Part shown: piece after piece, positions 1 to 64,000 of the stretch | How the letters are laid out: each line of letters begins with the position of its first letter | How positions within the stretch are numbered: the stretch's first letter is position 1 | Virus record (IMG/VR): IMGVR_UViG_3300042541_001363 | Span: 19,118 to 83,117 of that record | Origin: a virus | Lineage: Duplodnaviria > Caudoviricetes | Direction: 5' to 3' (one strand) | Length of the DNA stretch: 64,000 nt | The notes under the pieces: model-generated | Database searches by the model: none | What the model was told of the DNA's origin: nothing | What the model saw: only the letters and a program-made list of their open reading frames with translations | Made by a program: the position numbers and the translations under genes

Positions 1-2
1 TT

Positions 3-155
3 AGAATTGGTGCATATACTGCATCTGATAACACTACTGCTATTGGTTTCTATAGTGGTAAAATTGACGAGTTTAACGTATGGAATCGTGTATTAACCCA
101 ATCAGAAATCACGGAACTATACAACTCAGGTAACGGTAAACAATACCCTAACTAA
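3..155 (+). CDS. 3' end of a LamG/concanavalin-A-like domain protein (partial, starts before window)
   Basis: Frame 3 reads RIGAYTASDNTTAIGFYSGKIDEFNVWNRVLTQSEITELYNSGNGKQYPN*. The segment 'F.G.IDE..VWNR.LT..EI..LYN' is the typical LamG-like C-terminus. Confidence 0.7.
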   Translation, partial: RIGAYTASDNTTAIGFYSGKIDEFNVWNRVLTQSEITELYNSGNGKQYPN

Positions 156-184
156 TAATTAACTAAAACTTAAAAAAATATATC

Positions 185-397
185 ATGAAAGTAAGACAAT
201 TGACAGCAGAACAAAAAGACCTATTAATCGGTCAAATGTGGAATAACCAAGCATATTTCAACCCAACAATAGACGCAGATGGAAATTGGTTCATATCAAA
301 CGAAGAAGTGAATGGATGCGAAAAACCAGAATTCGCTTGGGTTAAAGAATTAACTGAGATTGACTATAATCCAGTAGTATCTGAATTATCATTCTAA
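185..397 (+). CDS. small partner protein, copy 1 of 3 (70 aa)
   Basis: Paralogous to 1272..1493 and 2390..2611 (LT.EQKDLLIGQ.W....FNPT.DADGNWFIS.EEVNGC). Confidence 0.75.
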   Translation: MKVRQLTAEQKDLLIGQMWNNQAYFNPTIDADGNWFISNEEVNGCEKPEFAWVKELTEIDYNPVVSELSF

Positions 398-423
398 TAA
401 AAACTAAAAAATTAAATATAAAT

Positions 424-1245
424 ATGGCAAATATAATAAATCAATACGGACAAGTTAAGTTAGGTGTAAGAAGTACCATCACTTCTCCTACGGATGCGGA
501 CGCTTTAGCATTCATAACCGCGGCAGCAATTACTGGTGCGACTCAACAAAATGCAATCATAACATTGGTAACTCAATTAAAAACTTACGGCATTTGGAGC
601 AAAATGAAGGCATTGTATCCATTTGTGGGTGGAACAGCTGCTCAACATAGGTTTAACCTTAAAGACCCAAGAACGGTAAATGCTGCGTTCTATTTGGATT
701 TCTTAGGAGGTGGTACTCATAGCGCAAATGGGTATCAACCTAATGGTAATTCATATGCTGAGACTTATTTTAATCCTACAACTGGATATAGTGTTAATAA
801 TAGCGCCCACATTTCATTTTACTCACGCACAAATTCTTCAGAAATTTTTGATACAGAAATGGGTTGTTATGATGTTAACAATCTTGTCATTACTACAAGG
901 CGTTCAGACCAATCAAACAATACATTTTTATTTGCTAATACAAATAACGGTATAAACTTTGTTGATTCAGATTCATTAGGTTTATATGTTTCAAATAGAA
1001 TAAACAACCAAGCAAATGGATTTAAAAATGGTGTTAGTAAAGGTAGTAATACAGTAACTGACAACGCTAGAAATAATAGGTCAGTTGTAATTTGCGCGCA
1101 ATCTTCACTATTATACGGAATAACTCAATACTCATCAAGACAATGTGCATTCTCATCAATCGGTGACGGTTTAACAGACGCAGAAGCGACAGCACTATAT
1201 AACGCTGTTCAAGCATTCCAAACTACATTAGGTAGACAAGTATAA
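424..1245 (+). CDS. putative virion lectin/ConA-like beta-sandwich protein, copy 1
   Basis: 273 aa, rich in S/T/N/G. First ~110 aa nearly identical to 1532..2362. The motif DADA.AFITAAAIT...KMKALYPFVGGTA is familiar from freshwater phage proteins; the fold assignment is inference. Confidence 0.55.
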   Translation: MANIINQYGQVKLGVRSTITSPTDADALAFITAAAITGATQQNAIITLVTQLKTYGIWSKMKALYPFVGGTAAQHRFNLKDPRTVNAAFYLDFLGGGTHSANGYQPNGNSYAETYFNPTTGYSVNNSAHISFYSRTNSSEIFDTEMGCYDVNNLVITTRRSDQSNNTFLFANTNNGINFVDSDSLGLYVSNRINNQANGFKNGVSKGSNTVTDNARNNRSVVICAQSSLLYGITQYSSRQCAFSSIGDGLTDAEATALYNAVQAFQTTLGRQV

Positions 1246-1271
1246 TAATAATTAAATAAAAAATATAAAAA

Positions 1272-1493
1272 ATGGAAAACGTATACAAATTAACAATCGA
1301 ACAAAAAGACCTACTAATTGGTCAAACATGGGATGGGGTTCAATTCTTTAATCCGACTCAAGACGCAGATGGAAACTGGTTCATCTCAGTTGAGGAAGTA
1401 AACGGATGCACTCACGAAAACGGTGCATTCGAGTGGATTCATGAATTACCACTTATACCTTATAATCCAGTTATAAGTGAATTACCATTATAA
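1272..1493 (+). CDS. small partner protein, copy 2 (73 aa)
   Basis: Differs from 2390..2611 at only a few residues. Confidence 0.8.
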   Translation: MENVYKLTIEQKDLLIGQTWDGVQFFNPTQDADGNWFISVEEVNGCTHENGAFEWIHELPLIPYNPVISELPL

Positions 1494-1531
1494 TAAAAAC
1501 TAATAAATTAAATAACTTAATTAAATTAATT

Positions 1532-2362
1532 ATGGCAAATATAATAAATCAATATGGACAAGTTAAGTTGGGTGTAAGAAGTACCATCACTTCTCCTACG
1601 GATGCAGATGCGACAGCATTTATAACCGCGGCAGCAATTACTGGTGCGACTCAACAAAATGCAATCATAACATTGGTAACTCAATTAAAAACTTACGGTA
1701 TATGGAGTAAAATGAAAGCATTGTATCCATTCGTTGGTGGAACGGCAGCACAACATCGTTTCAATTTAAAAGACCCTAGAACAGTTAACGCGGCGTTTTA
1801 TTTGGATTTCTTTGGTGGTGGTACACATAGCGCAAATGGCTACCAACCAAATGGTAATTCATATGCTGATACTAAGTTAATACCACAATATGTTCTAGCA
1901 TCTAATAACAGTCATTTAAGTTTTTACTCAAGAAGTAATACTGTAGGGGCTAATAGAGCTTCAATGGGTTCAACAAACTCCCCTTCATTTACAACGTCAC
2001 ATCAGATGTTTTTACGATTTACAGATGGAAATTTTTATGGAATAATTGATTCTAATACTGCATTTGCACAGTTTTCAAATACTAATACGACGGGGTATTA
2101 TGTTGTAAGTAGAGCATCTAATAATTCTATCAAAGCATATAAAAATTCTTCACTGGTTGCAACTAATACAAATACAATTACTCCAATTACTAACTCATAT
2201 CCAATACTTATAAGCGCAAGAAATGATGCCTTCACCCCACAAAATTTTGACGATAAGGAAACAGCATTCGCATCAATCGGAGACGGTCTATCCGACACTG
2301 AAGCAGCTAACTTCTACACAGCGGTACAAACATACCAAACTACATTAGGTAGACAAGTATGA
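1532..2362 (+). CDS. putative virion lectin/ConA-like beta-sandwich protein, copy 2
   Basis: 276 aa. Conserved N- and C-termini relative to 424..1245, with a divergent centre. Confidence 0.55.
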   Translation: MANIINQYGQVKLGVRSTITSPTDADATAFITAAAITGATQQNAIITLVTQLKTYGIWSKMKALYPFVGGTAAQHRFNLKDPRTVNAAFYLDFFGGGTHSANGYQPNGNSYADTKLIPQYVLASNNSHLSFYSRSNTVGANRASMGSTNSPSFTTSHQMFLRFTDGNFYGIIDSNTAFAQFSNTNTTGYYVVSRASNNSIKAYKNSSLVATNTNTITPITNSYPILISARNDAFTPQNFDDKETAFASIGDGLSDTEAANFYTAVQTYQTTLGRQV

Positions 2363-2389
2363 TAATAATTAAATAAAAAATATAAAAAA

Positions 2390-2611
2390 ATGGAAAACGT
2401 ATACAAATTAACAATCGAACAAAAAGACCTACTAATTGGTCAAACATGGGATGGGGTACAATACTTTAACCCTACACAAGACGCAGACGGAAATTGGTTT
2501 ATTTCAGTTGAAGAAGTAAATGGATGTACTCACGAAAATGGTGCATTTGAATGGATTCATGAATTACCATTAATCCCTTATAATCCAATTATAAGTGAAT
2601 TACCAATGTAA
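2390..2611 (+). CDS. small partner protein, copy 3 (73 aa)
   Basis: Paralog of 1272..1493. Confidence 0.8.
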   Translation: MENVYKLTIEQKDLLIGQTWDGVQYFNPTQDADGNWFISVEEVNGCTHENGAFEWIHELPLIPYNPIISELPM

Positions 2612-2620
2612 TAAAAACTA

Positions 2621-2647
2621 AAAAACCCACTTTAAGTGGGTTTTTTT
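2621..2647. terminator. bidirectional intrinsic terminator
   Basis: aaaaa-cccact-tta-agtggg-ttttttt between convergent genes. Confidence 0.85.
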
Positions 2648-2650
2648 ATT

Positions 2651-3979
2651 TTATTTAGTTTTATTTTTAACTGTTCTAGGTTTTCGTTTAGTAACCTTAT
2701 TTTTAATATTTGAAACGGTATATCCATTTGTTGTTTCGTTGTAAATCAATCCGTGATTACCACCATTAAATAGGTTAAAAATTAGGTCGTCATATATTTT
2801 AACTAGTTTACTATTATCAGCGTAATATCGTTCTAGTACTTTATCATTTCTTTTATTGTATTCATCAATATTACTATCATGATTTTCTAATATCCAATTT
2901 AATTTTTCAGAAGCGGCTAAAGTATCCGAACCTTCATAATAATAACCAATATCTTTACACATTGGTGCGTTATGTAGTACTGGGTAACCCATGTATGCTG
3001 CGTCTAAATATAAATAATTTAATGGGTTTAAAAGTTGATGACAAACTAAAATATCAATATGTTGTGTTAATATGAATGCGGTTTGGAATCTACCTTCTGC
3101 GGTTATTTTATTATCTTTATATAAGTCAAAAGTTTTAATCATACCCATAAATTCACGATGTTTAGCAACATCCATCGCATTGGTTAACATAAGACCATCT
3201 ATTTTATTTTTACCTATTTCACTTCGATATGATTGTTCAGCAATCATTGATGGGATTAGACAAAATTTAACTATATTTATATTGGGTTCCATGATTCCAA
3301 TTTTCTTTTTTTCTTTATTCAAATCATATTGCCATCCTTTTTTATAAATACCTTTTTTATGTGAACTTTCAATCTCTATCAATGATTCCAATAAAAATTT
3401 ATTATGCCATATGAATGGTACTATAGTAGCGTTTGTTCTGTATAATGTATTATAATAGCCTTTATTAACTTCGTCTTGTTGTGGTACATACCAAATTTCA
3501 TCATATTGTTCATCAAACTGATATATTGCGGTGTCTGACGATTCTTTAAAAATAATATTTTCCATGGAAATAACATAATTATTTCCACATTTATAACCAA
3601 TTATTTTTTTATTTTCACCACTAGCTTTAAATTTTTCTATTTCTGAATTATGTATTTGTGAACCCATACATATCATCAAATCCATATCTAAATAATTTTT
3701 AGAGAAATTAACAAATTTAATATCTTTTAAATATTTAGGGATTAATATTTCATCACCATCTTCATTAATATCTTTGATGCAATATTCTTTAGCAATATCT
3801 GTGGAATTATTTTCTGTCCAATCTATATTAAAAGTGTTTAATAAATAAACGTCATAATTTAATTTAGAATTTTTTAGTAATCTATATAGAACTAATACAT
3901 TTTGTTTTATACCATTGCTCCATATGGATTCTTCATTACTTTTTAATCCGATTGTAATACCAATTTTTATTTTTTTCAT
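2651..3979 (-). CDS. DUF2827-family (glycosyltransferase-like) protein
   Basis: N-terminal KIGITI...SIWSNGIKQNV, then IGIMEPNINIVK...P and HQLLNPLNYLYLDAAYMGYPVLHN...GYYY. These match my recollection of DUF2827. Confidence 0.7.
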   Translation of the reverse strand: MKKIKIGITIGLKSNEESIWSNGIKQNVLVLYRLLKNSKLNYDVYLLNTFNIDWTENNSTDIAKEYCIKDINEDGDEILIPKYLKDIKFVNFSKNYLDMDLMICMGSQIHNSEIEKFKASGENKKIIGYKCGNNYVISMENIIFKESSDTAIYQFDEQYDEIWYVPQQDEVNKGYYNTLYRTNATIVPFIWHNKFLLESLIEIESSHKKGIYKKGWQYDLNKEKKKIGIMEPNINIVKFCLIPSMIAEQSYRSEIGKNKIDGLMLTNAMDVAKHREFMGMIKTFDLYKDNKITAEGRFQTAFILTQHIDILVCHQLLNPLNYLYLDAAYMGYPVLHNAPMCKDIGYYYEGSDTLAASEKLNWILENHDSNIDEYNKRNDKVLERYYADNSKLVKIYDDLIFNLFNGGNHGLIYNETTNGYTVSNIKNKVTKRKPRTVKNKTK

Positions 3980-4033
3980 TTTGTTAAATAATTTGTAATA
4001 ATTATAGTTATTTTTATTATTAAAGTAAAGTTT

Positions 4034-4612
4034 TTAGGTTGAATAATGTTTTTCAATGAACCTATCGACTAGTTCGTTTTTATCATTTTCATTAGGTGCT
4101 GTTAACCATAACCAAATAAAAGAATATTCTATTTTTTTAATTTCTTCTTTTTTAGATTCTATCAACTCGTTTAATGTTTTTGTTTCTTCTAATGATAGTT
4201 TTACTTTTATGTTTAGTTTTTTGGATATAAAACATAATTCAAATATATTATAAGCTTCATATGCTTCAGTTGCTTCCATATATAGTTCTTTCAGTTCTTC
4301 TGAATCAACTCTATCTGGGTGTGTTACTTTTACTATGTTTCTATATATTTTTTTAACGCGAATTTTGGTGTTTTCAGAAATACCAGACATATCAATTTTT
4401 GGTTCAATCTTTTTAGATTTTGCTCCATTATTAAGTTCTGGTTCTTGGTTAATGTTTTTAAAATTTAATTCATTTAATTTATTATTAACCAAATCTAAGA
4501 AGTCTTTTTGTTTAGTGTTTATCAATTCTTTTTTTAATTCTTCATCAGACTTCAAAAAAGAATATTCTTGAATTAATTTGTTTATTTGTAAATCGACTAA
4601 TTTTTCGTCCAT
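4034..4612 (-). CDS. J-domain (DnaJ-like) protein
   Basis: VKKIYRNIVKVTHPDRVDSEELKELYMEATEAYE: helix II, HPD motif, helix III. Confidence 0.7.
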   Translation of the reverse strand: MDEKLVDLQINKLIQEYSFLKSDEELKKELINTKQKDFLDLVNNKLNELNFKNINQEPELNNGAKSKKIEPKIDMSGISENTKIRVKKIYRNIVKVTHPDRVDSEELKELYMEATEAYEAYNIFELCFISKKLNIKVKLSLEETKTLNELIESKKEEIKKIEYSFIWLWLTAPNENDKNELVDRFIEKHYST

Positions 4613-4658
4613 AATATTTTATTTAAAAAAGTTGGTGTTAATAAACCCTACTTTTTTG

Positions 4659-5099
4659 TTATTTTTTAACTTTGATAAACTTAAACCAAGCTCTTTCATG
4701 TAAGAAATATAAAATTGGTTTTACCAATAACTCAACAACACCAAAAATAGATGCTATTTCTAATGGTAATCCAAATAACAATGTTGTAATTACCGTTGTT
4801 AGCGTACCTAATATTCTATACGTTGCTGTTTTTATTATATGTCTATACAATACAGAATCCTCTTTTATTGTAGTTATGTAAGCAATATTGTTTTTAACAA
4901 CACAATGACCAACACAGCTAATATGCCATTTATAATCATTTATTTCTGGTATCCAATCTTTTGTTGTGTATGTGTGACCGTCTACAATTACATCAGAAAT
5001 AAGTATTTCTTTTCCATTTTCAATTAGTCTCCATCTTTCAGTATCATTTGTTGAAACTGTGTTGTATCTTATCTGATATGTTTTACTAGTTGTTGTCAT
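4659..5099 (-). CDS. DUF2061 membrane protein with an extra N-terminal domain
   Basis: C-terminus RHIIKTATYRILGTLTT...ELLVKPILYFLHERAW is DUF2061-like. The ~80-aa N-terminal part is unrelated and soluble. Confidence 0.75.
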   Translation of the reverse strand: MTTTSKTYQIRYNTVSTNDTERWRLIENGKEILISDVIVDGHTYTTKDWIPEINDYKWHISCVGHCVVKNNIAYITTIKEDSVLYRHIIKTATYRILGTLTTVITTLLFGLPLEIASIFGVVELLVKPILYFLHERAWFKFIKVKK

Positions 5100-5102
5100 A
5101 TA

Positions 5103-5747
5103 TTAAATATTATGTGTTACACCATTAAATCCTAATCCAACCATTTTATTTTTATCTAAATTACCATCTGATATCAAGTGATTGATAATATCACTAGCGG
5201 AATCTGATGGTTGTGTGTTGTATGTAGATATTGATAGATAAGGGGTTAATGGTTGTTCGTAAGGTGAATCTATACCAGTAAACATGGGTATTTCACCCAT
5301 TCTAGCTTTTTTATATAACCCTTTTGGGTCTCTTGATTCACATAATTCTAATGGTGTATTTATAAATATTTCAAAGAATTTATCTTCACCTATTATCTGT
5401 TTACTCATTTCACGTTCGTTAATGAATGGTGAAATAAATGCAGTGATAACAATCACGCCAGCATCTGACATTAGTTTAGCTGTTTCAGCAATTCTTCTTA
5501 TATTTTCTTTTCTATCATCATCGGAAAACCCTAAATCTTTATTTAACCCTAACCTAATATTATCACCATCTAAAATATAAGATAGTTTACCCATTTTATG
5601 AAGTTGATTAGCGATTTCATTGGCTATTGTTGATTTTCCAGAACCAGATAGTCCAGTTAACCAAATAACAATAGATTTTTGACCTATTAGGTTTTCCCTA
5701 TCGTTATTTGTTACTATTGTAGTTTGTTTAAATATATCTAAACTCAT
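5103..5747 (-). CDS. cysC: adenylyl-sulfate (APS) kinase
   Basis: [14 protein letters not shown] (P-loop), [31 protein letters not shown]. Likely start is ATG at 5747 (MSLDIF), overlapping the upstream gene by 20 nt; the ORF track extends it to 5783. Confidence 0.95.
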
Positions 5748-6549
5748 CGTAGAACCATTTATATCTGTTTCTGATATAATCACATGTCGCGTTACCTAAA
5801 ACTTCCTTATAATCCTTCTTTTGTGGTTCAATCTTTTGTTTGATTACATGGTCACCGTAGATACCATAAACTGAATCATCTTCTTGTGTGATTTGTTCAA
5901 CATTATCAAAATTATGACCTTCATAATAAGGTAAACCAAAATGTGTATAAATTTTTTTCATTTCATTTTCTGGATTTTCACATAGGTCTTCAAAACGAAT
6001 GAAAAGAATGTTTTTATTGTTACCTTCTTTTATGATTTGGTATACACGTTCAATTGCCATTCCAACTGGTTGAGAGTTTGACCAAATATCAACTCGTTTT
6101 TCAGTTGTTGTACCTTTCATTTGACCATGGTTAACAATACCACTATCTAAATGTTGGTTTTTTCTAAAGTTTTTCTCCATTGATGAGAATACAGCTCTTA
6201 AATCACGAACCAAACAAACTATTTTAGGTTCTTCATAAAAAAAGTTTAAGAAATCATAATGAATACCCCATCCTCGACTTTTATCCAATACATATGGTCT
6301 ATCAGTGATTCCATTAAAGAATCCTTCCATACCGTTTTTACAAAATGATTTAAAACCATTTTTCATCAATTGTTGGTCTTGGGCTTTAAATTCTGGTGAG
6401 TTAGTATAGTTACCTCTTGCAGCAAATAATAATTCTAACACACCAGATGTAGGTGTTGCGTAAAATTCTGGGTTTTGTAGCATTATGTTTTGTAATAAGC
6501 TAGAGCCACTTCTAGGTAATGAGCTTTGAAAAAATATTTTTTTAACCAT
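5728..6549 (-). CDS. PAPS-dependent sulfotransferase
   Basis: 5'-PSB loop [17 protein letters not shown], 3'-PB motif [10 protein letters not shown], and IRFEDLC.NPE.EMKKIY.HFGL. Confidence 0.9.
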
Positions 6550-6574
6550 TTAATATTTATTTTTATATTGTGTT

Positions 6575-6609
6575 ATTTATAATTATACTAAAAAATTTAA
6601 GTTAAGTAA
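6575..6609 (-). promoter_or_regulatory. putative promoter TTTACT-N17-TATAAT for the sulfotransferase-cysC operon (divergent from the heptosyltransferase)
   Basis: Minus strand reads tttact-taacttaaattttttag-tataat. The same TTTACT-N17-TATAAT pattern lies upstream of DUF2827 (about 4002..4030). AT-rich context lowers specificity. Confidence 0.45.
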
Positions 6610-6620
6610 ATAAGAATTCT

Positions 6621-7658
6621 ATGATAAACGTAAGTTATGTTTCAAGGTTACCATTACAAGGTGATTCCCCATCTGTTATTGTTAATGAAAATGCTGATAA
6701 AAACTATATTGTTTATTTCATAGATTCTAACACATCTAAAATAATTTCTTATAAAAAATTTAAGTCAAACGAAAAGGTTTTTGGTGGTAGACAATGGTTT
6801 ACTGATTGGGAAATTAAGGTGTATGATGAGAATAAAAATTTAATACATACTGATATTTTAAATTTAAACGGTAAAACTGTTTTTATAAAATTAGACGCTA
6901 AAGCATTAGGTGATACATTAGCTTGGATACCTTATGTTGAAGAGTTTAGATTAAAACATAATTGTAATGTTATTTGTTCTACATTTTTCAATCACATAGT
7001 AAAAGATGTTTACACTAATATTATGTTTGTAGCACCTAACACATATATAGATAATATCTATGCTCAATATTATGTTGGTGCTAGTGATGATGGTAATGAA
7101 GCATATACACCATTAAAATCTGGTAGTTTTCCTTTACAAAAAACAGCTTCAGATATATTAGGTATTATACATAAAGAAGTTAGACCAACATTAGAAAAAT
7201 TAGTTGAAAATTCGACACGAAGAGTTGGAGGTAGGTATGTTTGTATTTCTGAATTTGGTAGTTCACAAAGTAAGATGTGGAAAGAGGGTATTGATGGTTG
7301 GCAGCAAATCGTTGATTATTTGAATAGTAAAGGTTATAAAGTAATGGTTATATCTAAAGAAAAAACAACATTAACCAATGTAATTGACTTAAGTGGTAAT
7401 TATAAATTATATGATAGGATGATTGATTTATATCACAGTGAATTTTTTATTGGTATATCATCTGGTTTATCATGGTTATCTTGGTCATTAAATAAACATG
7501 TTGTTATGATTAGTGACACAACACCGATAGACCACGAATTTGTTTATAATTGTACTAGGATTTCAGCTAATAATTTAAAAAATGTTAATTATAATATTGA
7601 AAATTACACCTCAATCGATACTGTTATTAATTCATTACGTATTTTACTTAACGAATAA
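6621..7658 (+). CDS. TibC/Aah-like autotransporter O-heptosyltransferase (GT-B fold)
   Basis: RQWFTDWEIKVY..LNLNGKTVFIKLDAKALGDTLAWIPYVEEFRLKHNC; YVCISEFGSSQSKMW..GWQQIVDYL..KGYKV; FFIGISSGLSWLSWSL.K.VVMIS. Confidence 0.8.
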   Translation: MINVSYVSRLPLQGDSPSVIVNENADKNYIVYFIDSNTSKIISYKKFKSNEKVFGGRQWFTDWEIKVYDENKNLIHTDILNLNGKTVFIKLDAKALGDTLAWIPYVEEFRLKHNCNVICSTFFNHIVKDVYTNIMFVAPNTYIDNIYAQYYVGASDDGNEAYTPLKSGSFPLQKTASDILGIIHKEVRPTLEKLVENSTRRVGGRYVCISEFGSSQSKMWKEGIDGWQQIVDYLNSKGYKVMVISKEKTTLTNVIDLSGNYKLYDRMIDLYHSEFFIGISSGLSWLSWSLNKHVVMISDTTPIDHEFVYNCTRISANNLKNVNYNIENYTSIDTVINSLRILLNE

Positions 7659-8027
7659 TTTATCAAAACAAATTGTAAATACCAACCCATAAATAACCCT
7701 AGCTATAAACGCAGCTAATATCACATTCATTGAACCAAACGATAATAAAGGTAACCCAATAAATAAAAATGTATTTCTAAAAAATTTAAATAAATGCCAT
7801 GCATCTGTTGTAAAAACAAAGATAGTTGATGAACCCAAGAATCTTTCAGTTTTTAAATCTTCTTTCCATTTATTAACCCATGATTTATTTGGGTCCCAAA
7901 ATGTTTGTTTATACTTATCTTGAGAGAAAATAGATTTCTCAAAGTGAAATTGTGTTTTATCCATCACTGCTTCCGCTGCTGCTGATGCTGCAACAACCAA
8001 AAATCCTAATATAGTTAATAGTATCAT
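7644..8027 (-). CDS. hypothetical membrane protein
   Basis: 127 aa with hydrophobic N- and C-terminal segments; contains FWDP.KSW.NKW and TDAWHLFKF. Confidence 0.6.
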   Translation of the reverse strand: MILLTILGFLVVAASAAAEAVMDKTQFHFEKSIFSQDKYKQTFWDPNKSWVNKWKEDLKTERFLGSSTIFVFTTDAWHLFKFFRNTFLFIGLPLLSFGSMNVILAAFIARVIYGLVFTICFDKLFVK

Positions 8028-8272
8028 TTTATCCCAAATATTTTTTTAAACTTATTAACAAACGGCATGTCTTCACCATTGTGTTCTAATTTATATTTTT
8101 CATTTTTAGTTATTATAGTCCAAACAATGTTTCCAATAAAAGCACCATTAGCTGCTATACCAGAACCAATTAACCCATATAGCTCAATATCCCCACTTTG
8201 TATCCAAGAAGGTAATAACACCCAATAAATCACAAAGAAAAAACTAGTTACAATCCAATAAATAATATTCAT
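8024..8272 (-). CDS. small membrane protein
   Basis: Two hydrophobic segments. Likely start is ATG 8272 (MNIIY), 13 nt downstream of a TATTTATA motif. Confidence 0.55.
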   Translation of the reverse strand: MNIIYWIVTSFFFVIYWVLLPSWIQSGDIELYGLIGSGIAANGAFIGNIVWTIITKNEKYKLEHNGEDMPFVNKFKKIFGIK

Positions 8273-8395
8273 ATCTTTTTTATATATAAATATCATAATT
8301 ATATCAAATCTTTGGATATTTATATAAAAATGTAATAAAAATACAACGATAATTAATATTATATTTAATCGTTACAGTAAAAATTAAAACAAATT

Positions 8396-18023: not shown

Positions 18024-19166
18024 TTAGTATACCCAGAATCCCATAGGTCGAAAACTAAGACTTTTATTTAAGAATTCAGATTCATTTGCACCGCGTTCTA
18101 GCTGTTTTGTTGAAGATAACCTATCTAACCTAGCATCTAGTCTTTCCAATGCCGCTTTTTTCTCTTCATTACCTTCAGAAATAAGGGTTTCGTAATCCAT
18201 AGTTCTTTCAGCATCTGGCGGACCAACAACACCACCAAACTTACCTCTTGTTCTACCTAGTGTTTTCTTAGCTTCAGCAATGAATAATTGACGAATAAGA
18301 GTTTTTGTAGGTTCATTGAAATCAGCATAATCTAATTTAGACAAAGGAACTTGATTAGGCATTTTAATAATATCTGGATTATCAGCTTTACAAGCATCTG
18401 CATCACCATGTGTTGTGTCATAATAGAAATACCATACTTGACATCCAGTCATATTGATAGAACTACCGACACCACCCATACCTTGGCCAAATGATAATTT
18501 GGAACCTGGTGTGCTTAATAAATGTAATAATTTTGTTCCGTTAGGTCCAGCAGTTACCTTATAAACCAATTCACTTCTAACAATACGATTCTTAAGATTC
18601 ATATCAGCAGCTGTCAATAAGATATCAAATGCTGGTGCAATATAATACCCAGAGCGACCATTACCAGGTCCACCAGTACCAGTACCGCCTCCAGTTTGAG
18701 CAAATCCACCACCGAATCCATAATCAATACCACCATAATTAGCCAACAACGCTTGACTAGTAGCTGGAGGTGTTATCCATAATACTTCATTTATCTCACG
18801 GCCAGCTGGAATTTGATAAACTTGTCTACCAGCTTCTAACTCTACGTAATCTTTTTTAAGTTCCCATGGACCATTGGTTTGTAAACCAACTTGTTTTGAA
18901 TATGCATAGGTATATTGAGTCATAAAGTCAAAACTTCTTACACTCAAAGCAAATGCCATATCTAATGTATCGATACTTTGTCCTAACAAAGATTGCCACT
19001 GATGCTCGATTAAAAACTCCTGAACATGCATGGCATAATCCTCGATACATATCTCTAACAGAGTACATAACATTTCGTCCAACACTTCAATTTGTCTTAT
19101 TGGTGCCCCAACAGAATGTCTAAATTGCTTAAACAACTTTTCCTTTTCTTGATTACTAACTCCCAT
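18024..19166 (-). CDS. neck/head-completion protein (T4 gp13-like)
   Basis: FRHSVGAPIRQIEVLDEMLCTLLEICIEDY and EAKKTLGRTRGKFGG..(P)..LDG-type ...ISEGNEEK. Likely start is ATG 19166 (MGVSNQ), after a TATTTATA motif. Confidence 0.75.
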   Translation of the reverse strand: MGVSNQEKEKLFKQFRHSVGAPIRQIEVLDEMLCTLLEICIEDYAMHVQEFLIEHQWQSLLGQSIDTLDMAFALSVRSFDFMTQYTYAYSKQVGLQTNGPWELKKDYVELEAGRQVYQIPAGREINEVLWITPPATSQALLANYGGIDYGFGGGFAQTGGGTGTGGPGNGRSGYYIAPAFDILLTAADMNLKNRIVRSELVYKVTAGPNGTKLLHLLSTPGSKLSFGQGMGGVGSSINMTGCQVWYFYYDTTHGDADACKADNPDIIKMPNQVPLSKLDYADFNEPTKTLIRQLFIAEAKKTLGRTRGKFGGVVGPPDAERTMDYETLISEGNEEKKAALERLDARLDRLSSTKQLERGANESEFLNKSLSFRPMGFWVY

Positions 19167-19187
19167 AATTAATTTTATATATAAATA

Positions 19188-19219
19188 TTTGGAAATGTTG
19201 ATTAATAGTAGTATATTTG
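19188..19219 (+). promoter_or_regulatory. Bacteroidota-type promoter
   Basis: TTTG (19188-91) - 20 nt - TATATTTG (19212-19). Confidence 0.65.
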
Positions 19220-19242
19220 ATAAATTATAATAAAATTTTAAA

Positions 19243-20895
19243 ATGGCAAAAAAAACAACAGCAGAATTCATAACTCAATGTTCATTGAAACATGATAACA
19301 AATATGATTATTCATTGGTTGAATATGATGGTGTTGGTAATAAAGTTAAGATTATATGTCCAGAACATGGTGTTTTTGAAAAGATAGCTAGAGACCATAG
19401 CAATGGTCAAGGTTGTCCTTCATGTTCTAAGATAGAAAAATATTCATCATATAAATTACCTAAAGAAGATGTGATTAATTCGTTTATAGCTAAGCATGGT
19501 AATAAGTACGATTATTCGTTGGTTGAGTATGTTAATTTACAAACCAATATTAAAATAATATGTCCAATTCATGGTGAGTTTGAACAAAGACCATGTGTTC
19601 ATTTAAGGGGTGAAGGTTGTAAAAAATGTTATTTTAAATATAAAGTAGATAATTTAAATTTGGGTGATGTATTCATTTCTAACGCAAATATTAAATTTGA
19701 CGATTATTATGATTATTCACTAGTTAACTACCAAAAACATAATATTGTTGTTGATATTATTTGTCCTAAACATGGTGTTTTTAGTCAAAGACCAGATGTT
19801 CACCTAAGAGGTGTTGGTTGTATTAAATGTTATAAAGAAAATAAATTAATTAATGATAAATTAAAATTTATTAAAGACTCAAAAAAAACACATAAAGATA
19901 ATTATGATTATTCGCTAGTTGATTATGTTTCTGCAACAGAAAAAGTTAAAATTATTTGTACAGAACATGGCGAATTTGAACAGACACCCAATAATCATTT
20001 AAGTAAAAAAAATAAATGCCCTAAATGTGCTTTAAAATATAATTTAAGTCAAGATTCTGTTAATAATTATTTAAAATCATTAAATATAGATACAGAATTA
20101 AATAATAGATTAATATTAAATGGTAAAGAATTAGATATATACATACCCTCACGTAACCTAGCAATAGAATATAATGGTTTATATTGGCATTCTGAAGAAT
20201 ATATATCTTCAAACTATCATCTAAATAAAACAATTGAATGTGAAAAACAAGGTATTCAATTAATTCATGTATTTGAAGATGAATGGTTGTATAAACAAGA
20301 TATAGTTAAGTCTAGACTATCAAATATACTAGGATTGACACCCAGCAAGATATATGCTAGAAAAACTACAATAAGAGAAGTATCCCCTAAAGACTCTAAA
20401 CTATTTTTAGATACCAATCATATACAAGGCAATGTTAATTCAAGTATTAAACTAGGGTTATATTATAATGATGAGCTAGTGTCATTGATGACGTTTGGAA
20501 CACTTAGAAAATCAATGGGTGGGATTTCTAAAGAAGGTTCATATGAGTTATTTAGATTCTGTAATAAGTTAAATACAACAATTATTGGAGGTGCTGATAA
20601 GTTACTTAAGCATTTTATAAAGACATGTAAACCCATAGAAATCATTAGCTATGCTGACCGAAGATGGAGTCAAGGTGGGTTGTATGAGAAATTAGGGTTT
20701 ACACATATACATGATTCTAAACCAAACTATTGGTATATAATAGGTACCAACAGAGAGTATAGGTTTAAATATAGAAAAGATGTTCTAGTTAAAGAAGGAT
20801 TTGACCCATCTAAAACAGAACATCAGATTATGTTATACAGAGGTTTATATAGAATATACGACTGTGGTAATAAGAAATATGTATTAAGTATTTAA
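19243..20895 (+). CDS. Hef-like putative homing endonuclease copy 1: Zn-ribbon repeats + Vsr/EDxHD-like nuclease + Mom-like GNAT domain
   Basis: Four YDYSLV.Y...KIICP.HG.F.Q...H..G.GC..C repeats; ELDIYIP...AIEYNGLYWHS...HVFEDEW; C-terminal ELFRFC...GGADKLL...IISYADRRWSQG.LY..LGF. Confidence 0.75.
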   Translation: MAKKTTAEFITQCSLKHDNKYDYSLVEYDGVGNKVKIICPEHGVFEKIARDHSNGQGCPSCSKIEKYSSYKLPKEDVINSFIAKHGNKYDYSLVEYVNLQTNIKIICPIHGEFEQRPCVHLRGEGCKKCYFKYKVDNLNLGDVFISNANIKFDDYYDYSLVNYQKHNIVVDIICPKHGVFSQRPDVHLRGVGCIKCYKENKLINDKLKFIKDSKKTHKDNYDYSLVDYVSATEKVKIICTEHGEFEQTPNNHLSKKNKCPKCALKYNLSQDSVNNYLKSLNIDTELNNRLILNGKELDIYIPSRNLAIEYNGLYWHSEEYISSNYHLNKTIECEKQGIQLIHVFEDEWLYKQDIVKSRLSNILGLTPSKIYARKTTIREVSPKDSKLFLDTNHIQGNVNSSIKLGLYYNDELVSLMTFGTLRKSMGGISKEGSYELFRFCNKLNTTIIGGADKLLKHFIKTCKPIEIISYADRRWSQGGLYEKLGFTHIHDSKPNYWYIIGTNREYRFKYRKDVLVKEGFDPSKTEHQIMLYRGLYRIYDCGNKKYVLSI

Positions 20896-21146
20896 CCTAA
20901 AAATTGTTTGGTTAAATCTGCCGCCTCACGAATTGTTGCAAAAGAAACATTTGGTATAAGTAATTGTTTACCAACTTTAACAATTGGAACTTGGTCGGAT
21001 TTTGTTATTTCATGTATTTGATTATACTCAGCTTCATTTTCTTCTAAGTTAACATCAACATCAATAAATTCTATACCTTCTTCAGTAAGGATATTTTTTA
21101 ATTCCGTACAGTACGGACAATCTTCTATGGAGTAAATTTTAATCAT
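20892..21146 (-). CDS. glutaredoxin
   Basis: CPYC active site, then VPIV.VG. Confidence 0.9.
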   Translation of the reverse strand: MIKIYSIEDCPYCTELKNILTEEGIEFIDVDVNLEENEAEYNQIHEITKSDQVPIVKVGKQLLIPNVSFATIREAADLTKQFLG

Positions 21147-24099
21147 TTAATTCATTCATTATTTCATCCATCAAATTGATGGTTATTTCTTCTTCACTTA
21201 ATTTATTATCACCCATGATGGTATCAATAACATCTTTTTTGTTTTTAAGTGTTTCCCACATTCTTACAGATATTGTATCCATAAATAGTTGATAATAAAC
21301 GTTTACATCATTTTTCTGCCCAATTCGAAAGCTGCGGTCTTCTGCTTGTTCATTATTTCCAGTTACCCAATCAAATGAGTTGAAAATAACAACTGTTGCT
21401 TCAGTAAGTGTAATACCAACACCAGCACTTTTGATATTTCCAACAAACACTTTAACCTTTGGGTTATTTTGAAAATCATCTACTGATTTTTGTTTGGCTT
21501 TGGTTGTCATTGGTCCGTTGTGTTTAACAGATACTTTACCAAAGTGGTTAGCTAATACTTCTAGTTCTTCAGTAAACGATGTAAATATTATCACTTTTCT
21601 ACCCATTTCTATTGCATTTTCAACCATTTCTATTGTTGAAGGAATAGCTTGCATAGCGATGAATTTTCTTAACAATATAAGTTCAACTAAGTCTTTTTGT
21701 GATTCAATGGATTTTTTACCTTCAGCTTTTCTTTTAGCCATATATTCATCCCACAATAAATCATACATCTTCCAACCATTAAGGTCTAATTTATGATACA
21801 TCGGTGTAACTACTTTATCTGGCATATCCAATGTATCAGTTTTTAAACGTCTAAGAATTATGTTTTTTGTTTTTGCGGCTAGTTCTTCTAGATTACTAGC
21901 ACCATCAGTCAACCATATTTGTTTTCTTTGCCCATTTTTAAGCGTTCTCATGAACTGTCTACCATCACAATACCTAACAGCAAAGTGTTTCCAATTTTCT
22001 GCAATAGGAGACTTAATTATCTTTAATAAATTAAAGAAATCCATTGGTCTATTTGCAACTGGTGTACCAGTCAGTAACCATACCTTATTTATATTATAGT
22101 TTACAGATAAATCAACCATAATCTTACCGCGAATACTTTCATGGTTTTTTAGATAATGAGCTTCATCAATGATAGCCAAATCAAACTTTTGGTTAGCTAA
22201 ATCTCTAATCAATACTTTTTCTGGTTCACCTTCTTTTTTCTTCTTGCCATCAGTCAACGTATGGAAATTTTTAAGTATATCAAAGTTTATAATTGTAAAC
22301 TTGGCAGTATTGAATTTCTTACCATCAATAATCGCTGTATCATCACAAAAAACGTTGATTTCACGTTCCCAATTTATCTTGGTTGATGATGGGGCTACAA
22401 TAAGAATCCTTTCAGCACCACTTTCTAAAGCAGCAATTATTGATTGGGTAGTGTTATGAGTAACGATTGCGTGTTCAGTAACATATAATTTATCTGGTGC
22501 GTCAACAGCGATACAAACAGACTCACCTTGACCACATGGTTCAATATTTTTTATATATCTACCAATTTTATATTTTTTAGGTGGGTTGTATTCAACAGCT
22601 TTTCGTTTTAATCTAAACGGATTAAATTGTTCTGGCATTTTAATATTTAATCTGTAAGCTTTTCTACATTCAACAACAGTACCATCTGGTTTTTTATATT
22701 TACCAATTTTACTTTTCTTTCTTACAATACCACCCAATGAATGAACAATTTCAGCGACATCATCAGCTAATCTTTCAGATACAGTACAATATTCAGTACC
22801 ACTAAAATTATCGTTTTTTGATTTCATACAATGACCATCAGTATCCATAAGACCTTGTAATATTGCAAGTCTATTTTCTATACTTGAATATTTATAAATT
22901 TCTGGGATAAACTTAGTCTCTGAACGTGTATGTTCTAATTTTAAATCTTTTATATCAGAATTATGATTATTGATATAAGCTTTTCTTTTATTACCATCAG
23001 TTTTATGTTCAGTTAATAAAATACCTTCAAATAATTCATCAAAATCATCTTTATGTAATTGGATGGCAATTGCTGATGATTTGGTAAAATGACCATCACC
23101 TAAAGCTAAACCTAACAAATACGGTTCAATAGGTAAAGTATCATTATTTTCAAATTCAATTGGTTTAACAATTGGAATTTGCCATTTAGAATTGCCGTTT
23201 TTTTGTTTATAGTATGTTTTAAACTTGTAAGGTTTTTTTCCATTCCTACCAGTTCCTTTTAGTTCTAAAGTTAAATTTTCATCCAACATTTGTTCAGTAC
23301 TAAGTGTTCTATATTTGTTTTCCCTAGTTTTAGAATTTTCACCAGAATTACATGAAGATACAGTCCATAAATGTTCTTTCCCAACCAAAATACTATATCC
23401 ATCATTAAATGTTACTTTATATAAGTCTTTAACCCCTTGTGGAAAAACACCTATAATATTACATGCTTTACCATTTGAACCAATAATTTGGTCACCAACT
23501 TTTAAATCACCAATTTTACGTCTACCATTTGGTGTAAATACTTGATTACTAGTTACCTCTAGTTTTCCCATGCCCATGCCATCTGCTAATATACATCCGT
23601 TTCGTGAAAGAAGGAATTTAACACCTTCTTCTTGGTGTTGATAAAGCTTTTTACCTTGTTTAGATAATATGTCGTTATATCGAGTAAAATCAACATCTAC
23701 GTTTATTGGTTCGAAGTATGGGTCATCGGTTACTTGTGTTTTGGGTAACCAATACATTTTAGATGAAGGTTGGTTTTTATTTAGTTTTCCATATACATGG
23801 AATGTCTTTTCGGTTTCGGCTAATATAAATTCGATAAGAATTCTTTGAGGAACAAATGATAAAGCGTCTTGTTTTTGTAATTCTAACCCTAAGTATTCTG
23901 TGATATTTATAACACGATTAATCATTTGTGGTTCTCTATCGTGATTTCGAACTATATACTTTGATTGGTTGTCAGTAAGTAATATTTTTTTGTTTTTTTT
24001 GTATTCGTGTTTGAGTTTGAGTATATATGGGTTGATACCTTCATAGTTTTCTAACAATGAAAGTGCACTATGGCCTCGTAAGTCATCTAAGTTAATCAA
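21139..24099 (-). CDS. SNF2-family (HARP-like) helicase with intein
   Basis: LADGMGMGK|T (Walker A), IIDEAHYLK, LLTGTPVANRP, KSAGVGITLTEA, QAEDRSFRIGQ. Confidence 0.93.
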   Translation of the reverse strand: MINLDDLRGHSALSLLENYEGINPYILKLKHEYKKNKKILLTDNQSKYIVRNHDREPQMINRVINITEYLGLELQKQDALSFVPQRILIEFILAETEKTFHVYGKLNKNQPSSKMYWLPKTQVTDDPYFEPINVDVDFTRYNDILSKQGKKLYQHQEEGVKFLLSRNGCILADGMGMGKLEVTSNQVFTPNGRRKIGDLKVGDQIIGSNGKACNIIGVFPQGVKDLYKVTFNDGYSILVGKEHLWTVSSCNSGENSKTRENKYRTLSTEQMLDENLTLELKGTGRNGKKPYKFKTYYKQKNGNSKWQIPIVKPIEFENNDTLPIEPYLLGLALGDGHFTKSSAIAIQLHKDDFDELFEGILLTEHKTDGNKRKAYINNHNSDIKDLKLEHTRSETKFIPEIYKYSSIENRLAILQGLMDTDGHCMKSKNDNFSGTEYCTVSERLADDVAEIVHSLGGIVRKKSKIGKYKKPDGTVVECRKAYRLNIKMPEQFNPFRLKRKAVEYNPPKKYKIGRYIKNIEPCGQGESVCIAVDAPDKLYVTEHAIVTHNTTQSIIAALESGAERILIVAPSSTKINWEREINVFCDDTAIIDGKKFNTAKFTIINFDILKNFHTLTDGKKKKEGEPEKVLIRDLANQKFDLAIIDEAHYLKNHESIRGKIMVDLSVNYNINKVWLLTGTPVANRPMDFFNLLKIIKSPIAENWKHFAVRYCDGRQFMRTLKNGQRKQIWLTDGASNLEELAAKTKNIILRRLKTDTLDMPDKVVTPMYHKLDLNGWKMYDLLWDEYMAKRKAEGKKSIESQKDLVELILLRKFIAMQAIPSTIEMVENAIEMGRKVIIFTSFTEELEVLANHFGKVSVKHNGPMTTKAKQKSVDDFQNNPKVKVFVGNIKSAGVGITLTEATVVIFNSFDWVTGNNEQAEDRSFRIGQKNDVNVYYQLFMDTISVRMWETLKNKKDVIDTIMGDNKLSEEEITINLMDEIMNELND
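22453..23562 (-). mobile_element. class-3-type intein with LAGLIDADG endonuclease (370 aa) in the SNF2 Walker A
   Basis: Starts LEVTSNQVFTPNG; block B EHLWTV; LLGLALGDG and LQGLMDTDG; block F SVCIAV; ends VTHN followed by T(+1). Confidence 0.9.
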
Positions 24100-24195
24100 A
24101 ATGTTTTAATTTTTATTAAATATACTAATTATTTTAAATAAAATCAATAGTTTATTGGTTATTAATAAATTTATAAATATTTATCTATAAAAGCC

Positions 24196-24255
24196 ATGAA
24201 AAATAATAAAATTATACCAATAACTCGTATCAACAAAATAACACCAATATCTTAA
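24196..24255 (+). pseudogene. orphaned 5' stub of the downstream neck gene (MKNNKIIPITRINKITPIS*)
   Basis: 22-nt perfect direct repeat taccaataactcgtatcaacaa at 24215-24236 and 24953-24974, encoding PITRINK in both places. Confidence 0.75.
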
Positions 24256-24296
24256 ATAAACAGAAAACTTGTTATATTTATAATAAAATAATTAAT

Positions 24297-24944
24297 ATGG
24301 TAATATATAAAACAACAAATTTGGTAAATGGTAAAATCTACATTGGTCAAGATTCTAAAAATAATCCTAATTATTTTGGTTCTGGTGATTTAATTAAAAT
24401 AGCAATAAATAAATATGGTTTAATAAACTTTAAAAAAGAAATTTTGTGTTTATGTGAAACACAAACAGAATTAAATGAAATGGAACAAAAATTTATTTTA
24501 GAATATAAATCTACCGATAAATCAATCGGTTATAATATTTGTGTCGGTGGAACCAATGGAACAATGTTAAACCGTAAACATTCTGAAGAAACAAAACAAC
24601 AAATGAGTGAGGTTAGAATTGGTATAATATTCACTGATGAACATAAAAAAAACCTTAGTAAAGCACATAAAGGTAAAAGTATTAGTGATGAAACTAAAGA
24701 AAAAATGAGTAAATCTCAAAAACTTGTTGTAAGAAAACCTATGTCTGATGAAACTAAAGAAAAAATTAGAAATAGTAAAAAAGGTGTTAAATTAAGTGAA
24801 GAAACGAAGAAAAAAATGAGTGAATCACACATGGGTGAAAAAAATCATTTTTATGGTAAAACACATTCTAAAGAAACAATAATAAAAATTTCGGAAGCTA
24901 AAAAAGGTGTTCCGTCAAAAAAGAAAGGAGTTAAATATGTCTAA
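24297..24944 (+). CDS. GIY-YIG homing endonuclease (Seg-like) with NUMOD3 repeats
   Basis: VIYKTTNLVNGKIYIGQ, NYFGSG, and repeated HSEETK.KMS motifs. Confidence 0.9.
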   Translation: MVIYKTTNLVNGKIYIGQDSKNNPNYFGSGDLIKIAINKYGLINFKKEILCLCETQTELNEMEQKFILEYKSTDKSIGYNICVGGTNGTMLNRKHSEETKQQMSEVRIGIIFTDEHKKNLSKAHKGKSISDETKEKMSKSQKLVVRKPMSDETKEKIRNSKKGVKLSEETKKKMSESHMGEKNHFYGKTHSKETIIKISEAKKGVPSKKKGVKYV

Positions 24945-25455
24945 ATCTATTGTACCAATAACTCGTATCAACAAGTTCTTTTCAGAAAATGATTACAATT
25001 TAGAAATTGAAATGGGTCGCGAAGCCATTGAAGGTGATGGTAATTTTACTGTTATTCTCTATACTGTTGATAGAGAGATGAGTGAGAGTGATATGTTATA
25101 TGGTGAAGCATCTAAAGATGGGATTAGATTTTTCCCACCTATTGAATTGAAGGTTGTTCCTTTGCTTGAAGAGGCTGAAAACAAAACATATAATAACAAT
25201 GGTGGTTTGAGGTATATTCAAGATGGCCATTTAACCTTTGGTATATATGATGCTCAATTAAAAGAACTTAATGCTAGTTTATCCTATGGTGATTATATTG
25301 GTTATCCAATAAATGAAACTGAGATAAGATATTTTAGTGTAGTAAATGATGGGGTTAAGAATTTTGATAATAAACACACAATAATGGGATACAAAGCTGC
25401 GTTTAGAACAGTTAAATGTGCTCCAGTGGATAGTTCAGAATTCAGAGGCTTGTAA
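24937..25455 (+). CDS. neck/head-closure protein (T4 gp14-like)
   Basis: D.LYGEA....RF.PP.E and GDYIGY...E.RYF.V. Structural gene context. Start MSKSIVP at 24937 overlaps the endonuclease stop, preceded by aaggag. Confidence 0.55.
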   Translation: MSKSIVPITRINKFFSENDYNLEIEMGREAIEGDGNFTVILYTVDREMSESDMLYGEASKDGIRFFPPIELKVVPLLEEAENKTYNNNGGLRYIQDGHLTFGIYDAQLKELNASLSYGDYIGYPINETEIRYFSVVNDGVKNFDNKHTIMGYKAAFRTVKCAPVDSSEFRGL

Positions 25456-25485
25456 TAAAATTAAAAAAATTAAATAATATAAAAC

Positions 25486-26547
25486 ATGGGGATGCCTAAA
25501 GGTTGGAGAAGCGACATAAACATCAATAGACAAAGAGTCGGACCAGAAAAAAGACAGAATATTTTAGATGGTATTTCTGATAAGGGTACCTTTTTACCTA
25601 AAGGGGTGTTGGAAGAGGATATGGACCAATCTGTTGTTGAATTTGTTGGGTCTGATAATGGTTTTGGTTTTAGTATCAATGGTGAGAAGGTTCCAGTTAT
25701 ATTTTTAACAATTCAAAGGTGGACTGAGTTTAGTAAGACATGGCAATTCTCTGATAAATATAAAAACATTGAGCTACCATTTATTACAATTATAAGAAAA
25801 CCAGATATTCAACAAGGTCAAAACCAAGCTGGATTATGGAACATACCAGGTAATCGAACATATACATACATGAAGGTTCCGACATGGGATGGTTTGAGGG
25901 AGGGTATTGATTTATATAAAATACCTCAACCAACACCAGTTGATATGACTTATGAGATAAGATTATTCACAAACAGAATGAAAGATTTAAATAAATTCAA
26001 TAGAATTATTCAACGAGCATTTCAATCAAGACAATGTTATATCAACGTTAATGGTCACCCAATGCCTTTACATTTGGAGGCTATAGGTGATGAGAGTAAT
26101 GTTGATGATTTTGAAAATAGAAGGTTTTATGTTCAATTATTTGAGGTGAAATTATTGGGTTATATATTGGATGAAGAAGATTTTGAAGTTGTACCTACAA
26201 TTAATAGATTGATGGTTACTACTGAAGTTGATGAGGGTGTTGTTAATGTCGGTGAAATAATACTCACACCACATGTAAAGGTAAACGATGTTAATTTCAC
26301 TTTTAATTTTAAACCTAAAAGTGAATCTCAATTCACATTTACAAATTTATATAGAGCGATATTTACCCAATTAAATAACATTAATAATATTAGTAGAATA
26401 GTTATTTTGGTAAATAATATAGGAGTTTTTGATGGTTTGGTTATGACATCACCTTTAACATTTAATTCAAATGATGTTGTAACGATTAAAATAACAAAAA
26501 ACTTTTACGCTGAAGGGGTTTTTACTTTAATAGGAAATACAATTTAA
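25486..26547 (+). CDS. tail terminator/completion protein (T4 gp15-like)
   Basis: IELPFITIIR and IPQPTPVDMTYEIRLFT..MKDLN resemble gp15 motifs; gene position fits. Confidence 0.6.
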   Translation: MGMPKGWRSDININRQRVGPEKRQNILDGISDKGTFLPKGVLEEDMDQSVVEFVGSDNGFGFSINGEKVPVIFLTIQRWTEFSKTWQFSDKYKNIELPFITIIRKPDIQQGQNQAGLWNIPGNRTYTYMKVPTWDGLREGIDLYKIPQPTPVDMTYEIRLFTNRMKDLNKFNRIIQRAFQSRQCYINVNGHPMPLHLEAIGDESNVDDFENRRFYVQLFEVKLLGYILDEEDFEVVPTINRLMVTTEVDEGVVNVGEIILTPHVKVNDVNFTFNFKPKSESQFTFTNLYRAIFTQLNNINNISRIVILVNNIGVFDGLVMTSPLTFNSNDVVTIKITKNFYAEGVFTLIGNTI

Positions 26548-26548
26548 T

Positions 26549-26947
26549 ATGAGCTGTTTAAATAATTCTTCAAGTATAAATCAAATGTTCGTTATTGAAC
26601 CAATGGCTGTAACTGGGGATACGGTAATTATTTCTGCATGTACTGCTGTTTATACTGACAAAATAATATCTTGTAGTGGTGATGCTGAAATTGAATTACT
26701 TTTAGGTCAGACAGTTTTCAATACTAGTATAATTCCTAGATATGATGCTACTATTGATTTGGGTATTCCTTTACAAAGATTTAGGGATATAAACACTGTA
26801 AGTGGTACATCAACTGTTTGGACATCAACAATAAGCGTAACAACACCTTTGTTAGATTTAGGTGTTGATTCTTTAGGTAACATAAGACAAATAACCGCTA
26901 ATAACTCAATAATTCAAGACGATTTTTTGAACGGGGGTAGTTATTGA
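26549..26947 (+). CDS. small structural/fibre-associated protein
   Basis: P.YDATIDLG.P.QRFRDI motif typical of fibre segments; ends LNGGSY, like the LDGGQY end of the next gene. Confidence 0.5.
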   Translation: MSCLNNSSSINQMFVIEPMAVTGDTVIISACTAVYTDKIISCSGDAEIELLLGQTVFNTSIIPRYDATIDLGIPLQRFRDINTVSGTSTVWTSTISVTTPLLDLGVDSLGNIRQITANNSIIQDDFLNGGSY

Positions 26948-26984
26948 TAATAATATATATATTTATTTAAAAAAAGAAAAGAAA

Positions 26985-29084
26985 ATGGCAATAAGAAACA
27001 CAACACACATTTTAAAGAACAGTAATATCGTAAATCGACCATTACCTTCTACACTATTACAAGGTGAACCTATTGTAAACACAGCTGAAGGTATTGTATA
27101 CTTTTCTGGTGTTACATCATCAACCAATAATTGGACACCATCTGGTCCAACATCACCAACATTTTTTGAAGTTGGTTCTAACTTATACGATTTAAAGCTT
27201 AGAAATCAAATTACTGCCTATAGCGGTGTAACTGATTTAAGTGGTAAATTCTTATCTGGTACTACTTCTGGTTTTGTATTGAGTGATATCTCAGCAATTT
27301 CTGGAGTAGATACATATGTTACTGGTTTTACTTATGGTGATAATGTGTTTACTGTAAAGCAAAACAATGGTCAAGGTGATTTAACAGCGTTGATAAACAC
27401 AATGACTGGTTTAACAGTTAATGGTTTACTATCTGCTACAACTGGTAATATTGGTACAATAAATACTGACACATTAAATGCTACTGGTGGTACTATAACA
27501 ACTTTGGATTCGACTACGATAAATGGTGGTACTGTTAACATTAATAATTTAGCTGTAACTGGAACTGCTACTTATAATCAAACAGCTACAGCTGCAAATG
27601 ATATTGTGAATTACAATACATTAACAGCATATACGCAAACAAATGATATTTACGTAACTGGTGGTACTATTTCTTATACTGGTTCTAACGGTTCAATAGT
27701 TTTAGGTAGAAAAAATGCATCGAATTTAACTTTAACTGGTTTGACTGATGTGTATGTTACTGGCGGTACTTATAATGCTGGTACTACTACCTTTACTAAC
27801 AATACTGGTGGAACGTTTACAGTGACTGGTTTAAGTTCAACTGATACGTTTGTAACTGGATATACTTATTCACCTACATCAAACACATTTACAATAAAAC
27901 AAAATCAAGGTAAACCTGATTTAACAGCGTTAATAGACACTATGAGTGGTTTAACAGTTAATGGGACTATATCTGCTACAACAATATCTGGAGATACTAT
28001 ATATGCTGTAGATTTTCCACAATTACCATTTACTGATAATGAAACAGTTGAAGTTTATTCAGCTAATGGTGATACATTTTTAAGAGTTAAAGATATCGTA
28101 TCAGCACCATCTGGTGGTACTAGAGTCTTTGTTGGTAATATTGGTATCACTTCTGGATTAACTGTAAGTGGTACTGTTAGTTCAACATCAATATCGGCAA
28201 CAACTTATCTTAATTTACCACCTGATATTAGTGTTACTGGTGGTACAATGGGGTATGTTGGTTCTGCTGGAACAGCTACATTTACCAATAGTACTGGTGG
28301 TACATTCAATGTAACTGGATTTAAAGATGTATTTACAACTGGTGGTACATATAATGCTGGAACAGCTACATTCAATAATAATGATGGTACAACTTATCAA
28401 TTAACTGGTTTAACATCAACTGATACATATGTAACTGGATTTACTTATAACCCGACTAGTAACTTAATTACTTTATCTCAAAATCAAGGTCAAATAGATA
28501 AGACATTAAACATCACATCGATGTCTGGTTTAACTTTAACCAATCTTACAGCTGGTAGAGTTCCTTATGTTGGTGTTGGTGGTTTATTAACTGATGAAGC
28601 TGGGTTTACTTATAATGATAGTACGAATGTTCTTTCGATACCAGCTGATGGTACTATGAATGTTGGTACTGGTGGTTTGAATGTTGCTGGTGATGCCGTA
28701 ATTCAAGGTACTTTAACAGTTTTTGGTCCATCTATTTCTGCATTTACAAATGAATTATATGTAGAGGACTCTAATATTTCACTTAACTATAATCCAACTG
28801 GAAATACAACAATAACATCTTTGGGTGCTGGATTAACTATTCAAGATGGTAATGGTTTAAATGGTGGAAATGTTAATTTTAACATAAATAGACTTGATAC
28901 ATTAACTGGTTTAACTTCTACACAAGTACCTAGTGTAACTGAATATACAGCATCAACTGGATATGCTAATAGAGGTTTTGTTACTCAGTTGAATGACATA
29001 GTAATTAGAAGTACGAATGTTAATACACCAAATGGTGTAAGAGTTCTTACGGAATTTGACGTACTCGATGGGGGTCAATACTGA
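26985..29084 (+). CDS. tail fibre-like protein (Mtd_N-like N-terminus, T/G-rich repeats)
   Basis: N-terminal P.STLLQGEPIVNTAEG.VYF; repeated D.YVTGGTY..GT.TFTN.TGGTF.VTG. Confidence 0.7.
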   Translation: MAIRNTTHILKNSNIVNRPLPSTLLQGEPIVNTAEGIVYFSGVTSSTNNWTPSGPTSPTFFEVGSNLYDLKLRNQITAYSGVTDLSGKFLSGTTSGFVLSDISAISGVDTYVTGFTYGDNVFTVKQNNGQGDLTALINTMTGLTVNGLLSATTGNIGTINTDTLNATGGTITTLDSTTINGGTVNINNLAVTGTATYNQTATAANDIVNYNTLTAYTQTNDIYVTGGTISYTGSNGSIVLGRKNASNLTLTGLTDVYVTGGTYNAGTTTFTNNTGGTFTVTGLSSTDTFVTGYTYSPTSNTFTIKQNQGKPDLTALIDTMSGLTVNGTISATTISGDTIYAVDFPQLPFTDNETVEVYSANGDTFLRVKDIVSAPSGGTRVFVGNIGITSGLTVSGTVSSTSISATTYLNLPPDISVTGGTMGYVGSAGTATFTNSTGGTFNVTGFKDVFTTGGTYNAGTATFNNNDGTTYQLTGLTSTDTYVTGFTYNPTSNLITLSQNQGQIDKTLNITSMSGLTLTNLTAGRVPYVGVGGLLTDEAGFTYNDSTNVLSIPADGTMNVGTGGLNVAGDAVIQGTLTVFGPSISAFTNELYVEDSNISLNYNPTGNTTITSLGAGLTIQDGNGLNGGNVNFNINRLDTLTGLTSTQVPSVTEYTASTGYANRGFVTQLNDIVIRSTNVNTPNGVRVLTEFDVLDGGQY

Positions 29085-29144
29085 TAGACCGATGATTTAA
29101 TTTAACCGAAGTATTTACTAATTTTTAAAATTACATATATTTAT

Positions 29145-29172
29145 AAAAGGATGGGTTATCTCATCCTTTTTT
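29145..29172 (+). terminator. hairpin/terminator upstream of the GIY-YIG gene
   Basis: aaaaggatg-ggttatct-catcctttt-tt. Confidence 0.75.
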
Positions 29173-29202
29173 ATTATAACAAATTTTAAAATTAAAAAAA
29201 AA

Positions 29203-30204
29203 ATGAAAGGTATTTACAAAATTACAAATTTAATAAACGGAAAAGTTTATATTGGTCAATCAGAACGATTAACCGAAAGAGAACGAGAACATTTCTATCG
29301 TCTTGGTCGTGGTGAACATAATAATGAACACTTACAAAAATCGTTTAACAAATACGGTAAAGATAAATTTATTTTTGAAGTCATTGAAGAAACTGATGAT
29401 TTAGATGTTAAAGAAATTTATTGGATAAATGAATATGGTGGTATAAACTCAAAACTAAATTATAATTTAAAAGACCCATTAACAATGAAATGGTCAGACT
29501 ATACTAGGGTTAAACAAAGTAAATCTATGATTGGTGATAATAACCCTAATTTTGGGAGGAAATGGACTCAAGAACAGAAAGACGATGCATCTAAAAAAAG
29601 AAAAGGTGTTACTTTAGAAAATAGAATTGGTAAGGATAAAGCGGATTTAGTTAAACAAAAAATGAGTGAATCACAAACTGGAAGAAAACATCCAGAAGAA
29701 GTTAAAGAAAAAATACGACAAGCTAATGTTGGTGATAAAAATCCAGCATATGGTAAAGGTGATAGACAAATTGGTGATAAGAATCCAATGTTTGGTAAAC
29801 ATCATACAAAAGAAACTAAAAAATTATTAAGTTTATCAAGTAAAAATAAAATTGTTAGTGATGAAACTAAATTAAAAATGTCTGAATCAGCTAAAAATAG
29901 GTATAAAACTGGAAGAAAACATACAGAGGAAGTTAAAGAAAAAATACGACAAGCTAATGTTGGTGATAAGAACCCAGCATATGGTAAAGGTGATAGACAA
30001 GTTGGTGATAAGAATCCAATGTTTGGTAAGCCTAGTATTAAACGTAAAGCTATCCAACAATACACAAAAGACGGTGTTTTTGTTAAAGAATACGAATTTT
30101 TATCACTAGTGACTGATGATGGTTTTCATATTGGTAATGTTGGTGCAGCCGCAAATGGTAAATTAAAATCATCTGGTGGGTTTATTTGGAAGTTTAAAAA
30201 TTAA
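29203..30204 (+). CDS. GIY-YIG homing endonuclease with NUMOD3 repeats and a NUMOD1-like C-terminus
   Basis: GIYKITNLINGKVYIGQS; duplicated 41-aa module; C-terminal IQQYTKDG.FVKEY...GNV..A.NGKLKSSGGFIWKF. Confidence 0.9.
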   Translation: MKGIYKITNLINGKVYIGQSERLTEREREHFYRLGRGEHNNEHLQKSFNKYGKDKFIFEVIEETDDLDVKEIYWINEYGGINSKLNYNLKDPLTMKWSDYTRVKQSKSMIGDNNPNFGRKWTQEQKDDASKKRKGVTLENRIGKDKADLVKQKMSESQTGRKHPEEVKEKIRQANVGDKNPAYGKGDRQIGDKNPMFGKHHTKETKKLLSLSSKNKIVSDETKLKMSESAKNRYKTGRKHTEEVKEKIRQANVGDKNPAYGKGDRQVGDKNPMFGKPSIKRKAIQQYTKDGVFVKEYEFLSLVTDDGFHIGNVGAAANGKLKSSGGFIWKFKN

Positions 30205-30342
30205 CTACATACTAAAAGATTTACTTTAAAAATATAATAATTATAATATGCACAATTCATAAATTGTGCATATTTATTTTATAGAGGTTACATAACCCAA
30301 AATTATAACTCTTTATAGAGATTTTTAAGACATACCATACAT

Positions 30343-32928
30343 ATGGCAAATAGAAAAAATACGTTTTTAATTAAACGTTCAAATATCGCTGGAAAAATAC
30401 CAGCAGCTGGTGACTTACAATTAGGAGAATTAGCTTTAAATACAGCTGATAATATACTTTATGCATCTGGAACCACAGCAAACTCAATACTTCCAATAGG
30501 TTGGGATAGAGTTGCTAGGACTGGTGATACAATGACTGGTAGTTTATACGCACCTTCTATTTATGCCACAACAATATCTGCTACAACATACCTTAATTTA
30601 CCACCAGCTACTTTTAGTGGAGGTACAGTAACTGGACCAACTAATTTTACAAACGGATTAACAGCCAATACTATGAGTGCTACAACTTATTATGGTGATG
30701 GTTCTAATCTAACTGGTATATCGGCAGTAGCGACTGAATTCGTGGTTAATTGTCGTAACCAAAGTGGTTCTAATATGTATAGAGGTCAAGTAGTATATAT
30801 GAATGGTTCAACGGGAAATAAACCTACAATACTATTAGCACAAGCGAACTCTGAGATGACATCAGCCAGAACATTTGGTGTATTAAAAAATGATATTGCT
30901 AACAATGGTAATGGTGATGTAGTAACAATTGGTTCAATAACTAATTTAGATACAAGAACTTCTGCAACACATCCATTCACAATAGATACTTTATCTGATG
31001 GACAAACAATTTATTTATCCCCAACTAATGCTGGTTATATTACAAATGTTAAACCATACGCACCAAATCATTTAGTTTATATTGGTAAGGTAGTTAGAAC
31101 TTCTCCAACTAATGGATATATAGAATATCAAATTCAAAATGGGTATGAATTAGATGAATTACACGATGTTAAAATAACTGGGGTAACATATGGTGATTTG
31201 TTAACATATTCAGCATATAATGGTAGTAATGTTTGGGTTAATAGTAAAACTCTTAATGGTTCTTATACTGTAACTGGTGATACAAGTGTTGGTGGTCAGA
31301 TGAAAGCTACAACAGTTTCAGCTACAACATATTATAATTTACCAACTGACATAAGAGTTACTGGTGGTACTTATTCTAATAATACATTTACATATACAAA
31401 TAATACTGGTGGTACATTCAGCACATTGTTTAATACAATGACTGGATTGACAATAACTGGTAATTTAACTGTAACTGGTGGTACTCAATCAATATTTAGT
31501 GGTAATTCATCATCTGACCTAGTTAGAATAACACAAACTGGTACTGGAAATGCATTTGTTATCGAAGATTCTAATAATCCAGACTCAACACCATTTGTGA
31601 TTGATGCTAATGGCAGAGTTGGTATAGGTGGTGTAAGTCTATCTGAAAAGTTAAATATAGATGGAAATGTAAGTTTAATTAGTTCCGCCTCCACAAAAAT
31701 AAATATAGAATCTGGAGCTGGTGTAAAAACCTATTTAGCGGCAGATGGTGCTGGTACATCATTTGGGTCTTTAAGTAATCATGATGTTGTATTCTATAGG
31801 AATAACTCTGAATTCGCTCGTAGAACAGAAACTGGATTTGGAATTGGTACAACAACTCCAGGAGCAAATTTAGAAGTTTACGGTGTATCAGATAGTGTAG
31901 CATTAATTAAATCTGCTGGTAATTCATATCTTAAATTAAATCGTGGAATTCTTGCCGCAGATGCACATATATCATTTGATACTACAACAACACAAAAGCA
32001 TATTATAGGTTTAATTAATAATACAGATTCATTAATAGTTGGTGGTACTGAAGCTGCTCCAGTAATTACGGTATCTGGTTCTAATGTTGGTATTGGTACA
32101 ACAACGCCATCAGAAAAATTGGTTGTTAATGGTAACGCTATTATAACTGGTTCAATAACTGTAACTGGAGGAACTCAATCATTATTTTCTGGAAATAGTT
32201 CAGTTGAGATGGTCAAAATAATACAAGCTGGTTCTGGTGATGCATTTGTTGTTCAAGACCAAGCTAACGGTGACCCTTCGCATTTTGTTATCAACGCAAG
32301 TGGTAACACAGCTATTGGTTTAACAGCACCTATAGGTAATGATAAATTAACAGTATCTGGAAATACAACAGTATACGGAACACTATCTGCAACAACATAC
32401 ACTGGTGCTGGCATAAATAATGGTAAAATACTTGCAATAACTGAATTAACAGCTTCAACACTTGCTACACACACTGTAGCTAGTTCATCAGTTTTTACCG
32501 TAATTAACTGTAATTCAGACGCTACTAATAGATACGCTAAAACAACATTTACAGCACCATCAAGTGGTATTGTTGAAATTACAGTTAATGCAGATATTAT
32601 ATTTTTAAATAGTTCAGCTGTTCAAATGATAGGTTTACATTCAACAACAGCATCAACCACTACACCAGACAAAGGTTGGTTTAGGATAAATGGTGATGCT
32701 GATGGTAGTTCAGCTTCATATAGTGCGTCATTTATATTAAGTGGTTTAACACCATCTACAATATATTCATATTATGTTATGACAGTATGTGATTTTAGTG
32801 GTAATATAGTTAGATGTGGTAGTAGACAAACTGGAGCGTATGTTTCTAGTGCTGATAGACCATCACCATTAAGAATATATGTAAGAGATATAGGAACAAC
32901 AACTATAACAACAAACCCTTCATCTTAA
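30343..32928 (+). CDS. tail/head fibre protein (Mtd_N-like N-terminus, mosaic)
   Basis: IKRSNIAGKIPAAGDLQLGELALNTAD; an RGQVVY...A.A......GV...DI..NG.G.V domain; GIGTTTP repeats; shares modules with 8396..12709. Confidence 0.7.
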   Translation: MANRKNTFLIKRSNIAGKIPAAGDLQLGELALNTADNILYASGTTANSILPIGWDRVARTGDTMTGSLYAPSIYATTISATTYLNLPPATFSGGTVTGPTNFTNGLTANTMSATTYYGDGSNLTGISAVATEFVVNCRNQSGSNMYRGQVVYMNGSTGNKPTILLAQANSEMTSARTFGVLKNDIANNGNGDVVTIGSITNLDTRTSATHPFTIDTLSDGQTIYLSPTNAGYITNVKPYAPNHLVYIGKVVRTSPTNGYIEYQIQNGYELDELHDVKITGVTYGDLLTYSAYNGSNVWVNSKTLNGSYTVTGDTSVGGQMKATTVSATTYYNLPTDIRVTGGTYSNNTFTYTNNTGGTFSTLFNTMTGLTITGNLTVTGGTQSIFSGNSSSDLVRITQTGTGNAFVIEDSNNPDSTPFVIDANGRVGIGGVSLSEKLNIDGNVSLISSASTKINIESGAGVKTYLAADGAGTSFGSLSNHDVVFYRNNSEFARRTETGFGIGTTTPGANLEVYGVSDSVALIKSAGNSYLKLNRGILAADAHISFDTTTTQKHIIGLINNTDSLIVGGTEAAPVITVSGSNVGIGTTTPSEKLVVNGNAIITGSITVTGGTQSLFSGNSSVEMVKIIQAGSGDAFVVQDQANGDPSHFVINASGNTAIGLTAPIGNDKLTVSGNTTVYGTLSATTYTGAGINNGKILAITELTASTLATHTVASSSVFTVINCNSDATNRYAKTTFTAPSSGIVEITVNADIIFLNSSAVQMIGLHSTTASTTTPDKGWFRINGDADGSSASYSASFILSGLTPSTIYSYYVMTVCDFSGNIVRCGSRQTGAYVSSADRPSPLRIYVRDIGTTTITTNPSS

Positions 32929-32975
32929 AAATATATATGGTGGAACTTGATGAAACGGTGGTATAGGATTGGTTA

Positions 32976-34433
32976 TTATCGCATGTTGTGTAATATTTTT
33001 AAAGTATATTTTTTATTACCACAATCATAGATTCTATTAAAACCCCTTTCTTCCATTATTTCACGTTCCGTTTTGTTTTTATCAAAACCTTCTTTAACTA
33101 GAACGTCTTTTCTGTATTTAAATCTATATTCTCGTTTACCTTTATTAATATAGAAATAATTTGGTTTTGAATTATGTATGAACTCAAACCCTAATTTTTT
33201 ATACAACCCACCTTGACTCCATCTTCTATCCGCATAACTAATAATTTCTTTTGGTTTATATGTTTTTATAAAATACTTAAGTAACTTATCAGCCCCTCCA
33301 ATAACCGTTGTATCTAGTTTATTACAGAATCTAAATAATTCATATGCGTCTTCAATTGATTTATTTCCCATTGATTTTCTTAAACAACCAAATGTCATCA
33401 ACGAAACTAACTCATCATTATAATATAAACCTATATTATATTTAGAATTAATACCACCTTGAATATGGTTATTGTTAAGAAATTCTTTAGCTTCTTTTGA
33501 AGATATCTCTTTAATAATACATTTTCTACCGTATATTTTGATAGGTGTTAATCCTAAGATATTCATTAATCTAGATTTAACTATATCTTGTTTATCTCTC
33601 CATTCATCTTCAAATATGTGAATTAATTGTATTCCTTGTTGTTCACATAACTCAGTTTTATTCAAATGGTAATTATTTATTGTAAATTTATCAGAATGCC
33701 AATATAAACCATCAAATTCGATTGCTAAATTATATGATGGGATGTATATATCTAATTCTAATGGTTGTATTATTTTTCTAGTGTTTTCTTCAAATAATAA
33801 TTTTAATGAAGAAATAAATTCTTTAACTTCACCTTCTAATTTATCATAAACTAAACCACATTTAGGGCAACCTTTACCAGATAAATGTGAATAAGGAGCT
33901 TGTTCAAAAATACCATGCTCAACACAAATAAATTTTGTTTTAGTATGTGAATTAACATAATTTACCAATGAATAATCATATTTATCATTATGTTTTTCTT
34001 TGGCTTCATTAATAAATATATTATTAGATTTTATGCTTTTTTCTTTAATCTTTTCAATACCACAAAAGTAACAACCTTGACCTAGTAAATGTTTACTAGG
34101 GTTTTGTTCAAATTCACCATGTATCGGACATATTATTTTTACTTTTGTGTTTGCATTAACATAGTTTGTTTTACTATACACATATTTACTATCATGTATT
34201 AATAAAGACTTATTAATAAAATCTTCATTGGTTTTTGTTTGATTTTGATTGGCACATTTCTTACAGCTACTACCCTTTAAATGATTATTTGGTGTTTGTT
34301 CAAATTCACCATGTATTGGGCATATTATTTTTACCTTAATATTATTCTTTATATAATCAACATTATTATAATCATATCGTTCACCGTGTATTAATTTTGC
34401 TGTATTGATAAATTTTATTGTTTTACTCACCAT
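32976..34433 (-). CDS. Hef-like putative homing endonuclease copy 2 (Zn-ribbon + nuclease + Mom-like GNAT)
   Basis: Three CP.HG...GC..C repeats, AIEFDGLYWHS, IISYADRRWSQGGLY. Confidence 0.75.
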   Translation of the reverse strand: MVSKTIKFINTAKLIHGERYDYNNVDYIKNNIKVKIICPIHGEFEQTPNNHLKGSSCKKCANQNQTKTNEDFINKSLLIHDSKYVYSKTNYVNANTKVKIICPIHGEFEQNPSKHLLGQGCYFCGIEKIKEKSIKSNNIFINEAKEKHNDKYDYSLVNYVNSHTKTKFICVEHGIFEQAPYSHLSGKGCPKCGLVYDKLEGEVKEFISSLKLLFEENTRKIIQPLELDIYIPSYNLAIEFDGLYWHSDKFTINNYHLNKTELCEQQGIQLIHIFEDEWRDKQDIVKSRLMNILGLTPIKIYGRKCIIKEISSKEAKEFLNNNHIQGGINSKYNIGLYYNDELVSLMTFGCLRKSMGNKSIEDAYELFRFCNKLDTTVIGGADKLLKYFIKTYKPKEIISYADRRWSQGGLYKKLGFEFIHNSKPNYFYINKGKREYRFKYRKDVLVKEGFDKNKTEREIMEERGFNRIYDCGNKKYTLKILHNMR

Positions 34434-34738
34434 ACAAGTCTTTTGGTATTACACATTTATTTTTAATTATAGTTTCTACAAATGCAAACATTTTTAAATC
34501 ATTAATCTCACAATATTTTTTTAAAATATTATGGGTTTCATCAGTTATTTTTAGGTTTTTATTTCGCTTTATTTCTCTTTTCATATATTATTTTATTATA
34601 AGTATGACAAAAATATGAAAAAAATATGATAAAAACAAATAAATAATAAAAAATTATTATTCTTTTGAAAAAAAGCTGAATATTTATAATAAAATTGAAT
34701 AAAGTAAATAATAACAAAAACAAAAACAAAATAAAATT

Positions 34739-37591
34739 ATGCCAAATCAAGTATTCGTAAGTCCAGGTGTTTATACATCAGAAAGAGACTTAACATTTAT
34801 AACACGTAACGTTGGTGTTACAACTTTAGGTATGGTTGGTGAGACTAAAATAGGTCCAGCGTTCCAACCTATTTTTATTACCAATTATGGTGAATTCCAA
34901 TCATTCTTTGGTGGTTTAGATGCTACTATCGTTAAAGATAATGGTGCACCAAAATATGAGTTACCTTATATCGCAAAATCATACTTATCACAATCAAACC
35001 AATTATTCGTAACAAGAGTATTAGGGTTTTCTGGTTTTGATGCTGGTTTGGCTTGGGGTATTGCGTTAGATGCTGCAATGGATAATACAACAGTTTTTGA
35101 AACAGCAACCAATGTATCATACGCACCATTAATTAGCTATACAGCTACATCTGCTGGCACAATTGTTACTCTTGTATCTACTGAACCTACAATCCAAACC
35201 CTTATTAATGAAGGTTTAATAAGTAGTCAATTAGCGTTCTTAGGTAATGCATCTGTCGGTGCTACAGCTAATATCTCACAAACATTTTATAAAAGTGGTT
35301 CAGTATTCTATGGTGCTAGTTTTAGTTTGTCAGTTAATGCTAATAACTTATTAACACATGGTACTTCACCTATTACTGGTACTACATCTGGTCTTGTTAC
35401 TAAATTTAGTGGTTCTTCTTATTCTGATGTTGAAAATCAAATAATAGCGTTGTTACGTTCTAGAGGTTCTGTTGATACAACTTCTCAATTACCGTTGTTC
35501 GAAATTACTGGTTCAACTAATATTGGATTTGATTCTACAGTGGTTACATCTACTAATGACCCACTTGGATTATTTTCAATTAGTGGTACGTCAACTAAAC
35601 AAGGTGATTTTGATTATACATTATCTTTTGATAGTACTAAAACTAATAAAATTACTAAAGTATTAGGAAGAAATAATGATGATGGTAATACAGCATTGTT
35701 TGTTGAAGAGTATTTTGAAAACTTATTTAATACACATAATAAATTAGGTAAGATTAGAGGTATTAAACAAGCGTTGGTGCCTTATGTTAATGATTTTAGT
35801 GATTATTTACAAGAATACCAACCAGCTATCACTCCATGGGTAGTTTCTGAATTACGTGGTAATAAAGTATTAAAATTATTTAGATTTACAACTATTTCTG
35901 ATGGTAATGCAGCAAATGAGCAATTTAAAATCTCTATTGTTAATATTAAACCAGATACCAAAGAATTTGATGTTCGTGTTAGAAGTTTCTACGATACAGA
36001 TGCTTCACCAGTGGTGTTGGAATCTTTCTCAAAATGTGTTATGGACCCATCAGCTAATAATTATATTGGTAGAATGATTGGTACATTAGATGGTGTATAT
36101 ACTTCTAAATCTGCTTATGTGTTGATAGAAATTGATGACACAACAAACAATAGTGATGCATTCCCAGCTGGTTTTGTTGGATATCCAATACGTGATTACC
36201 AAACTAACTCAAATAATACAGTTGTTAATCCATCTATGTTATATAAAACTAAATATGAACCATTTGAAAAGATAAATAAAATATTTTTAGGTCTTTCTAA
36301 TAGTGTTGGTATTGATGCTGACTTCTTTGATTACAAAGGTATACCTCAAACTACAAACCCTAATGTATGGACTGGTTTAACTAACGGTTTCCATATGGAT
36401 AATGCTGCTTCTGCTGTAACTATCGATAACGTAAAAGTAATAATTAATAATTCTGGTGATACATACTCACCAACGTTTAAATTTGATACTGGTAATTGGC
36501 AGTTTAGAACTGAATCTGGATTGATTAATGGTCCTTACGAAAAATTATACGCACGTAAATTCACATTTGTACCTTTCGGTGGTTTTGATGGATGGGATGA
36601 TTATAGAACAAGAAGAACAAACACTGATAGATATACAATCAACGGTACTTATGGTGCTGCTGGTCTTTCTAACGGTACGACTTTCAAAAATAGAACACTT
36701 ACTAGTGGAGATTTAGGTATCAATTCTGATTACTATGCTTACTTAGAAGCTATTTGGACATTTAAAAATCCAGAAGCTGTTAATATCAACGTGTTTACAA
36801 CACCAGGTATTGATAATTGGGATAACACTAACTTAATCGAGGCTGCAATTGATATGACTGAAATGGATAGAGCTGACTCATTGTACATCATGACAACACC
36901 AGATACTTCTGCTGATGGTCAAATATTAGATGTAAATGAAGTTGTTGATAGATTAGATGGTAACTTTGATAGTAACTACTCTTGTACTTATTGGCCATGG
37001 ATTCAAATAAATGATGCTGAAAATAACGTGCTTATATACGTTCCACCAACACGTGACGTAGTAAGAAACATTGCCTTGACTGACAACATTTCTTACCCAT
37101 GGTTCGCGGTTGCTGGGGTTAATAGAGGTGATGTTGACGCTATTCAAGCAAGAGCTAAATTAACACTTGCTGGTAGAGATGTTCTTTATGAAAATAGAAT
37201 TAACCCAATAGCTACTTTCGCATCTGATGGTATCAAAATATGGGGTAATAAAACTCTTCAAGTTAAAGAAACAGCTCTTAATAGAATCAACGTTAGACGT
37301 TTATTGTTACAAGCTAGAAAACTTGTTTCTGCTGTAGGTATCAGATTGTTGTTCGAACAAAACGATACTATCGTAAGAAACCAATTCTTAAGCCAAGTTA
37401 ACCCAATCTTAGACAATATTAGAAGTCAAAGAGGTTTAACAGACTTTAGAGTCGTTCTTTCAAATGACCCAGAAGATTTTGATAAAAACCAATTGGTGGG
37501 TCAAATCTTCTTGAAACCAACGCGAGCTTTAGAGTTTATTCAGGTGGAATTTATAATAATGAATACTGGGGCTTCATTTAATAATATTTAA
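34739..37591 (+). CDS. gp18: tail sheath protein (T4 gp18-like)
   Basis: FVSPGVYTSERDLT, YPWFAVAG.NRG, LYENRINPI, IWGNKTL, RINVRRLL, FEQND, KPTRALEFI. Confidence 0.95.
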   Translation: MPNQVFVSPGVYTSERDLTFITRNVGVTTLGMVGETKIGPAFQPIFITNYGEFQSFFGGLDATIVKDNGAPKYELPYIAKSYLSQSNQLFVTRVLGFSGFDAGLAWGIALDAAMDNTTVFETATNVSYAPLISYTATSAGTIVTLVSTEPTIQTLINEGLISSQLAFLGNASVGATANISQTFYKSGSVFYGASFSLSVNANNLLTHGTSPITGTTSGLVTKFSGSSYSDVENQIIALLRSRGSVDTTSQLPLFEITGSTNIGFDSTVVTSTNDPLGLFSISGTSTKQGDFDYTLSFDSTKTNKITKVLGRNNDDGNTALFVEEYFENLFNTHNKLGKIRGIKQALVPYVNDFSDYLQEYQPAITPWVVSELRGNKVLKLFRFTTISDGNAANEQFKISIVNIKPDTKEFDVRVRSFYDTDASPVVLESFSKCVMDPSANNYIGRMIGTLDGVYTSKSAYVLIEIDDTTNNSDAFPAGFVGYPIRDYQTNSNNTVVNPSMLYKTKYEPFEKINKIFLGLSNSVGIDADFFDYKGIPQTTNPNVWTGLTNGFHMDNAASAVTIDNVKVIINNSGDTYSPTFKFDTGNWQFRTESGLINGPYEKLYARKFTFVPFGGFDGWDDYRTRRTNTDRYTINGTYGAAGLSNGTTFKNRTLTSGDLGINSDYYAYLEAIWTFKNPEAVNINVFTTPGIDNWDNTNLIEAAIDMTEMDRADSLYIMTTPDTSADGQILDVNEVVDRLDGNFDSNYSCTYWPWIQINDAENNVLIYVPPTRDVVRNIALTDNISYPWFAVAGVNRGDVDAIQARAKLTLAGRDVLYENRINPIATFASDGIKIWGNKTLQVKETALNRINVRRLLLQARKLVSAVGIRLLFEQNDTIVRNQFLSQVNPILDNIRSQRGLTDFRVVLSNDPEDFDKNQLVGQIFLKPTRALEFIQVEFIIMNTGASFNNI

Positions 37592-37610
37592 AATAACCCA
37601 AATAAAAATA

Positions 37611-37643
37611 AAAAACCCTAACTTAATAAGTTGGGGTTTTTTT
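37611..37643. terminator. bidirectional intrinsic terminator
   Basis: aaaaa-ccctaact-taata-agttgggg-ttttttt; overlaps the stop of the convergent nuclease gene. Confidence 0.8.
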
Positions 37644-39434
37644 ATATACCATAGTTCCGCAATCATATATTCTATATATTTTCCTTTCTAGCATTATTTG
37701 ATGCTCTGTAAGGTCTTTATTGTACCCTTGATTAACTAGTATTGATTTTCTAAAACCAAATCTATGTTTTCTTTTATTATTTATTATATAGTGATAATTA
37801 GGATTACTATTATGGGTGTTTATAAATTTTAATTTATTATATAACCCACCTTGACTCCATCTTCTATCAGCGTAGCTAATAATTTCTATGGGTTTATATG
37901 TTTTTATGAAATATTTTAATAACTTATCAGCTCCACCAATAACTGTTGTATCTAGTTTGTTGCAGAATCTAAGTAATTCGTATTGATTTGAGTCACCACC
38001 CATAGCTATCCTACCCTTACCAAATGTCATCAAAGATACTAACTCATCATTATAATACAACCCTAGTTTGATGCTTGAGTTGACGTTGCCTTGAATATGA
38101 TTGGTATCTAAAAACTCTTTAGAATATTTAGGTGACACTTCTTTTACAACTGTTTTCCTAGCGTATATTTTATTGGGTGTTAATCCTAAGATATTTGATA
38201 GTCTAGATTTAACTATATCTTGTTTATCTCTCCACTCGTCTTCAAATATGTGAATTAATTGTATACCTTTTTTCTCACATAATTCGGTTTTATTTAGATG
38301 ATAGTTTGATGGTTTATGTATTTCAGAATGCCAATATAAACCATCAAATTCGATTGCTAGGTTATGTGATGGTATGTATATATCTAATTCTAATGGTGAT
38401 ATTATTTTTTTAGTATTTTCAATATATACCACACCAATTGATTTGATAAACTCTTTCACTTCACCTTCAGATTTATCATAATTTAAACCGCATTTAGGAC
38501 AACCACAACCTCTTAAATGTGAATCAGCTAATTGTGAAAATTCACCATGTTCTGAACATATAATATTTACATAATCTTTACAATTAAGGTAGTTAGATAA
38601 TGAATAATCATATCTATTGTTATGTGTTAAATTAGCTTCTATTATAAACTCTTCAGTTGTTTTTGTTTTCTTTTCAGTTATTGATAACCCTTTGCATTTT
38701 GGGCATCCATTACCACCTAAATGATTATTTGGTGCTTGCTCAAATTCACCATGAATTGGGCATATAATTTTAATTTTATTTTTGCTATTTGTATAATTAA
38801 CAAGTGAATAATCATATTTATCACTATGTGTTTTTTTAGCTTTTTCTATAAATAAAGTTGCATCCATAAAATACCCACTACATTTTGGACAACCATGACC
38901 TTTTTTATGTGTATTAAATGTCTGTTCAAATATACCATGTTCTTTACATCTAATCTTAATAGGTGTTTTTTCAGATACGTATTCAACCATTGAATAATCG
39001 TATTTATCACCATGGACTTGTTTTAATGCATTAATAACATCATTATTGTCTTTATCTCTACCAAAACATTTTGGACAGTTGCTACCACTCATATGAAGTT
39101 TAGCATATTGTTTAAACTCACCATGTTCACTACAAATAATGGTAACATTACTATTAGCATTTTTATATTCACATAAAGAGTAATCATATTTATCACCATG
39201 TATTTTTTTTGATTTTTCAATAAATTCTTCTGGTGATATTTTATAATTAACACTACATTTAGGACAACCTTGCTTTCTACTTATATGTTTTTCTGGTGTT
39301 TGTTCGAAAACACCATGCTCTGGACAAACTATTTTAACTTTCTTTTTAGTACTCACATATTCAACCAATGAATAATCATACTTATTAGAATGTATTAAAA
39401 TAGAACTCTCTTTAAACTTATTTAATTTTTCCAT
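37623..39434 (-). CDS. Hef-like putative homing endonuclease copy 3 (five Zn-ribbon repeats + nuclease + Mom-like GNAT)
   Basis: Same architecture as 19243..20895; AIEFDGLYWHS; ELLRFC...IISYADRRW. Confidence 0.75.
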   Translation of the reverse strand: MEKLNKFKESSILIHSNKYDYSLVEYVSTKKKVKIVCPEHGVFEQTPEKHISRKQGCPKCSVNYKISPEEFIEKSKKIHGDKYDYSLCEYKNANSNVTIICSEHGEFKQYAKLHMSGSNCPKCFGRDKDNNDVINALKQVHGDKYDYSMVEYVSEKTPIKIRCKEHGIFEQTFNTHKKGHGCPKCSGYFMDATLFIEKAKKTHSDKYDYSLVNYTNSKNKIKIICPIHGEFEQAPNNHLGGNGCPKCKGLSITEKKTKTTEEFIIEANLTHNNRYDYSLSNYLNCKDYVNIICSEHGEFSQLADSHLRGCGCPKCGLNYDKSEGEVKEFIKSIGVVYIENTKKIISPLELDIYIPSHNLAIEFDGLYWHSEIHKPSNYHLNKTELCEKKGIQLIHIFEDEWRDKQDIVKSRLSNILGLTPNKIYARKTVVKEVSPKYSKEFLDTNHIQGNVNSSIKLGLYYNDELVSLMTFGKGRIAMGGDSNQYELLRFCNKLDTTVIGGADKLLKYFIKTYKPIEIISYADRRWSQGGLYNKLKFINTHNSNPNYHYIINNKRKHRFGFRKSILVNQGYNKDLTEHQIMLERKIYRIYDCGTMVYKKTPTY

Positions 39435-39438
39435 ATTA

Positions 39439-39470
39439 CAAATATACTAATAAATATTTAATAAGTCAAA
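39439..39470 (-). promoter_or_regulatory. Bacteroidota-type promoter, probably leaderless
   Basis: Minus strand TTTG - 20 nt - TATATTTG, ending 4 nt before ATG 39434. Confidence 0.65.
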
Positions 39471-39552
39471 CAATTAATTAATATTTTGTCATTATTAATA
39501 ATGGTGATGTTTTTTTTTTATTTATGTAGATATTTATAACTAAACACATAAT

Positions 39553-39957
39553 ATGAAATTAAGGATAACTACAGAGCAATATAATGCTATTTTGATTAGA
39601 GAACAAAAAGAACGTTCTGATAAACAACAATTAACTGAAAATGTTCTTATGGGTTTTTCTAAGATGATTGGTGTTCCTTTGACTGGTAGAAACAAAATTG
39701 ATGCTGAGAAAGCATTGGATGATAAAGATACTATTTTGAAGATTAAAAACACACTTGAAGATAAGGGTAAATTAAAATCATTGGTTGATTCATTGGAGGA
39801 AAAGGGTATGAAAGAACCTAATTCTAGGATTGCTAAAGACGCTCAGAAAATTATTGATGATTATAATGCTTTGGCTACTAAAAATGGCTTAAAAGACATG
39901 TTAGGGTTAGATGCGTTAACAAATCTTAATGATTTAGATAAATCAACTAAGAATTAA
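39553..39957 (+). CDS. hypothetical protein (MK.R.T.EQY N-terminal motif)
   Basis: ORF preceded by TATTTATA (39531); N-terminus resembles that of 47284..48774. Confidence 0.6.
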   Translation: MKLRITTEQYNAILIREQKERSDKQQLTENVLMGFSKMIGVPLTGRNKIDAEKALDDKDTILKIKNTLEDKGKLKSLVDSLEEKGMKEPNSRIAKDAQKIIDDYNALATKNGLKDMLGLDALTNLNDLDKSTKN

Positions 39958-40253
39958 TCATTATTTTCTTCTAATATACCATAGATAAATTCAATTATTT
40001 CTGGAATACCGTATTTTTCTTGCCATTCACCTTCTTTTAGGTTTAATGTATCATATTTTTTATCATATAACACAAAGAGTTCTTCACTAGAAAGCTTATG
40101 TTCTATGTTATTTTTAATTAGAATGGATTTAACCAATCCACATATCATTTCACCAGTAATATAGGTTATCCAATCACATTCATCTAATAGTTTATCCAAA
40201 GATTCGTTATATTGTGATAAAAGTTGTTTTTGTGTTATGTCTAATTTTTTCAT
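39954..40253 (-). CDS. hypothetical protein
   Basis: 99-aa ORF overlapping the stop of the upstream nuclease gene by 4 nt. Confidence 0.55.
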   Translation of the reverse strand: MKKLDITQKQLLSQYNESLDKLLDECDWITYITGEMICGLVKSILIKNNIEHKLSSEELFVLYDKKYDTLNLKEGEWQEKYGIPEIIEFIYGILEENND

Positions 40254-41803
40254 ATTTTAATTTTTTTACGATAAAGCATATTACCACAATCATATATTCT
40301 ATATATACCTCTTTCTAACATGATTTCACGTTCTGTTTTGATTGGGTCAAATCCTTCTTTGATTAATATGTCTTTTCTATATTTAAACCTATATTCTCTT
40401 TGTGTGCCTAATATATACCAATAGTTAGGTTTAGAATTATGAACAAACTCAAACCCTAATTTTTCATATAAATTGCCTTGACTCCATCTTCTATCAGCGT
40501 AGCTAATGATTTCTTTTGGGTTATGTGTCTTTATAAAGTATTTTAATAGTTTATCAGCACCTCCAATAATTGTTGTGTTTAACTTATTACAAAACCTAAA
40601 TAACTCATATGTACCATCGATGTTAGTAGCTCCCATTGATTTTCTTAATAATCCAAATGTCATAAGACTAACTAATTCATCATTGTGATATAAACCTATT
40701 TTAATTTTAGCATTCACATTACCTTGTATGTGGTTATTATCTAAAAATACTTTAGAATCTTTAGGTGAGACTTCTTTTATAACACAATTTCTACCATATA
40801 TTTTATTGGGTGTTAATCCTAGTATATTTGATAGTCTAGATTTAACTATCTCTTGTTTATTCAACCATTCATCTTCAAATACATGTATTAATTTAATTCC
40901 TAAAGATTCACACAGTTCAGTTTTATTTAAATGATAATCATTATCTTTATATAACTCAGAATGCCAATATAAACCATTGTATTCAATGGCTAAGTTATGA
41001 GATTGGATGTATATATCTAGTTCTTTACCATTTAGTATTGTTCTATTGTTATTGGTAGGGGTTACGTTTAATGTTTCTAAGAAATTAAAAAGTTCAGTTT
41101 CTGGATAACTTAAATTACTTTTTAAACTAACACATGTTTTACAAATTGGTATTTTATTTCTAAGTCTATAATTTATTTCATTGTTGTTGAATTCACTTAT
41201 GTTTTCACAAGTTTCACATTTAATTTTATAAAGACCACAATCATTATTTATTATATTTATATTTGAGAATTTATCTTTATTTTCAATTCTAATTTTAACT
41301 TTTTTAGATTGTGCTGGGTATTCAGTACCATATTTTTTAATAGAGCCTTCTTTAAATATTTGTTTAACTCTATGTAATTTCATTACATTATCAACACCGT
41401 ATCTTTCTATATTTGTTTTTATTGTTTTTAATTTAATATCGTCAGACGAAAAAGGTGTTGAACCACCATATTTAACATTATTTGTTTTTTTTACATTTTC
41501 TTTATGTTCATTGTTTTTGTTTGTACATTTTAATGAACAATACTTACCATAGCCATTATTTAATGATTTACCAAATTTTAATTGGTTTTCACATTCTAAA
41601 CATTTTGGGTGTTCTGTTTTGTTATTTAAGAAGTACCAAATTTTTTCTTTAAATGTATAATTTACCAATCCATGGGTATTAGAATAGTTTATAATTTCAT
41701 TATATAAATCATTAAATTTATTTTTTAACTTGTTTTCACACGTTTTCCAACCAGATTTATTATCTGTTAAAAAAAAATTAGAATAATCAAGTTTATTTTC
41801 CAT
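40250..41803 (-). CDS. Hef-like putative homing endonuclease copy 4 (K.TN..KYG repeats + nuclease + Mom-like GNAT)
   Basis: N-terminal Y.NFF.TDNKSGWKT.E, C..C zinc motifs, repeated KTN..KYG; then AIEYNGLYWHS and the GNAT-like domain. Confidence 0.75.
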   Translation of the reverse strand: MENKLDYSNFFLTDNKSGWKTCENKLKNKFNDLYNEIINYSNTHGLVNYTFKEKIWYFLNNKTEHPKCLECENQLKFGKSLNNGYGKYCSLKCTNKNNEHKENVKKTNNVKYGGSTPFSSDDIKLKTIKTNIERYGVDNVMKLHRVKQIFKEGSIKKYGTEYPAQSKKVKIRIENKDKFSNINIINNDCGLYKIKCETCENISEFNNNEINYRLRNKIPICKTCVSLKSNLSYPETELFNFLETLNVTPTNNNRTILNGKELDIYIQSHNLAIEYNGLYWHSELYKDNDYHLNKTELCESLGIKLIHVFEDEWLNKQEIVKSRLSNILGLTPNKIYGRNCVIKEVSPKDSKVFLDNNHIQGNVNAKIKIGLYHNDELVSLMTFGLLRKSMGATNIDGTYELFRFCNKLNTTIIGGADKLLKYFIKTHNPKEIISYADRRWSQGNLYEKLGFEFVHNSKPNYWYILGTQREYRFKYRKDILIKEGFDPIKTEREIMLERGIYRIYDCGNMLYRKKIKI

Positions 41804-41820
41804 TTATAGATATTTATTAA

Positions 41821-41851
41821 CAAAGATACTAATATTTATCTTTAAAACAAA
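41821..41851 (-). promoter_or_regulatory. Bacteroidota-type promoter
   Basis: Minus strand TTTG - 19 nt - TATCTTTG. Confidence 0.6.
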
Positions 41852-41883
41852 TAAAATAACACAAAAAATTAAAATTTTATAAC

Positions 41884-42372
41884 ATGAGTGACTTATTAAT
41901 GAAGATGCCGTTACCATATGAACCAAAGAAAAAGAATCGTTGGTTAATAACATTCCCTTCAGATTTAGGGATTCAACAATGGTGGTTATCATCAGCATCA
42001 AGACCTTCAATTTCACAAAGTGAAGTAGAAATACCTTTCCTAAACACATCTACATGGGTTATTGGTCGATTTACATGGGAATCAATTGATGTAACTTTCC
42101 GTGACCCGATTGGTCCATCTGCTGCACAAGCAATTATGGAATGGGTACGTTTACATTCTGAATCAATCACTGGTCGTCAAGGTTACGCGGCTGGATACAA
42201 GAGACCAGTTGAACTTGAAATGCTTGACCCAACGGGTGTTGTTATTGAGAAATGGTTATTGGATGGTACCATGTTAACGAACGTTGCATTCGGTGATTTA
42301 TCGATGGACGACGATGGTATCGCAGAAATAACTACAACATTACGTTTTGATAGAGCAATATTACTATTTTAA
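41884..42372 (+). CDS. gp19: tail tube protein (T4 gp19-like)
   Basis: YEPKKKNRWLITF, RPS.....VEIPFLN...V.GRFTWESI.VTFRD, LDPTG.VIEKW.L; lies downstream of the sheath gene. Confidence 0.9.
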   Translation: MSDLLMKMPLPYEPKKKNRWLITFPSDLGIQQWWLSSASRPSISQSEVEIPFLNTSTWVIGRFTWESIDVTFRDPIGPSAAQAIMEWVRLHSESITGRQGYAAGYKRPVELEMLDPTGVVIEKWLLDGTMLTNVAFGDLSMDDDGIAEITTTLRFDRAILLF

Positions 42373-42395
42373 AATATTGATAATCAGAGATTTAC

Positions 42396-42436
42396 AAAAT
42401 ACCATATCATAATAAAACGATATGGTATTTTTTTTT
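42396..42436 (+). terminator. intrinsic terminator after the tail tube gene
   Basis: aaaataccatatc-ataataaaac-gatatggtatttt followed by a T-run. Confidence 0.8.
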
Positions 42437-42457
42437 ATATTAAATTTTCATTTATCC

Positions 42458-42488
42458 TTGTATACGTATATTTTTATCAGTATATTTG
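42458..42488 (+). promoter_or_regulatory. Bacteroidota-type promoter
   Basis: TTG - 20 nt - TATATTTG (42481-88). Confidence 0.65.
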
Positions 42489-42505
42489 TATAAAAATAAA
42501 ATATT

Positions 42506-44068
42506 ATGGATTATAAAAATTTCTTCACTACTGATAATAAATCTGGGTGGAAAACTAGGGAGTCGTTATTAAAAAAAAATGAACCAAAAATATATGATGA
42601 ATTAAAAATTTTCATAGTTAAAAATAATTTAAACGAATTACCATTTAAACAACAAGTTTGGCATTTTATTAATAATGACACTGAGATTAAAAAATGTTTA
42701 GGTTGTGGTGTTAATGTAGAATTTAGAGATACTCTACTTAAAGGTTATCGTAATTTTTGTTCTTTACCATGTGCAAATAGTAGTGGTTTATTAGAGAAAA
42801 GAGCGTCAGAAGCGATTAAAATTAAATATGGTGTTGATAGTTTTCCTCAACATGAGTCGTTTGTTAAAAAAGTTAAAGCAACTAAATTAGCTAAGTATGG
42901 TAATGAGAATTATAATAATATTTCTCAAACACTAATAACAAAAGAAATATTATATGGTGATAAAAACTACTCAAATTTAGATAAAAACGCTATAACAACT
43001 AGAGAAAATTTATTACTAAGGTTGCAGTCAAAAACTTTAGATGAATTATTAAATTATGGTATAAATGATAAACACATAACCCTTTTATGTTCTTCATGTA
43101 AAATGGAGTATGATATTTATCAAGGGTTATTTAAATATAGATGTAGTGTTAATGTTAAACCTTGTACTATATGTAATCCTATACGTGAAACTAACAGTAT
43201 CCAAGAGAAAGAATTATTTGAGTTTGTTAAGGAGATATTACCTAACGAAATAGTAAATAATAAAGATAGAAGTATCATTTCTAATATTAAACCGTTAGAA
43301 TTAGATATATACATACCATCTCGTAACATAGCCATAGAATATAATGGTTTATATTGGCATTCTGATAAATTCGAATCCGATTCTCACCTTAAAGATAAAA
43401 CAGTTAAATGTGAAGAAAAGGGTGTTGATTTGATACATGTTTTTGAGGATGAATGGATTTTTAAGAAAGATATTGTTAAAAGTGTTATCAATAGTAAATT
43501 AGGGTTATTTGATAATGTTATTTTTGGTAGAAAGTGCATTATAAAAGAAGTATCACCTAAAGAATCCAAAAAGTTTTTGGATAATAACCATTTACAAGGT
43601 ACTATTCCGTCTAAAATTAAATTAGGGTTATATTATAATGATGAATTGGTTTCATTGATGACATTTGGTTCTTTAAGAAAAGCTATGGGGTCAAAAAGTG
43701 TTGATGGGTCATTTGAATTATATCGTTTCGCTAATAAATTAAATACTAGTGTATTGGGTTCTTTTTCAAAATTGTTAAAATACTTTATAACCACTTATAA
43801 CCCAAATTCAATTCTAACTTTTTCTGATAATAGATATTTTAGTGGTGAAGTTTATAAAAATAATGGTTTTGAATTTATACATAATTCAAGACCAAATTAT
43901 TTTTATGTGATTAACAATAAACGTGAATATAGATTTAAATACAGAAAAGATGTTTTGGTTAAAGAAGGATTTGACCCGTCTAAATCAGAACGTCAAATAA
44001 TGAAAGAAAGGGGTTTTAATAGAATCTATGATTGTGGTAATAAGAAATGGATATTAAAAATTAAATAA
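42506..44068 (+). CDS. Hef-like putative homing endonuclease copy 5 (KYG repeats + nuclease + Mom-like GNAT)
   Basis: N-terminus MDYKNFFTTDNKSGWKTRE like copy 4; AIEYNGLYWHS; ELYRFAN...ILTFSDNRY.SG.VY..NGF. Confidence 0.75.
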   Translation: MDYKNFFTTDNKSGWKTRESLLKKNEPKIYDELKIFIVKNNLNELPFKQQVWHFINNDTEIKKCLGCGVNVEFRDTLLKGYRNFCSLPCANSSGLLEKRASEAIKIKYGVDSFPQHESFVKKVKATKLAKYGNENYNNISQTLITKEILYGDKNYSNLDKNAITTRENLLLRLQSKTLDELLNYGINDKHITLLCSSCKMEYDIYQGLFKYRCSVNVKPCTICNPIRETNSIQEKELFEFVKEILPNEIVNNKDRSIISNIKPLELDIYIPSRNIAIEYNGLYWHSDKFESDSHLKDKTVKCEEKGVDLIHVFEDEWIFKKDIVKSVINSKLGLFDNVIFGRKCIIKEVSPKESKKFLDNNHLQGTIPSKIKLGLYYNDELVSLMTFGSLRKAMGSKSVDGSFELYRFANKLNTSVLGSFSKLLKYFITTYNPNSILTFSDNRYFSGEVYKNNGFEFIHNSRPNYFYVINNKREYRFKYRKDVLVKEGFDPSKSERQIMKERGFNRIYDCGNKKWILKIK

Positions 44069-44117
44069 CAATAGTGTTTTTTTTTTAGTTTTATGATATA
44101 TTTATAGATAAAAGAAT

Positions 44118-44387
44118 ATGAGAAGATTTGACAAAAAGCATATAATAGATAAATCTAATTTATTGGCCGAAGAAAGGTATTTGGAAACAAAAGGTTTAAT
44201 TAAAGAAGGTTATTTTGCTGACCCTATGTCTAAAGGTACTAGAATTAAATTTAATGGTAGAGATGCTGAAGTAATTGCTTTTGAAGCTAATCCACGTCAA
44301 GAAGTGTCTTACACTATTAAATATGATGATAATGGTGAGCAAGACCAAATTACTGGTGGCGATAAAAGAATAGAAATAATTAAATAA
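44118..44387 (+). CDS. hypothetical protein (MR..DK...K.NLL.E.RYL leader)
   Basis: TATTTATA upstream; leader shared with 44400..45503. Confidence 0.65.
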   Translation: MRRFDKKHIIDKSNLLAEERYLETKGLIKEGYFADPMSKGTRIKFNGRDAEVIAFEANPRQEVSYTIKYDDNGEQDQITGGDKRIEIIK

Positions 44388-44399
44388 ATAAAAAAGAGT

Positions 44400-45503
44400 A
44401 TGAGAAAATCAGATAAGATAAAAAATTTTAAGAAGGTTAATTTATTAACTGAACAACGTTATTTACAATCAAAAAATATTATAACTGAATCTTCATATTA
44501 TGGTATGGATGAAAGTGGTTTAGGTATTAGTGGTTCAGAGATTGATATTGAAGGAATAACAGATGCTTTGGTTGCAACTACATTACATGGTGGTGATGAT
44601 AACACAGTTTATTTGAGAGCTAAAGATTCATTGGCTGATTCTAATGACCAAGTAAAAGGTGAATTTTACACTATGTTAGCTGACAAGATGGAAGCAAACA
44701 ATTTAAGTAATCAAGCACAACAATATAGAAGTATTACACAGCAATTCAGTAATGGGGTGGAAGAACCTAAAGATGAATTAGATGAATATGATTATAGACG
44801 TTTTGACCAAAATTATGGTACATTAGAAAAAGATAGAAAAGAAAAAATAAACCAATTCGGTAAAGATAGACAAGCTACATATGGTATAAAAATGAAAGGT
44901 TTAAATACGGATTCAACTGCTTTTTTATCACCAAGATTAAGTAGCGATATATATTGTTGGCGTTTTAAAACACATCGTATACCAAATTTAGATGATAGTT
45001 TATCTTTTGCTAATAAATTGTATGCACAACAACAGAATAATGGTAATAAACCATTTTATACTGGAAAAGATGATGAAACTTATAAATTCTTTATGCATCA
45101 AGCTTATGATATTTTTGATATTGGTTTAAAAGGTGACTCAGCATTTATAAAAGGATATAAAGATATTGATTATGTTGAACTAGAATTTAATTTACCAAAT
45201 ACTTTAGTTAATTACAAGACAAATCGTGGTGATACTAATCAAGAAACTAAAGACATGCTTAAATTAGTTACAATCGGTACATTGGTTAAAAATAATGATA
45301 AGATTAACCCACCATTTACATATAAAGTATATGGAATAAAAACAGAATTAGAGTTAATACCTTCTTCACCACAAGATGCTATTAAATTAATTAATATTAT
45401 AAAAGAAACAATTAAAAATGAATATAAATTTGAATTGAATAAATTATTTATATCAGATGTTATTATTGAGAAACAAGCTTTTTCTAAAGGTAACTTTAGG
45501 TAA
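44400..45503 (+). CDS. hypothetical protein (same N-terminal leader)
   Basis: 367-aa ORF. Confidence 0.65.
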   Translation: MRKSDKIKNFKKVNLLTEQRYLQSKNIITESSYYGMDESGLGISGSEIDIEGITDALVATTLHGGDDNTVYLRAKDSLADSNDQVKGEFYTMLADKMEANNLSNQAQQYRSITQQFSNGVEEPKDELDEYDYRRFDQNYGTLEKDRKEKINQFGKDRQATYGIKMKGLNTDSTAFLSPRLSSDIYCWRFKTHRIPNLDDSLSFANKLYAQQQNNGNKPFYTGKDDETYKFFMHQAYDIFDIGLKGDSAFIKGYKDIDYVELEFNLPNTLVNYKTNRGDTNQETKDMLKLVTIGTLVKNNDKINPPFTYKVYGIKTELELIPSSPQDAIKLINIIKETIKNEYKFELNKLFISDVIIEKQAFSKGNFR

Positions 45504-45532
45504 TAAATTATAATTAACATGTAATTAATATT

Positions 45533-45558
45533 AAAACCACTTTAACGAGTGGTTTTTT
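45533..45558 (+). terminator. intrinsic terminator
   Basis: aaaaccact-ttaacg-agtggtttt-ttt. Confidence 0.8.
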
Positions 45559-45643
45559 TATTTTATATGGTTTCTATTTACAAAAAACGTTTGATATCTA
45601 TATTTATCATTAAAGTTATAACAAATTTAATAATAAGTTTTAT

Positions 45644-46960
45644 ATGGACATTAAACCCAACGTTTTTCCTAATCAACAACAAATGGAAGCGATTCAATCA
45701 GAAGAAGCTAAAAAAGCTGCTTTTGAAGCTGAGAAGGCACAAGCAACTAACGAAATCTATTCAAATGCTGCTACACCATCAGATACACCAGAAGGCCATT
45801 ACAACGCAGTAGAAGCTATGAGAATTCGTACACAGCAACAACTTGAGGCTAAGAATGTATCTGGTAAAGTGCAACACCCAGAATTATCTGAAAAAGTTAT
45901 TCAACGTGTTGAACAACCAAGTCAAGTTCAAGAAGACCCTAATGCTGAATTGTTAAGAAAAAGAGATGAACAATTAAGAATAAACCAAGAAAACATTTTA
46001 AGATATCAGCAACAAGCTAATCAAGCATCGGCTAGAGGTAATGATAATGTTGAAACTAATTCTGGGTTATATGAAGTAAATAATCAAACAAATATGAATC
46101 AAAATCAACAAAGTACATCGAACAATTATGTTCCACCAACACCACCATCAGTTCCACCAACAACCAATTTTTCGAGCTATGGTCAAAACCCATCTAACAT
46201 AGACCCATATATCTATGAGATTAGTCAACCTAATTATAATGCTCCGTTTGATGTTATTCCTTTACCTTCTCAAGGTAAAATGTATCCAAATAAGAAGCCG
46301 AATGTAAAAGTTGCGTATATGACTACAGCTGATGAGAATATTCTTACTAGTCCTAACTTATTAGCTAGTGGTGAGTTCTTAGAGATTCTTATCAATAGAA
46401 AACTTTTAGAACCTAGTCTTAGATATAGAGATTTAACAGTTGGTGATAGAAATGCTATTATGCTTTGGTTAAGAGCAACTGGTTATGGTGAAATGTATCC
46501 AGTTACAATATATGATGAGAATAATAAACCATTTGAAACTGATATCAATTTACAAGATTTAAAAACAAAAAACTTAGGTGCTGAACCAGATTCTGAAGGA
46601 TTGTTTGATTTTGTATTACCATTATCTAAAAACCAAATTAAGTTTAAGTTTTTAACATGTGGTGATGTTGATGATATTGAGAGAATTGTGGAGGATGAAA
46701 GAGAAAAGAAACTACCTATTGATAATACAACAACGTATACTATTGAAAGAATCATTGTTGATGTAAATGGAACAAGAGATAAAAATTATATTAAAGATTT
46801 TGTATCAACACTTAGAATTGGTGATGGTAAAGCTTTGATGGATTATATTGCAAGTATTGAAAGTGGCATTGACCTAAATATCAATGTGACGACCCCAGGG
46901 GGAGGGTCGGTCGCTACCTTTCTTCCGCTTAACATGCGATTTTTTTGGCCTAACAGCTAA
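45644..46960 (+). CDS. baseplate hub/tail assembly chaperone (T4 gp26-like) with a long Q/N-rich N-terminus
   Basis: DVIPLPSQGK.YP...VKVAYMT..DENIL...LT.GDR.AI..WLRA.GYG..Y; ends RFFWPNS on a T7 run. Confidence 0.75.
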   Translation: MDIKPNVFPNQQQMEAIQSEEAKKAAFEAEKAQATNEIYSNAATPSDTPEGHYNAVEAMRIRTQQQLEAKNVSGKVQHPELSEKVIQRVEQPSQVQEDPNAELLRKRDEQLRINQENILRYQQQANQASARGNDNVETNSGLYEVNNQTNMNQNQQSTSNNYVPPTPPSVPPTTNFSSYGQNPSNIDPYIYEISQPNYNAPFDVIPLPSQGKMYPNKKPNVKVAYMTTADENILTSPNLLASGEFLEILINRKLLEPSLRYRDLTVGDRNAIMLWLRATGYGEMYPVTIYDENNKPFETDINLQDLKTKNLGAEPDSEGLFDFVLPLSKNQIKFKFLTCGDVDDIERIVEDEREKKLPIDNTTTYTIERIIVDVNGTRDKNYIKDFVSTLRIGDGKALMDYIASIESGIDLNINVTTPGGGSVATFLPLNMRFFWPNS

Positions 46961-47225
46961 TTATAAAGTACCTTTATTAGAAGAGGTCTGGATTTGTACT
47001 CAACATATGAAAAACATGACGTATTCAGATGTTATGGCAATGCCGACCTACGAAAGAAGATATTACTTAGGTATGCTTACCAAGGATTTCGAAAGAAAAC
47101 AAGAACAAATAGAAGAACAAAAAGAACAACAAACCACTAGTGGTGGTAAGGGGTCTAGAACGTCAAAAGTCTCTGGACAGCAATTGAAGACGAGAATGAA
47201 TAATGGTGACATACCATTACAATAA
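46947..47225 (+). CDS. tail chaperone extension (gp51-like); +1 frame open from the T7 run, first ATG at 47007
   Basis: The +1 frame reads FF-GLTANYKVPLLEEVWICTQHMKNMTYSDVMAMPTYERRYYLGML. There is no ATG/GTG/TTG between the in-frame stop at 46887 and 47007. Confidence 0.65.
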   Translation, partial: GLTANYKVPLLEEVWICTQHMKNMTYSDVMAMPTYERRYYLGMLTKDFERKQEQIEEQKEQQTTSGGKGSRTSKVSGQQLKTRMNNGDIPLQ

Positions 47226-47226
47226 T

Positions 47227-47252
47227 AAAATCCCCAATATTTGGGGATTTTT
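47227..47252 (+). terminator. intrinsic terminator
   Basis: aaaatccccaa-tat-ttggggatttt-t. Confidence 0.85.
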
Positions 47253-47283
47253 GTTTTAATAGATATTTATAAATAAAATCAAT

Positions 47284-48774
47284 ATGAAAATTAGATTAAC
47301 AGAAGACCAATATAAAGCATTAGAGAAGTTTATTGAAGAAGCCAGAGCTGCTGAAGCACCAGTTTCATTAAAAAACCTATTCAATGATAATCCAGAAGCT
47401 AAATACTTTACTGTTGTACAAAGACTTAAAGGTGGTAGTGATGATGAGTATTCTTTTCAATTTGTTGAACAAGATGGTCATAAAGGTATCAAAGATGTTA
47501 ATAAAATGGGTAAAACCAAAGGTTGTGAGATTGATTTAAAACCAGATACAATGATTTATGGTAATACATTCTCAGTATCTTTTGGTAGTTGTGGTACTAG
47601 AACTATAAACAACGTTACATCTGTTAAGGTTTATGCTGACGAAAATACACTCAAGAGTGGTCAAGAGATGGATAGTATGGAAGTTGAGCACGAGATGAGT
47701 GAAACACCAGAAGGATTGGCTAATAAGTACTATGAAATGCTTAAAAATGTTGATATAGACCAAGAAATATATATTGATAGTAAAAACAAATGGGATGGTA
47801 TTGTAATCGCTAAAAGAAATGATAGTATTGAGATTAAAATATACAAACATGGAATCCCAATAAATGAAGCTGATGATGATTCTGAAATGGAATGGAATGT
47901 AACCCCACCAAAAGAACAACAACAACAACAACAACAGAAAGCTAAACCTACTAGAAAGGGTATAGTATTGACGTTAGATATGAAAACAAATCCCTTTTAT
48001 GTTGAAAATGGTAAATTGATGTTAAAAGGTGTATCATACGACAGTACAACAGAAAAGAAATCAGAATTTGTAGTTCCAGTTAAAAAGTTTTCGACAAATG
48101 CTGGTGATTTAAAAATACCAAGACCAGATAAATCAGAAAAACAAAATCAAGAGGTAGAACCAGAGGTAGAACCAGAGGTAGATAACCCAGAAGATGTTCA
48201 ATCTGAAGAAGAATTAAGAAAAGAAGCATTGAGAGCATATGAAATGATTTTGAAGGATAAAAATTTAAAAGATGCATTTTATAGAAAACCAAGTTTTTGG
48301 AATTTGTTCATGTCTGAGTTAAAAGGTAAAAAAGCACCTGGTAAAGGTATATTACCAACGTTACAATTATTAAACCATTATAACACTGATAAATTAAATC
48401 AAGATTTAGGTGCTGAATTCATACAAGGTAAACGTATACAATTTTCACCATATAATAAACCATACTCAATAAATGTTGATGGTACTAGTTTTCAACTAAG
48501 TACTGATACTGAATACGAAGGTACTGTTAAAAAATTCAAAACTACTGATAATCATTATGTTATTGATAGTAAACAAGGTAATAACGGTTTTAAATTAATA
48601 GTTAAATCAAAAACAGATGCTGATGATGTATTTAAGTGTGAATTGATTCGGTATACTAGAGATGCTGAAAACAAGTTGCATACTTATAACTATAATGGTG
48701 ATGTTTATATTAAATTCAGCAGTCAAAGTGATGGTTATAGACCAATACCTAAAAATCAACAAAAACCTAACTAA
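47284..48774 (+). CDS. hypothetical, probably virion-associated protein
   Basis: 496 aa, TATTTATA upstream, poly-Q and EPEV repeats; located between the chaperone and the tape measure. Confidence 0.6.
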   Translation: MKIRLTEDQYKALEKFIEEARAAEAPVSLKNLFNDNPEAKYFTVVQRLKGGSDDEYSFQFVEQDGHKGIKDVNKMGKTKGCEIDLKPDTMIYGNTFSVSFGSCGTRTINNVTSVKVYADENTLKSGQEMDSMEVEHEMSETPEGLANKYYEMLKNVDIDQEIYIDSKNKWDGIVIAKRNDSIEIKIYKHGIPINEADDDSEMEWNVTPPKEQQQQQQQKAKPTRKGIVLTLDMKTNPFYVENGKLMLKGVSYDSTTEKKSEFVVPVKKFSTNAGDLKIPRPDKSEKQNQEVEPEVEPEVDNPEDVQSEEELRKEALRAYEMILKDKNLKDAFYRKPSFWNLFMSELKGKKAPGKGILPTLQLLNHYNTDKLNQDLGAEFIQGKRIQFSPYNKPYSINVDGTSFQLSTDTEYEGTVKKFKTTDNHYVIDSKQGNNGFKLIVKSKTDADDVFKCELIRYTRDAENKLHTYNYNGDVYIKFSSQSDGYRPIPKNQQKPN

Positions 48775-48796
48775 TAAAAGATTTAAAAATTAATAT

Positions 48797-51268
48797 ATGG
48801 CGTTAACACCAGATGAAGTAAAAAAGCTTGTTGAGTTACTTAAAGAACAAGCAAGACAACAACAAGAGATAAATAGTGGGTTAGATGGGTATTTACAAGG
48901 ATTAAAAAAATCTAAAGAAATACAAGATACAATAAAAGCTAATCGTGAGATAGAAGCTAAATTATTAGCTAAGGCTAGGTCTTTAACTGGTAGTGCTAAT
49001 GCTCAAGCTAGAGCTGATGAAATTGAAAAACTAAGACTACTTAGAGGCCAGACAGAAGAGTTAGTTAAACAAGGTGAAGTATTAAAAGAACATCTTAAGG
49101 ATGCCAACAAACTTAAAATTACATTTGCTGCGATTGCAGCAAGTACTCTTAAAGGTTTCAATGGGTTACCTAATTTAATTGAAGGTTCATTTGGTAAACT
49201 TAAATCTTTTGGGTTGTTCGAAATGGATAAGGCGATTAGAATGTCTGCCACTGAAATGGGTAAGTTCGGTAAAAATGCTAATGCTTTAAGAATTTCAATA
49301 AAAGATACAGCTACCACAACTAATAGTTGGGGTATGGGTGTCAAAGAATTATCCAAACTACAATCATCATTTAGTGAAGAGTTAGGTCGAACTGCTATGA
49401 TGGGTAATGAAGGATTAGAATCAGTATCAGCTTTAGCTGCTGCAACTAGTTTAGGTGTTGAAGGTGCTGCTAAGTTAACAGCTGAAATGGACAATCAAGG
49501 GCTATCAGCTAAGCGTACAGCTGATTTCATGGAACAAACTATGAATGATAGTGCTAAGATGGGTATAAACACATCTAAGGTCGTTAAAAACATTCAGAAC
49601 AACATGAAGATGCTTAACAAGTATAACTTCAAAGGTGGTGTTAAAGGGTTGGCTAAAATGGCTCAAACTACATCTAAGTTAGGTGTTGATATGAACTTTG
49701 TTGCTGGAATGGCTGATAAACTATTTGATATTGAAGGTGCTGTTGACATGTCGGCACAATTACAAGTTATGGGTGGTGAATGGGCTGAATTGGCTGACCC
49801 ATTCAAATTAATGTATATGGCACGTAATGATATGGAAGGGTTGACTGAAGCTATAGGTCAAGCTGCTGCTTCTTCTGCTCACTTCAATAAAGAAACTGGT
49901 GAGTTTGAAATATCAAGTCTTGAAATGCATAGATTACGTAAAATTGCTGAACAAACTGGTGTATCTTATGAAGAATTAGCAACAGCTGGTAAAAACGCAG
50001 CTAAATTTAGTAAAATCAGAACTCAAATGAGCTTTAGTGTTGGTGGTGGTGCAGAAGGTAAGAAAATGCAAGAATTCCTTGAGAATACAGCTCAGTTGGA
50101 TGAAAGTGGTAAAGCTTTTATTATTGATATGAAAGGTGATAAGAAATATCTAAATGCATTGGGTAGTAGTGGTAAAAAACTAATTGAAGCTGAAATGGCT
50201 AACCAAGCTACACTTAAAGAAAGAGCTGAGGCCGCACAAACATTTGATGAGAAGATTACCAACTTAATAAACATGGTTAAAACATACATGATGCCAATAG
50301 TTGAGGGTATTGATGGTGTTTTAAGACCAATTGTTGATGATTTATTTAAAGATGGTAGTGACTTTAGAGACGATTTAAAGGATTTAGGTAATTCATTAGG
50401 TGGATTTGTTAAAGGTGCTTTAGAAATGCTTAAACCTTTAGGTCAGTTAGCATTATATTTAGGCCCTAAAGGGTTGTTTGCTGCATTTGTCGGTGGAAAG
50501 GCACTTGGATGGATAGCCGATAAAATGACATGGATTACCAATGGGTTGCTATTATCTCAAGGGTTTAATATGGGTGCTAGTGGTAAGGGTGGTTTTATGA
50601 GTGCATTAACTAAGGTTATGGGTACTCGTATGGGTAAAGTTGCTGGTGGTGTAGGTGGTGCTGTTGCTGGTGTTGCTGGTGGTACAGCTATTGGTGGTGG
50701 TGGAAAAGGCGCTATGATTGGTTCTGGGATTGGTACAGCGTTAGGTGCATTAGGTTATGCTATACCAGGTGTTGGACTTATTGCTGGACCAGCATTGATG
50801 GGTTTAGGTGGTATGGCTGGTGGTGCTGTTGGTGGAATGTTTGACGAACCATCAAATGATGCTTTATTTGGTTCACCAGTACATGATGCTAAATTTAAAG
50901 GTAAAGCACCAGCATTCCCTAAAGGCTTAGGTAATGATTTTTCGAAGAATAGAGGTATAGTACAAGGTGGTAAAATACACCCTATTGATAATAAAGATGA
51001 TTTATTGGCAATGAAACCTGGTGGTGGAATAATGGATGGTCTTATAAATGCTGGGAAAGATATGTTAGGTATTGGTCCAAAAAAATTACAAGTCAATTTT
51101 GGAGAGATACATTTTAAATTTGACGACCTAGTAATCAAGACTAGTGGTGGTGATTCTAAGAATATTGGTAAAGAATTGTTAAATACAGCTAGTTTTACAA
51201 GAGATATAACTAGAATGATTCACGTTGAAACTAGAAAGGCTATCAATGGTGGATGGGCAAATGGTTAA
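48797..51268 (+). CDS. tape measure protein
   Basis: Long helical A/L/K/M-rich region with Gly-rich hydrophobic stretches near the C-terminus; located between tail chaperones and baseplate genes. Confidence 0.75.
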   Translation: MALTPDEVKKLVELLKEQARQQQEINSGLDGYLQGLKKSKEIQDTIKANREIEAKLLAKARSLTGSANAQARADEIEKLRLLRGQTEELVKQGEVLKEHLKDANKLKITFAAIAASTLKGFNGLPNLIEGSFGKLKSFGLFEMDKAIRMSATEMGKFGKNANALRISIKDTATTTNSWGMGVKELSKLQSSFSEELGRTAMMGNEGLESVSALAAATSLGVEGAAKLTAEMDNQGLSAKRTADFMEQTMNDSAKMGINTSKVVKNIQNNMKMLNKYNFKGGVKGLAKMAQTTSKLGVDMNFVAGMADKLFDIEGAVDMSAQLQVMGGEWAELADPFKLMYMARNDMEGLTEAIGQAAASSAHFNKETGEFEISSLEMHRLRKIAEQTGVSYEELATAGKNAAKFSKIRTQMSFSVGGGAEGKKMQEFLENTAQLDESGKAFIIDMKGDKKYLNALGSSGKKLIEAEMANQATLKERAEAAQTFDEKITNLINMVKTYMMPIVEGIDGVLRPIVDDLFKDGSDFRDDLKDLGNSLGGFVKGALEMLKPLGQLALYLGPKGLFAAFVGGKALGWIADKMTWITNGLLLSQGFNMGASGKGGFMSALTKVMGTRMGKVAGGVGGAVAGVAGGTAIGGGGKGAMIGSGIGTALGALGYAIPGVGLIAGPALMGLGGMAGGAVGGMFDEPSNDALFGSPVHDAKFKGKAPAFPKGLGNDFSKNRGIVQGGKIHPIDNKDDLLAMKPGGGIMDGLINAGKDMLGIGPKKLQVNFGEIHFKFDDLVIKTSGGDSKNIGKELLNTASFTRDITRMIHVETRKAINGGWANG

Positions 51269-51313
51269 TAATCAATAAATTAAAAAATAATTTAAAATTA
51301 ATCAATGTTTTTC

Positions 51314-51344
51314 TTGACAACTGACTAAAATTGTAGTATTTTTG
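51314..51344 (+). promoter_or_regulatory. strong consensus host-type promoter with no protein gene immediately downstream
   Basis: TTGACA (51314-19) ... TATTTTTG (51337-44), a 20-nt TTG-to-TA spacing. Confidence 0.7.
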
Positions 51345-51434
51345 TATTATATATAATATATATTAAATAATAATATATATTAAATAATAATATAATTAAT
51401 AATATATATATATATATAATAATATATATTATAA
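51345..51434. repeat. 90-nt stretch with no G or C, built of aatatatatt(aaataat) repeats
   Basis: G at 51344, next G at 51435. Tandem 17-mer aatatatattaaataat and palindromic aatatatatt units. Confidence 0.9.
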
Positions 51435-51436
51435 GT

Positions 51437-51460
51437 AGGGGGCTTTATGTCCTCTTTTTT
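51437..51460 (+). terminator. plus-strand intrinsic terminator
   Basis: agggggc-tttat-gtcctct-ttttt. The two G-U pairs work only on the + strand RNA. Confidence 0.65.
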
Positions 51461-51524
51461 GTTTTGGTATTTATTTTGAAAAAAAGTTAACTAGTTTAGT
51501 ATTTATATATAAATAAAAATAGTT

Positions 51525-54500
51525 ATGCCATATTTTGATTATTCTCAATATAATTATACTCAAGGACCTATAAGTGGTTCTTCAAATAGTATAAATACAA
51601 CAGCAACTCATTTTGGCTTTAGAGATTTTCTATTAAAAAAGAATATAGGTGGTACAGCCTTACCTCCTAGTTTATTTTATAATATAAAATCAAAAGGTAT
51701 TATAAGTCCTAAGATTGGTGAGCCTTACTTAGATGTATTTGTAAACAATAATGTAAATGTGGTACCAGAAAATTACCCTATACAAAAATACGGTATTATT
51801 TTTAAGAACATTGAGAATATCAATAATAACCAATTTAAGAATGAAAATTCAAATGCTGATACTTTAGTTATTGTTGAAAATCAACCAAAAGATTTAAGTG
51901 GTCTTATAGATAATGGTTATAGTAATATTAGTTTTGGTAAAGCTTACTTTCCGTTAGCTGGTACACCTTTAAGTTATCCAAAGAAGCCAGATAGTCCTTT
52001 AATTGATTCATATGGTATATTAGCTAAATCAACATTCGCTCAATTCACAACGTCATTAACAGCTAAAAACGTATATATCGTCTCAGACGCACAAAAAGAC
52101 ACTGGGTTAGGTATTGATAGTTTAAAAGTAAATCAAGACTTTAAAACAAGTCATAATGGTGTTACAACTGGTCAAGGATACGCAGATGAATACGGTAAGT
52201 TAAACCAAGGAAGTGGTGGGGCTATGGCTGCTGCCAATGTTTTAGGTAGTGTGTTAAATGGTCAAGGTATCGGATTAACTCAAGGTGGTATATCAACTAA
52301 CTTTGATTTAAGAAGTTCATTGGTTGGTAGAGTATTGGGTGCTACTGGTACAATAAACGATACCAACTTAGGTAAAATAGGTGGAACCCAATTGGGGTTG
52401 GCTTTAGCTAATAATGCTGCATTCAATGTTCAACAAGAGATATTAGGTAAGTTAAATCTTCAAGATAACGTATTAAGTCTTATAAAAGGGAATGGATTAG
52501 CTGGATTTAGACCTAATTATCAAATTACAGTACCCTCTAGTGGCGTAGGAAAGTTTTTTAATGGTGCAGCTAAGATTTTAGGTTTTACACTCCCTAGGAG
52601 CTTTATTTCGAATGAAGGTTCAATTTTCGCTAGTGAGAATGGTAACATTGAAAATATTAAAAGAGCAAATTCTTTATTGAAAAACACTGGTAAAGGTCAA
52701 TTTGTTAGTCTTATTAAAGGTGCTAAAGCAAATATAGAAGGAACAAGTGAATATGATAACCCAGAGAGCTCACCGTTTAGAAGTGGTTACGCACCAGGTT
52801 ATGCCGTAGGTGATAAAGAAAGTCCAATTGATGGTGATAATATATATGCTTATTCAGATGGCAAGGGTCAATTATTTGATGTACTTAGTATTAAAGGTGT
52901 TATACCAGATTTAAGTTCTTTTAGAGGTCAAAAAACTTCTGGGTCTGGATTTTTAAGTCAAGACGCTGGTAATTTTGGTCCTAGTTATCCAAAGGATTAT
53001 ACTATTTCAACAATTAAACAGATTGGTTTTACATGGGGGTCAAATAGTGGTGGTACAGTTAACACTTTAAATTCTTATAGTGAATTAAGTGGTAATAAAA
53101 AATCACTTTTAGTTAAAACGCAAAAATTATTTAACGATAAAAACATGTTTAATATAATATCTAACAAAGGTGTTTTAAATAGTGTGAATAATTCTCCGTC
53201 ACAAATACAAACAATAAACGCTGGCGGCATGTCTAAAGGTAGTGCTGTTATAAGTGGTAAATTATACAATCTAGATAACGGTGTTTATTCTGGTGGCACT
53301 AATTTAGAGGCTAATAATGTTTATGCAAGAGCTTGGACAACATTGGATAGGTATGACAAAGTATCAAAATTAATAAGACATAGAGGATTAGATGAAAAAG
53401 GTAAAGTACCTTATAGACATCAAATGGATGGTAGTGTATTAGACGATAACGGATTTGTTAAGATGTCACCGTATATTGATGTTGTTGATGACCCAAAGAA
53501 ATACATGTTTTCAATTGAGAATTTAGCTTGGAATGACCAATACTATAATCTATTACCTTGTGAGAGAGGTAGTGGTGATTTATTAACTGGTAAGAAAGGT
53601 AGAATCATGTGGTTCCCACCTTACGATATTCAATTTAGTGAAAATAATTCTGTTGAGTGGGAATCTAACAAATTTATTGGTAGAGGTGAATCTGTATATA
53701 CATATAGCAACACAGAAAGAAGTGGTAGTTTATCATTTAAGGTGGTAGTTGACCACCCAACCTATATTAATTCTTTTTCTGACAGAAGGTCTAAAGTTGA
53801 TGATAATTATGTTGCTTCATTCTTTGCTGGTGAAATAGACCCTAGTCAATCATTTAGCAATACAATGACTAGCTATGAGTTAAATGAAATGTTAAAAGAA
53901 TATACACCTACAGATGCAAAAATTAGTGATGAGTATTCAAAATTACCAAATGATAAATTAGTTTATTATTTTCCAAATGATGTTTATACATATTATGTAG
54001 AATACGAAAATGGCTCAAAAGACCTTGAAGATAAATACATTGCTGGTCAATTAACAAGTAAAAGAACATATAATACTGGTAAAGATTATAGTTTAAATGA
54101 AACTTTTAGTTTTGATGGTGTTGATTATTCAGATTTAACAAGTTTAGGTACCGCTATTGGTGATTTTTTAAATCAAGATGGTAATGAAGCTATAATCCTT
54201 AATGTAACTGGATTTGCTAGTATCCCAGGTCAAAATACAGCTAATGATGCTTTGGCTAGTAAAAGAGCAGATACTATTATTGCTATTTTAAAACCACAAA
54301 TGACTGTTATAAAAAATATAGATAAAAGGATTAGAAAAATACCTAACACTCAAGAAAGTAGTGGTTGTGATGCTAGTGATAAAGACCAAAATGATAAACC
54401 ATGTAAAGAAGCTAGAAGGGTTGAAATGTATTTTGATATTGATTATAATTTAATACCAGATAAAAAAGATTTTAAAGTTAAAAAAACTTCTAGAAAAACA

Positions 54501-55634
54501 GTAACAAAAAACCCATTTTATGGTGAATGTGGATTTTTTGAAAAACTAAAACAAGAAGATGGTTTTGTTTTTGATAAGTTTAGAGATAAGATTAAATATT
54601 TCCATCCAGCATTTCACTCAACAACACCAGAAGGGTTAAACGCTAGATTAACATTTTTATTACAATGCACTAGACAAGGACCTACATTAGAGGAGCAAGG
54701 TGCAAACAATTTAGCTTTTGGTAGACCACCAGTATGTATACTTAGGATTGGTGATTTTTACAACACAAAAATTATAATAGATAATGTTAGTTTTGACTAC
54801 GAACCTTTGGTATGGGATTTAAACCCAGAAGGTATTGGTGTTCAACCTATGATAGCAAATGTTAATATGTCTTTTAAATTTATTGGTGGTTCTACATTAC
54901 TAGGACCTATTAATAAGTTACAAAATGCATTATCATTTAATTATTTTGCCAATACACATGTATATGATGTAAGAGCTGATTATTTAGCTAAAGTTAAAAA
55001 TCCAGCAACAGCTAAAAAAGCTAGTAGTGATTATGAATTACATAACACAGCACATAAGGATTATAATGATGACTTAAATAACGGTGTTAAAACATCAGAC
55101 CCAATAGATACTGTAATACCAGAAATCGACCAAGTTGCTTCTAGCGATAAGACTACTAATGGTAAAAAAACATCTAAATTCCAAATGGAATATTTTTACA
55201 TTGGAGGTATTGAAATGTGTGATATAGTTGAAACTGAAACTTCTTGGATATTAAGTGTTAAATTACTAGCCTATAGTAAGAAATCACTTAAATTAGTTAC
55301 AGATTTAAGTGATTATAATATACAAACTATATGGAACAATAACGATGGTGTTAGTTTATCGATTAGAGAGTTAGATAAAAAATCAAACAATATTGAAATA
55401 TACACCAAAAGAATTGAAAGAGCAACAGAAAGTTTAGAAGTTGGTGTCAGCACATTAAAAGATTATTTATTAAACTGTGCTAATTTTACAATACCTAAAA
55501 AAGTAAAAGGAGGTGAAGGGATAAGTGATACTTTAGGTAAAGAAACATTCATATTATCTGTTATTGGTAAAAATACACTACCAGATAAAATAAATAATGA
55601 AGAAACAGCTAGAATTAACATTAAATTAAGTTAA
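51525..55634 (+). CDS. large baseplate/tube-initiator protein with an internal OmpA-C-like domain
   Basis: FPPYDIQFSE...WE...FIGRGE.VYTYSNTERSGSLSF and PPVCILRIGDFYNTKI.I.NVSF.YE...WDLN (tube-initiator-like); VTGFAS..G....N..LASKRA and ARRVE (OmpA-like). Confidence 0.6.
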   Translation: MPYFDYSQYNYTQGPISGSSNSINTTATHFGFRDFLLKKNIGGTALPPSLFYNIKSKGIISPKIGEPYLDVFVNNNVNVVPENYPIQKYGIIFKNIENINNNQFKNENSNADTLVIVENQPKDLSGLIDNGYSNISFGKAYFPLAGTPLSYPKKPDSPLIDSYGILAKSTFAQFTTSLTAKNVYIVSDAQKDTGLGIDSLKVNQDFKTSHNGVTTGQGYADEYGKLNQGSGGAMAAANVLGSVLNGQGIGLTQGGISTNFDLRSSLVGRVLGATGTINDTNLGKIGGTQLGLALANNAAFNVQQEILGKLNLQDNVLSLIKGNGLAGFRPNYQITVPSSGVGKFFNGAAKILGFTLPRSFISNEGSIFASENGNIENIKRANSLLKNTGKGQFVSLIKGAKANIEGTSEYDNPESSPFRSGYAPGYAVGDKESPIDGDNIYAYSDGKGQLFDVLSIKGVIPDLSSFRGQKTSGSGFLSQDAGNFGPSYPKDYTISTIKQIGFTWGSNSGGTVNTLNSYSELSGNKKSLLVKTQKLFNDKNMFNIISNKGVLNSVNNSPSQIQTINAGGMSKGSAVISGKLYNLDNGVYSGGTNLEANNVYARAWTTLDRYDKVSKLIRHRGLDEKGKVPYRHQMDGSVLDDNGFVKMSPYIDVVDDPKKYMFSIENLAWNDQYYNLLPCERGSGDLLTGKKGRIMWFPPYDIQFSENNSVEWESNKFIGRGESVYTYSNTERSGSLSFKVVVDHPTYINSFSDRRSKVDDNYVASFFAGEIDPSQSFSNTMTSYELNEMLKEYTPTDAKISDEYSKLPNDKLVYYFPNDVYTYYVEYENGSKDLEDKYIAGQLTSKRTYNTGKDYSLNETFSFDGVDYSDLTSLGTAIGDFLNQDGNEAIILNVTGFASIPGQNTANDALASKRADTIIAILKPQMTVIKNIDKRIRKIPNTQESSGCDASDKDQNDKPCKEARRVEMYFDIDYNLIPDKKDFKVKKTSRKTVTKNPFYGECGFFEKLKQEDGFVFDKFRDKIKYFHPAFHSTTPEGLNARLTFLLQCTRQGPTLEEQGANNLAFGRPPVCILRIGDFYNTKIIIDNVSFDYEPLVWDLNPEGIGVQPMIANVNMSFKFIGGSTLLGPINKLQNALSFNYFANTHVYDVRADYLAKVKNPATAKKASSDYELHNTAHKDYNDDLNNGVKTSDPIDTVIPEIDQVASSDKTTNGKKTSKFQMEYFYIGGIEMCDIVETETSWILSVKLLAYSKKSLKLVTDLSDYNIQTIWNNNDGVSLSIRELDKKSNNIEIYTKRIERATESLEVGVSTLKDYLLNCANFTIPKKVKGGEGISDTLGKETFILSVIGKNTLPDKINNEETARINIKLS

Positions 55635-55646
55635 AAAATAAAAAAT

Positions 55647-55967
55647 ATGGCAGTATATTATGACCGTTACGGAAAGTTCAGAGAGAACGCAAATATGAAA
55701 CCAGTTATTGGTGTTAAGATACCAGAATCACCATCTGATAAGAAGGTAGTTTACAAACAAGGACTCAGTAGACTTGACAAAATGAGTAATATGTATTATC
55801 TTAATCCATATAGTGGTTGGTTAATTATGCTCGCAAACCCACAATTCGGTGGATTAGAGTTCAATATACCAGATTTAACACAGATAAGAATACCTTATCC
55901 ATTGGAAGATGCTATGCAAAGATACATAACAGAATTAAATAATCATATTTTATTATATGGCGAATAA
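55647..55967 (+). CDS. baseplate wedge protein (gp53/LysM-like tail X)
   Basis: RLDKMS..YY.NP..GWLIM.ANP.......IP....IRIP. Confidence 0.7.
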   Translation: MAVYYDRYGKFRENANMKPVIGVKIPESPSDKKVVYKQGLSRLDKMSNMYYLNPYSGWLIMLANPQFGGLEFNIPDLTQIRIPYPLEDAMQRYITELNNHILLYGE

Positions 55968-58900
55968 CAGAATTGGGTGTAGTAGTGGTAAAACAAAATT
56001 AATAGACCCTAATAATTTTTATGGTCAAAGTTCATCCAATAACATGTCCGTACCATTGGAAGATTTAACGATATCAGTTCAATTAAGTACAAATAAAAAA
56101 GGTAGAACAGTTTTAAGCAGTAATAATGGTGTAAAAACAACTCAAAATTCAAATAGTGTTAGAGTTACCTTTATTGAAGGTACAGAAGTTAATGGTCAAA
56201 AAGTATTAACATCAAAGTTTACTGATTTAACAACTGTATTCGATAAAGACACACCTAATAGTAGTAGTGAAAACTTAGGTATCACTAATATTGATATTGA
56301 CTTTAACTCGTCTTATGCACCTATGATTACGATAAATTTTATCGACCTTAGAGGTAGCAGTATATTTCAGAATGAATCACAATTAAACAATAGTGAAAAT
56401 AAATATTCAGTATTCTTTCAATTACCATACCCATTATATGAGTTAACAATAAAAGGTTATTATGGTAAACCAGTTAAATACTGTCTACACATGACCAAGT
56501 TTAATTCTAAATTTAATTCACAAACTGGTAACTTTGAAATTACAGCCAATTTTATTGGTTATACTTATGCTATGTTATCTGATATGCTATTAGGTATACT
56601 TAAAGCCATTCCTTATACACAAAAAGGTAAGAAAAAATATGCAGCACTTAAATCTGAAAACGAAAATACGTTAAACCTTAATGAATTAATGATTAAAATT
56701 GGTCAAATAGATTCAAACTTAAATAAAATTGGGGCTAGTGACCCAGATGCTGCTAGTTTATCTATAGTTGAAAGTATGATAGAAGATATTGCATTGATGA
56801 AAACAGCAATAAATGGTTTAGGTTCAAAAATTGATTATGTAACTGATTTAAGTGGTGAAGAAGCATATAGCTATATTGTAATTAAAGACTCAACAAAAAT
56901 AACTGAAGCAGAAAAAACTACTGCTAAAACCGAGTATAACAATTTAATCACTGATACTATAACAAAATATAATAAAAGTAATAACAATGCATCTGCAAGA
57001 CAAGCTATAACCATTTCTAATTTTTTAACTACAAGTGGTACTAAAATTAAAATGTACCCCACTAAAAGTTTTTCAACACCAGATGATATAACAAATAAAG
57101 TTATTGATAGAAAAGAATCCGATATCTCTGGTACTATTGTTATATGGGATATGACACCATTATTCTCTGAGTTAAATTTAAAAAAAAATGGGTTAGAGTT
57201 AGAAAAGAAAAGGTTACAATTAAAATTAGGTAACACAATTAAAAATAATATCACAAATGCCTTATCTTTTCAACCAACAGTTAGAAATATTGTCAATGTG
57301 TTTACTGATGCTGTTGAAGTATTTTTATCAGTTATTTATGACGTATCACATGAAGCTGAAAACCATCCAGATAGAGATAAACAGTTAAAAAAAGCATTTA
57401 AAGAAAATGGTAATTCAGATTTAAAAAATTTTGTAAAATATTACCCATGGCCAGATTATAGAGATAATGACGCTAATAAAGGTTATGTTGAAAAATACTT
57501 AGGTTCACCTGGTGTTTTAGAAAACCCTAAATTAGTTGATGAATTATTGTTTATTGATGATTTATATAATTCTTTTTTAACAGCTAAAAAGATTAGTGAC
57601 GAAGCATTACTGGAACAACAACAAGGTAGTCTTTGGGTACCAACAAATCCATTTGATACTAAATTATATAACACAAAAGAACCTTATGCTCGTTTACCTA
57701 ATAATGCTTCTGGTGATGATATTTTAACCTATATTTTAATTAGAATGATTACATTTATGGGTTACACACATAAACCTAACCTTGTCGATGCTACCAACAC
57801 TAACACAATGGCAATTGCGGAAGCAAAAAGCATTATAGAAACTAGTTCATTAGCAACTAATAGTAAATTAAGTTTACAAAGTTCGTTTGGTAATGTGGAT
57901 ACCATAATCTCAAGTGCAATAACTAAAGGAATATTAGAAGAAGATGGAAGCAACTATAGATATAGATATATTTTTGGTGACACACCAACTAAAGTATTAC
58001 CAATATCCGACACATTCAAAAGAGAAGATTGGGATAGTAGTTTTAATTTCTTAATTAACAAAGAAGAATGGGATAATAGTGTTTTCCTAACAAATTATAC
58101 TAGAGAGGGAACTGGTCTAATACCTAAAAAATTAGATGGTGGTAAGTATATCGATATAATAACATTAAGTAGATATGAAAAGGCAACTGGTAAAAGTATA
58201 GCCCAATCAGTAGGTACCCCTACAAACCTTATAACTTATCTAGAATTAGCTGATAAAAAGGGTTATAGTATATTTAATGGTTTATATGCTATGCAAGAGT
58301 TCAAACATATGAACTACAACGATAATAATAACCCTAATAGGAGTAGTATGGGTGACTCACCATTAAGTTATTTATTTTATGAATACAAATATAATGGTTT
58401 AGCACCTCAGCAGTATGGTAATCTTTTAACTTTTGGAAGGTCTGATAACACTAAATCGTATCAGTATGATTTAGAAACACCAAAACCAAAGATTGCTGAA
58501 TATTATAATTCATTAAAATTTGATGATTCTGGTAATCGATTACATAAATTAGGTGTTGAAAATAATAGATATCTACTCACATTTAACGATAATGAAAAAA
58601 TTTCATACCCATACATAGAACAAATAGTTGAGACTAGTTATGGAAAATATGTTGGTATGAGTTTATTTGGTAGTAAATTGTATTATAAACAAAATGGCTC
58701 GAATGCTGAATTTAAAAAAGCTTTTTTATTTTTAAACACATTACCATTTGATGGGTACGTATTCAATGGTGGGGTTATTGATAATCTTTTCAATCAAACT
58801 GGTGGATTTATATACGCACCTAGACTTTGGTGTGCTTGGGTTGGTAGTTTGATTTGGAGGTCTGGGTTAAATGAACAAAACTCTAATTTTGGAAAAACAA

Positions 58901-60870
58901 ATGCACAATATGACGACCCTATTGATTATCCGTTATATGATACTGGGAATGGTGCTATGACTACAATATATAAAAAACCAGCTAGGTATGAGTATTTTAA
59001 AAATAAAATTATGACGAATGACTCAAATAAACCAGAACATGATTTAGTCTATTATAGTGATATGTTTAGAAATCTACCTCAACAAGTTTTAGAATCATTT
59101 TATGGTATTTTTTATAGTTTTGTTAATTCAGAAGATAGTGAATATATTAGCTGGGACAGAATAAAAAATGAACTAGAATTAATTAACAATAAAATTGGGA
59201 CTACTGATGAAACTAATTATTTTAGTACTTATTCGGATTTTTCAGTCATAGTTGATGGTTTATATAATAAATCATATTTACCAAATTATTCTAATACTGA
59301 AGTGATAACAACATTTAATAATGGTCTATACGATAATGAAAACACTTTACCATATAGAGAATACATTGATAAATTCATAAATACTAAAAATTACTCAATT
59401 ATAACACCTATAGGTGAATTGGCTTCTAACTCATTTTATGGGAAAGGTATTAGACATAATGATGGGTTATTTTTAGAATTAAAAGGTGGTATGGATAACC
59501 CAGCAATAGAAAACGTTGTAAATGCCTTAAGAGAAGAAATGGTTATAGTTAACTCTGGTTTTGGTGCTTGGAATTTTGAAGACCGAATTAATGGTACGGT
59601 TAGACAAAATATTGTTGTATCAAAAAGTTTAGTTAAAACTTATTTAGATACAATGAAGGTTGAAATTGACAAAGAGATAAAAGATAAGGCTGAAACCGAT
59701 AAGCAAAACAAACAAAATGTATTTGGTACTGATAGTGATGAGATAGTAAAATTACAACTATATAGAACATGTAAAAATGTGTATGATAAATGGATTGGAA
59801 ATGCAAGCGATGGTAATAACGTAATATTTCAATGCGGTGGCGGAAAACCAATAAGACATACAAGTGATAAGTATATGGCTCAAAAAAGAGGTTCTAATAC
59901 ACCTAAATTAATCGATAGCTTTAGGTTTGTTACAAGGTCATTTAGAGACATAGGTGACGACTTCTTCGTCGACCCTAGACCAATAGGGACATATTTAACT
60001 GACAACCCAAATTCTAGCTTCTATGATGCAATTACTAATTTATTGGCGGCAAACAATTTTGATTTTATAGCTTTACCGTCTTTTATTAACTATAACGATA
60101 AAAAATCTTTAGAATCTATATTTGATACTTATACGTATGAAGAAGCAATAAAAGATGGTATATGTGGACCTAGTTTTGTTTGTGTGTATATTGGTCAGAA
60201 ATCTAAACACTTAGATTTTCAAGGCTCAGAATATGAAAATGATGGTTTTGATATTCAGTGTTTACCAAGTGGTAAGATGAAAGAAACTTTACCAAAAGAT
60301 TTTACAAACACTAGTAAGGATTACGAAAATGATGTTGCAGTATTTAAAGTTGCATATTCACAACAAAATCAAAATATATTTAAAGATATCATTCTAGACC
60401 AAAGCGAGTTTACAGAAACTGAAGAATCACTTAAAATTATTGATGACATATCTAAGACTGGTTCTGAAAACCAAAGACACTTTGGTGGTCAAAACTTATA
60501 TAGTGTTTATGGTGTTAGAAGTTACAAGACTGAAGTTGAAATGATGGGCAACGCCATGATTCAACCTATGATGTATTTTCAGTTAGATAATATACCAATG
60601 TTCCATGGTGCTTATTTAATTACACATGTTAAACATAGCATCAAACCTAACTTTATGTCAACAAACTTCACTGGTGTTAGGGTTAGACATCCAGAAACTC
60701 CAATATTAGATGCGGCTGAACTATATATGTCATTATTGGAGAATATTGAAATTACCGCTACTAACACTTCAGCTTCAGCTGTCAGAACCAAAACAGTAGC
60801 TGAATTAATACCTTTAATAAACTTAGCACAATTTGAGGCTAATAAAAATGTAAAATATGTAAATTATTAA
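55957..60870 (+). CDS. large baseplate hub protein (gp27/late-control-D-like ends)
   Basis: N-terminal LGITNIDI.F...Y.P.I.INFIDLRG...FF.LPYP.YELTIKGYYG; C-terminal EVEMMGNAMIQP..YF.L...PMF.GAYLI..V.H.I. Confidence 0.65.
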   Translation: MANNRIGCSSGKTKLIDPNNFYGQSSSNNMSVPLEDLTISVQLSTNKKGRTVLSSNNGVKTTQNSNSVRVTFIEGTEVNGQKVLTSKFTDLTTVFDKDTPNSSSENLGITNIDIDFNSSYAPMITINFIDLRGSSIFQNESQLNNSENKYSVFFQLPYPLYELTIKGYYGKPVKYCLHMTKFNSKFNSQTGNFEITANFIGYTYAMLSDMLLGILKAIPYTQKGKKKYAALKSENENTLNLNELMIKIGQIDSNLNKIGASDPDAASLSIVESMIEDIALMKTAINGLGSKIDYVTDLSGEEAYSYIVIKDSTKITEAEKTTAKTEYNNLITDTITKYNKSNNNASARQAITISNFLTTSGTKIKMYPTKSFSTPDDITNKVIDRKESDISGTIVIWDMTPLFSELNLKKNGLELEKKRLQLKLGNTIKNNITNALSFQPTVRNIVNVFTDAVEVFLSVIYDVSHEAENHPDRDKQLKKAFKENGNSDLKNFVKYYPWPDYRDNDANKGYVEKYLGSPGVLENPKLVDELLFIDDLYNSFLTAKKISDEALLEQQQGSLWVPTNPFDTKLYNTKEPYARLPNNASGDDILTYILIRMITFMGYTHKPNLVDATNTNTMAIAEAKSIIETSSLATNSKLSLQSSFGNVDTIISSAITKGILEEDGSNYRYRYIFGDTPTKVLPISDTFKREDWDSSFNFLINKEEWDNSVFLTNYTREGTGLIPKKLDGGKYIDIITLSRYEKATGKSIAQSVGTPTNLITYLELADKKGYSIFNGLYAMQEFKHMNYNDNNNPNRSSMGDSPLSYLFYEYKYNGLAPQQYGNLLTFGRSDNTKSYQYDLETPKPKIAEYYNSLKFDDSGNRLHKLGVENNRYLLTFNDNEKISYPYIEQIVETSYGKYVGMSLFGSKLYYKQNGSNAEFKKAFLFLNTLPFDGYVFNGGVIDNLFNQTGGFIYAPRLWCAWVGSLIWRSGLNEQNSNFGKTNAQYDDPIDYPLYDTGNGAMTTIYKKPARYEYFKNKIMTNDSNKPEHDLVYYSDMFRNLPQQVLESFYGIFYSFVNSEDSEYISWDRIKNELELINNKIGTTDETNYFSTYSDFSVIVDGLYNKSYLPNYSNTEVITTFNNGLYDNENTLPYREYIDKFINTKNYSIITPIGELASNSFYGKGIRHNDGLFLELKGGMDNPAIENVVNALREEMVIVNSGFGAWNFEDRINGTVRQNIVVSKSLVKTYLDTMKVEIDKEIKDKAETDKQNKQNVFGTDSDEIVKLQLYRTCKNVYDKWIGNASDGNNVIFQCGGGKPIRHTSDKYMAQKRGSNTPKLIDSFRFVTRSFRDIGDDFFVDPRPIGTYLTDNPNSSFYDAITNLLAANNFDFIALPSFINYNDKKSLESIFDTYTYEEAIKDGICGPSFVCVYIGQKSKHLDFQGSEYENDGFDIQCLPSGKMKETLPKDFTNTSKDYENDVAVFKVAYSQQNQNIFKDIILDQSEFTETEESLKIIDDISKTGSENQRHFGGQNLYSVYGVRSYKTEVEMMGNAMIQPMMYFQLDNIPMFHGAYLITHVKHSIKPNFMSTNFTGVRVRHPETPILDAAELYMSLLENIEITATNTSASAVRTKTVAELIPLINLAQFEANKNVKYVNY

Positions 60871-60875
60871 TTATT

Positions 60876-61895
60876 ATGAGTGAAATTAACAATGATTTTT
60901 GGAAGAAGATACAAAATAAAAATGAATCCTTCCCAACATTTTTTAATAATTTAGTTGGTGGTAGAGATAATTTCGCAAAAGACCATACTGGTAATGTTAT
61001 TAGTTTAAAAATCCCAGATGTAACTACAGCTAATGCTAGACTTAATAAAATATTCACAAATGATAGAATCAAAGTTATGGTTGGTACTAGTGATATAACT
61101 ATTTTACAATTTGTAGCTATGGTTACTATAATGTTGAATGAAACTGGTGGTACATTTGATTCGACAGTAAGCGAATTGGGTAGTTTAGCTTATATGTATC
61201 AGTATAATAGACCAGTTGGTAATGATTTAGGTAATATACAAGCATCTCTATTATTTAAAGATGCTGATTTTATGGAAGCCCATGATAAGCAACATTATAG
61301 ACAAAGTGAACTTGGTTACGTTAACCCAACAAATTATCACAAGCCAATAAACATAAATGACCCTAACTGGGCTAAACGTGATGAGGTAAACTACCCTAAA
61401 AACGAACCAAAAGGTGTTACCAAATATGGGACAAAACGTAAAGAAGGTGTCATCACAAATTATAAACAAGGTGGTATAATTGCTGAATGTGATTTTTATA
61501 AATTTAGAGGTAGAGGCTTAATACAATTAACTGGAAGAGCTAATTACAAAAAATTTATGAATTATTTAATTAATAATAAAAATAGATTTAATGGTTATGT
61601 CAAAACTGTTATTGATAGTTGGAATTCATCAGAATTAGATAAAGAGTTAACTAAAATATCCAATAAACAATTAGATATACTGTACACAGACATTGATTTG
61701 GCTATCTCCATTTATGCTTCACATGCGTCAAATTCTATTTTAAAAAATATGTATACCGTATCTACTGTTTCTGAATATTTAGGGTTAGTTTTTGATTATG
61801 GAATATCAATAAGCGGTAGTGTTCCTTATGCTGAACTATACACAAACAGAGTTGTTCAAATACTAACTGCCATAACTGGTTGGAAAGTAACTTAA
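60876..61895 (+). CDS. GH19/lysozyme-fold muralytic enzyme (tail-associated lysin or endolysin)
   Basis: M.NETGG.F...E and YKFRGRGLIQLTGRANY, the GH19 signature region. Confidence 0.7.
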   Translation: MSEINNDFWKKIQNKNESFPTFFNNLVGGRDNFAKDHTGNVISLKIPDVTTANARLNKIFTNDRIKVMVGTSDITILQFVAMVTIMLNETGGTFDSTVSELGSLAYMYQYNRPVGNDLGNIQASLLFKDADFMEAHDKQHYRQSELGYVNPTNYHKPININDPNWAKRDEVNYPKNEPKGVTKYGTKRKEGVITNYKQGGIIAECDFYKFRGRGLIQLTGRANYKKFMNYLINNKNRFNGYVKTVIDSWNSSELDKELTKISNKQLDILYTDIDLAISIYASHASNSILKNMYTVSTVSEYLGLVFDYGISISGSVPYAELYTNRVVQILTAITGWKVT

Positions 61896-61897
61896 TT

Positions 61898-61928
61898 TTG
61901 TTTTAGTAAAATTATTTTAGTATATTTG
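61898..61928 (+). promoter_or_regulatory. Bacteroidota-type promoter, probably leaderless
   Basis: TTG - 20 nt - TATATTTG, ending 4 nt before ATG 61933. Confidence 0.65.
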
Positions 61929-61932
61929 TACT

Positions 61933-62559
61933 ATGATAGCAAATATAGTCTCAAAAAATAGTGTAAGTGTTTCACAAGATTTCAACTTGGTGGATTCAAT
62001 GGATAAGATTATCATTGGTTTACCTACATTGATAATAGGTGTTGAATTAACTGAATCTTTATATCCAGATTTTGATATATTAGATAGATGTATTGAAGAA
62101 AACATTTATTGGACATTCAAAAAGACTGAGAAAAGAGATAACTTCAATCAAGATTTAGATTGGTTCATAACAAAGATATACACCGACCTAATCAATAAAG
62201 TTAATTATGTTTTTATCGATATGATTCAATATAAGAAACAAACTTTGATTAAAATAGTTAGAAAAATATATAACTTAGAAAACATAGTTACGTTTATACA
62301 TAATGATATGATATACTTATACGGTGATAATATAATATTTGGTTTAGATTTAAAATTGGCTAAGTATATGGGTATGAATGTTGTTAAATTAAAAGATAAG
62401 ATTAAGCGTATAAGTACTGACTTTTTGGGAGATGAAGAGATACTTATAGAATATAAAAATATCGTAGATATCTTAAATGGTAAAATACGAATTATACCTT
62501 ATCTATATTCAATAAGAAATGGACAAAACAATATTACTAGCATCATTTATCTTCAATGA
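61933..62559 (+). CDS. hypothetical protein
   Basis: 208-aa ORF with its own promoter. Confidence 0.6.
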   Translation: MIANIVSKNSVSVSQDFNLVDSMDKIIIGLPTLIIGVELTESLYPDFDILDRCIEENIYWTFKKTEKRDNFNQDLDWFITKIYTDLINKVNYVFIDMIQYKKQTLIKIVRKIYNLENIVTFIHNDMIYLYGDNIIFGLDLKLAKYMGMNVVKLKDKIKRISTDFLGDEEILIEYKNIVDILNGKIRIIPYLYSIRNGQNNITSIIYLQ

Positions 62560-62920
62560 AAGAGTTGAATGGTTTTTAAATTATCTGGAAAACAAATTCA
62601 GCATTCCTAAAACAAAAGTATTTTGTTATAAGAACCTAGATGATGAATCTAAAATGATTATGACATTCAAGCTAGTAATTCCACAAAACAAACGTCTAAA
62701 CTTAAAAGACCTATTCCCTAGTGCAATACCTATACATAAAAAAGGTAATGCGTTATACACAATAAATGCATTAAATATGTTAATCGACTCTATGAGTGGT
62801 GATAACATTGGTAATGTTGATTATGGTAGTGTTATCATAAATTGGGATGAATATCAAAACAAATTAATTTTAACAAAAGGAAAAGAGCTAGTATTTTTAA
62901 ATATAGAAAGGGTTTTTTAA
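62519..62920 (+). CDS. hypothetical phage protein
   Basis: H.K...LYTINALN.LI...INW..Y.N..ILT motif, familiar from large phages. Confidence 0.6.
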   Translation: MDKTILLASFIFNERVEWFLNYLENKFSIPKTKVFCYKNLDDESKMIMTFKLVIPQNKRLNLKDLFPSAIPIHKKGNALYTINALNMLIDSMSGDNIGNVDYGSVIINWDEYQNKLILTKGKELVFLNIERVF

Positions 62921-62972
62921 TGTTTTTATGATATTTATATACAAAGATAACAATCAAATAAATTAAATTTGT

Positions 62973-63173
62973 ATGAGTAATAACAATAATAAACAAAACG
63001 ATATTAAAAACGAAGGGTTGGACTCAGCTCTTGATGGTTTTTTAGGTACACAAAATCAAGACCCAAATATAGATTGTAGTTCTGGTGTTTGTGTTATTAA
63101 AGGCGACAAAAGTCTTATTGAACGTATCAATAAAAAAATAATCACCGAAGACGGTAGACAATTATTATTCTAG
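62973..63173 (+). CDS. small hypothetical late protein
   Basis: TATTTATA at 62932; ends CSSGVCVIK...IITEDGRQLLF. Confidence 0.6.
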   Translation: MSNNNNKQNDIKNEGLDSALDGFLGTQNQDPNIDCSSGVCVIKGDKSLIERINKKIITEDGRQLLF

Positions 63174-63180
63174 TATTAAA

Positions 63181-63987
63181 ATGAGTAGAAAACCTAAATT
63201 TGACCCAAAATTATTAAATGAAGAACTTAATAGATTCAAACTATTAGAAAACTATAATTTTTATACTGGAAAACAAGAATTACCAGAATATAATGAATTA
63301 ATTCTAGGTGATAGACAACTAGACGAAGAAGAAGATGAATCACCAGAACAATCAGCAGATGATATATCTAAAGAATTAGGTTTAGATACACCACCAGCTG
63401 AAGATAATGGTAATGCCCCAGAAGGTAATACACCAGAAGCACCCCCAGCACCACCAGCACCAGAAGGTGATAATACCAGTGGCGATATGGGTGGTGATGA
63501 TTCATTAAACTTTGGTGGTGAACAAGGCGGTGAGCTAGAAGCAGCTCCAGCACCAGTTGAACCAGCTAGCAACGATGTTGAAGTTGATGTAACTGAATTA
63601 GTAAAAGGTTCTGAGGAAGCAAAAGATGCTGCTGATAAAGCTAGCCAAAATTCTGAAATGCTTTTACAGAAATTATCTGATTTAGAAGCACGCATTTCTA
63701 GTATGGATGCTGTTAGCGGTAAAATTGCTGAATTAGAACAAGAAATAATCAAAAGAAACCCAACACCAGTTGAAAAATTGGAGATGCGTTCTTTGAGTTC
63801 ATATCCTTACTCACAAAAACTAACAGATTATTGGGCTGACAAAAAAGGTGCTTATGATGTTATGGGTAATGAACAAAAAGAAGATTATACCTTAACACAA
63901 GATGATGTTGAGAATTCATATTCTGAAGGTGATGTTAAACAAAGCTTCACTGTTAAAGATGATGATTACGAAGAAGAAGATATCTAA
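63181..63987 (+). CDS. acidic Pro-rich protein with a coiled coil (possible prohead core/scaffold)
   Basis: Very D/E-rich, PAPPAP linker, coiled-coil segment, N-terminal LLNEE motif. Confidence 0.5.
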   Translation: MSRKPKFDPKLLNEELNRFKLLENYNFYTGKQELPEYNELILGDRQLDEEEDESPEQSADDISKELGLDTPPAEDNGNAPEGNTPEAPPAPPAPEGDNTSGDMGGDDSLNFGGEQGGELEAAPAPVEPASNDVEVDVTELVKGSEEAKDAADKASQNSEMLLQKLSDLEARISSMDAVSGKIAELEQEIIKRNPTPVEKLEMRSLSSYPYSQKLTDYWADKKGAYDVMGNEQKEDYTLTQDDVENSYSEGDVKQSFTVKDDDYEEEDI

Positions 63988-64000
63988 TCAACTATAAACC

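What the first reader, a model, noticed from the sequence alone, without database searches (positions are those of the whole stretch)
19243..44068. Five-copy family of nucleases fused to a Mom-like GNAT domain: possible single-gene cut-and-protect elements
Seen: five ORFs (19243, 32976, 37623, 40250, 42506) share a C-terminal ~300 aa. It comprises a Vsr/EDxHD-like nuclease (ELDIYIP..AIE[Y/F][N/D]GLYWHS..HxFEDEW) followed by I.EVS...K.FL..NH.QG...LGLY.NDELVSLMTFG...ELxRF...GG..KLL...IISYAD.RWS.G.LY..LGF. By my recollection this motif order matches the GNAT-fold phage Mu Mom protein, which modifies adenine in DNA. Inference: each gene may combine a cleavage domain with a DNA-acylating domain, marking its own genome and cutting competitors. 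That would be a restriction-modification-like homing element in one polypeptide. The GNAT could alternatively act as a reader. Mom-like/nuclease fusions may already have been noted computationally, but I know of no functional test.
Basis: partly seen in the sequence, partly recalled or inferred. Interest (0 to 1): 0.8.

Follow-up and report, generated by a model that had tools for sequence, protein, structure and literature searches.

The report
Five Hef-type homing endonucleases, Mom-like tail
An uncultured jumbo phage carries five copies of a known selfish "homing" nuclease gene, each ending in a domain related to phage Mu's DNA-modifying enzyme Mom; the fusion and the cut-and-protect idea are already published, but I found no test of what the Mom-like half does.

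Summary
Five ORFs share a C-terminal cassette of about 290 aa (55-75% identity), behind two kinds of zinc-ribbon front end.

- **Nuclease half.** It has the Vsr-like fold of the EDxHD homing endonuclease I-Bth0305I, and all catalytic residues are present.
- **Mom-like half.** It is a GNAT whose best structural match is the crystal structure of Mu Mom.
- **Known family.** These are "Hef-like" free-standing homing endonucleases, a very large family matched in 1,019 phage records. Over 17,000 50%-identity clusters match the Mom-like domain alone.
- **Mobility.** In related phages the same sheath-tube module carries zero to three such genes, as expected of mobile genes.
- **Prior art.** Iyer et al. 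2021 already noted Mom-REase fusions in jumbo phages and proposed protect-and-cut. This scan has noted the same gene type 89 times in at least 72 other genomes.
- **Mom-like pocket.** The equivalents of Mu Mom H58, R111, D149, R151 and Y159 are kept in all five copies. Essential S124 is Asp in four copies and Ser only in the fifth. S124 and R151 vary across the family, while His, Gln, Arg and Tyr never do. So the pocket is under selection, but Mom-type chemistry is not assured.

Verdict: new members of a known kind. The role of the Mom-like domain remains an open, testable question.

The parts
19243..20895 (+). Hef1: Hef-like homing endonuclease, 550 aa. Four treble-clef Zn-ribbon repeats (nt 19243-20049), EDxHD nuclease (about 20050-20340), Mom-like GNAT (about 20341-20892).
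   Evidence: ORF and translation. Pfam DUF723/DUF4379 and Mom at 23 bits. PHROG 559 at 3e-141. Repeats at aa 21, 89, 156 and 221. Nuclease E/D/H/D all present, and the S124-equivalent is Asp. It lies between a 415-aa ORF next to the DNA polymerase and the helicase gene.
32976..34433 (-). Hef2: 485 aa. Three Zn-ribbon repeats (nt 33837-34433), EDxHD nuclease (33546-33836), Mom-like GNAT (32979-33545).
   Evidence: Pfam Mom at 35 bits, above the 27.1 cut-off. phmmer hit to 3R3P, E 0.0045. AF2 model of aa 200-485: pLDDT 97.1, pTM 0.92. Best folds: 8BV8 Mom and 3R3P. The S124-equivalent is Asp. It lies between an 861-aa gene and the tail sheath gene.
37623..39434 (-). Hef3: 603 aa. Five Zn-ribbon repeats (nt 38469-39434), EDxHD nuclease (38178-38468), Mom-like GNAT (37626-38177).
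   Evidence: It sits directly after the tail sheath gene. That gap is 83 nt in relatives without the gene (L009, L011) and 1962 nt here. The cassette of the positional orthologue in L004 is 99% identical. The S124-equivalent is Asp.
40250..41803 (-). Hef4: 517 aa. DUF7487-type front end (nt 41102-41803), EDxHD nuclease (40811-41101), Mom-like GNAT (40253-40810).
   Evidence: DUF7487, 1.8e-9; PHROG 3339, 1.8e-132. It lies head-to-head with the tail tube gene, 80 nt apart. A Hef gene is present at this site in 19 of 74 related loci. The L004 orthologue is 97% identical. The S124-equivalent is Asp.
42506..44068 (+). Hef5: 520 aa. DUF7487-like front end (nt 42506-43219), EDxHD nuclease (43220-43510), Mom-like GNAT (43511-44065).
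   Evidence: Mom, 27.0 bits; 29 bits, over the cut-off. It sits directly after the tail tube gene. A Hef gene is present there in only 4 of 65 related loci, and the gap is 84 nt in L006. It is the only copy with Ser at the S124-equivalent.
34739..37591 (+). Tail sheath gene. Conserved neighbour and likely target region of Hef2 and Hef3.
   Evidence: PHROG 23 tail sheath, 6.9e-55. It is bracketed by Hef2 and Hef3.
41884..42372 (+). Tail tube gene. Conserved neighbour and likely target region of Hef4 and Hef5.
   Evidence: PHROG 4542 tail tube, 1.8e-26. It is 93-97% aa-identical in the 80 loci kept, out of 547 related IMG/VR stretches.

Best explanation
These are five free-standing homing endonuclease genes of the Hef-like family, in a fragment of an uncultured jumbo phage of about 360 kb.

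**Architecture.** Each protein has three parts. The variable N-terminal array (three to five treble-clef zinc ribbons, or a DUF7487-type module) probably chooses the DNA target; this is inferred. The middle is a Vsr-like EDxHD nuclease that cuts. The C-terminus is a Mom-like GNAT domain packed rigidly against the nuclease.

**Homing (inferred from family behaviour).** During co-infection the nuclease would cut the conserved neighbouring gene region of a relative that lacks the gene: DNA polymerase/helicase, tail sheath or tail tube. Recombinational repair would then copy the endonuclease gene across.

**The Mom-like half.** It is almost the same in all five copies although their front ends differ, so it does a generic job and does not set specificity. 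Its pocket residues are under strong selection. I think it most likely engages the DNA beside the cut and flips a base into that pocket. Whether it also transfers an acyl or aminoacyl group is unproven. I put that at roughly even odds for the family at large. I put it lower, about 30%, for the four copies here that carry Asp in place of Mom's essential Ser124.
For: **Shown**
- Five intact paralogues share the cassette.
- The nuclease fold matches I-Bth0305I (3R3P: E 1.1e-5, TM 0.75-0.77, rmsd 2.5 over 93 columns), then Vsr. The sequence match aligns its catalytic Asp, His and Asp.
- The nuclease E/D/H/D residues are present in all five copies.
- PHROG 559 and 3339 'homing endonuclease' match at E 1e-95 to 1e-165.
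- 1,019 phage records hold relatives, many annotated 'Hef-like homing endonuclease'.
- Taylor et al. 2011 place Hef-type enzymes in the EDxHD family (PMC3239194). The review PMC2988022 states that U5 Hef cleaves nrdB.
- Mobility: in 80 related loci with a 93-97% identical tail tube, the sheath-tube module holds zero to three Hef genes at the same intergenic sites. The gaps are 83-175 nt when empty.
- Positional orthologues are 97-99% identical. Some sites are held by different lineages in different phages.
- Mom-like half: Pfam Mom; hhalign against stand-alone Moms gives 88% probability, E 2.9e-6; the AF2 model has pLDDT 97; the top Foldseek hit is 8BV8 Mu Mom, E 6.9e-8; VIA Z is 13.2 with 158 residues aligned.
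- Pocket: in 273 family members the equivalents of H58, R111 and Y159, plus a Gln, are 100% invariant.
- Loss of the D149/R151 pair goes with loss of nuclease residues (p = 6.6e-5), so both halves are kept together in working copies.

**Inferred**
- Target choice by the zinc-ribbon arrays.
- Cleavage of neighbouring conserved genes.
- Base flipping, by analogy with the AF3 model of Mom in PMC13219725.
Against: - No cleavage, homing or DNA-binding data exist for these proteins. The link to U5 Hef rests on database annotation and the literature, because I could not fetch the U5 sequence.
- A search for endonuclease-associated SNPs in the tail tube gene gave no localised target or co-conversion signal.
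- Strict invariance of His, Gln, Glu, Arg and Tyr in the pocket, together with a Gly-rich loop (GGA-S/D-KL) like GNAT motif A, looks more like an enzyme active site than a passive DNA clamp. This favours the catalytic rival.
- The conservation figures come from sequences picked by their score to this very domain, which inflates them.
Confidence: 0.75

Rival explanations
1. Cut-and-protect: this is the first reader's idea and the prediction of Iyer et al. 2021. The Mom-like domain is an active DNA adenine acyl- or aminoacyl-transferase. It marks the enzyme's own target site, or the whole phage genome. The fused nuclease then cuts only unmarked DNA of competitors or the host, so the protein acts as a single-chain restriction-modification-like selfish element.
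For: - The prediction is published for jumbo-phage Mom-REase fusions (PMC7824862).
- Fold and family are those of Mom.
- R111, D149 and R151, plus H58 and Y159, are kept in all five copies.
- In 150 representatives, all 17 columns conserved at 97% or more lie in the Mom-like half. They include five Arg/Lys, a His, a Gln, a Glu and two Tyr.
- Where the R151-equivalent is lost, the neighbouring residue is usually Arg.
- The family consensus keeps Ser at the S124 position (112 of 136 representatives).
- The Gly-rich loop before it resembles the cofactor-phosphate loop of canonical GNATs. The role of that Ser is described in PMC7261163.
Against: - Four of the five copies here have Asp where S124A kills Mu Mom.
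- Of 116 representatives with an intact nuclease tetrad, 60 lack at least one of the S/D/R residues essential in Mu Mom. A nuclease that depended on its own modification should not tolerate that.
- Mom's dimer residue W48 is Lys.
- From my own knowledge of the abstract of Sandegren et al. 2005 (paper not held): Hef cleaved DNA of its own phage as well as DNA of phages lacking the gene.
- Also from my own knowledge: no N6-acylated adenine has been reported from well-studied phages that carry Hef-like genes. Rare site-specific marks would escape bulk analysis.
- One modifying copy would be enough for genome-wide protection, yet all five keep the domain.
Confidence: 0.25
2. The genes are not homing elements but phage weapons. 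They would be fixed, domesticated nucleases that degrade host DNA or exclude superinfecting phages, with the Mom-like domain reading a modification state.
For: [quoted passage not shown] All five copies keep intact catalytic residues. Homing endonucleases are known to mediate marker exclusion between phages (background knowledge; see the review PMC2988022).
Against: Presence is patchy among close relatives at identical intergenic sites, next to the most conserved genes. Different lineages occupy the same site. Both are marks of mobile elements, not of fixed domesticated genes. The variable sequence-reading front ends suggest rare long targets rather than bulk DNA degradation.
Confidence: 0.1
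3. The copies are decaying remnants of past invasions and have no present activity.
For: Homing endonuclease genes commonly degenerate after fixation (general knowledge). About 8% of family members sampled have lost a nuclease catalytic residue.
Against: All five ORFs are full length with no stops. All nuclease residues and nearly all pocket residues are intact. Positional orthologues at 97-99% identity show recent spread or strong constraint.
Confidence: 0.05

Closest known systems
Hef of T-even phage U5 and the 'Hef-like' free-standing homing endonucleases (PHROG 559 and 3339; for example F-LimIII, VII, VIII and X of Dickeya phage LIMEstone1, and copies in AR9/PBS1, phiR1-37 and Tenacibaculum PTm1)
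   Same: Whole-length matches to PHROG 559/3339 at E 1e-95 to 1e-165. Identity of 37-47% over 96-99% of the length to proteins annotated Hef-like. Free-standing genes beside conserved genes; F-LimVIII also sits by a tail tube gene (PMC3296691).
   Different: These are new sequences from an uncultured jumbo phage, with under 60% identity to anything in the phage collection. Five copies lie within 25 kb. Four of them carry Asp at the position of Mom Ser124, a state seen in only 5 of 136 representatives.
I-Bth0305I, prototype of the EDxHD (Vsr-like) homing endonuclease family (PDB 3R3P)
   Same: Same nuclease fold (TM 0.75-0.77). The catalytic Asp, His and Asp align. The DNA-binding region lies N-terminal to the nuclease.
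   Different: I-Bth0305I is intron-encoded, uses NUMOD/HTH-type DNA-binding motifs and ends with the nuclease (PMC3239194). The proteins here are free-standing, use zinc-ribbon arrays and carry an extra C-terminal Mom-like domain.
Mom of phage Mu (PDB 8BV8; Pfam PF25680), a Gly-tRNA-dependent DNA adenine N6 modifying enzyme
   Same: GNAT fold with Mom as the top Foldseek match, and the longest aligned stretch among the top ten VIA rows. Equivalents of H58, R111, D149, R151 and Y159 are kept. Extra helices sit between the last strands, where Mom has its essential HTH-like insertion.
   Different: Only 16-22% identity. It is fused to a nuclease rather than standing alone. S124 is Asp in four copies, W48 is Lys and Y59 is Ile/Leu. 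The loop before S124 is Gly-rich (GGA), as in CoA-using GNATs, not NSES as in Mom. No activity has been shown.
Single-chain restriction-modification enzymes (Type IIG/IIC such as MmeI; named from general knowledge, not tested here)
   Same: Nuclease and putative DNA-modifying domain in one polypeptide. This is the logic proposed by Iyer et al. 2021.
   Different: Those use SAM-dependent methyltransferase domains and are cellular defence genes. Here the second domain is a GNAT of unproven activity, and the genes behave as mobile elements of a phage.

Membership tests
EDxHD / Hef-like homing endonucleases | Vsr-like nuclease fold | tested here: met
   AF2 model of P0002 aa 196-296 has pLDDT 93. 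Foldseek top hits are 3R3P (E 1.1e-5, TM 0.75-0.77), then Vsr 1CW0 and 1VSR.
EDxHD / Hef-like homing endonucleases | Catalytic residues of the EDxHD motif (Glu, Asp, His, Asp) | tested here: met
   The phmmer alignment to 3R3P places the Asp of ELDIY, the His of YWHS and the Asp of FEDEW on D196, H213 and D222 (residue numbers from PMC3239194). All five copies carry E, D, H, E and D at these columns.
EDxHD / Hef-like homing endonucleases | Free-standing gene with presence/absence polymorphism beside conserved genes | tested here: met
   Across 80 related loci there are zero to three Hef genes at the post-sheath, pre-tube and post-tube sites. Empty sites have gaps of 83-175 nt.
EDxHD / Hef-like homing endonucleases | Site-specific cleavage near its own locus, and homing in mixed infection | not testable with these tools
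   This needs biochemistry and phage crosses. The SNP association scan in the tube gene was uninformative.
Mom family (PF25680) | Score above Pfam's gathering cut-off (27.1 bits) | tested here: inconclusive
   P0002 scores 35.0 bits and passes. P0005 scores 27.0 as a protein and 29 in the genome scan. P0001, P0003 and P0004 score 20-25 bits, below the cut-off. PHROG 1384 'Mom-like' matches all five at 1e-7 to 1e-12. Profile-profile comparison gives 88% probability.
Mom family (PF25680) | GNAT fold closest to Mu Mom | tested here: met
   Foldseek ranks 1-2 are 8BV8 chains A and B (E 6.9e-8 and 4.2e-7). VIA gives Z 13.2 with 158 residues aligned, tied in Z with generic GNATs that align about 131-136 residues.
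Mom family (PF25680) | Essential residues R111, D149 and R151 (PMC13219725) | tested here: met
   The hhalign register and hmmalign columns give R, D and R in all five copies.
Mom family (PF25680) | Essential Ser124 (S124A is catalytically dead) | tested here: not met
   It is Asp in Hef1 to Hef4 and Ser only in Hef5. It is invariant in 20 of 20 stand-alone Moms.
Mom family (PF25680) | Dimer through W48 | tested here: not met
   The W48 column is Lys in the hhalign alignment.
Mom family (PF25680) | Essential HTH-like insertion between the last strands (Mom residues about 175-209) | tested here: inconclusive
   The model has three short helices at cassette residues 238-263, between strands. The VIA alignment spans Mom residues 37-224. 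I could not inspect the residue-level superposition. The hhalign alignment stops at Mom residue 175.
Mom family (PF25680) | Transfer of glycine from Gly-tRNA to N6 of adenine in dsDNA | not testable with these tools
   This needs the in vitro assay or nucleoside LC-MS described in PMC13219725.
Single-chain restriction-modification (cut-and-protect) | The modification made by the protein blocks its own nuclease | not testable with these tools
   Indirect evidence only: 60 of 116 nuclease-intact representatives lack a residue that is essential in Mu Mom.

The most novel reading that the evidence does not exclude
The Mom-like domain of Hef-type endonucleases is an active DNA adenine acyl- or aminoacyl-transferase. 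Its donor could be a charged tRNA or an acyl-CoA. The Ser-to-Asp change in this phage clade might then shift the donor rather than kill the enzyme. The domain would write a site-specific mark next to the cleavage site. That would make the largest family of phage homing endonucleases single-chain restriction-modification-like selfish elements, with a GNAT instead of a methyltransferase.
Probability: 0.22. Interest if true: 0.75.

Novelty: new member of a known kind. Interest (0 to 1): 0.3.

Why it matters
These five genes are ordinary members of a known and very abundant family, so they add little in themselves.

The family does hold an open question. By the counts here, Mom-like domains fused to nucleases far outnumber stand-alone Moms. 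More than 7,000 90%-identity clusters were found for the cassette, in a search cut off at 8,000 candidates, against 843 for Mu Mom. All the Mom biochemistry I found is on the stand-alone enzyme. The 2026 study built its search profile from sequences containing only Mom domains.

Mom's donor (Gly-tRNA), structure and key residues are now known, so the fused domain can be tested directly. A positive result would reveal a new kind of self/non-self marking in phage-phage competition. A negative one would show a GNAT recruited as a DNA-handling module.

Tried and rejected
1. **Homodimer prediction.** I ran complex prediction on two copies of the nuclease plus Mom-like cassette. The result was no verdict (score 0.00), so it counts neither for nor against dimerisation.
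2. **SNP association.** I tested tail-tube gene SNPs against presence of an upstream or downstream Hef gene, looking for a target-site or co-conversion signal. Associations were weak and scattered; the strongest was the stop-codon base, p = 4.7e-6. They are confounded by relatedness, so the test was uninformative.
3. **Promoter and terminator scan of 32800-44300.** It found fewer promoter-like sites than in shuffled sequence (65 against 88.5). This gives no support for the claim that the genes carry their own promoters, although one 10/12 match sits just upstream of Hef3.
4. **NCBIfam and PADLOC.** There was no curated NCBI family. PADLOC matched only a generic 'HEase' model on the nuclease, and no defence-system model.
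5. **Near-identical DNA in the phage collection.** Nothing useful turned up; the phage is only distantly related to sequenced ones.
6. **Papers not held.** These were Sandegren et al. 2005 (PMC1275590) and Iyer et al. 2009 (PMC2995806). What I say of the 2005 paper beyond the review's sentence is from memory.
7. **A reading I corrected.** I first took S124 to be Ala of the GGA motif, aligning by eye. BLASTP and hhalign both shift the register by one, to Asp/Ser.


Full report
**What is there**

The window is part of an 83-kb IMG/VR virus record judged about 23% complete, which implies a jumbo phage of about 360 kb.

Their alignment shows a shared C-terminal cassette of about 290 residues. Pairwise identity of the cassette is 55-75% in protein and 61-77% in DNA. 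The front ends are of two unrelated kinds:
- Hef1, Hef2 and Hef3 carry four, three and five copies of a treble-clef zinc-ribbon repeat (Pfam DUF723/DUF4379).
- Hef4 carries a DUF7487-type module, and Hef5 has a front end that aligns with it.

These five are the only copies in the record.

**The nuclease half**

- phmmer finds the catalytic domain of I-Bth0305I (PDB 3R3P) at E 0.0045. The Asp of ELDIY, the His of YWHS and the Asp of FEDEW fall on its catalytic D196, H213 and D222.
- A model of this domain alone has pLDDT 93. Its best PDB matches are 3R3P (E 1.1e-5, TM 0.75-0.77, rmsd 2.5 over 93 columns) and then E. coli Vsr.
- All five copies keep the catalytic residues.
- Taylor et al. 2011 had already placed 'Hef type' phage endonucleases in this EDxHD family (PMC3239194).

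**The Mom-like half**

- Pfam's Mom family (PF25680) matches all five. P0002 scores above the curated cut-off, P0005 scores at it, and the other three score below it.
- PHROG 1384 'Mom-like DNA modification protein' matches all five.
- A profile of 62 family members aligns to a profile of 20 stand-alone Moms with 88% probability, E 2.9e-6.
- The AF2 model of the whole cassette is very confident (pLDDT 97.1, pTM 0.92), which suggests that the two domains form one rigid body.
- The top Foldseek hits in the PDB are the two chains of the Mu Mom crystal structure 8BV8 (E 6.9e-8), followed by many GNATs.
- VIA-align gives Mom Z 13.2 with 158 aligned residues. Ordinary GNATs tie in Z but align only about 131-136 residues.

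**What kind of gene this is**

The whole proteins match PHROG 559 and 3339 ('homing endonuclease') at E 1e-95 to 1e-165. tblastn finds relatives in 1,019 phage records, many annotated 'Hef-like homing endonuclease'. They include Tenacibaculum PTm1, AR9/PBS1, phiR1-37, phiKZ-like Pseudomonas phages, and T1-like Salmonella and Klebsiella phages.

The Mom-like domain alone matches 17,650 50%-identity clusters at E <= 1e-3, and 4,209 at E <= 1e-30. Nearly all of the best 150 are proteins of 450-700 aa with the domain at the C-terminus.

**Context and mobility**

The context is that of free-standing homing genes.
- Hef1 lies between the DNA polymerase region and a helicase gene.
- Hef2 and Hef3 bracket the tail sheath gene.
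- Hef4 and Hef5 bracket the tail tube gene.
- Two further homing-endonuclease genes of a GIY-YIG type lie between them.

I fetched 80 related loci whose tail tube protein is 93-97% identical and mapped the genes.
- Many relatives have sheath, a small ORF and tube packed with gaps of 83-175 nt and no Hef gene (for example L002, L003, L009-L011, L036, L054).
- Others carry one or two.
- L004 and L005 carry the same three as the window.

A tree of the cassettes shows positional orthologues at 97-99% identity. It also shows that the same site is held by different lineages in different phages. This patchy, site-bound distribution next to highly conserved genes is what homing produces. In Dickeya phage LIMEstone1 a Hef-like gene likewise sits beside the tail tube gene (PMC3296691).

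**Prior art on the interpretation**

Iyer, Anantharaman, Krishnan, Burroughs and Aravind (2021, PMC7824862, section 3.4.7) made three statements:
- Momylation would protect the phage DNA.
- The nuclease attacks host or superinfecting phage DNA.

I found no functional test of it. The 2026 study that solved Mom's chemistry and structure built its search profile from sequences 'only containing Mom domains' (PMC13219725). This scan has also met the same gene type before on other DNA: 89 notes in at least 72 genomes, with follow-ups reaching the same verdict.

**Does the Mom-like pocket look active?**

Silva et al. 2026 show that Mu Mom transfers glycine from Gly-tRNA to N6 of adenine. R111, S124, D149 and R151 are essential. 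H58, Y59, W48, Y159 and W181 are important, and an HTH-like insertion is required. In 20 stand-alone Moms these residues are invariant.

Using the hhalign register and an hmmalign of 273 family members, the picture is as follows.
- All five copies here keep the equivalents of H58, R111, D149, R151 and Y159.
- Y59 is Ile or Leu, and the dimer residue W48 is Lys.
- S124 is Asp in Hef1 to Hef4 and Ser only in Hef5.

Across the family the His, a neighbouring Gln, the R111 Arg and the Y159 Tyr are invariant in 273 of 273 members. That is more than any nuclease residue, which run at 91-96%. Among 136 representatives with no gap at the scored columns:
- the S124 column is Ser 82%, Asn 9%, Asp 4%;
- D149 is Asp 88%;
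- R151 is Arg only 60%.

When R151 is not Arg, the preceding residue usually is. All 17 columns conserved at 97% or more in 150 representatives lie in the Mom-like half. The caveat is that these representatives were chosen by their score to that half.

Loss of the D149/R151 pair goes with loss of nuclease residues (p = 6.6e-5), so working copies keep both halves. Yet 60 of 116 nuclease-intact representatives lack at least one residue that is essential in Mu Mom. A nuclease that needed its own modification for safety should not allow that.

The loop before the Ser is GGA-S/D-K-L. That is closer to motif A of CoA-using GNATs than to Mom's NSES. Karambelkar et al. 2020 describe this Ser as the GNAT residue that holds the cofactor's pyrophosphate arm (PMC7261163; their S114). 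An Asp there should disfavour a phosphate contact. It could instead mean a different donor; that is speculation.

**Reading**

I am confident (about 0.85-0.9) that these are Hef-type free-standing homing endonuclease genes.

For the Mom-like half the evidence supports a selected, generic, ligand- or base-binding pocket. It is nearly the same in paralogues with different front ends, so it is not the specificity module. Whether it is a transferase cannot be settled from sequence.
- I lean to a DNA-handling role at the cut site for the four Asp-bearing copies.
- I put real acyl transfer at about even odds for the family at large.
- I put the full cut-and-protect scheme at about 0.2-0.25.

From memory of the abstract of Sandegren et al. 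2005 (not held), Hef cleaved DNA of its own phage as well. That argues against effective self-protection. The review by Edgell et al. confirms only that U5 Hef cleaves nrdB.

**Verdict**

- The domain calls are correct.
- The mechanism proposed is already published and untested.
- These are new members of a known kind.
- Interest is modest for this locus. The untested role of the Mom-like domain in such a large family is a fair experimental question, now that Mom's chemistry is known.

Noticed in passing
window 24297-24944 and 29203-30204: Two more free-standing homing-endonuclease genes (PHROG 314/7168; the second also matches PHROG 5123, GIY-YIG). With the five Hef genes that makes seven within 25 kb. 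The Hef genes alone fill about 8.0 kb of the 24.8-kb interval.
   Followed up: partly
window 13122-17984: The DNA polymerase B ORF is 1620 aa, but PHROG polymerase matches cover only about aa 46-722. The rest may be an intein or another insert.
   Followed up: no
window 21139-24099 (-): The helicase ORF of 986 aa has terminase- and primase-like P-loop hits at aa 140-553, ahead of the helicase hits at aa 546-973. Another first-stage note proposes an intein here.
   Followed up: no
window 41884-42372 and loci L002-L081: The tail tube protein is 93-97% identical in the 80 loci kept, out of 547 related IMG/VR stretches. Yet 203 of its 486 nucleotide sites vary. The protein is very tightly constrained, which makes it an ideal homing target.
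   Followed up: partly
window 41804-42049 (-): An 81-aa ORF overlaps the start of the tail tube gene on the other strand. tblastn 'conservation' of it in relatives probably just reflects the conserved tube gene beneath it.
   Followed up: no
loci L004, L005, L045 against the window: The Hef gene after the tube gene in L004/L005 has a cassette closest to the window's Hef1, which sits by the helicase, and not to the window's Hef5 at the same site. So cassettes or whole genes have moved between sites.
   Followed up: partly
window 8396-12709: A 1437-aa repeat-rich protein matches PHROG 25468 in seven stretches. It is probably a fibre.
   Followed up: no
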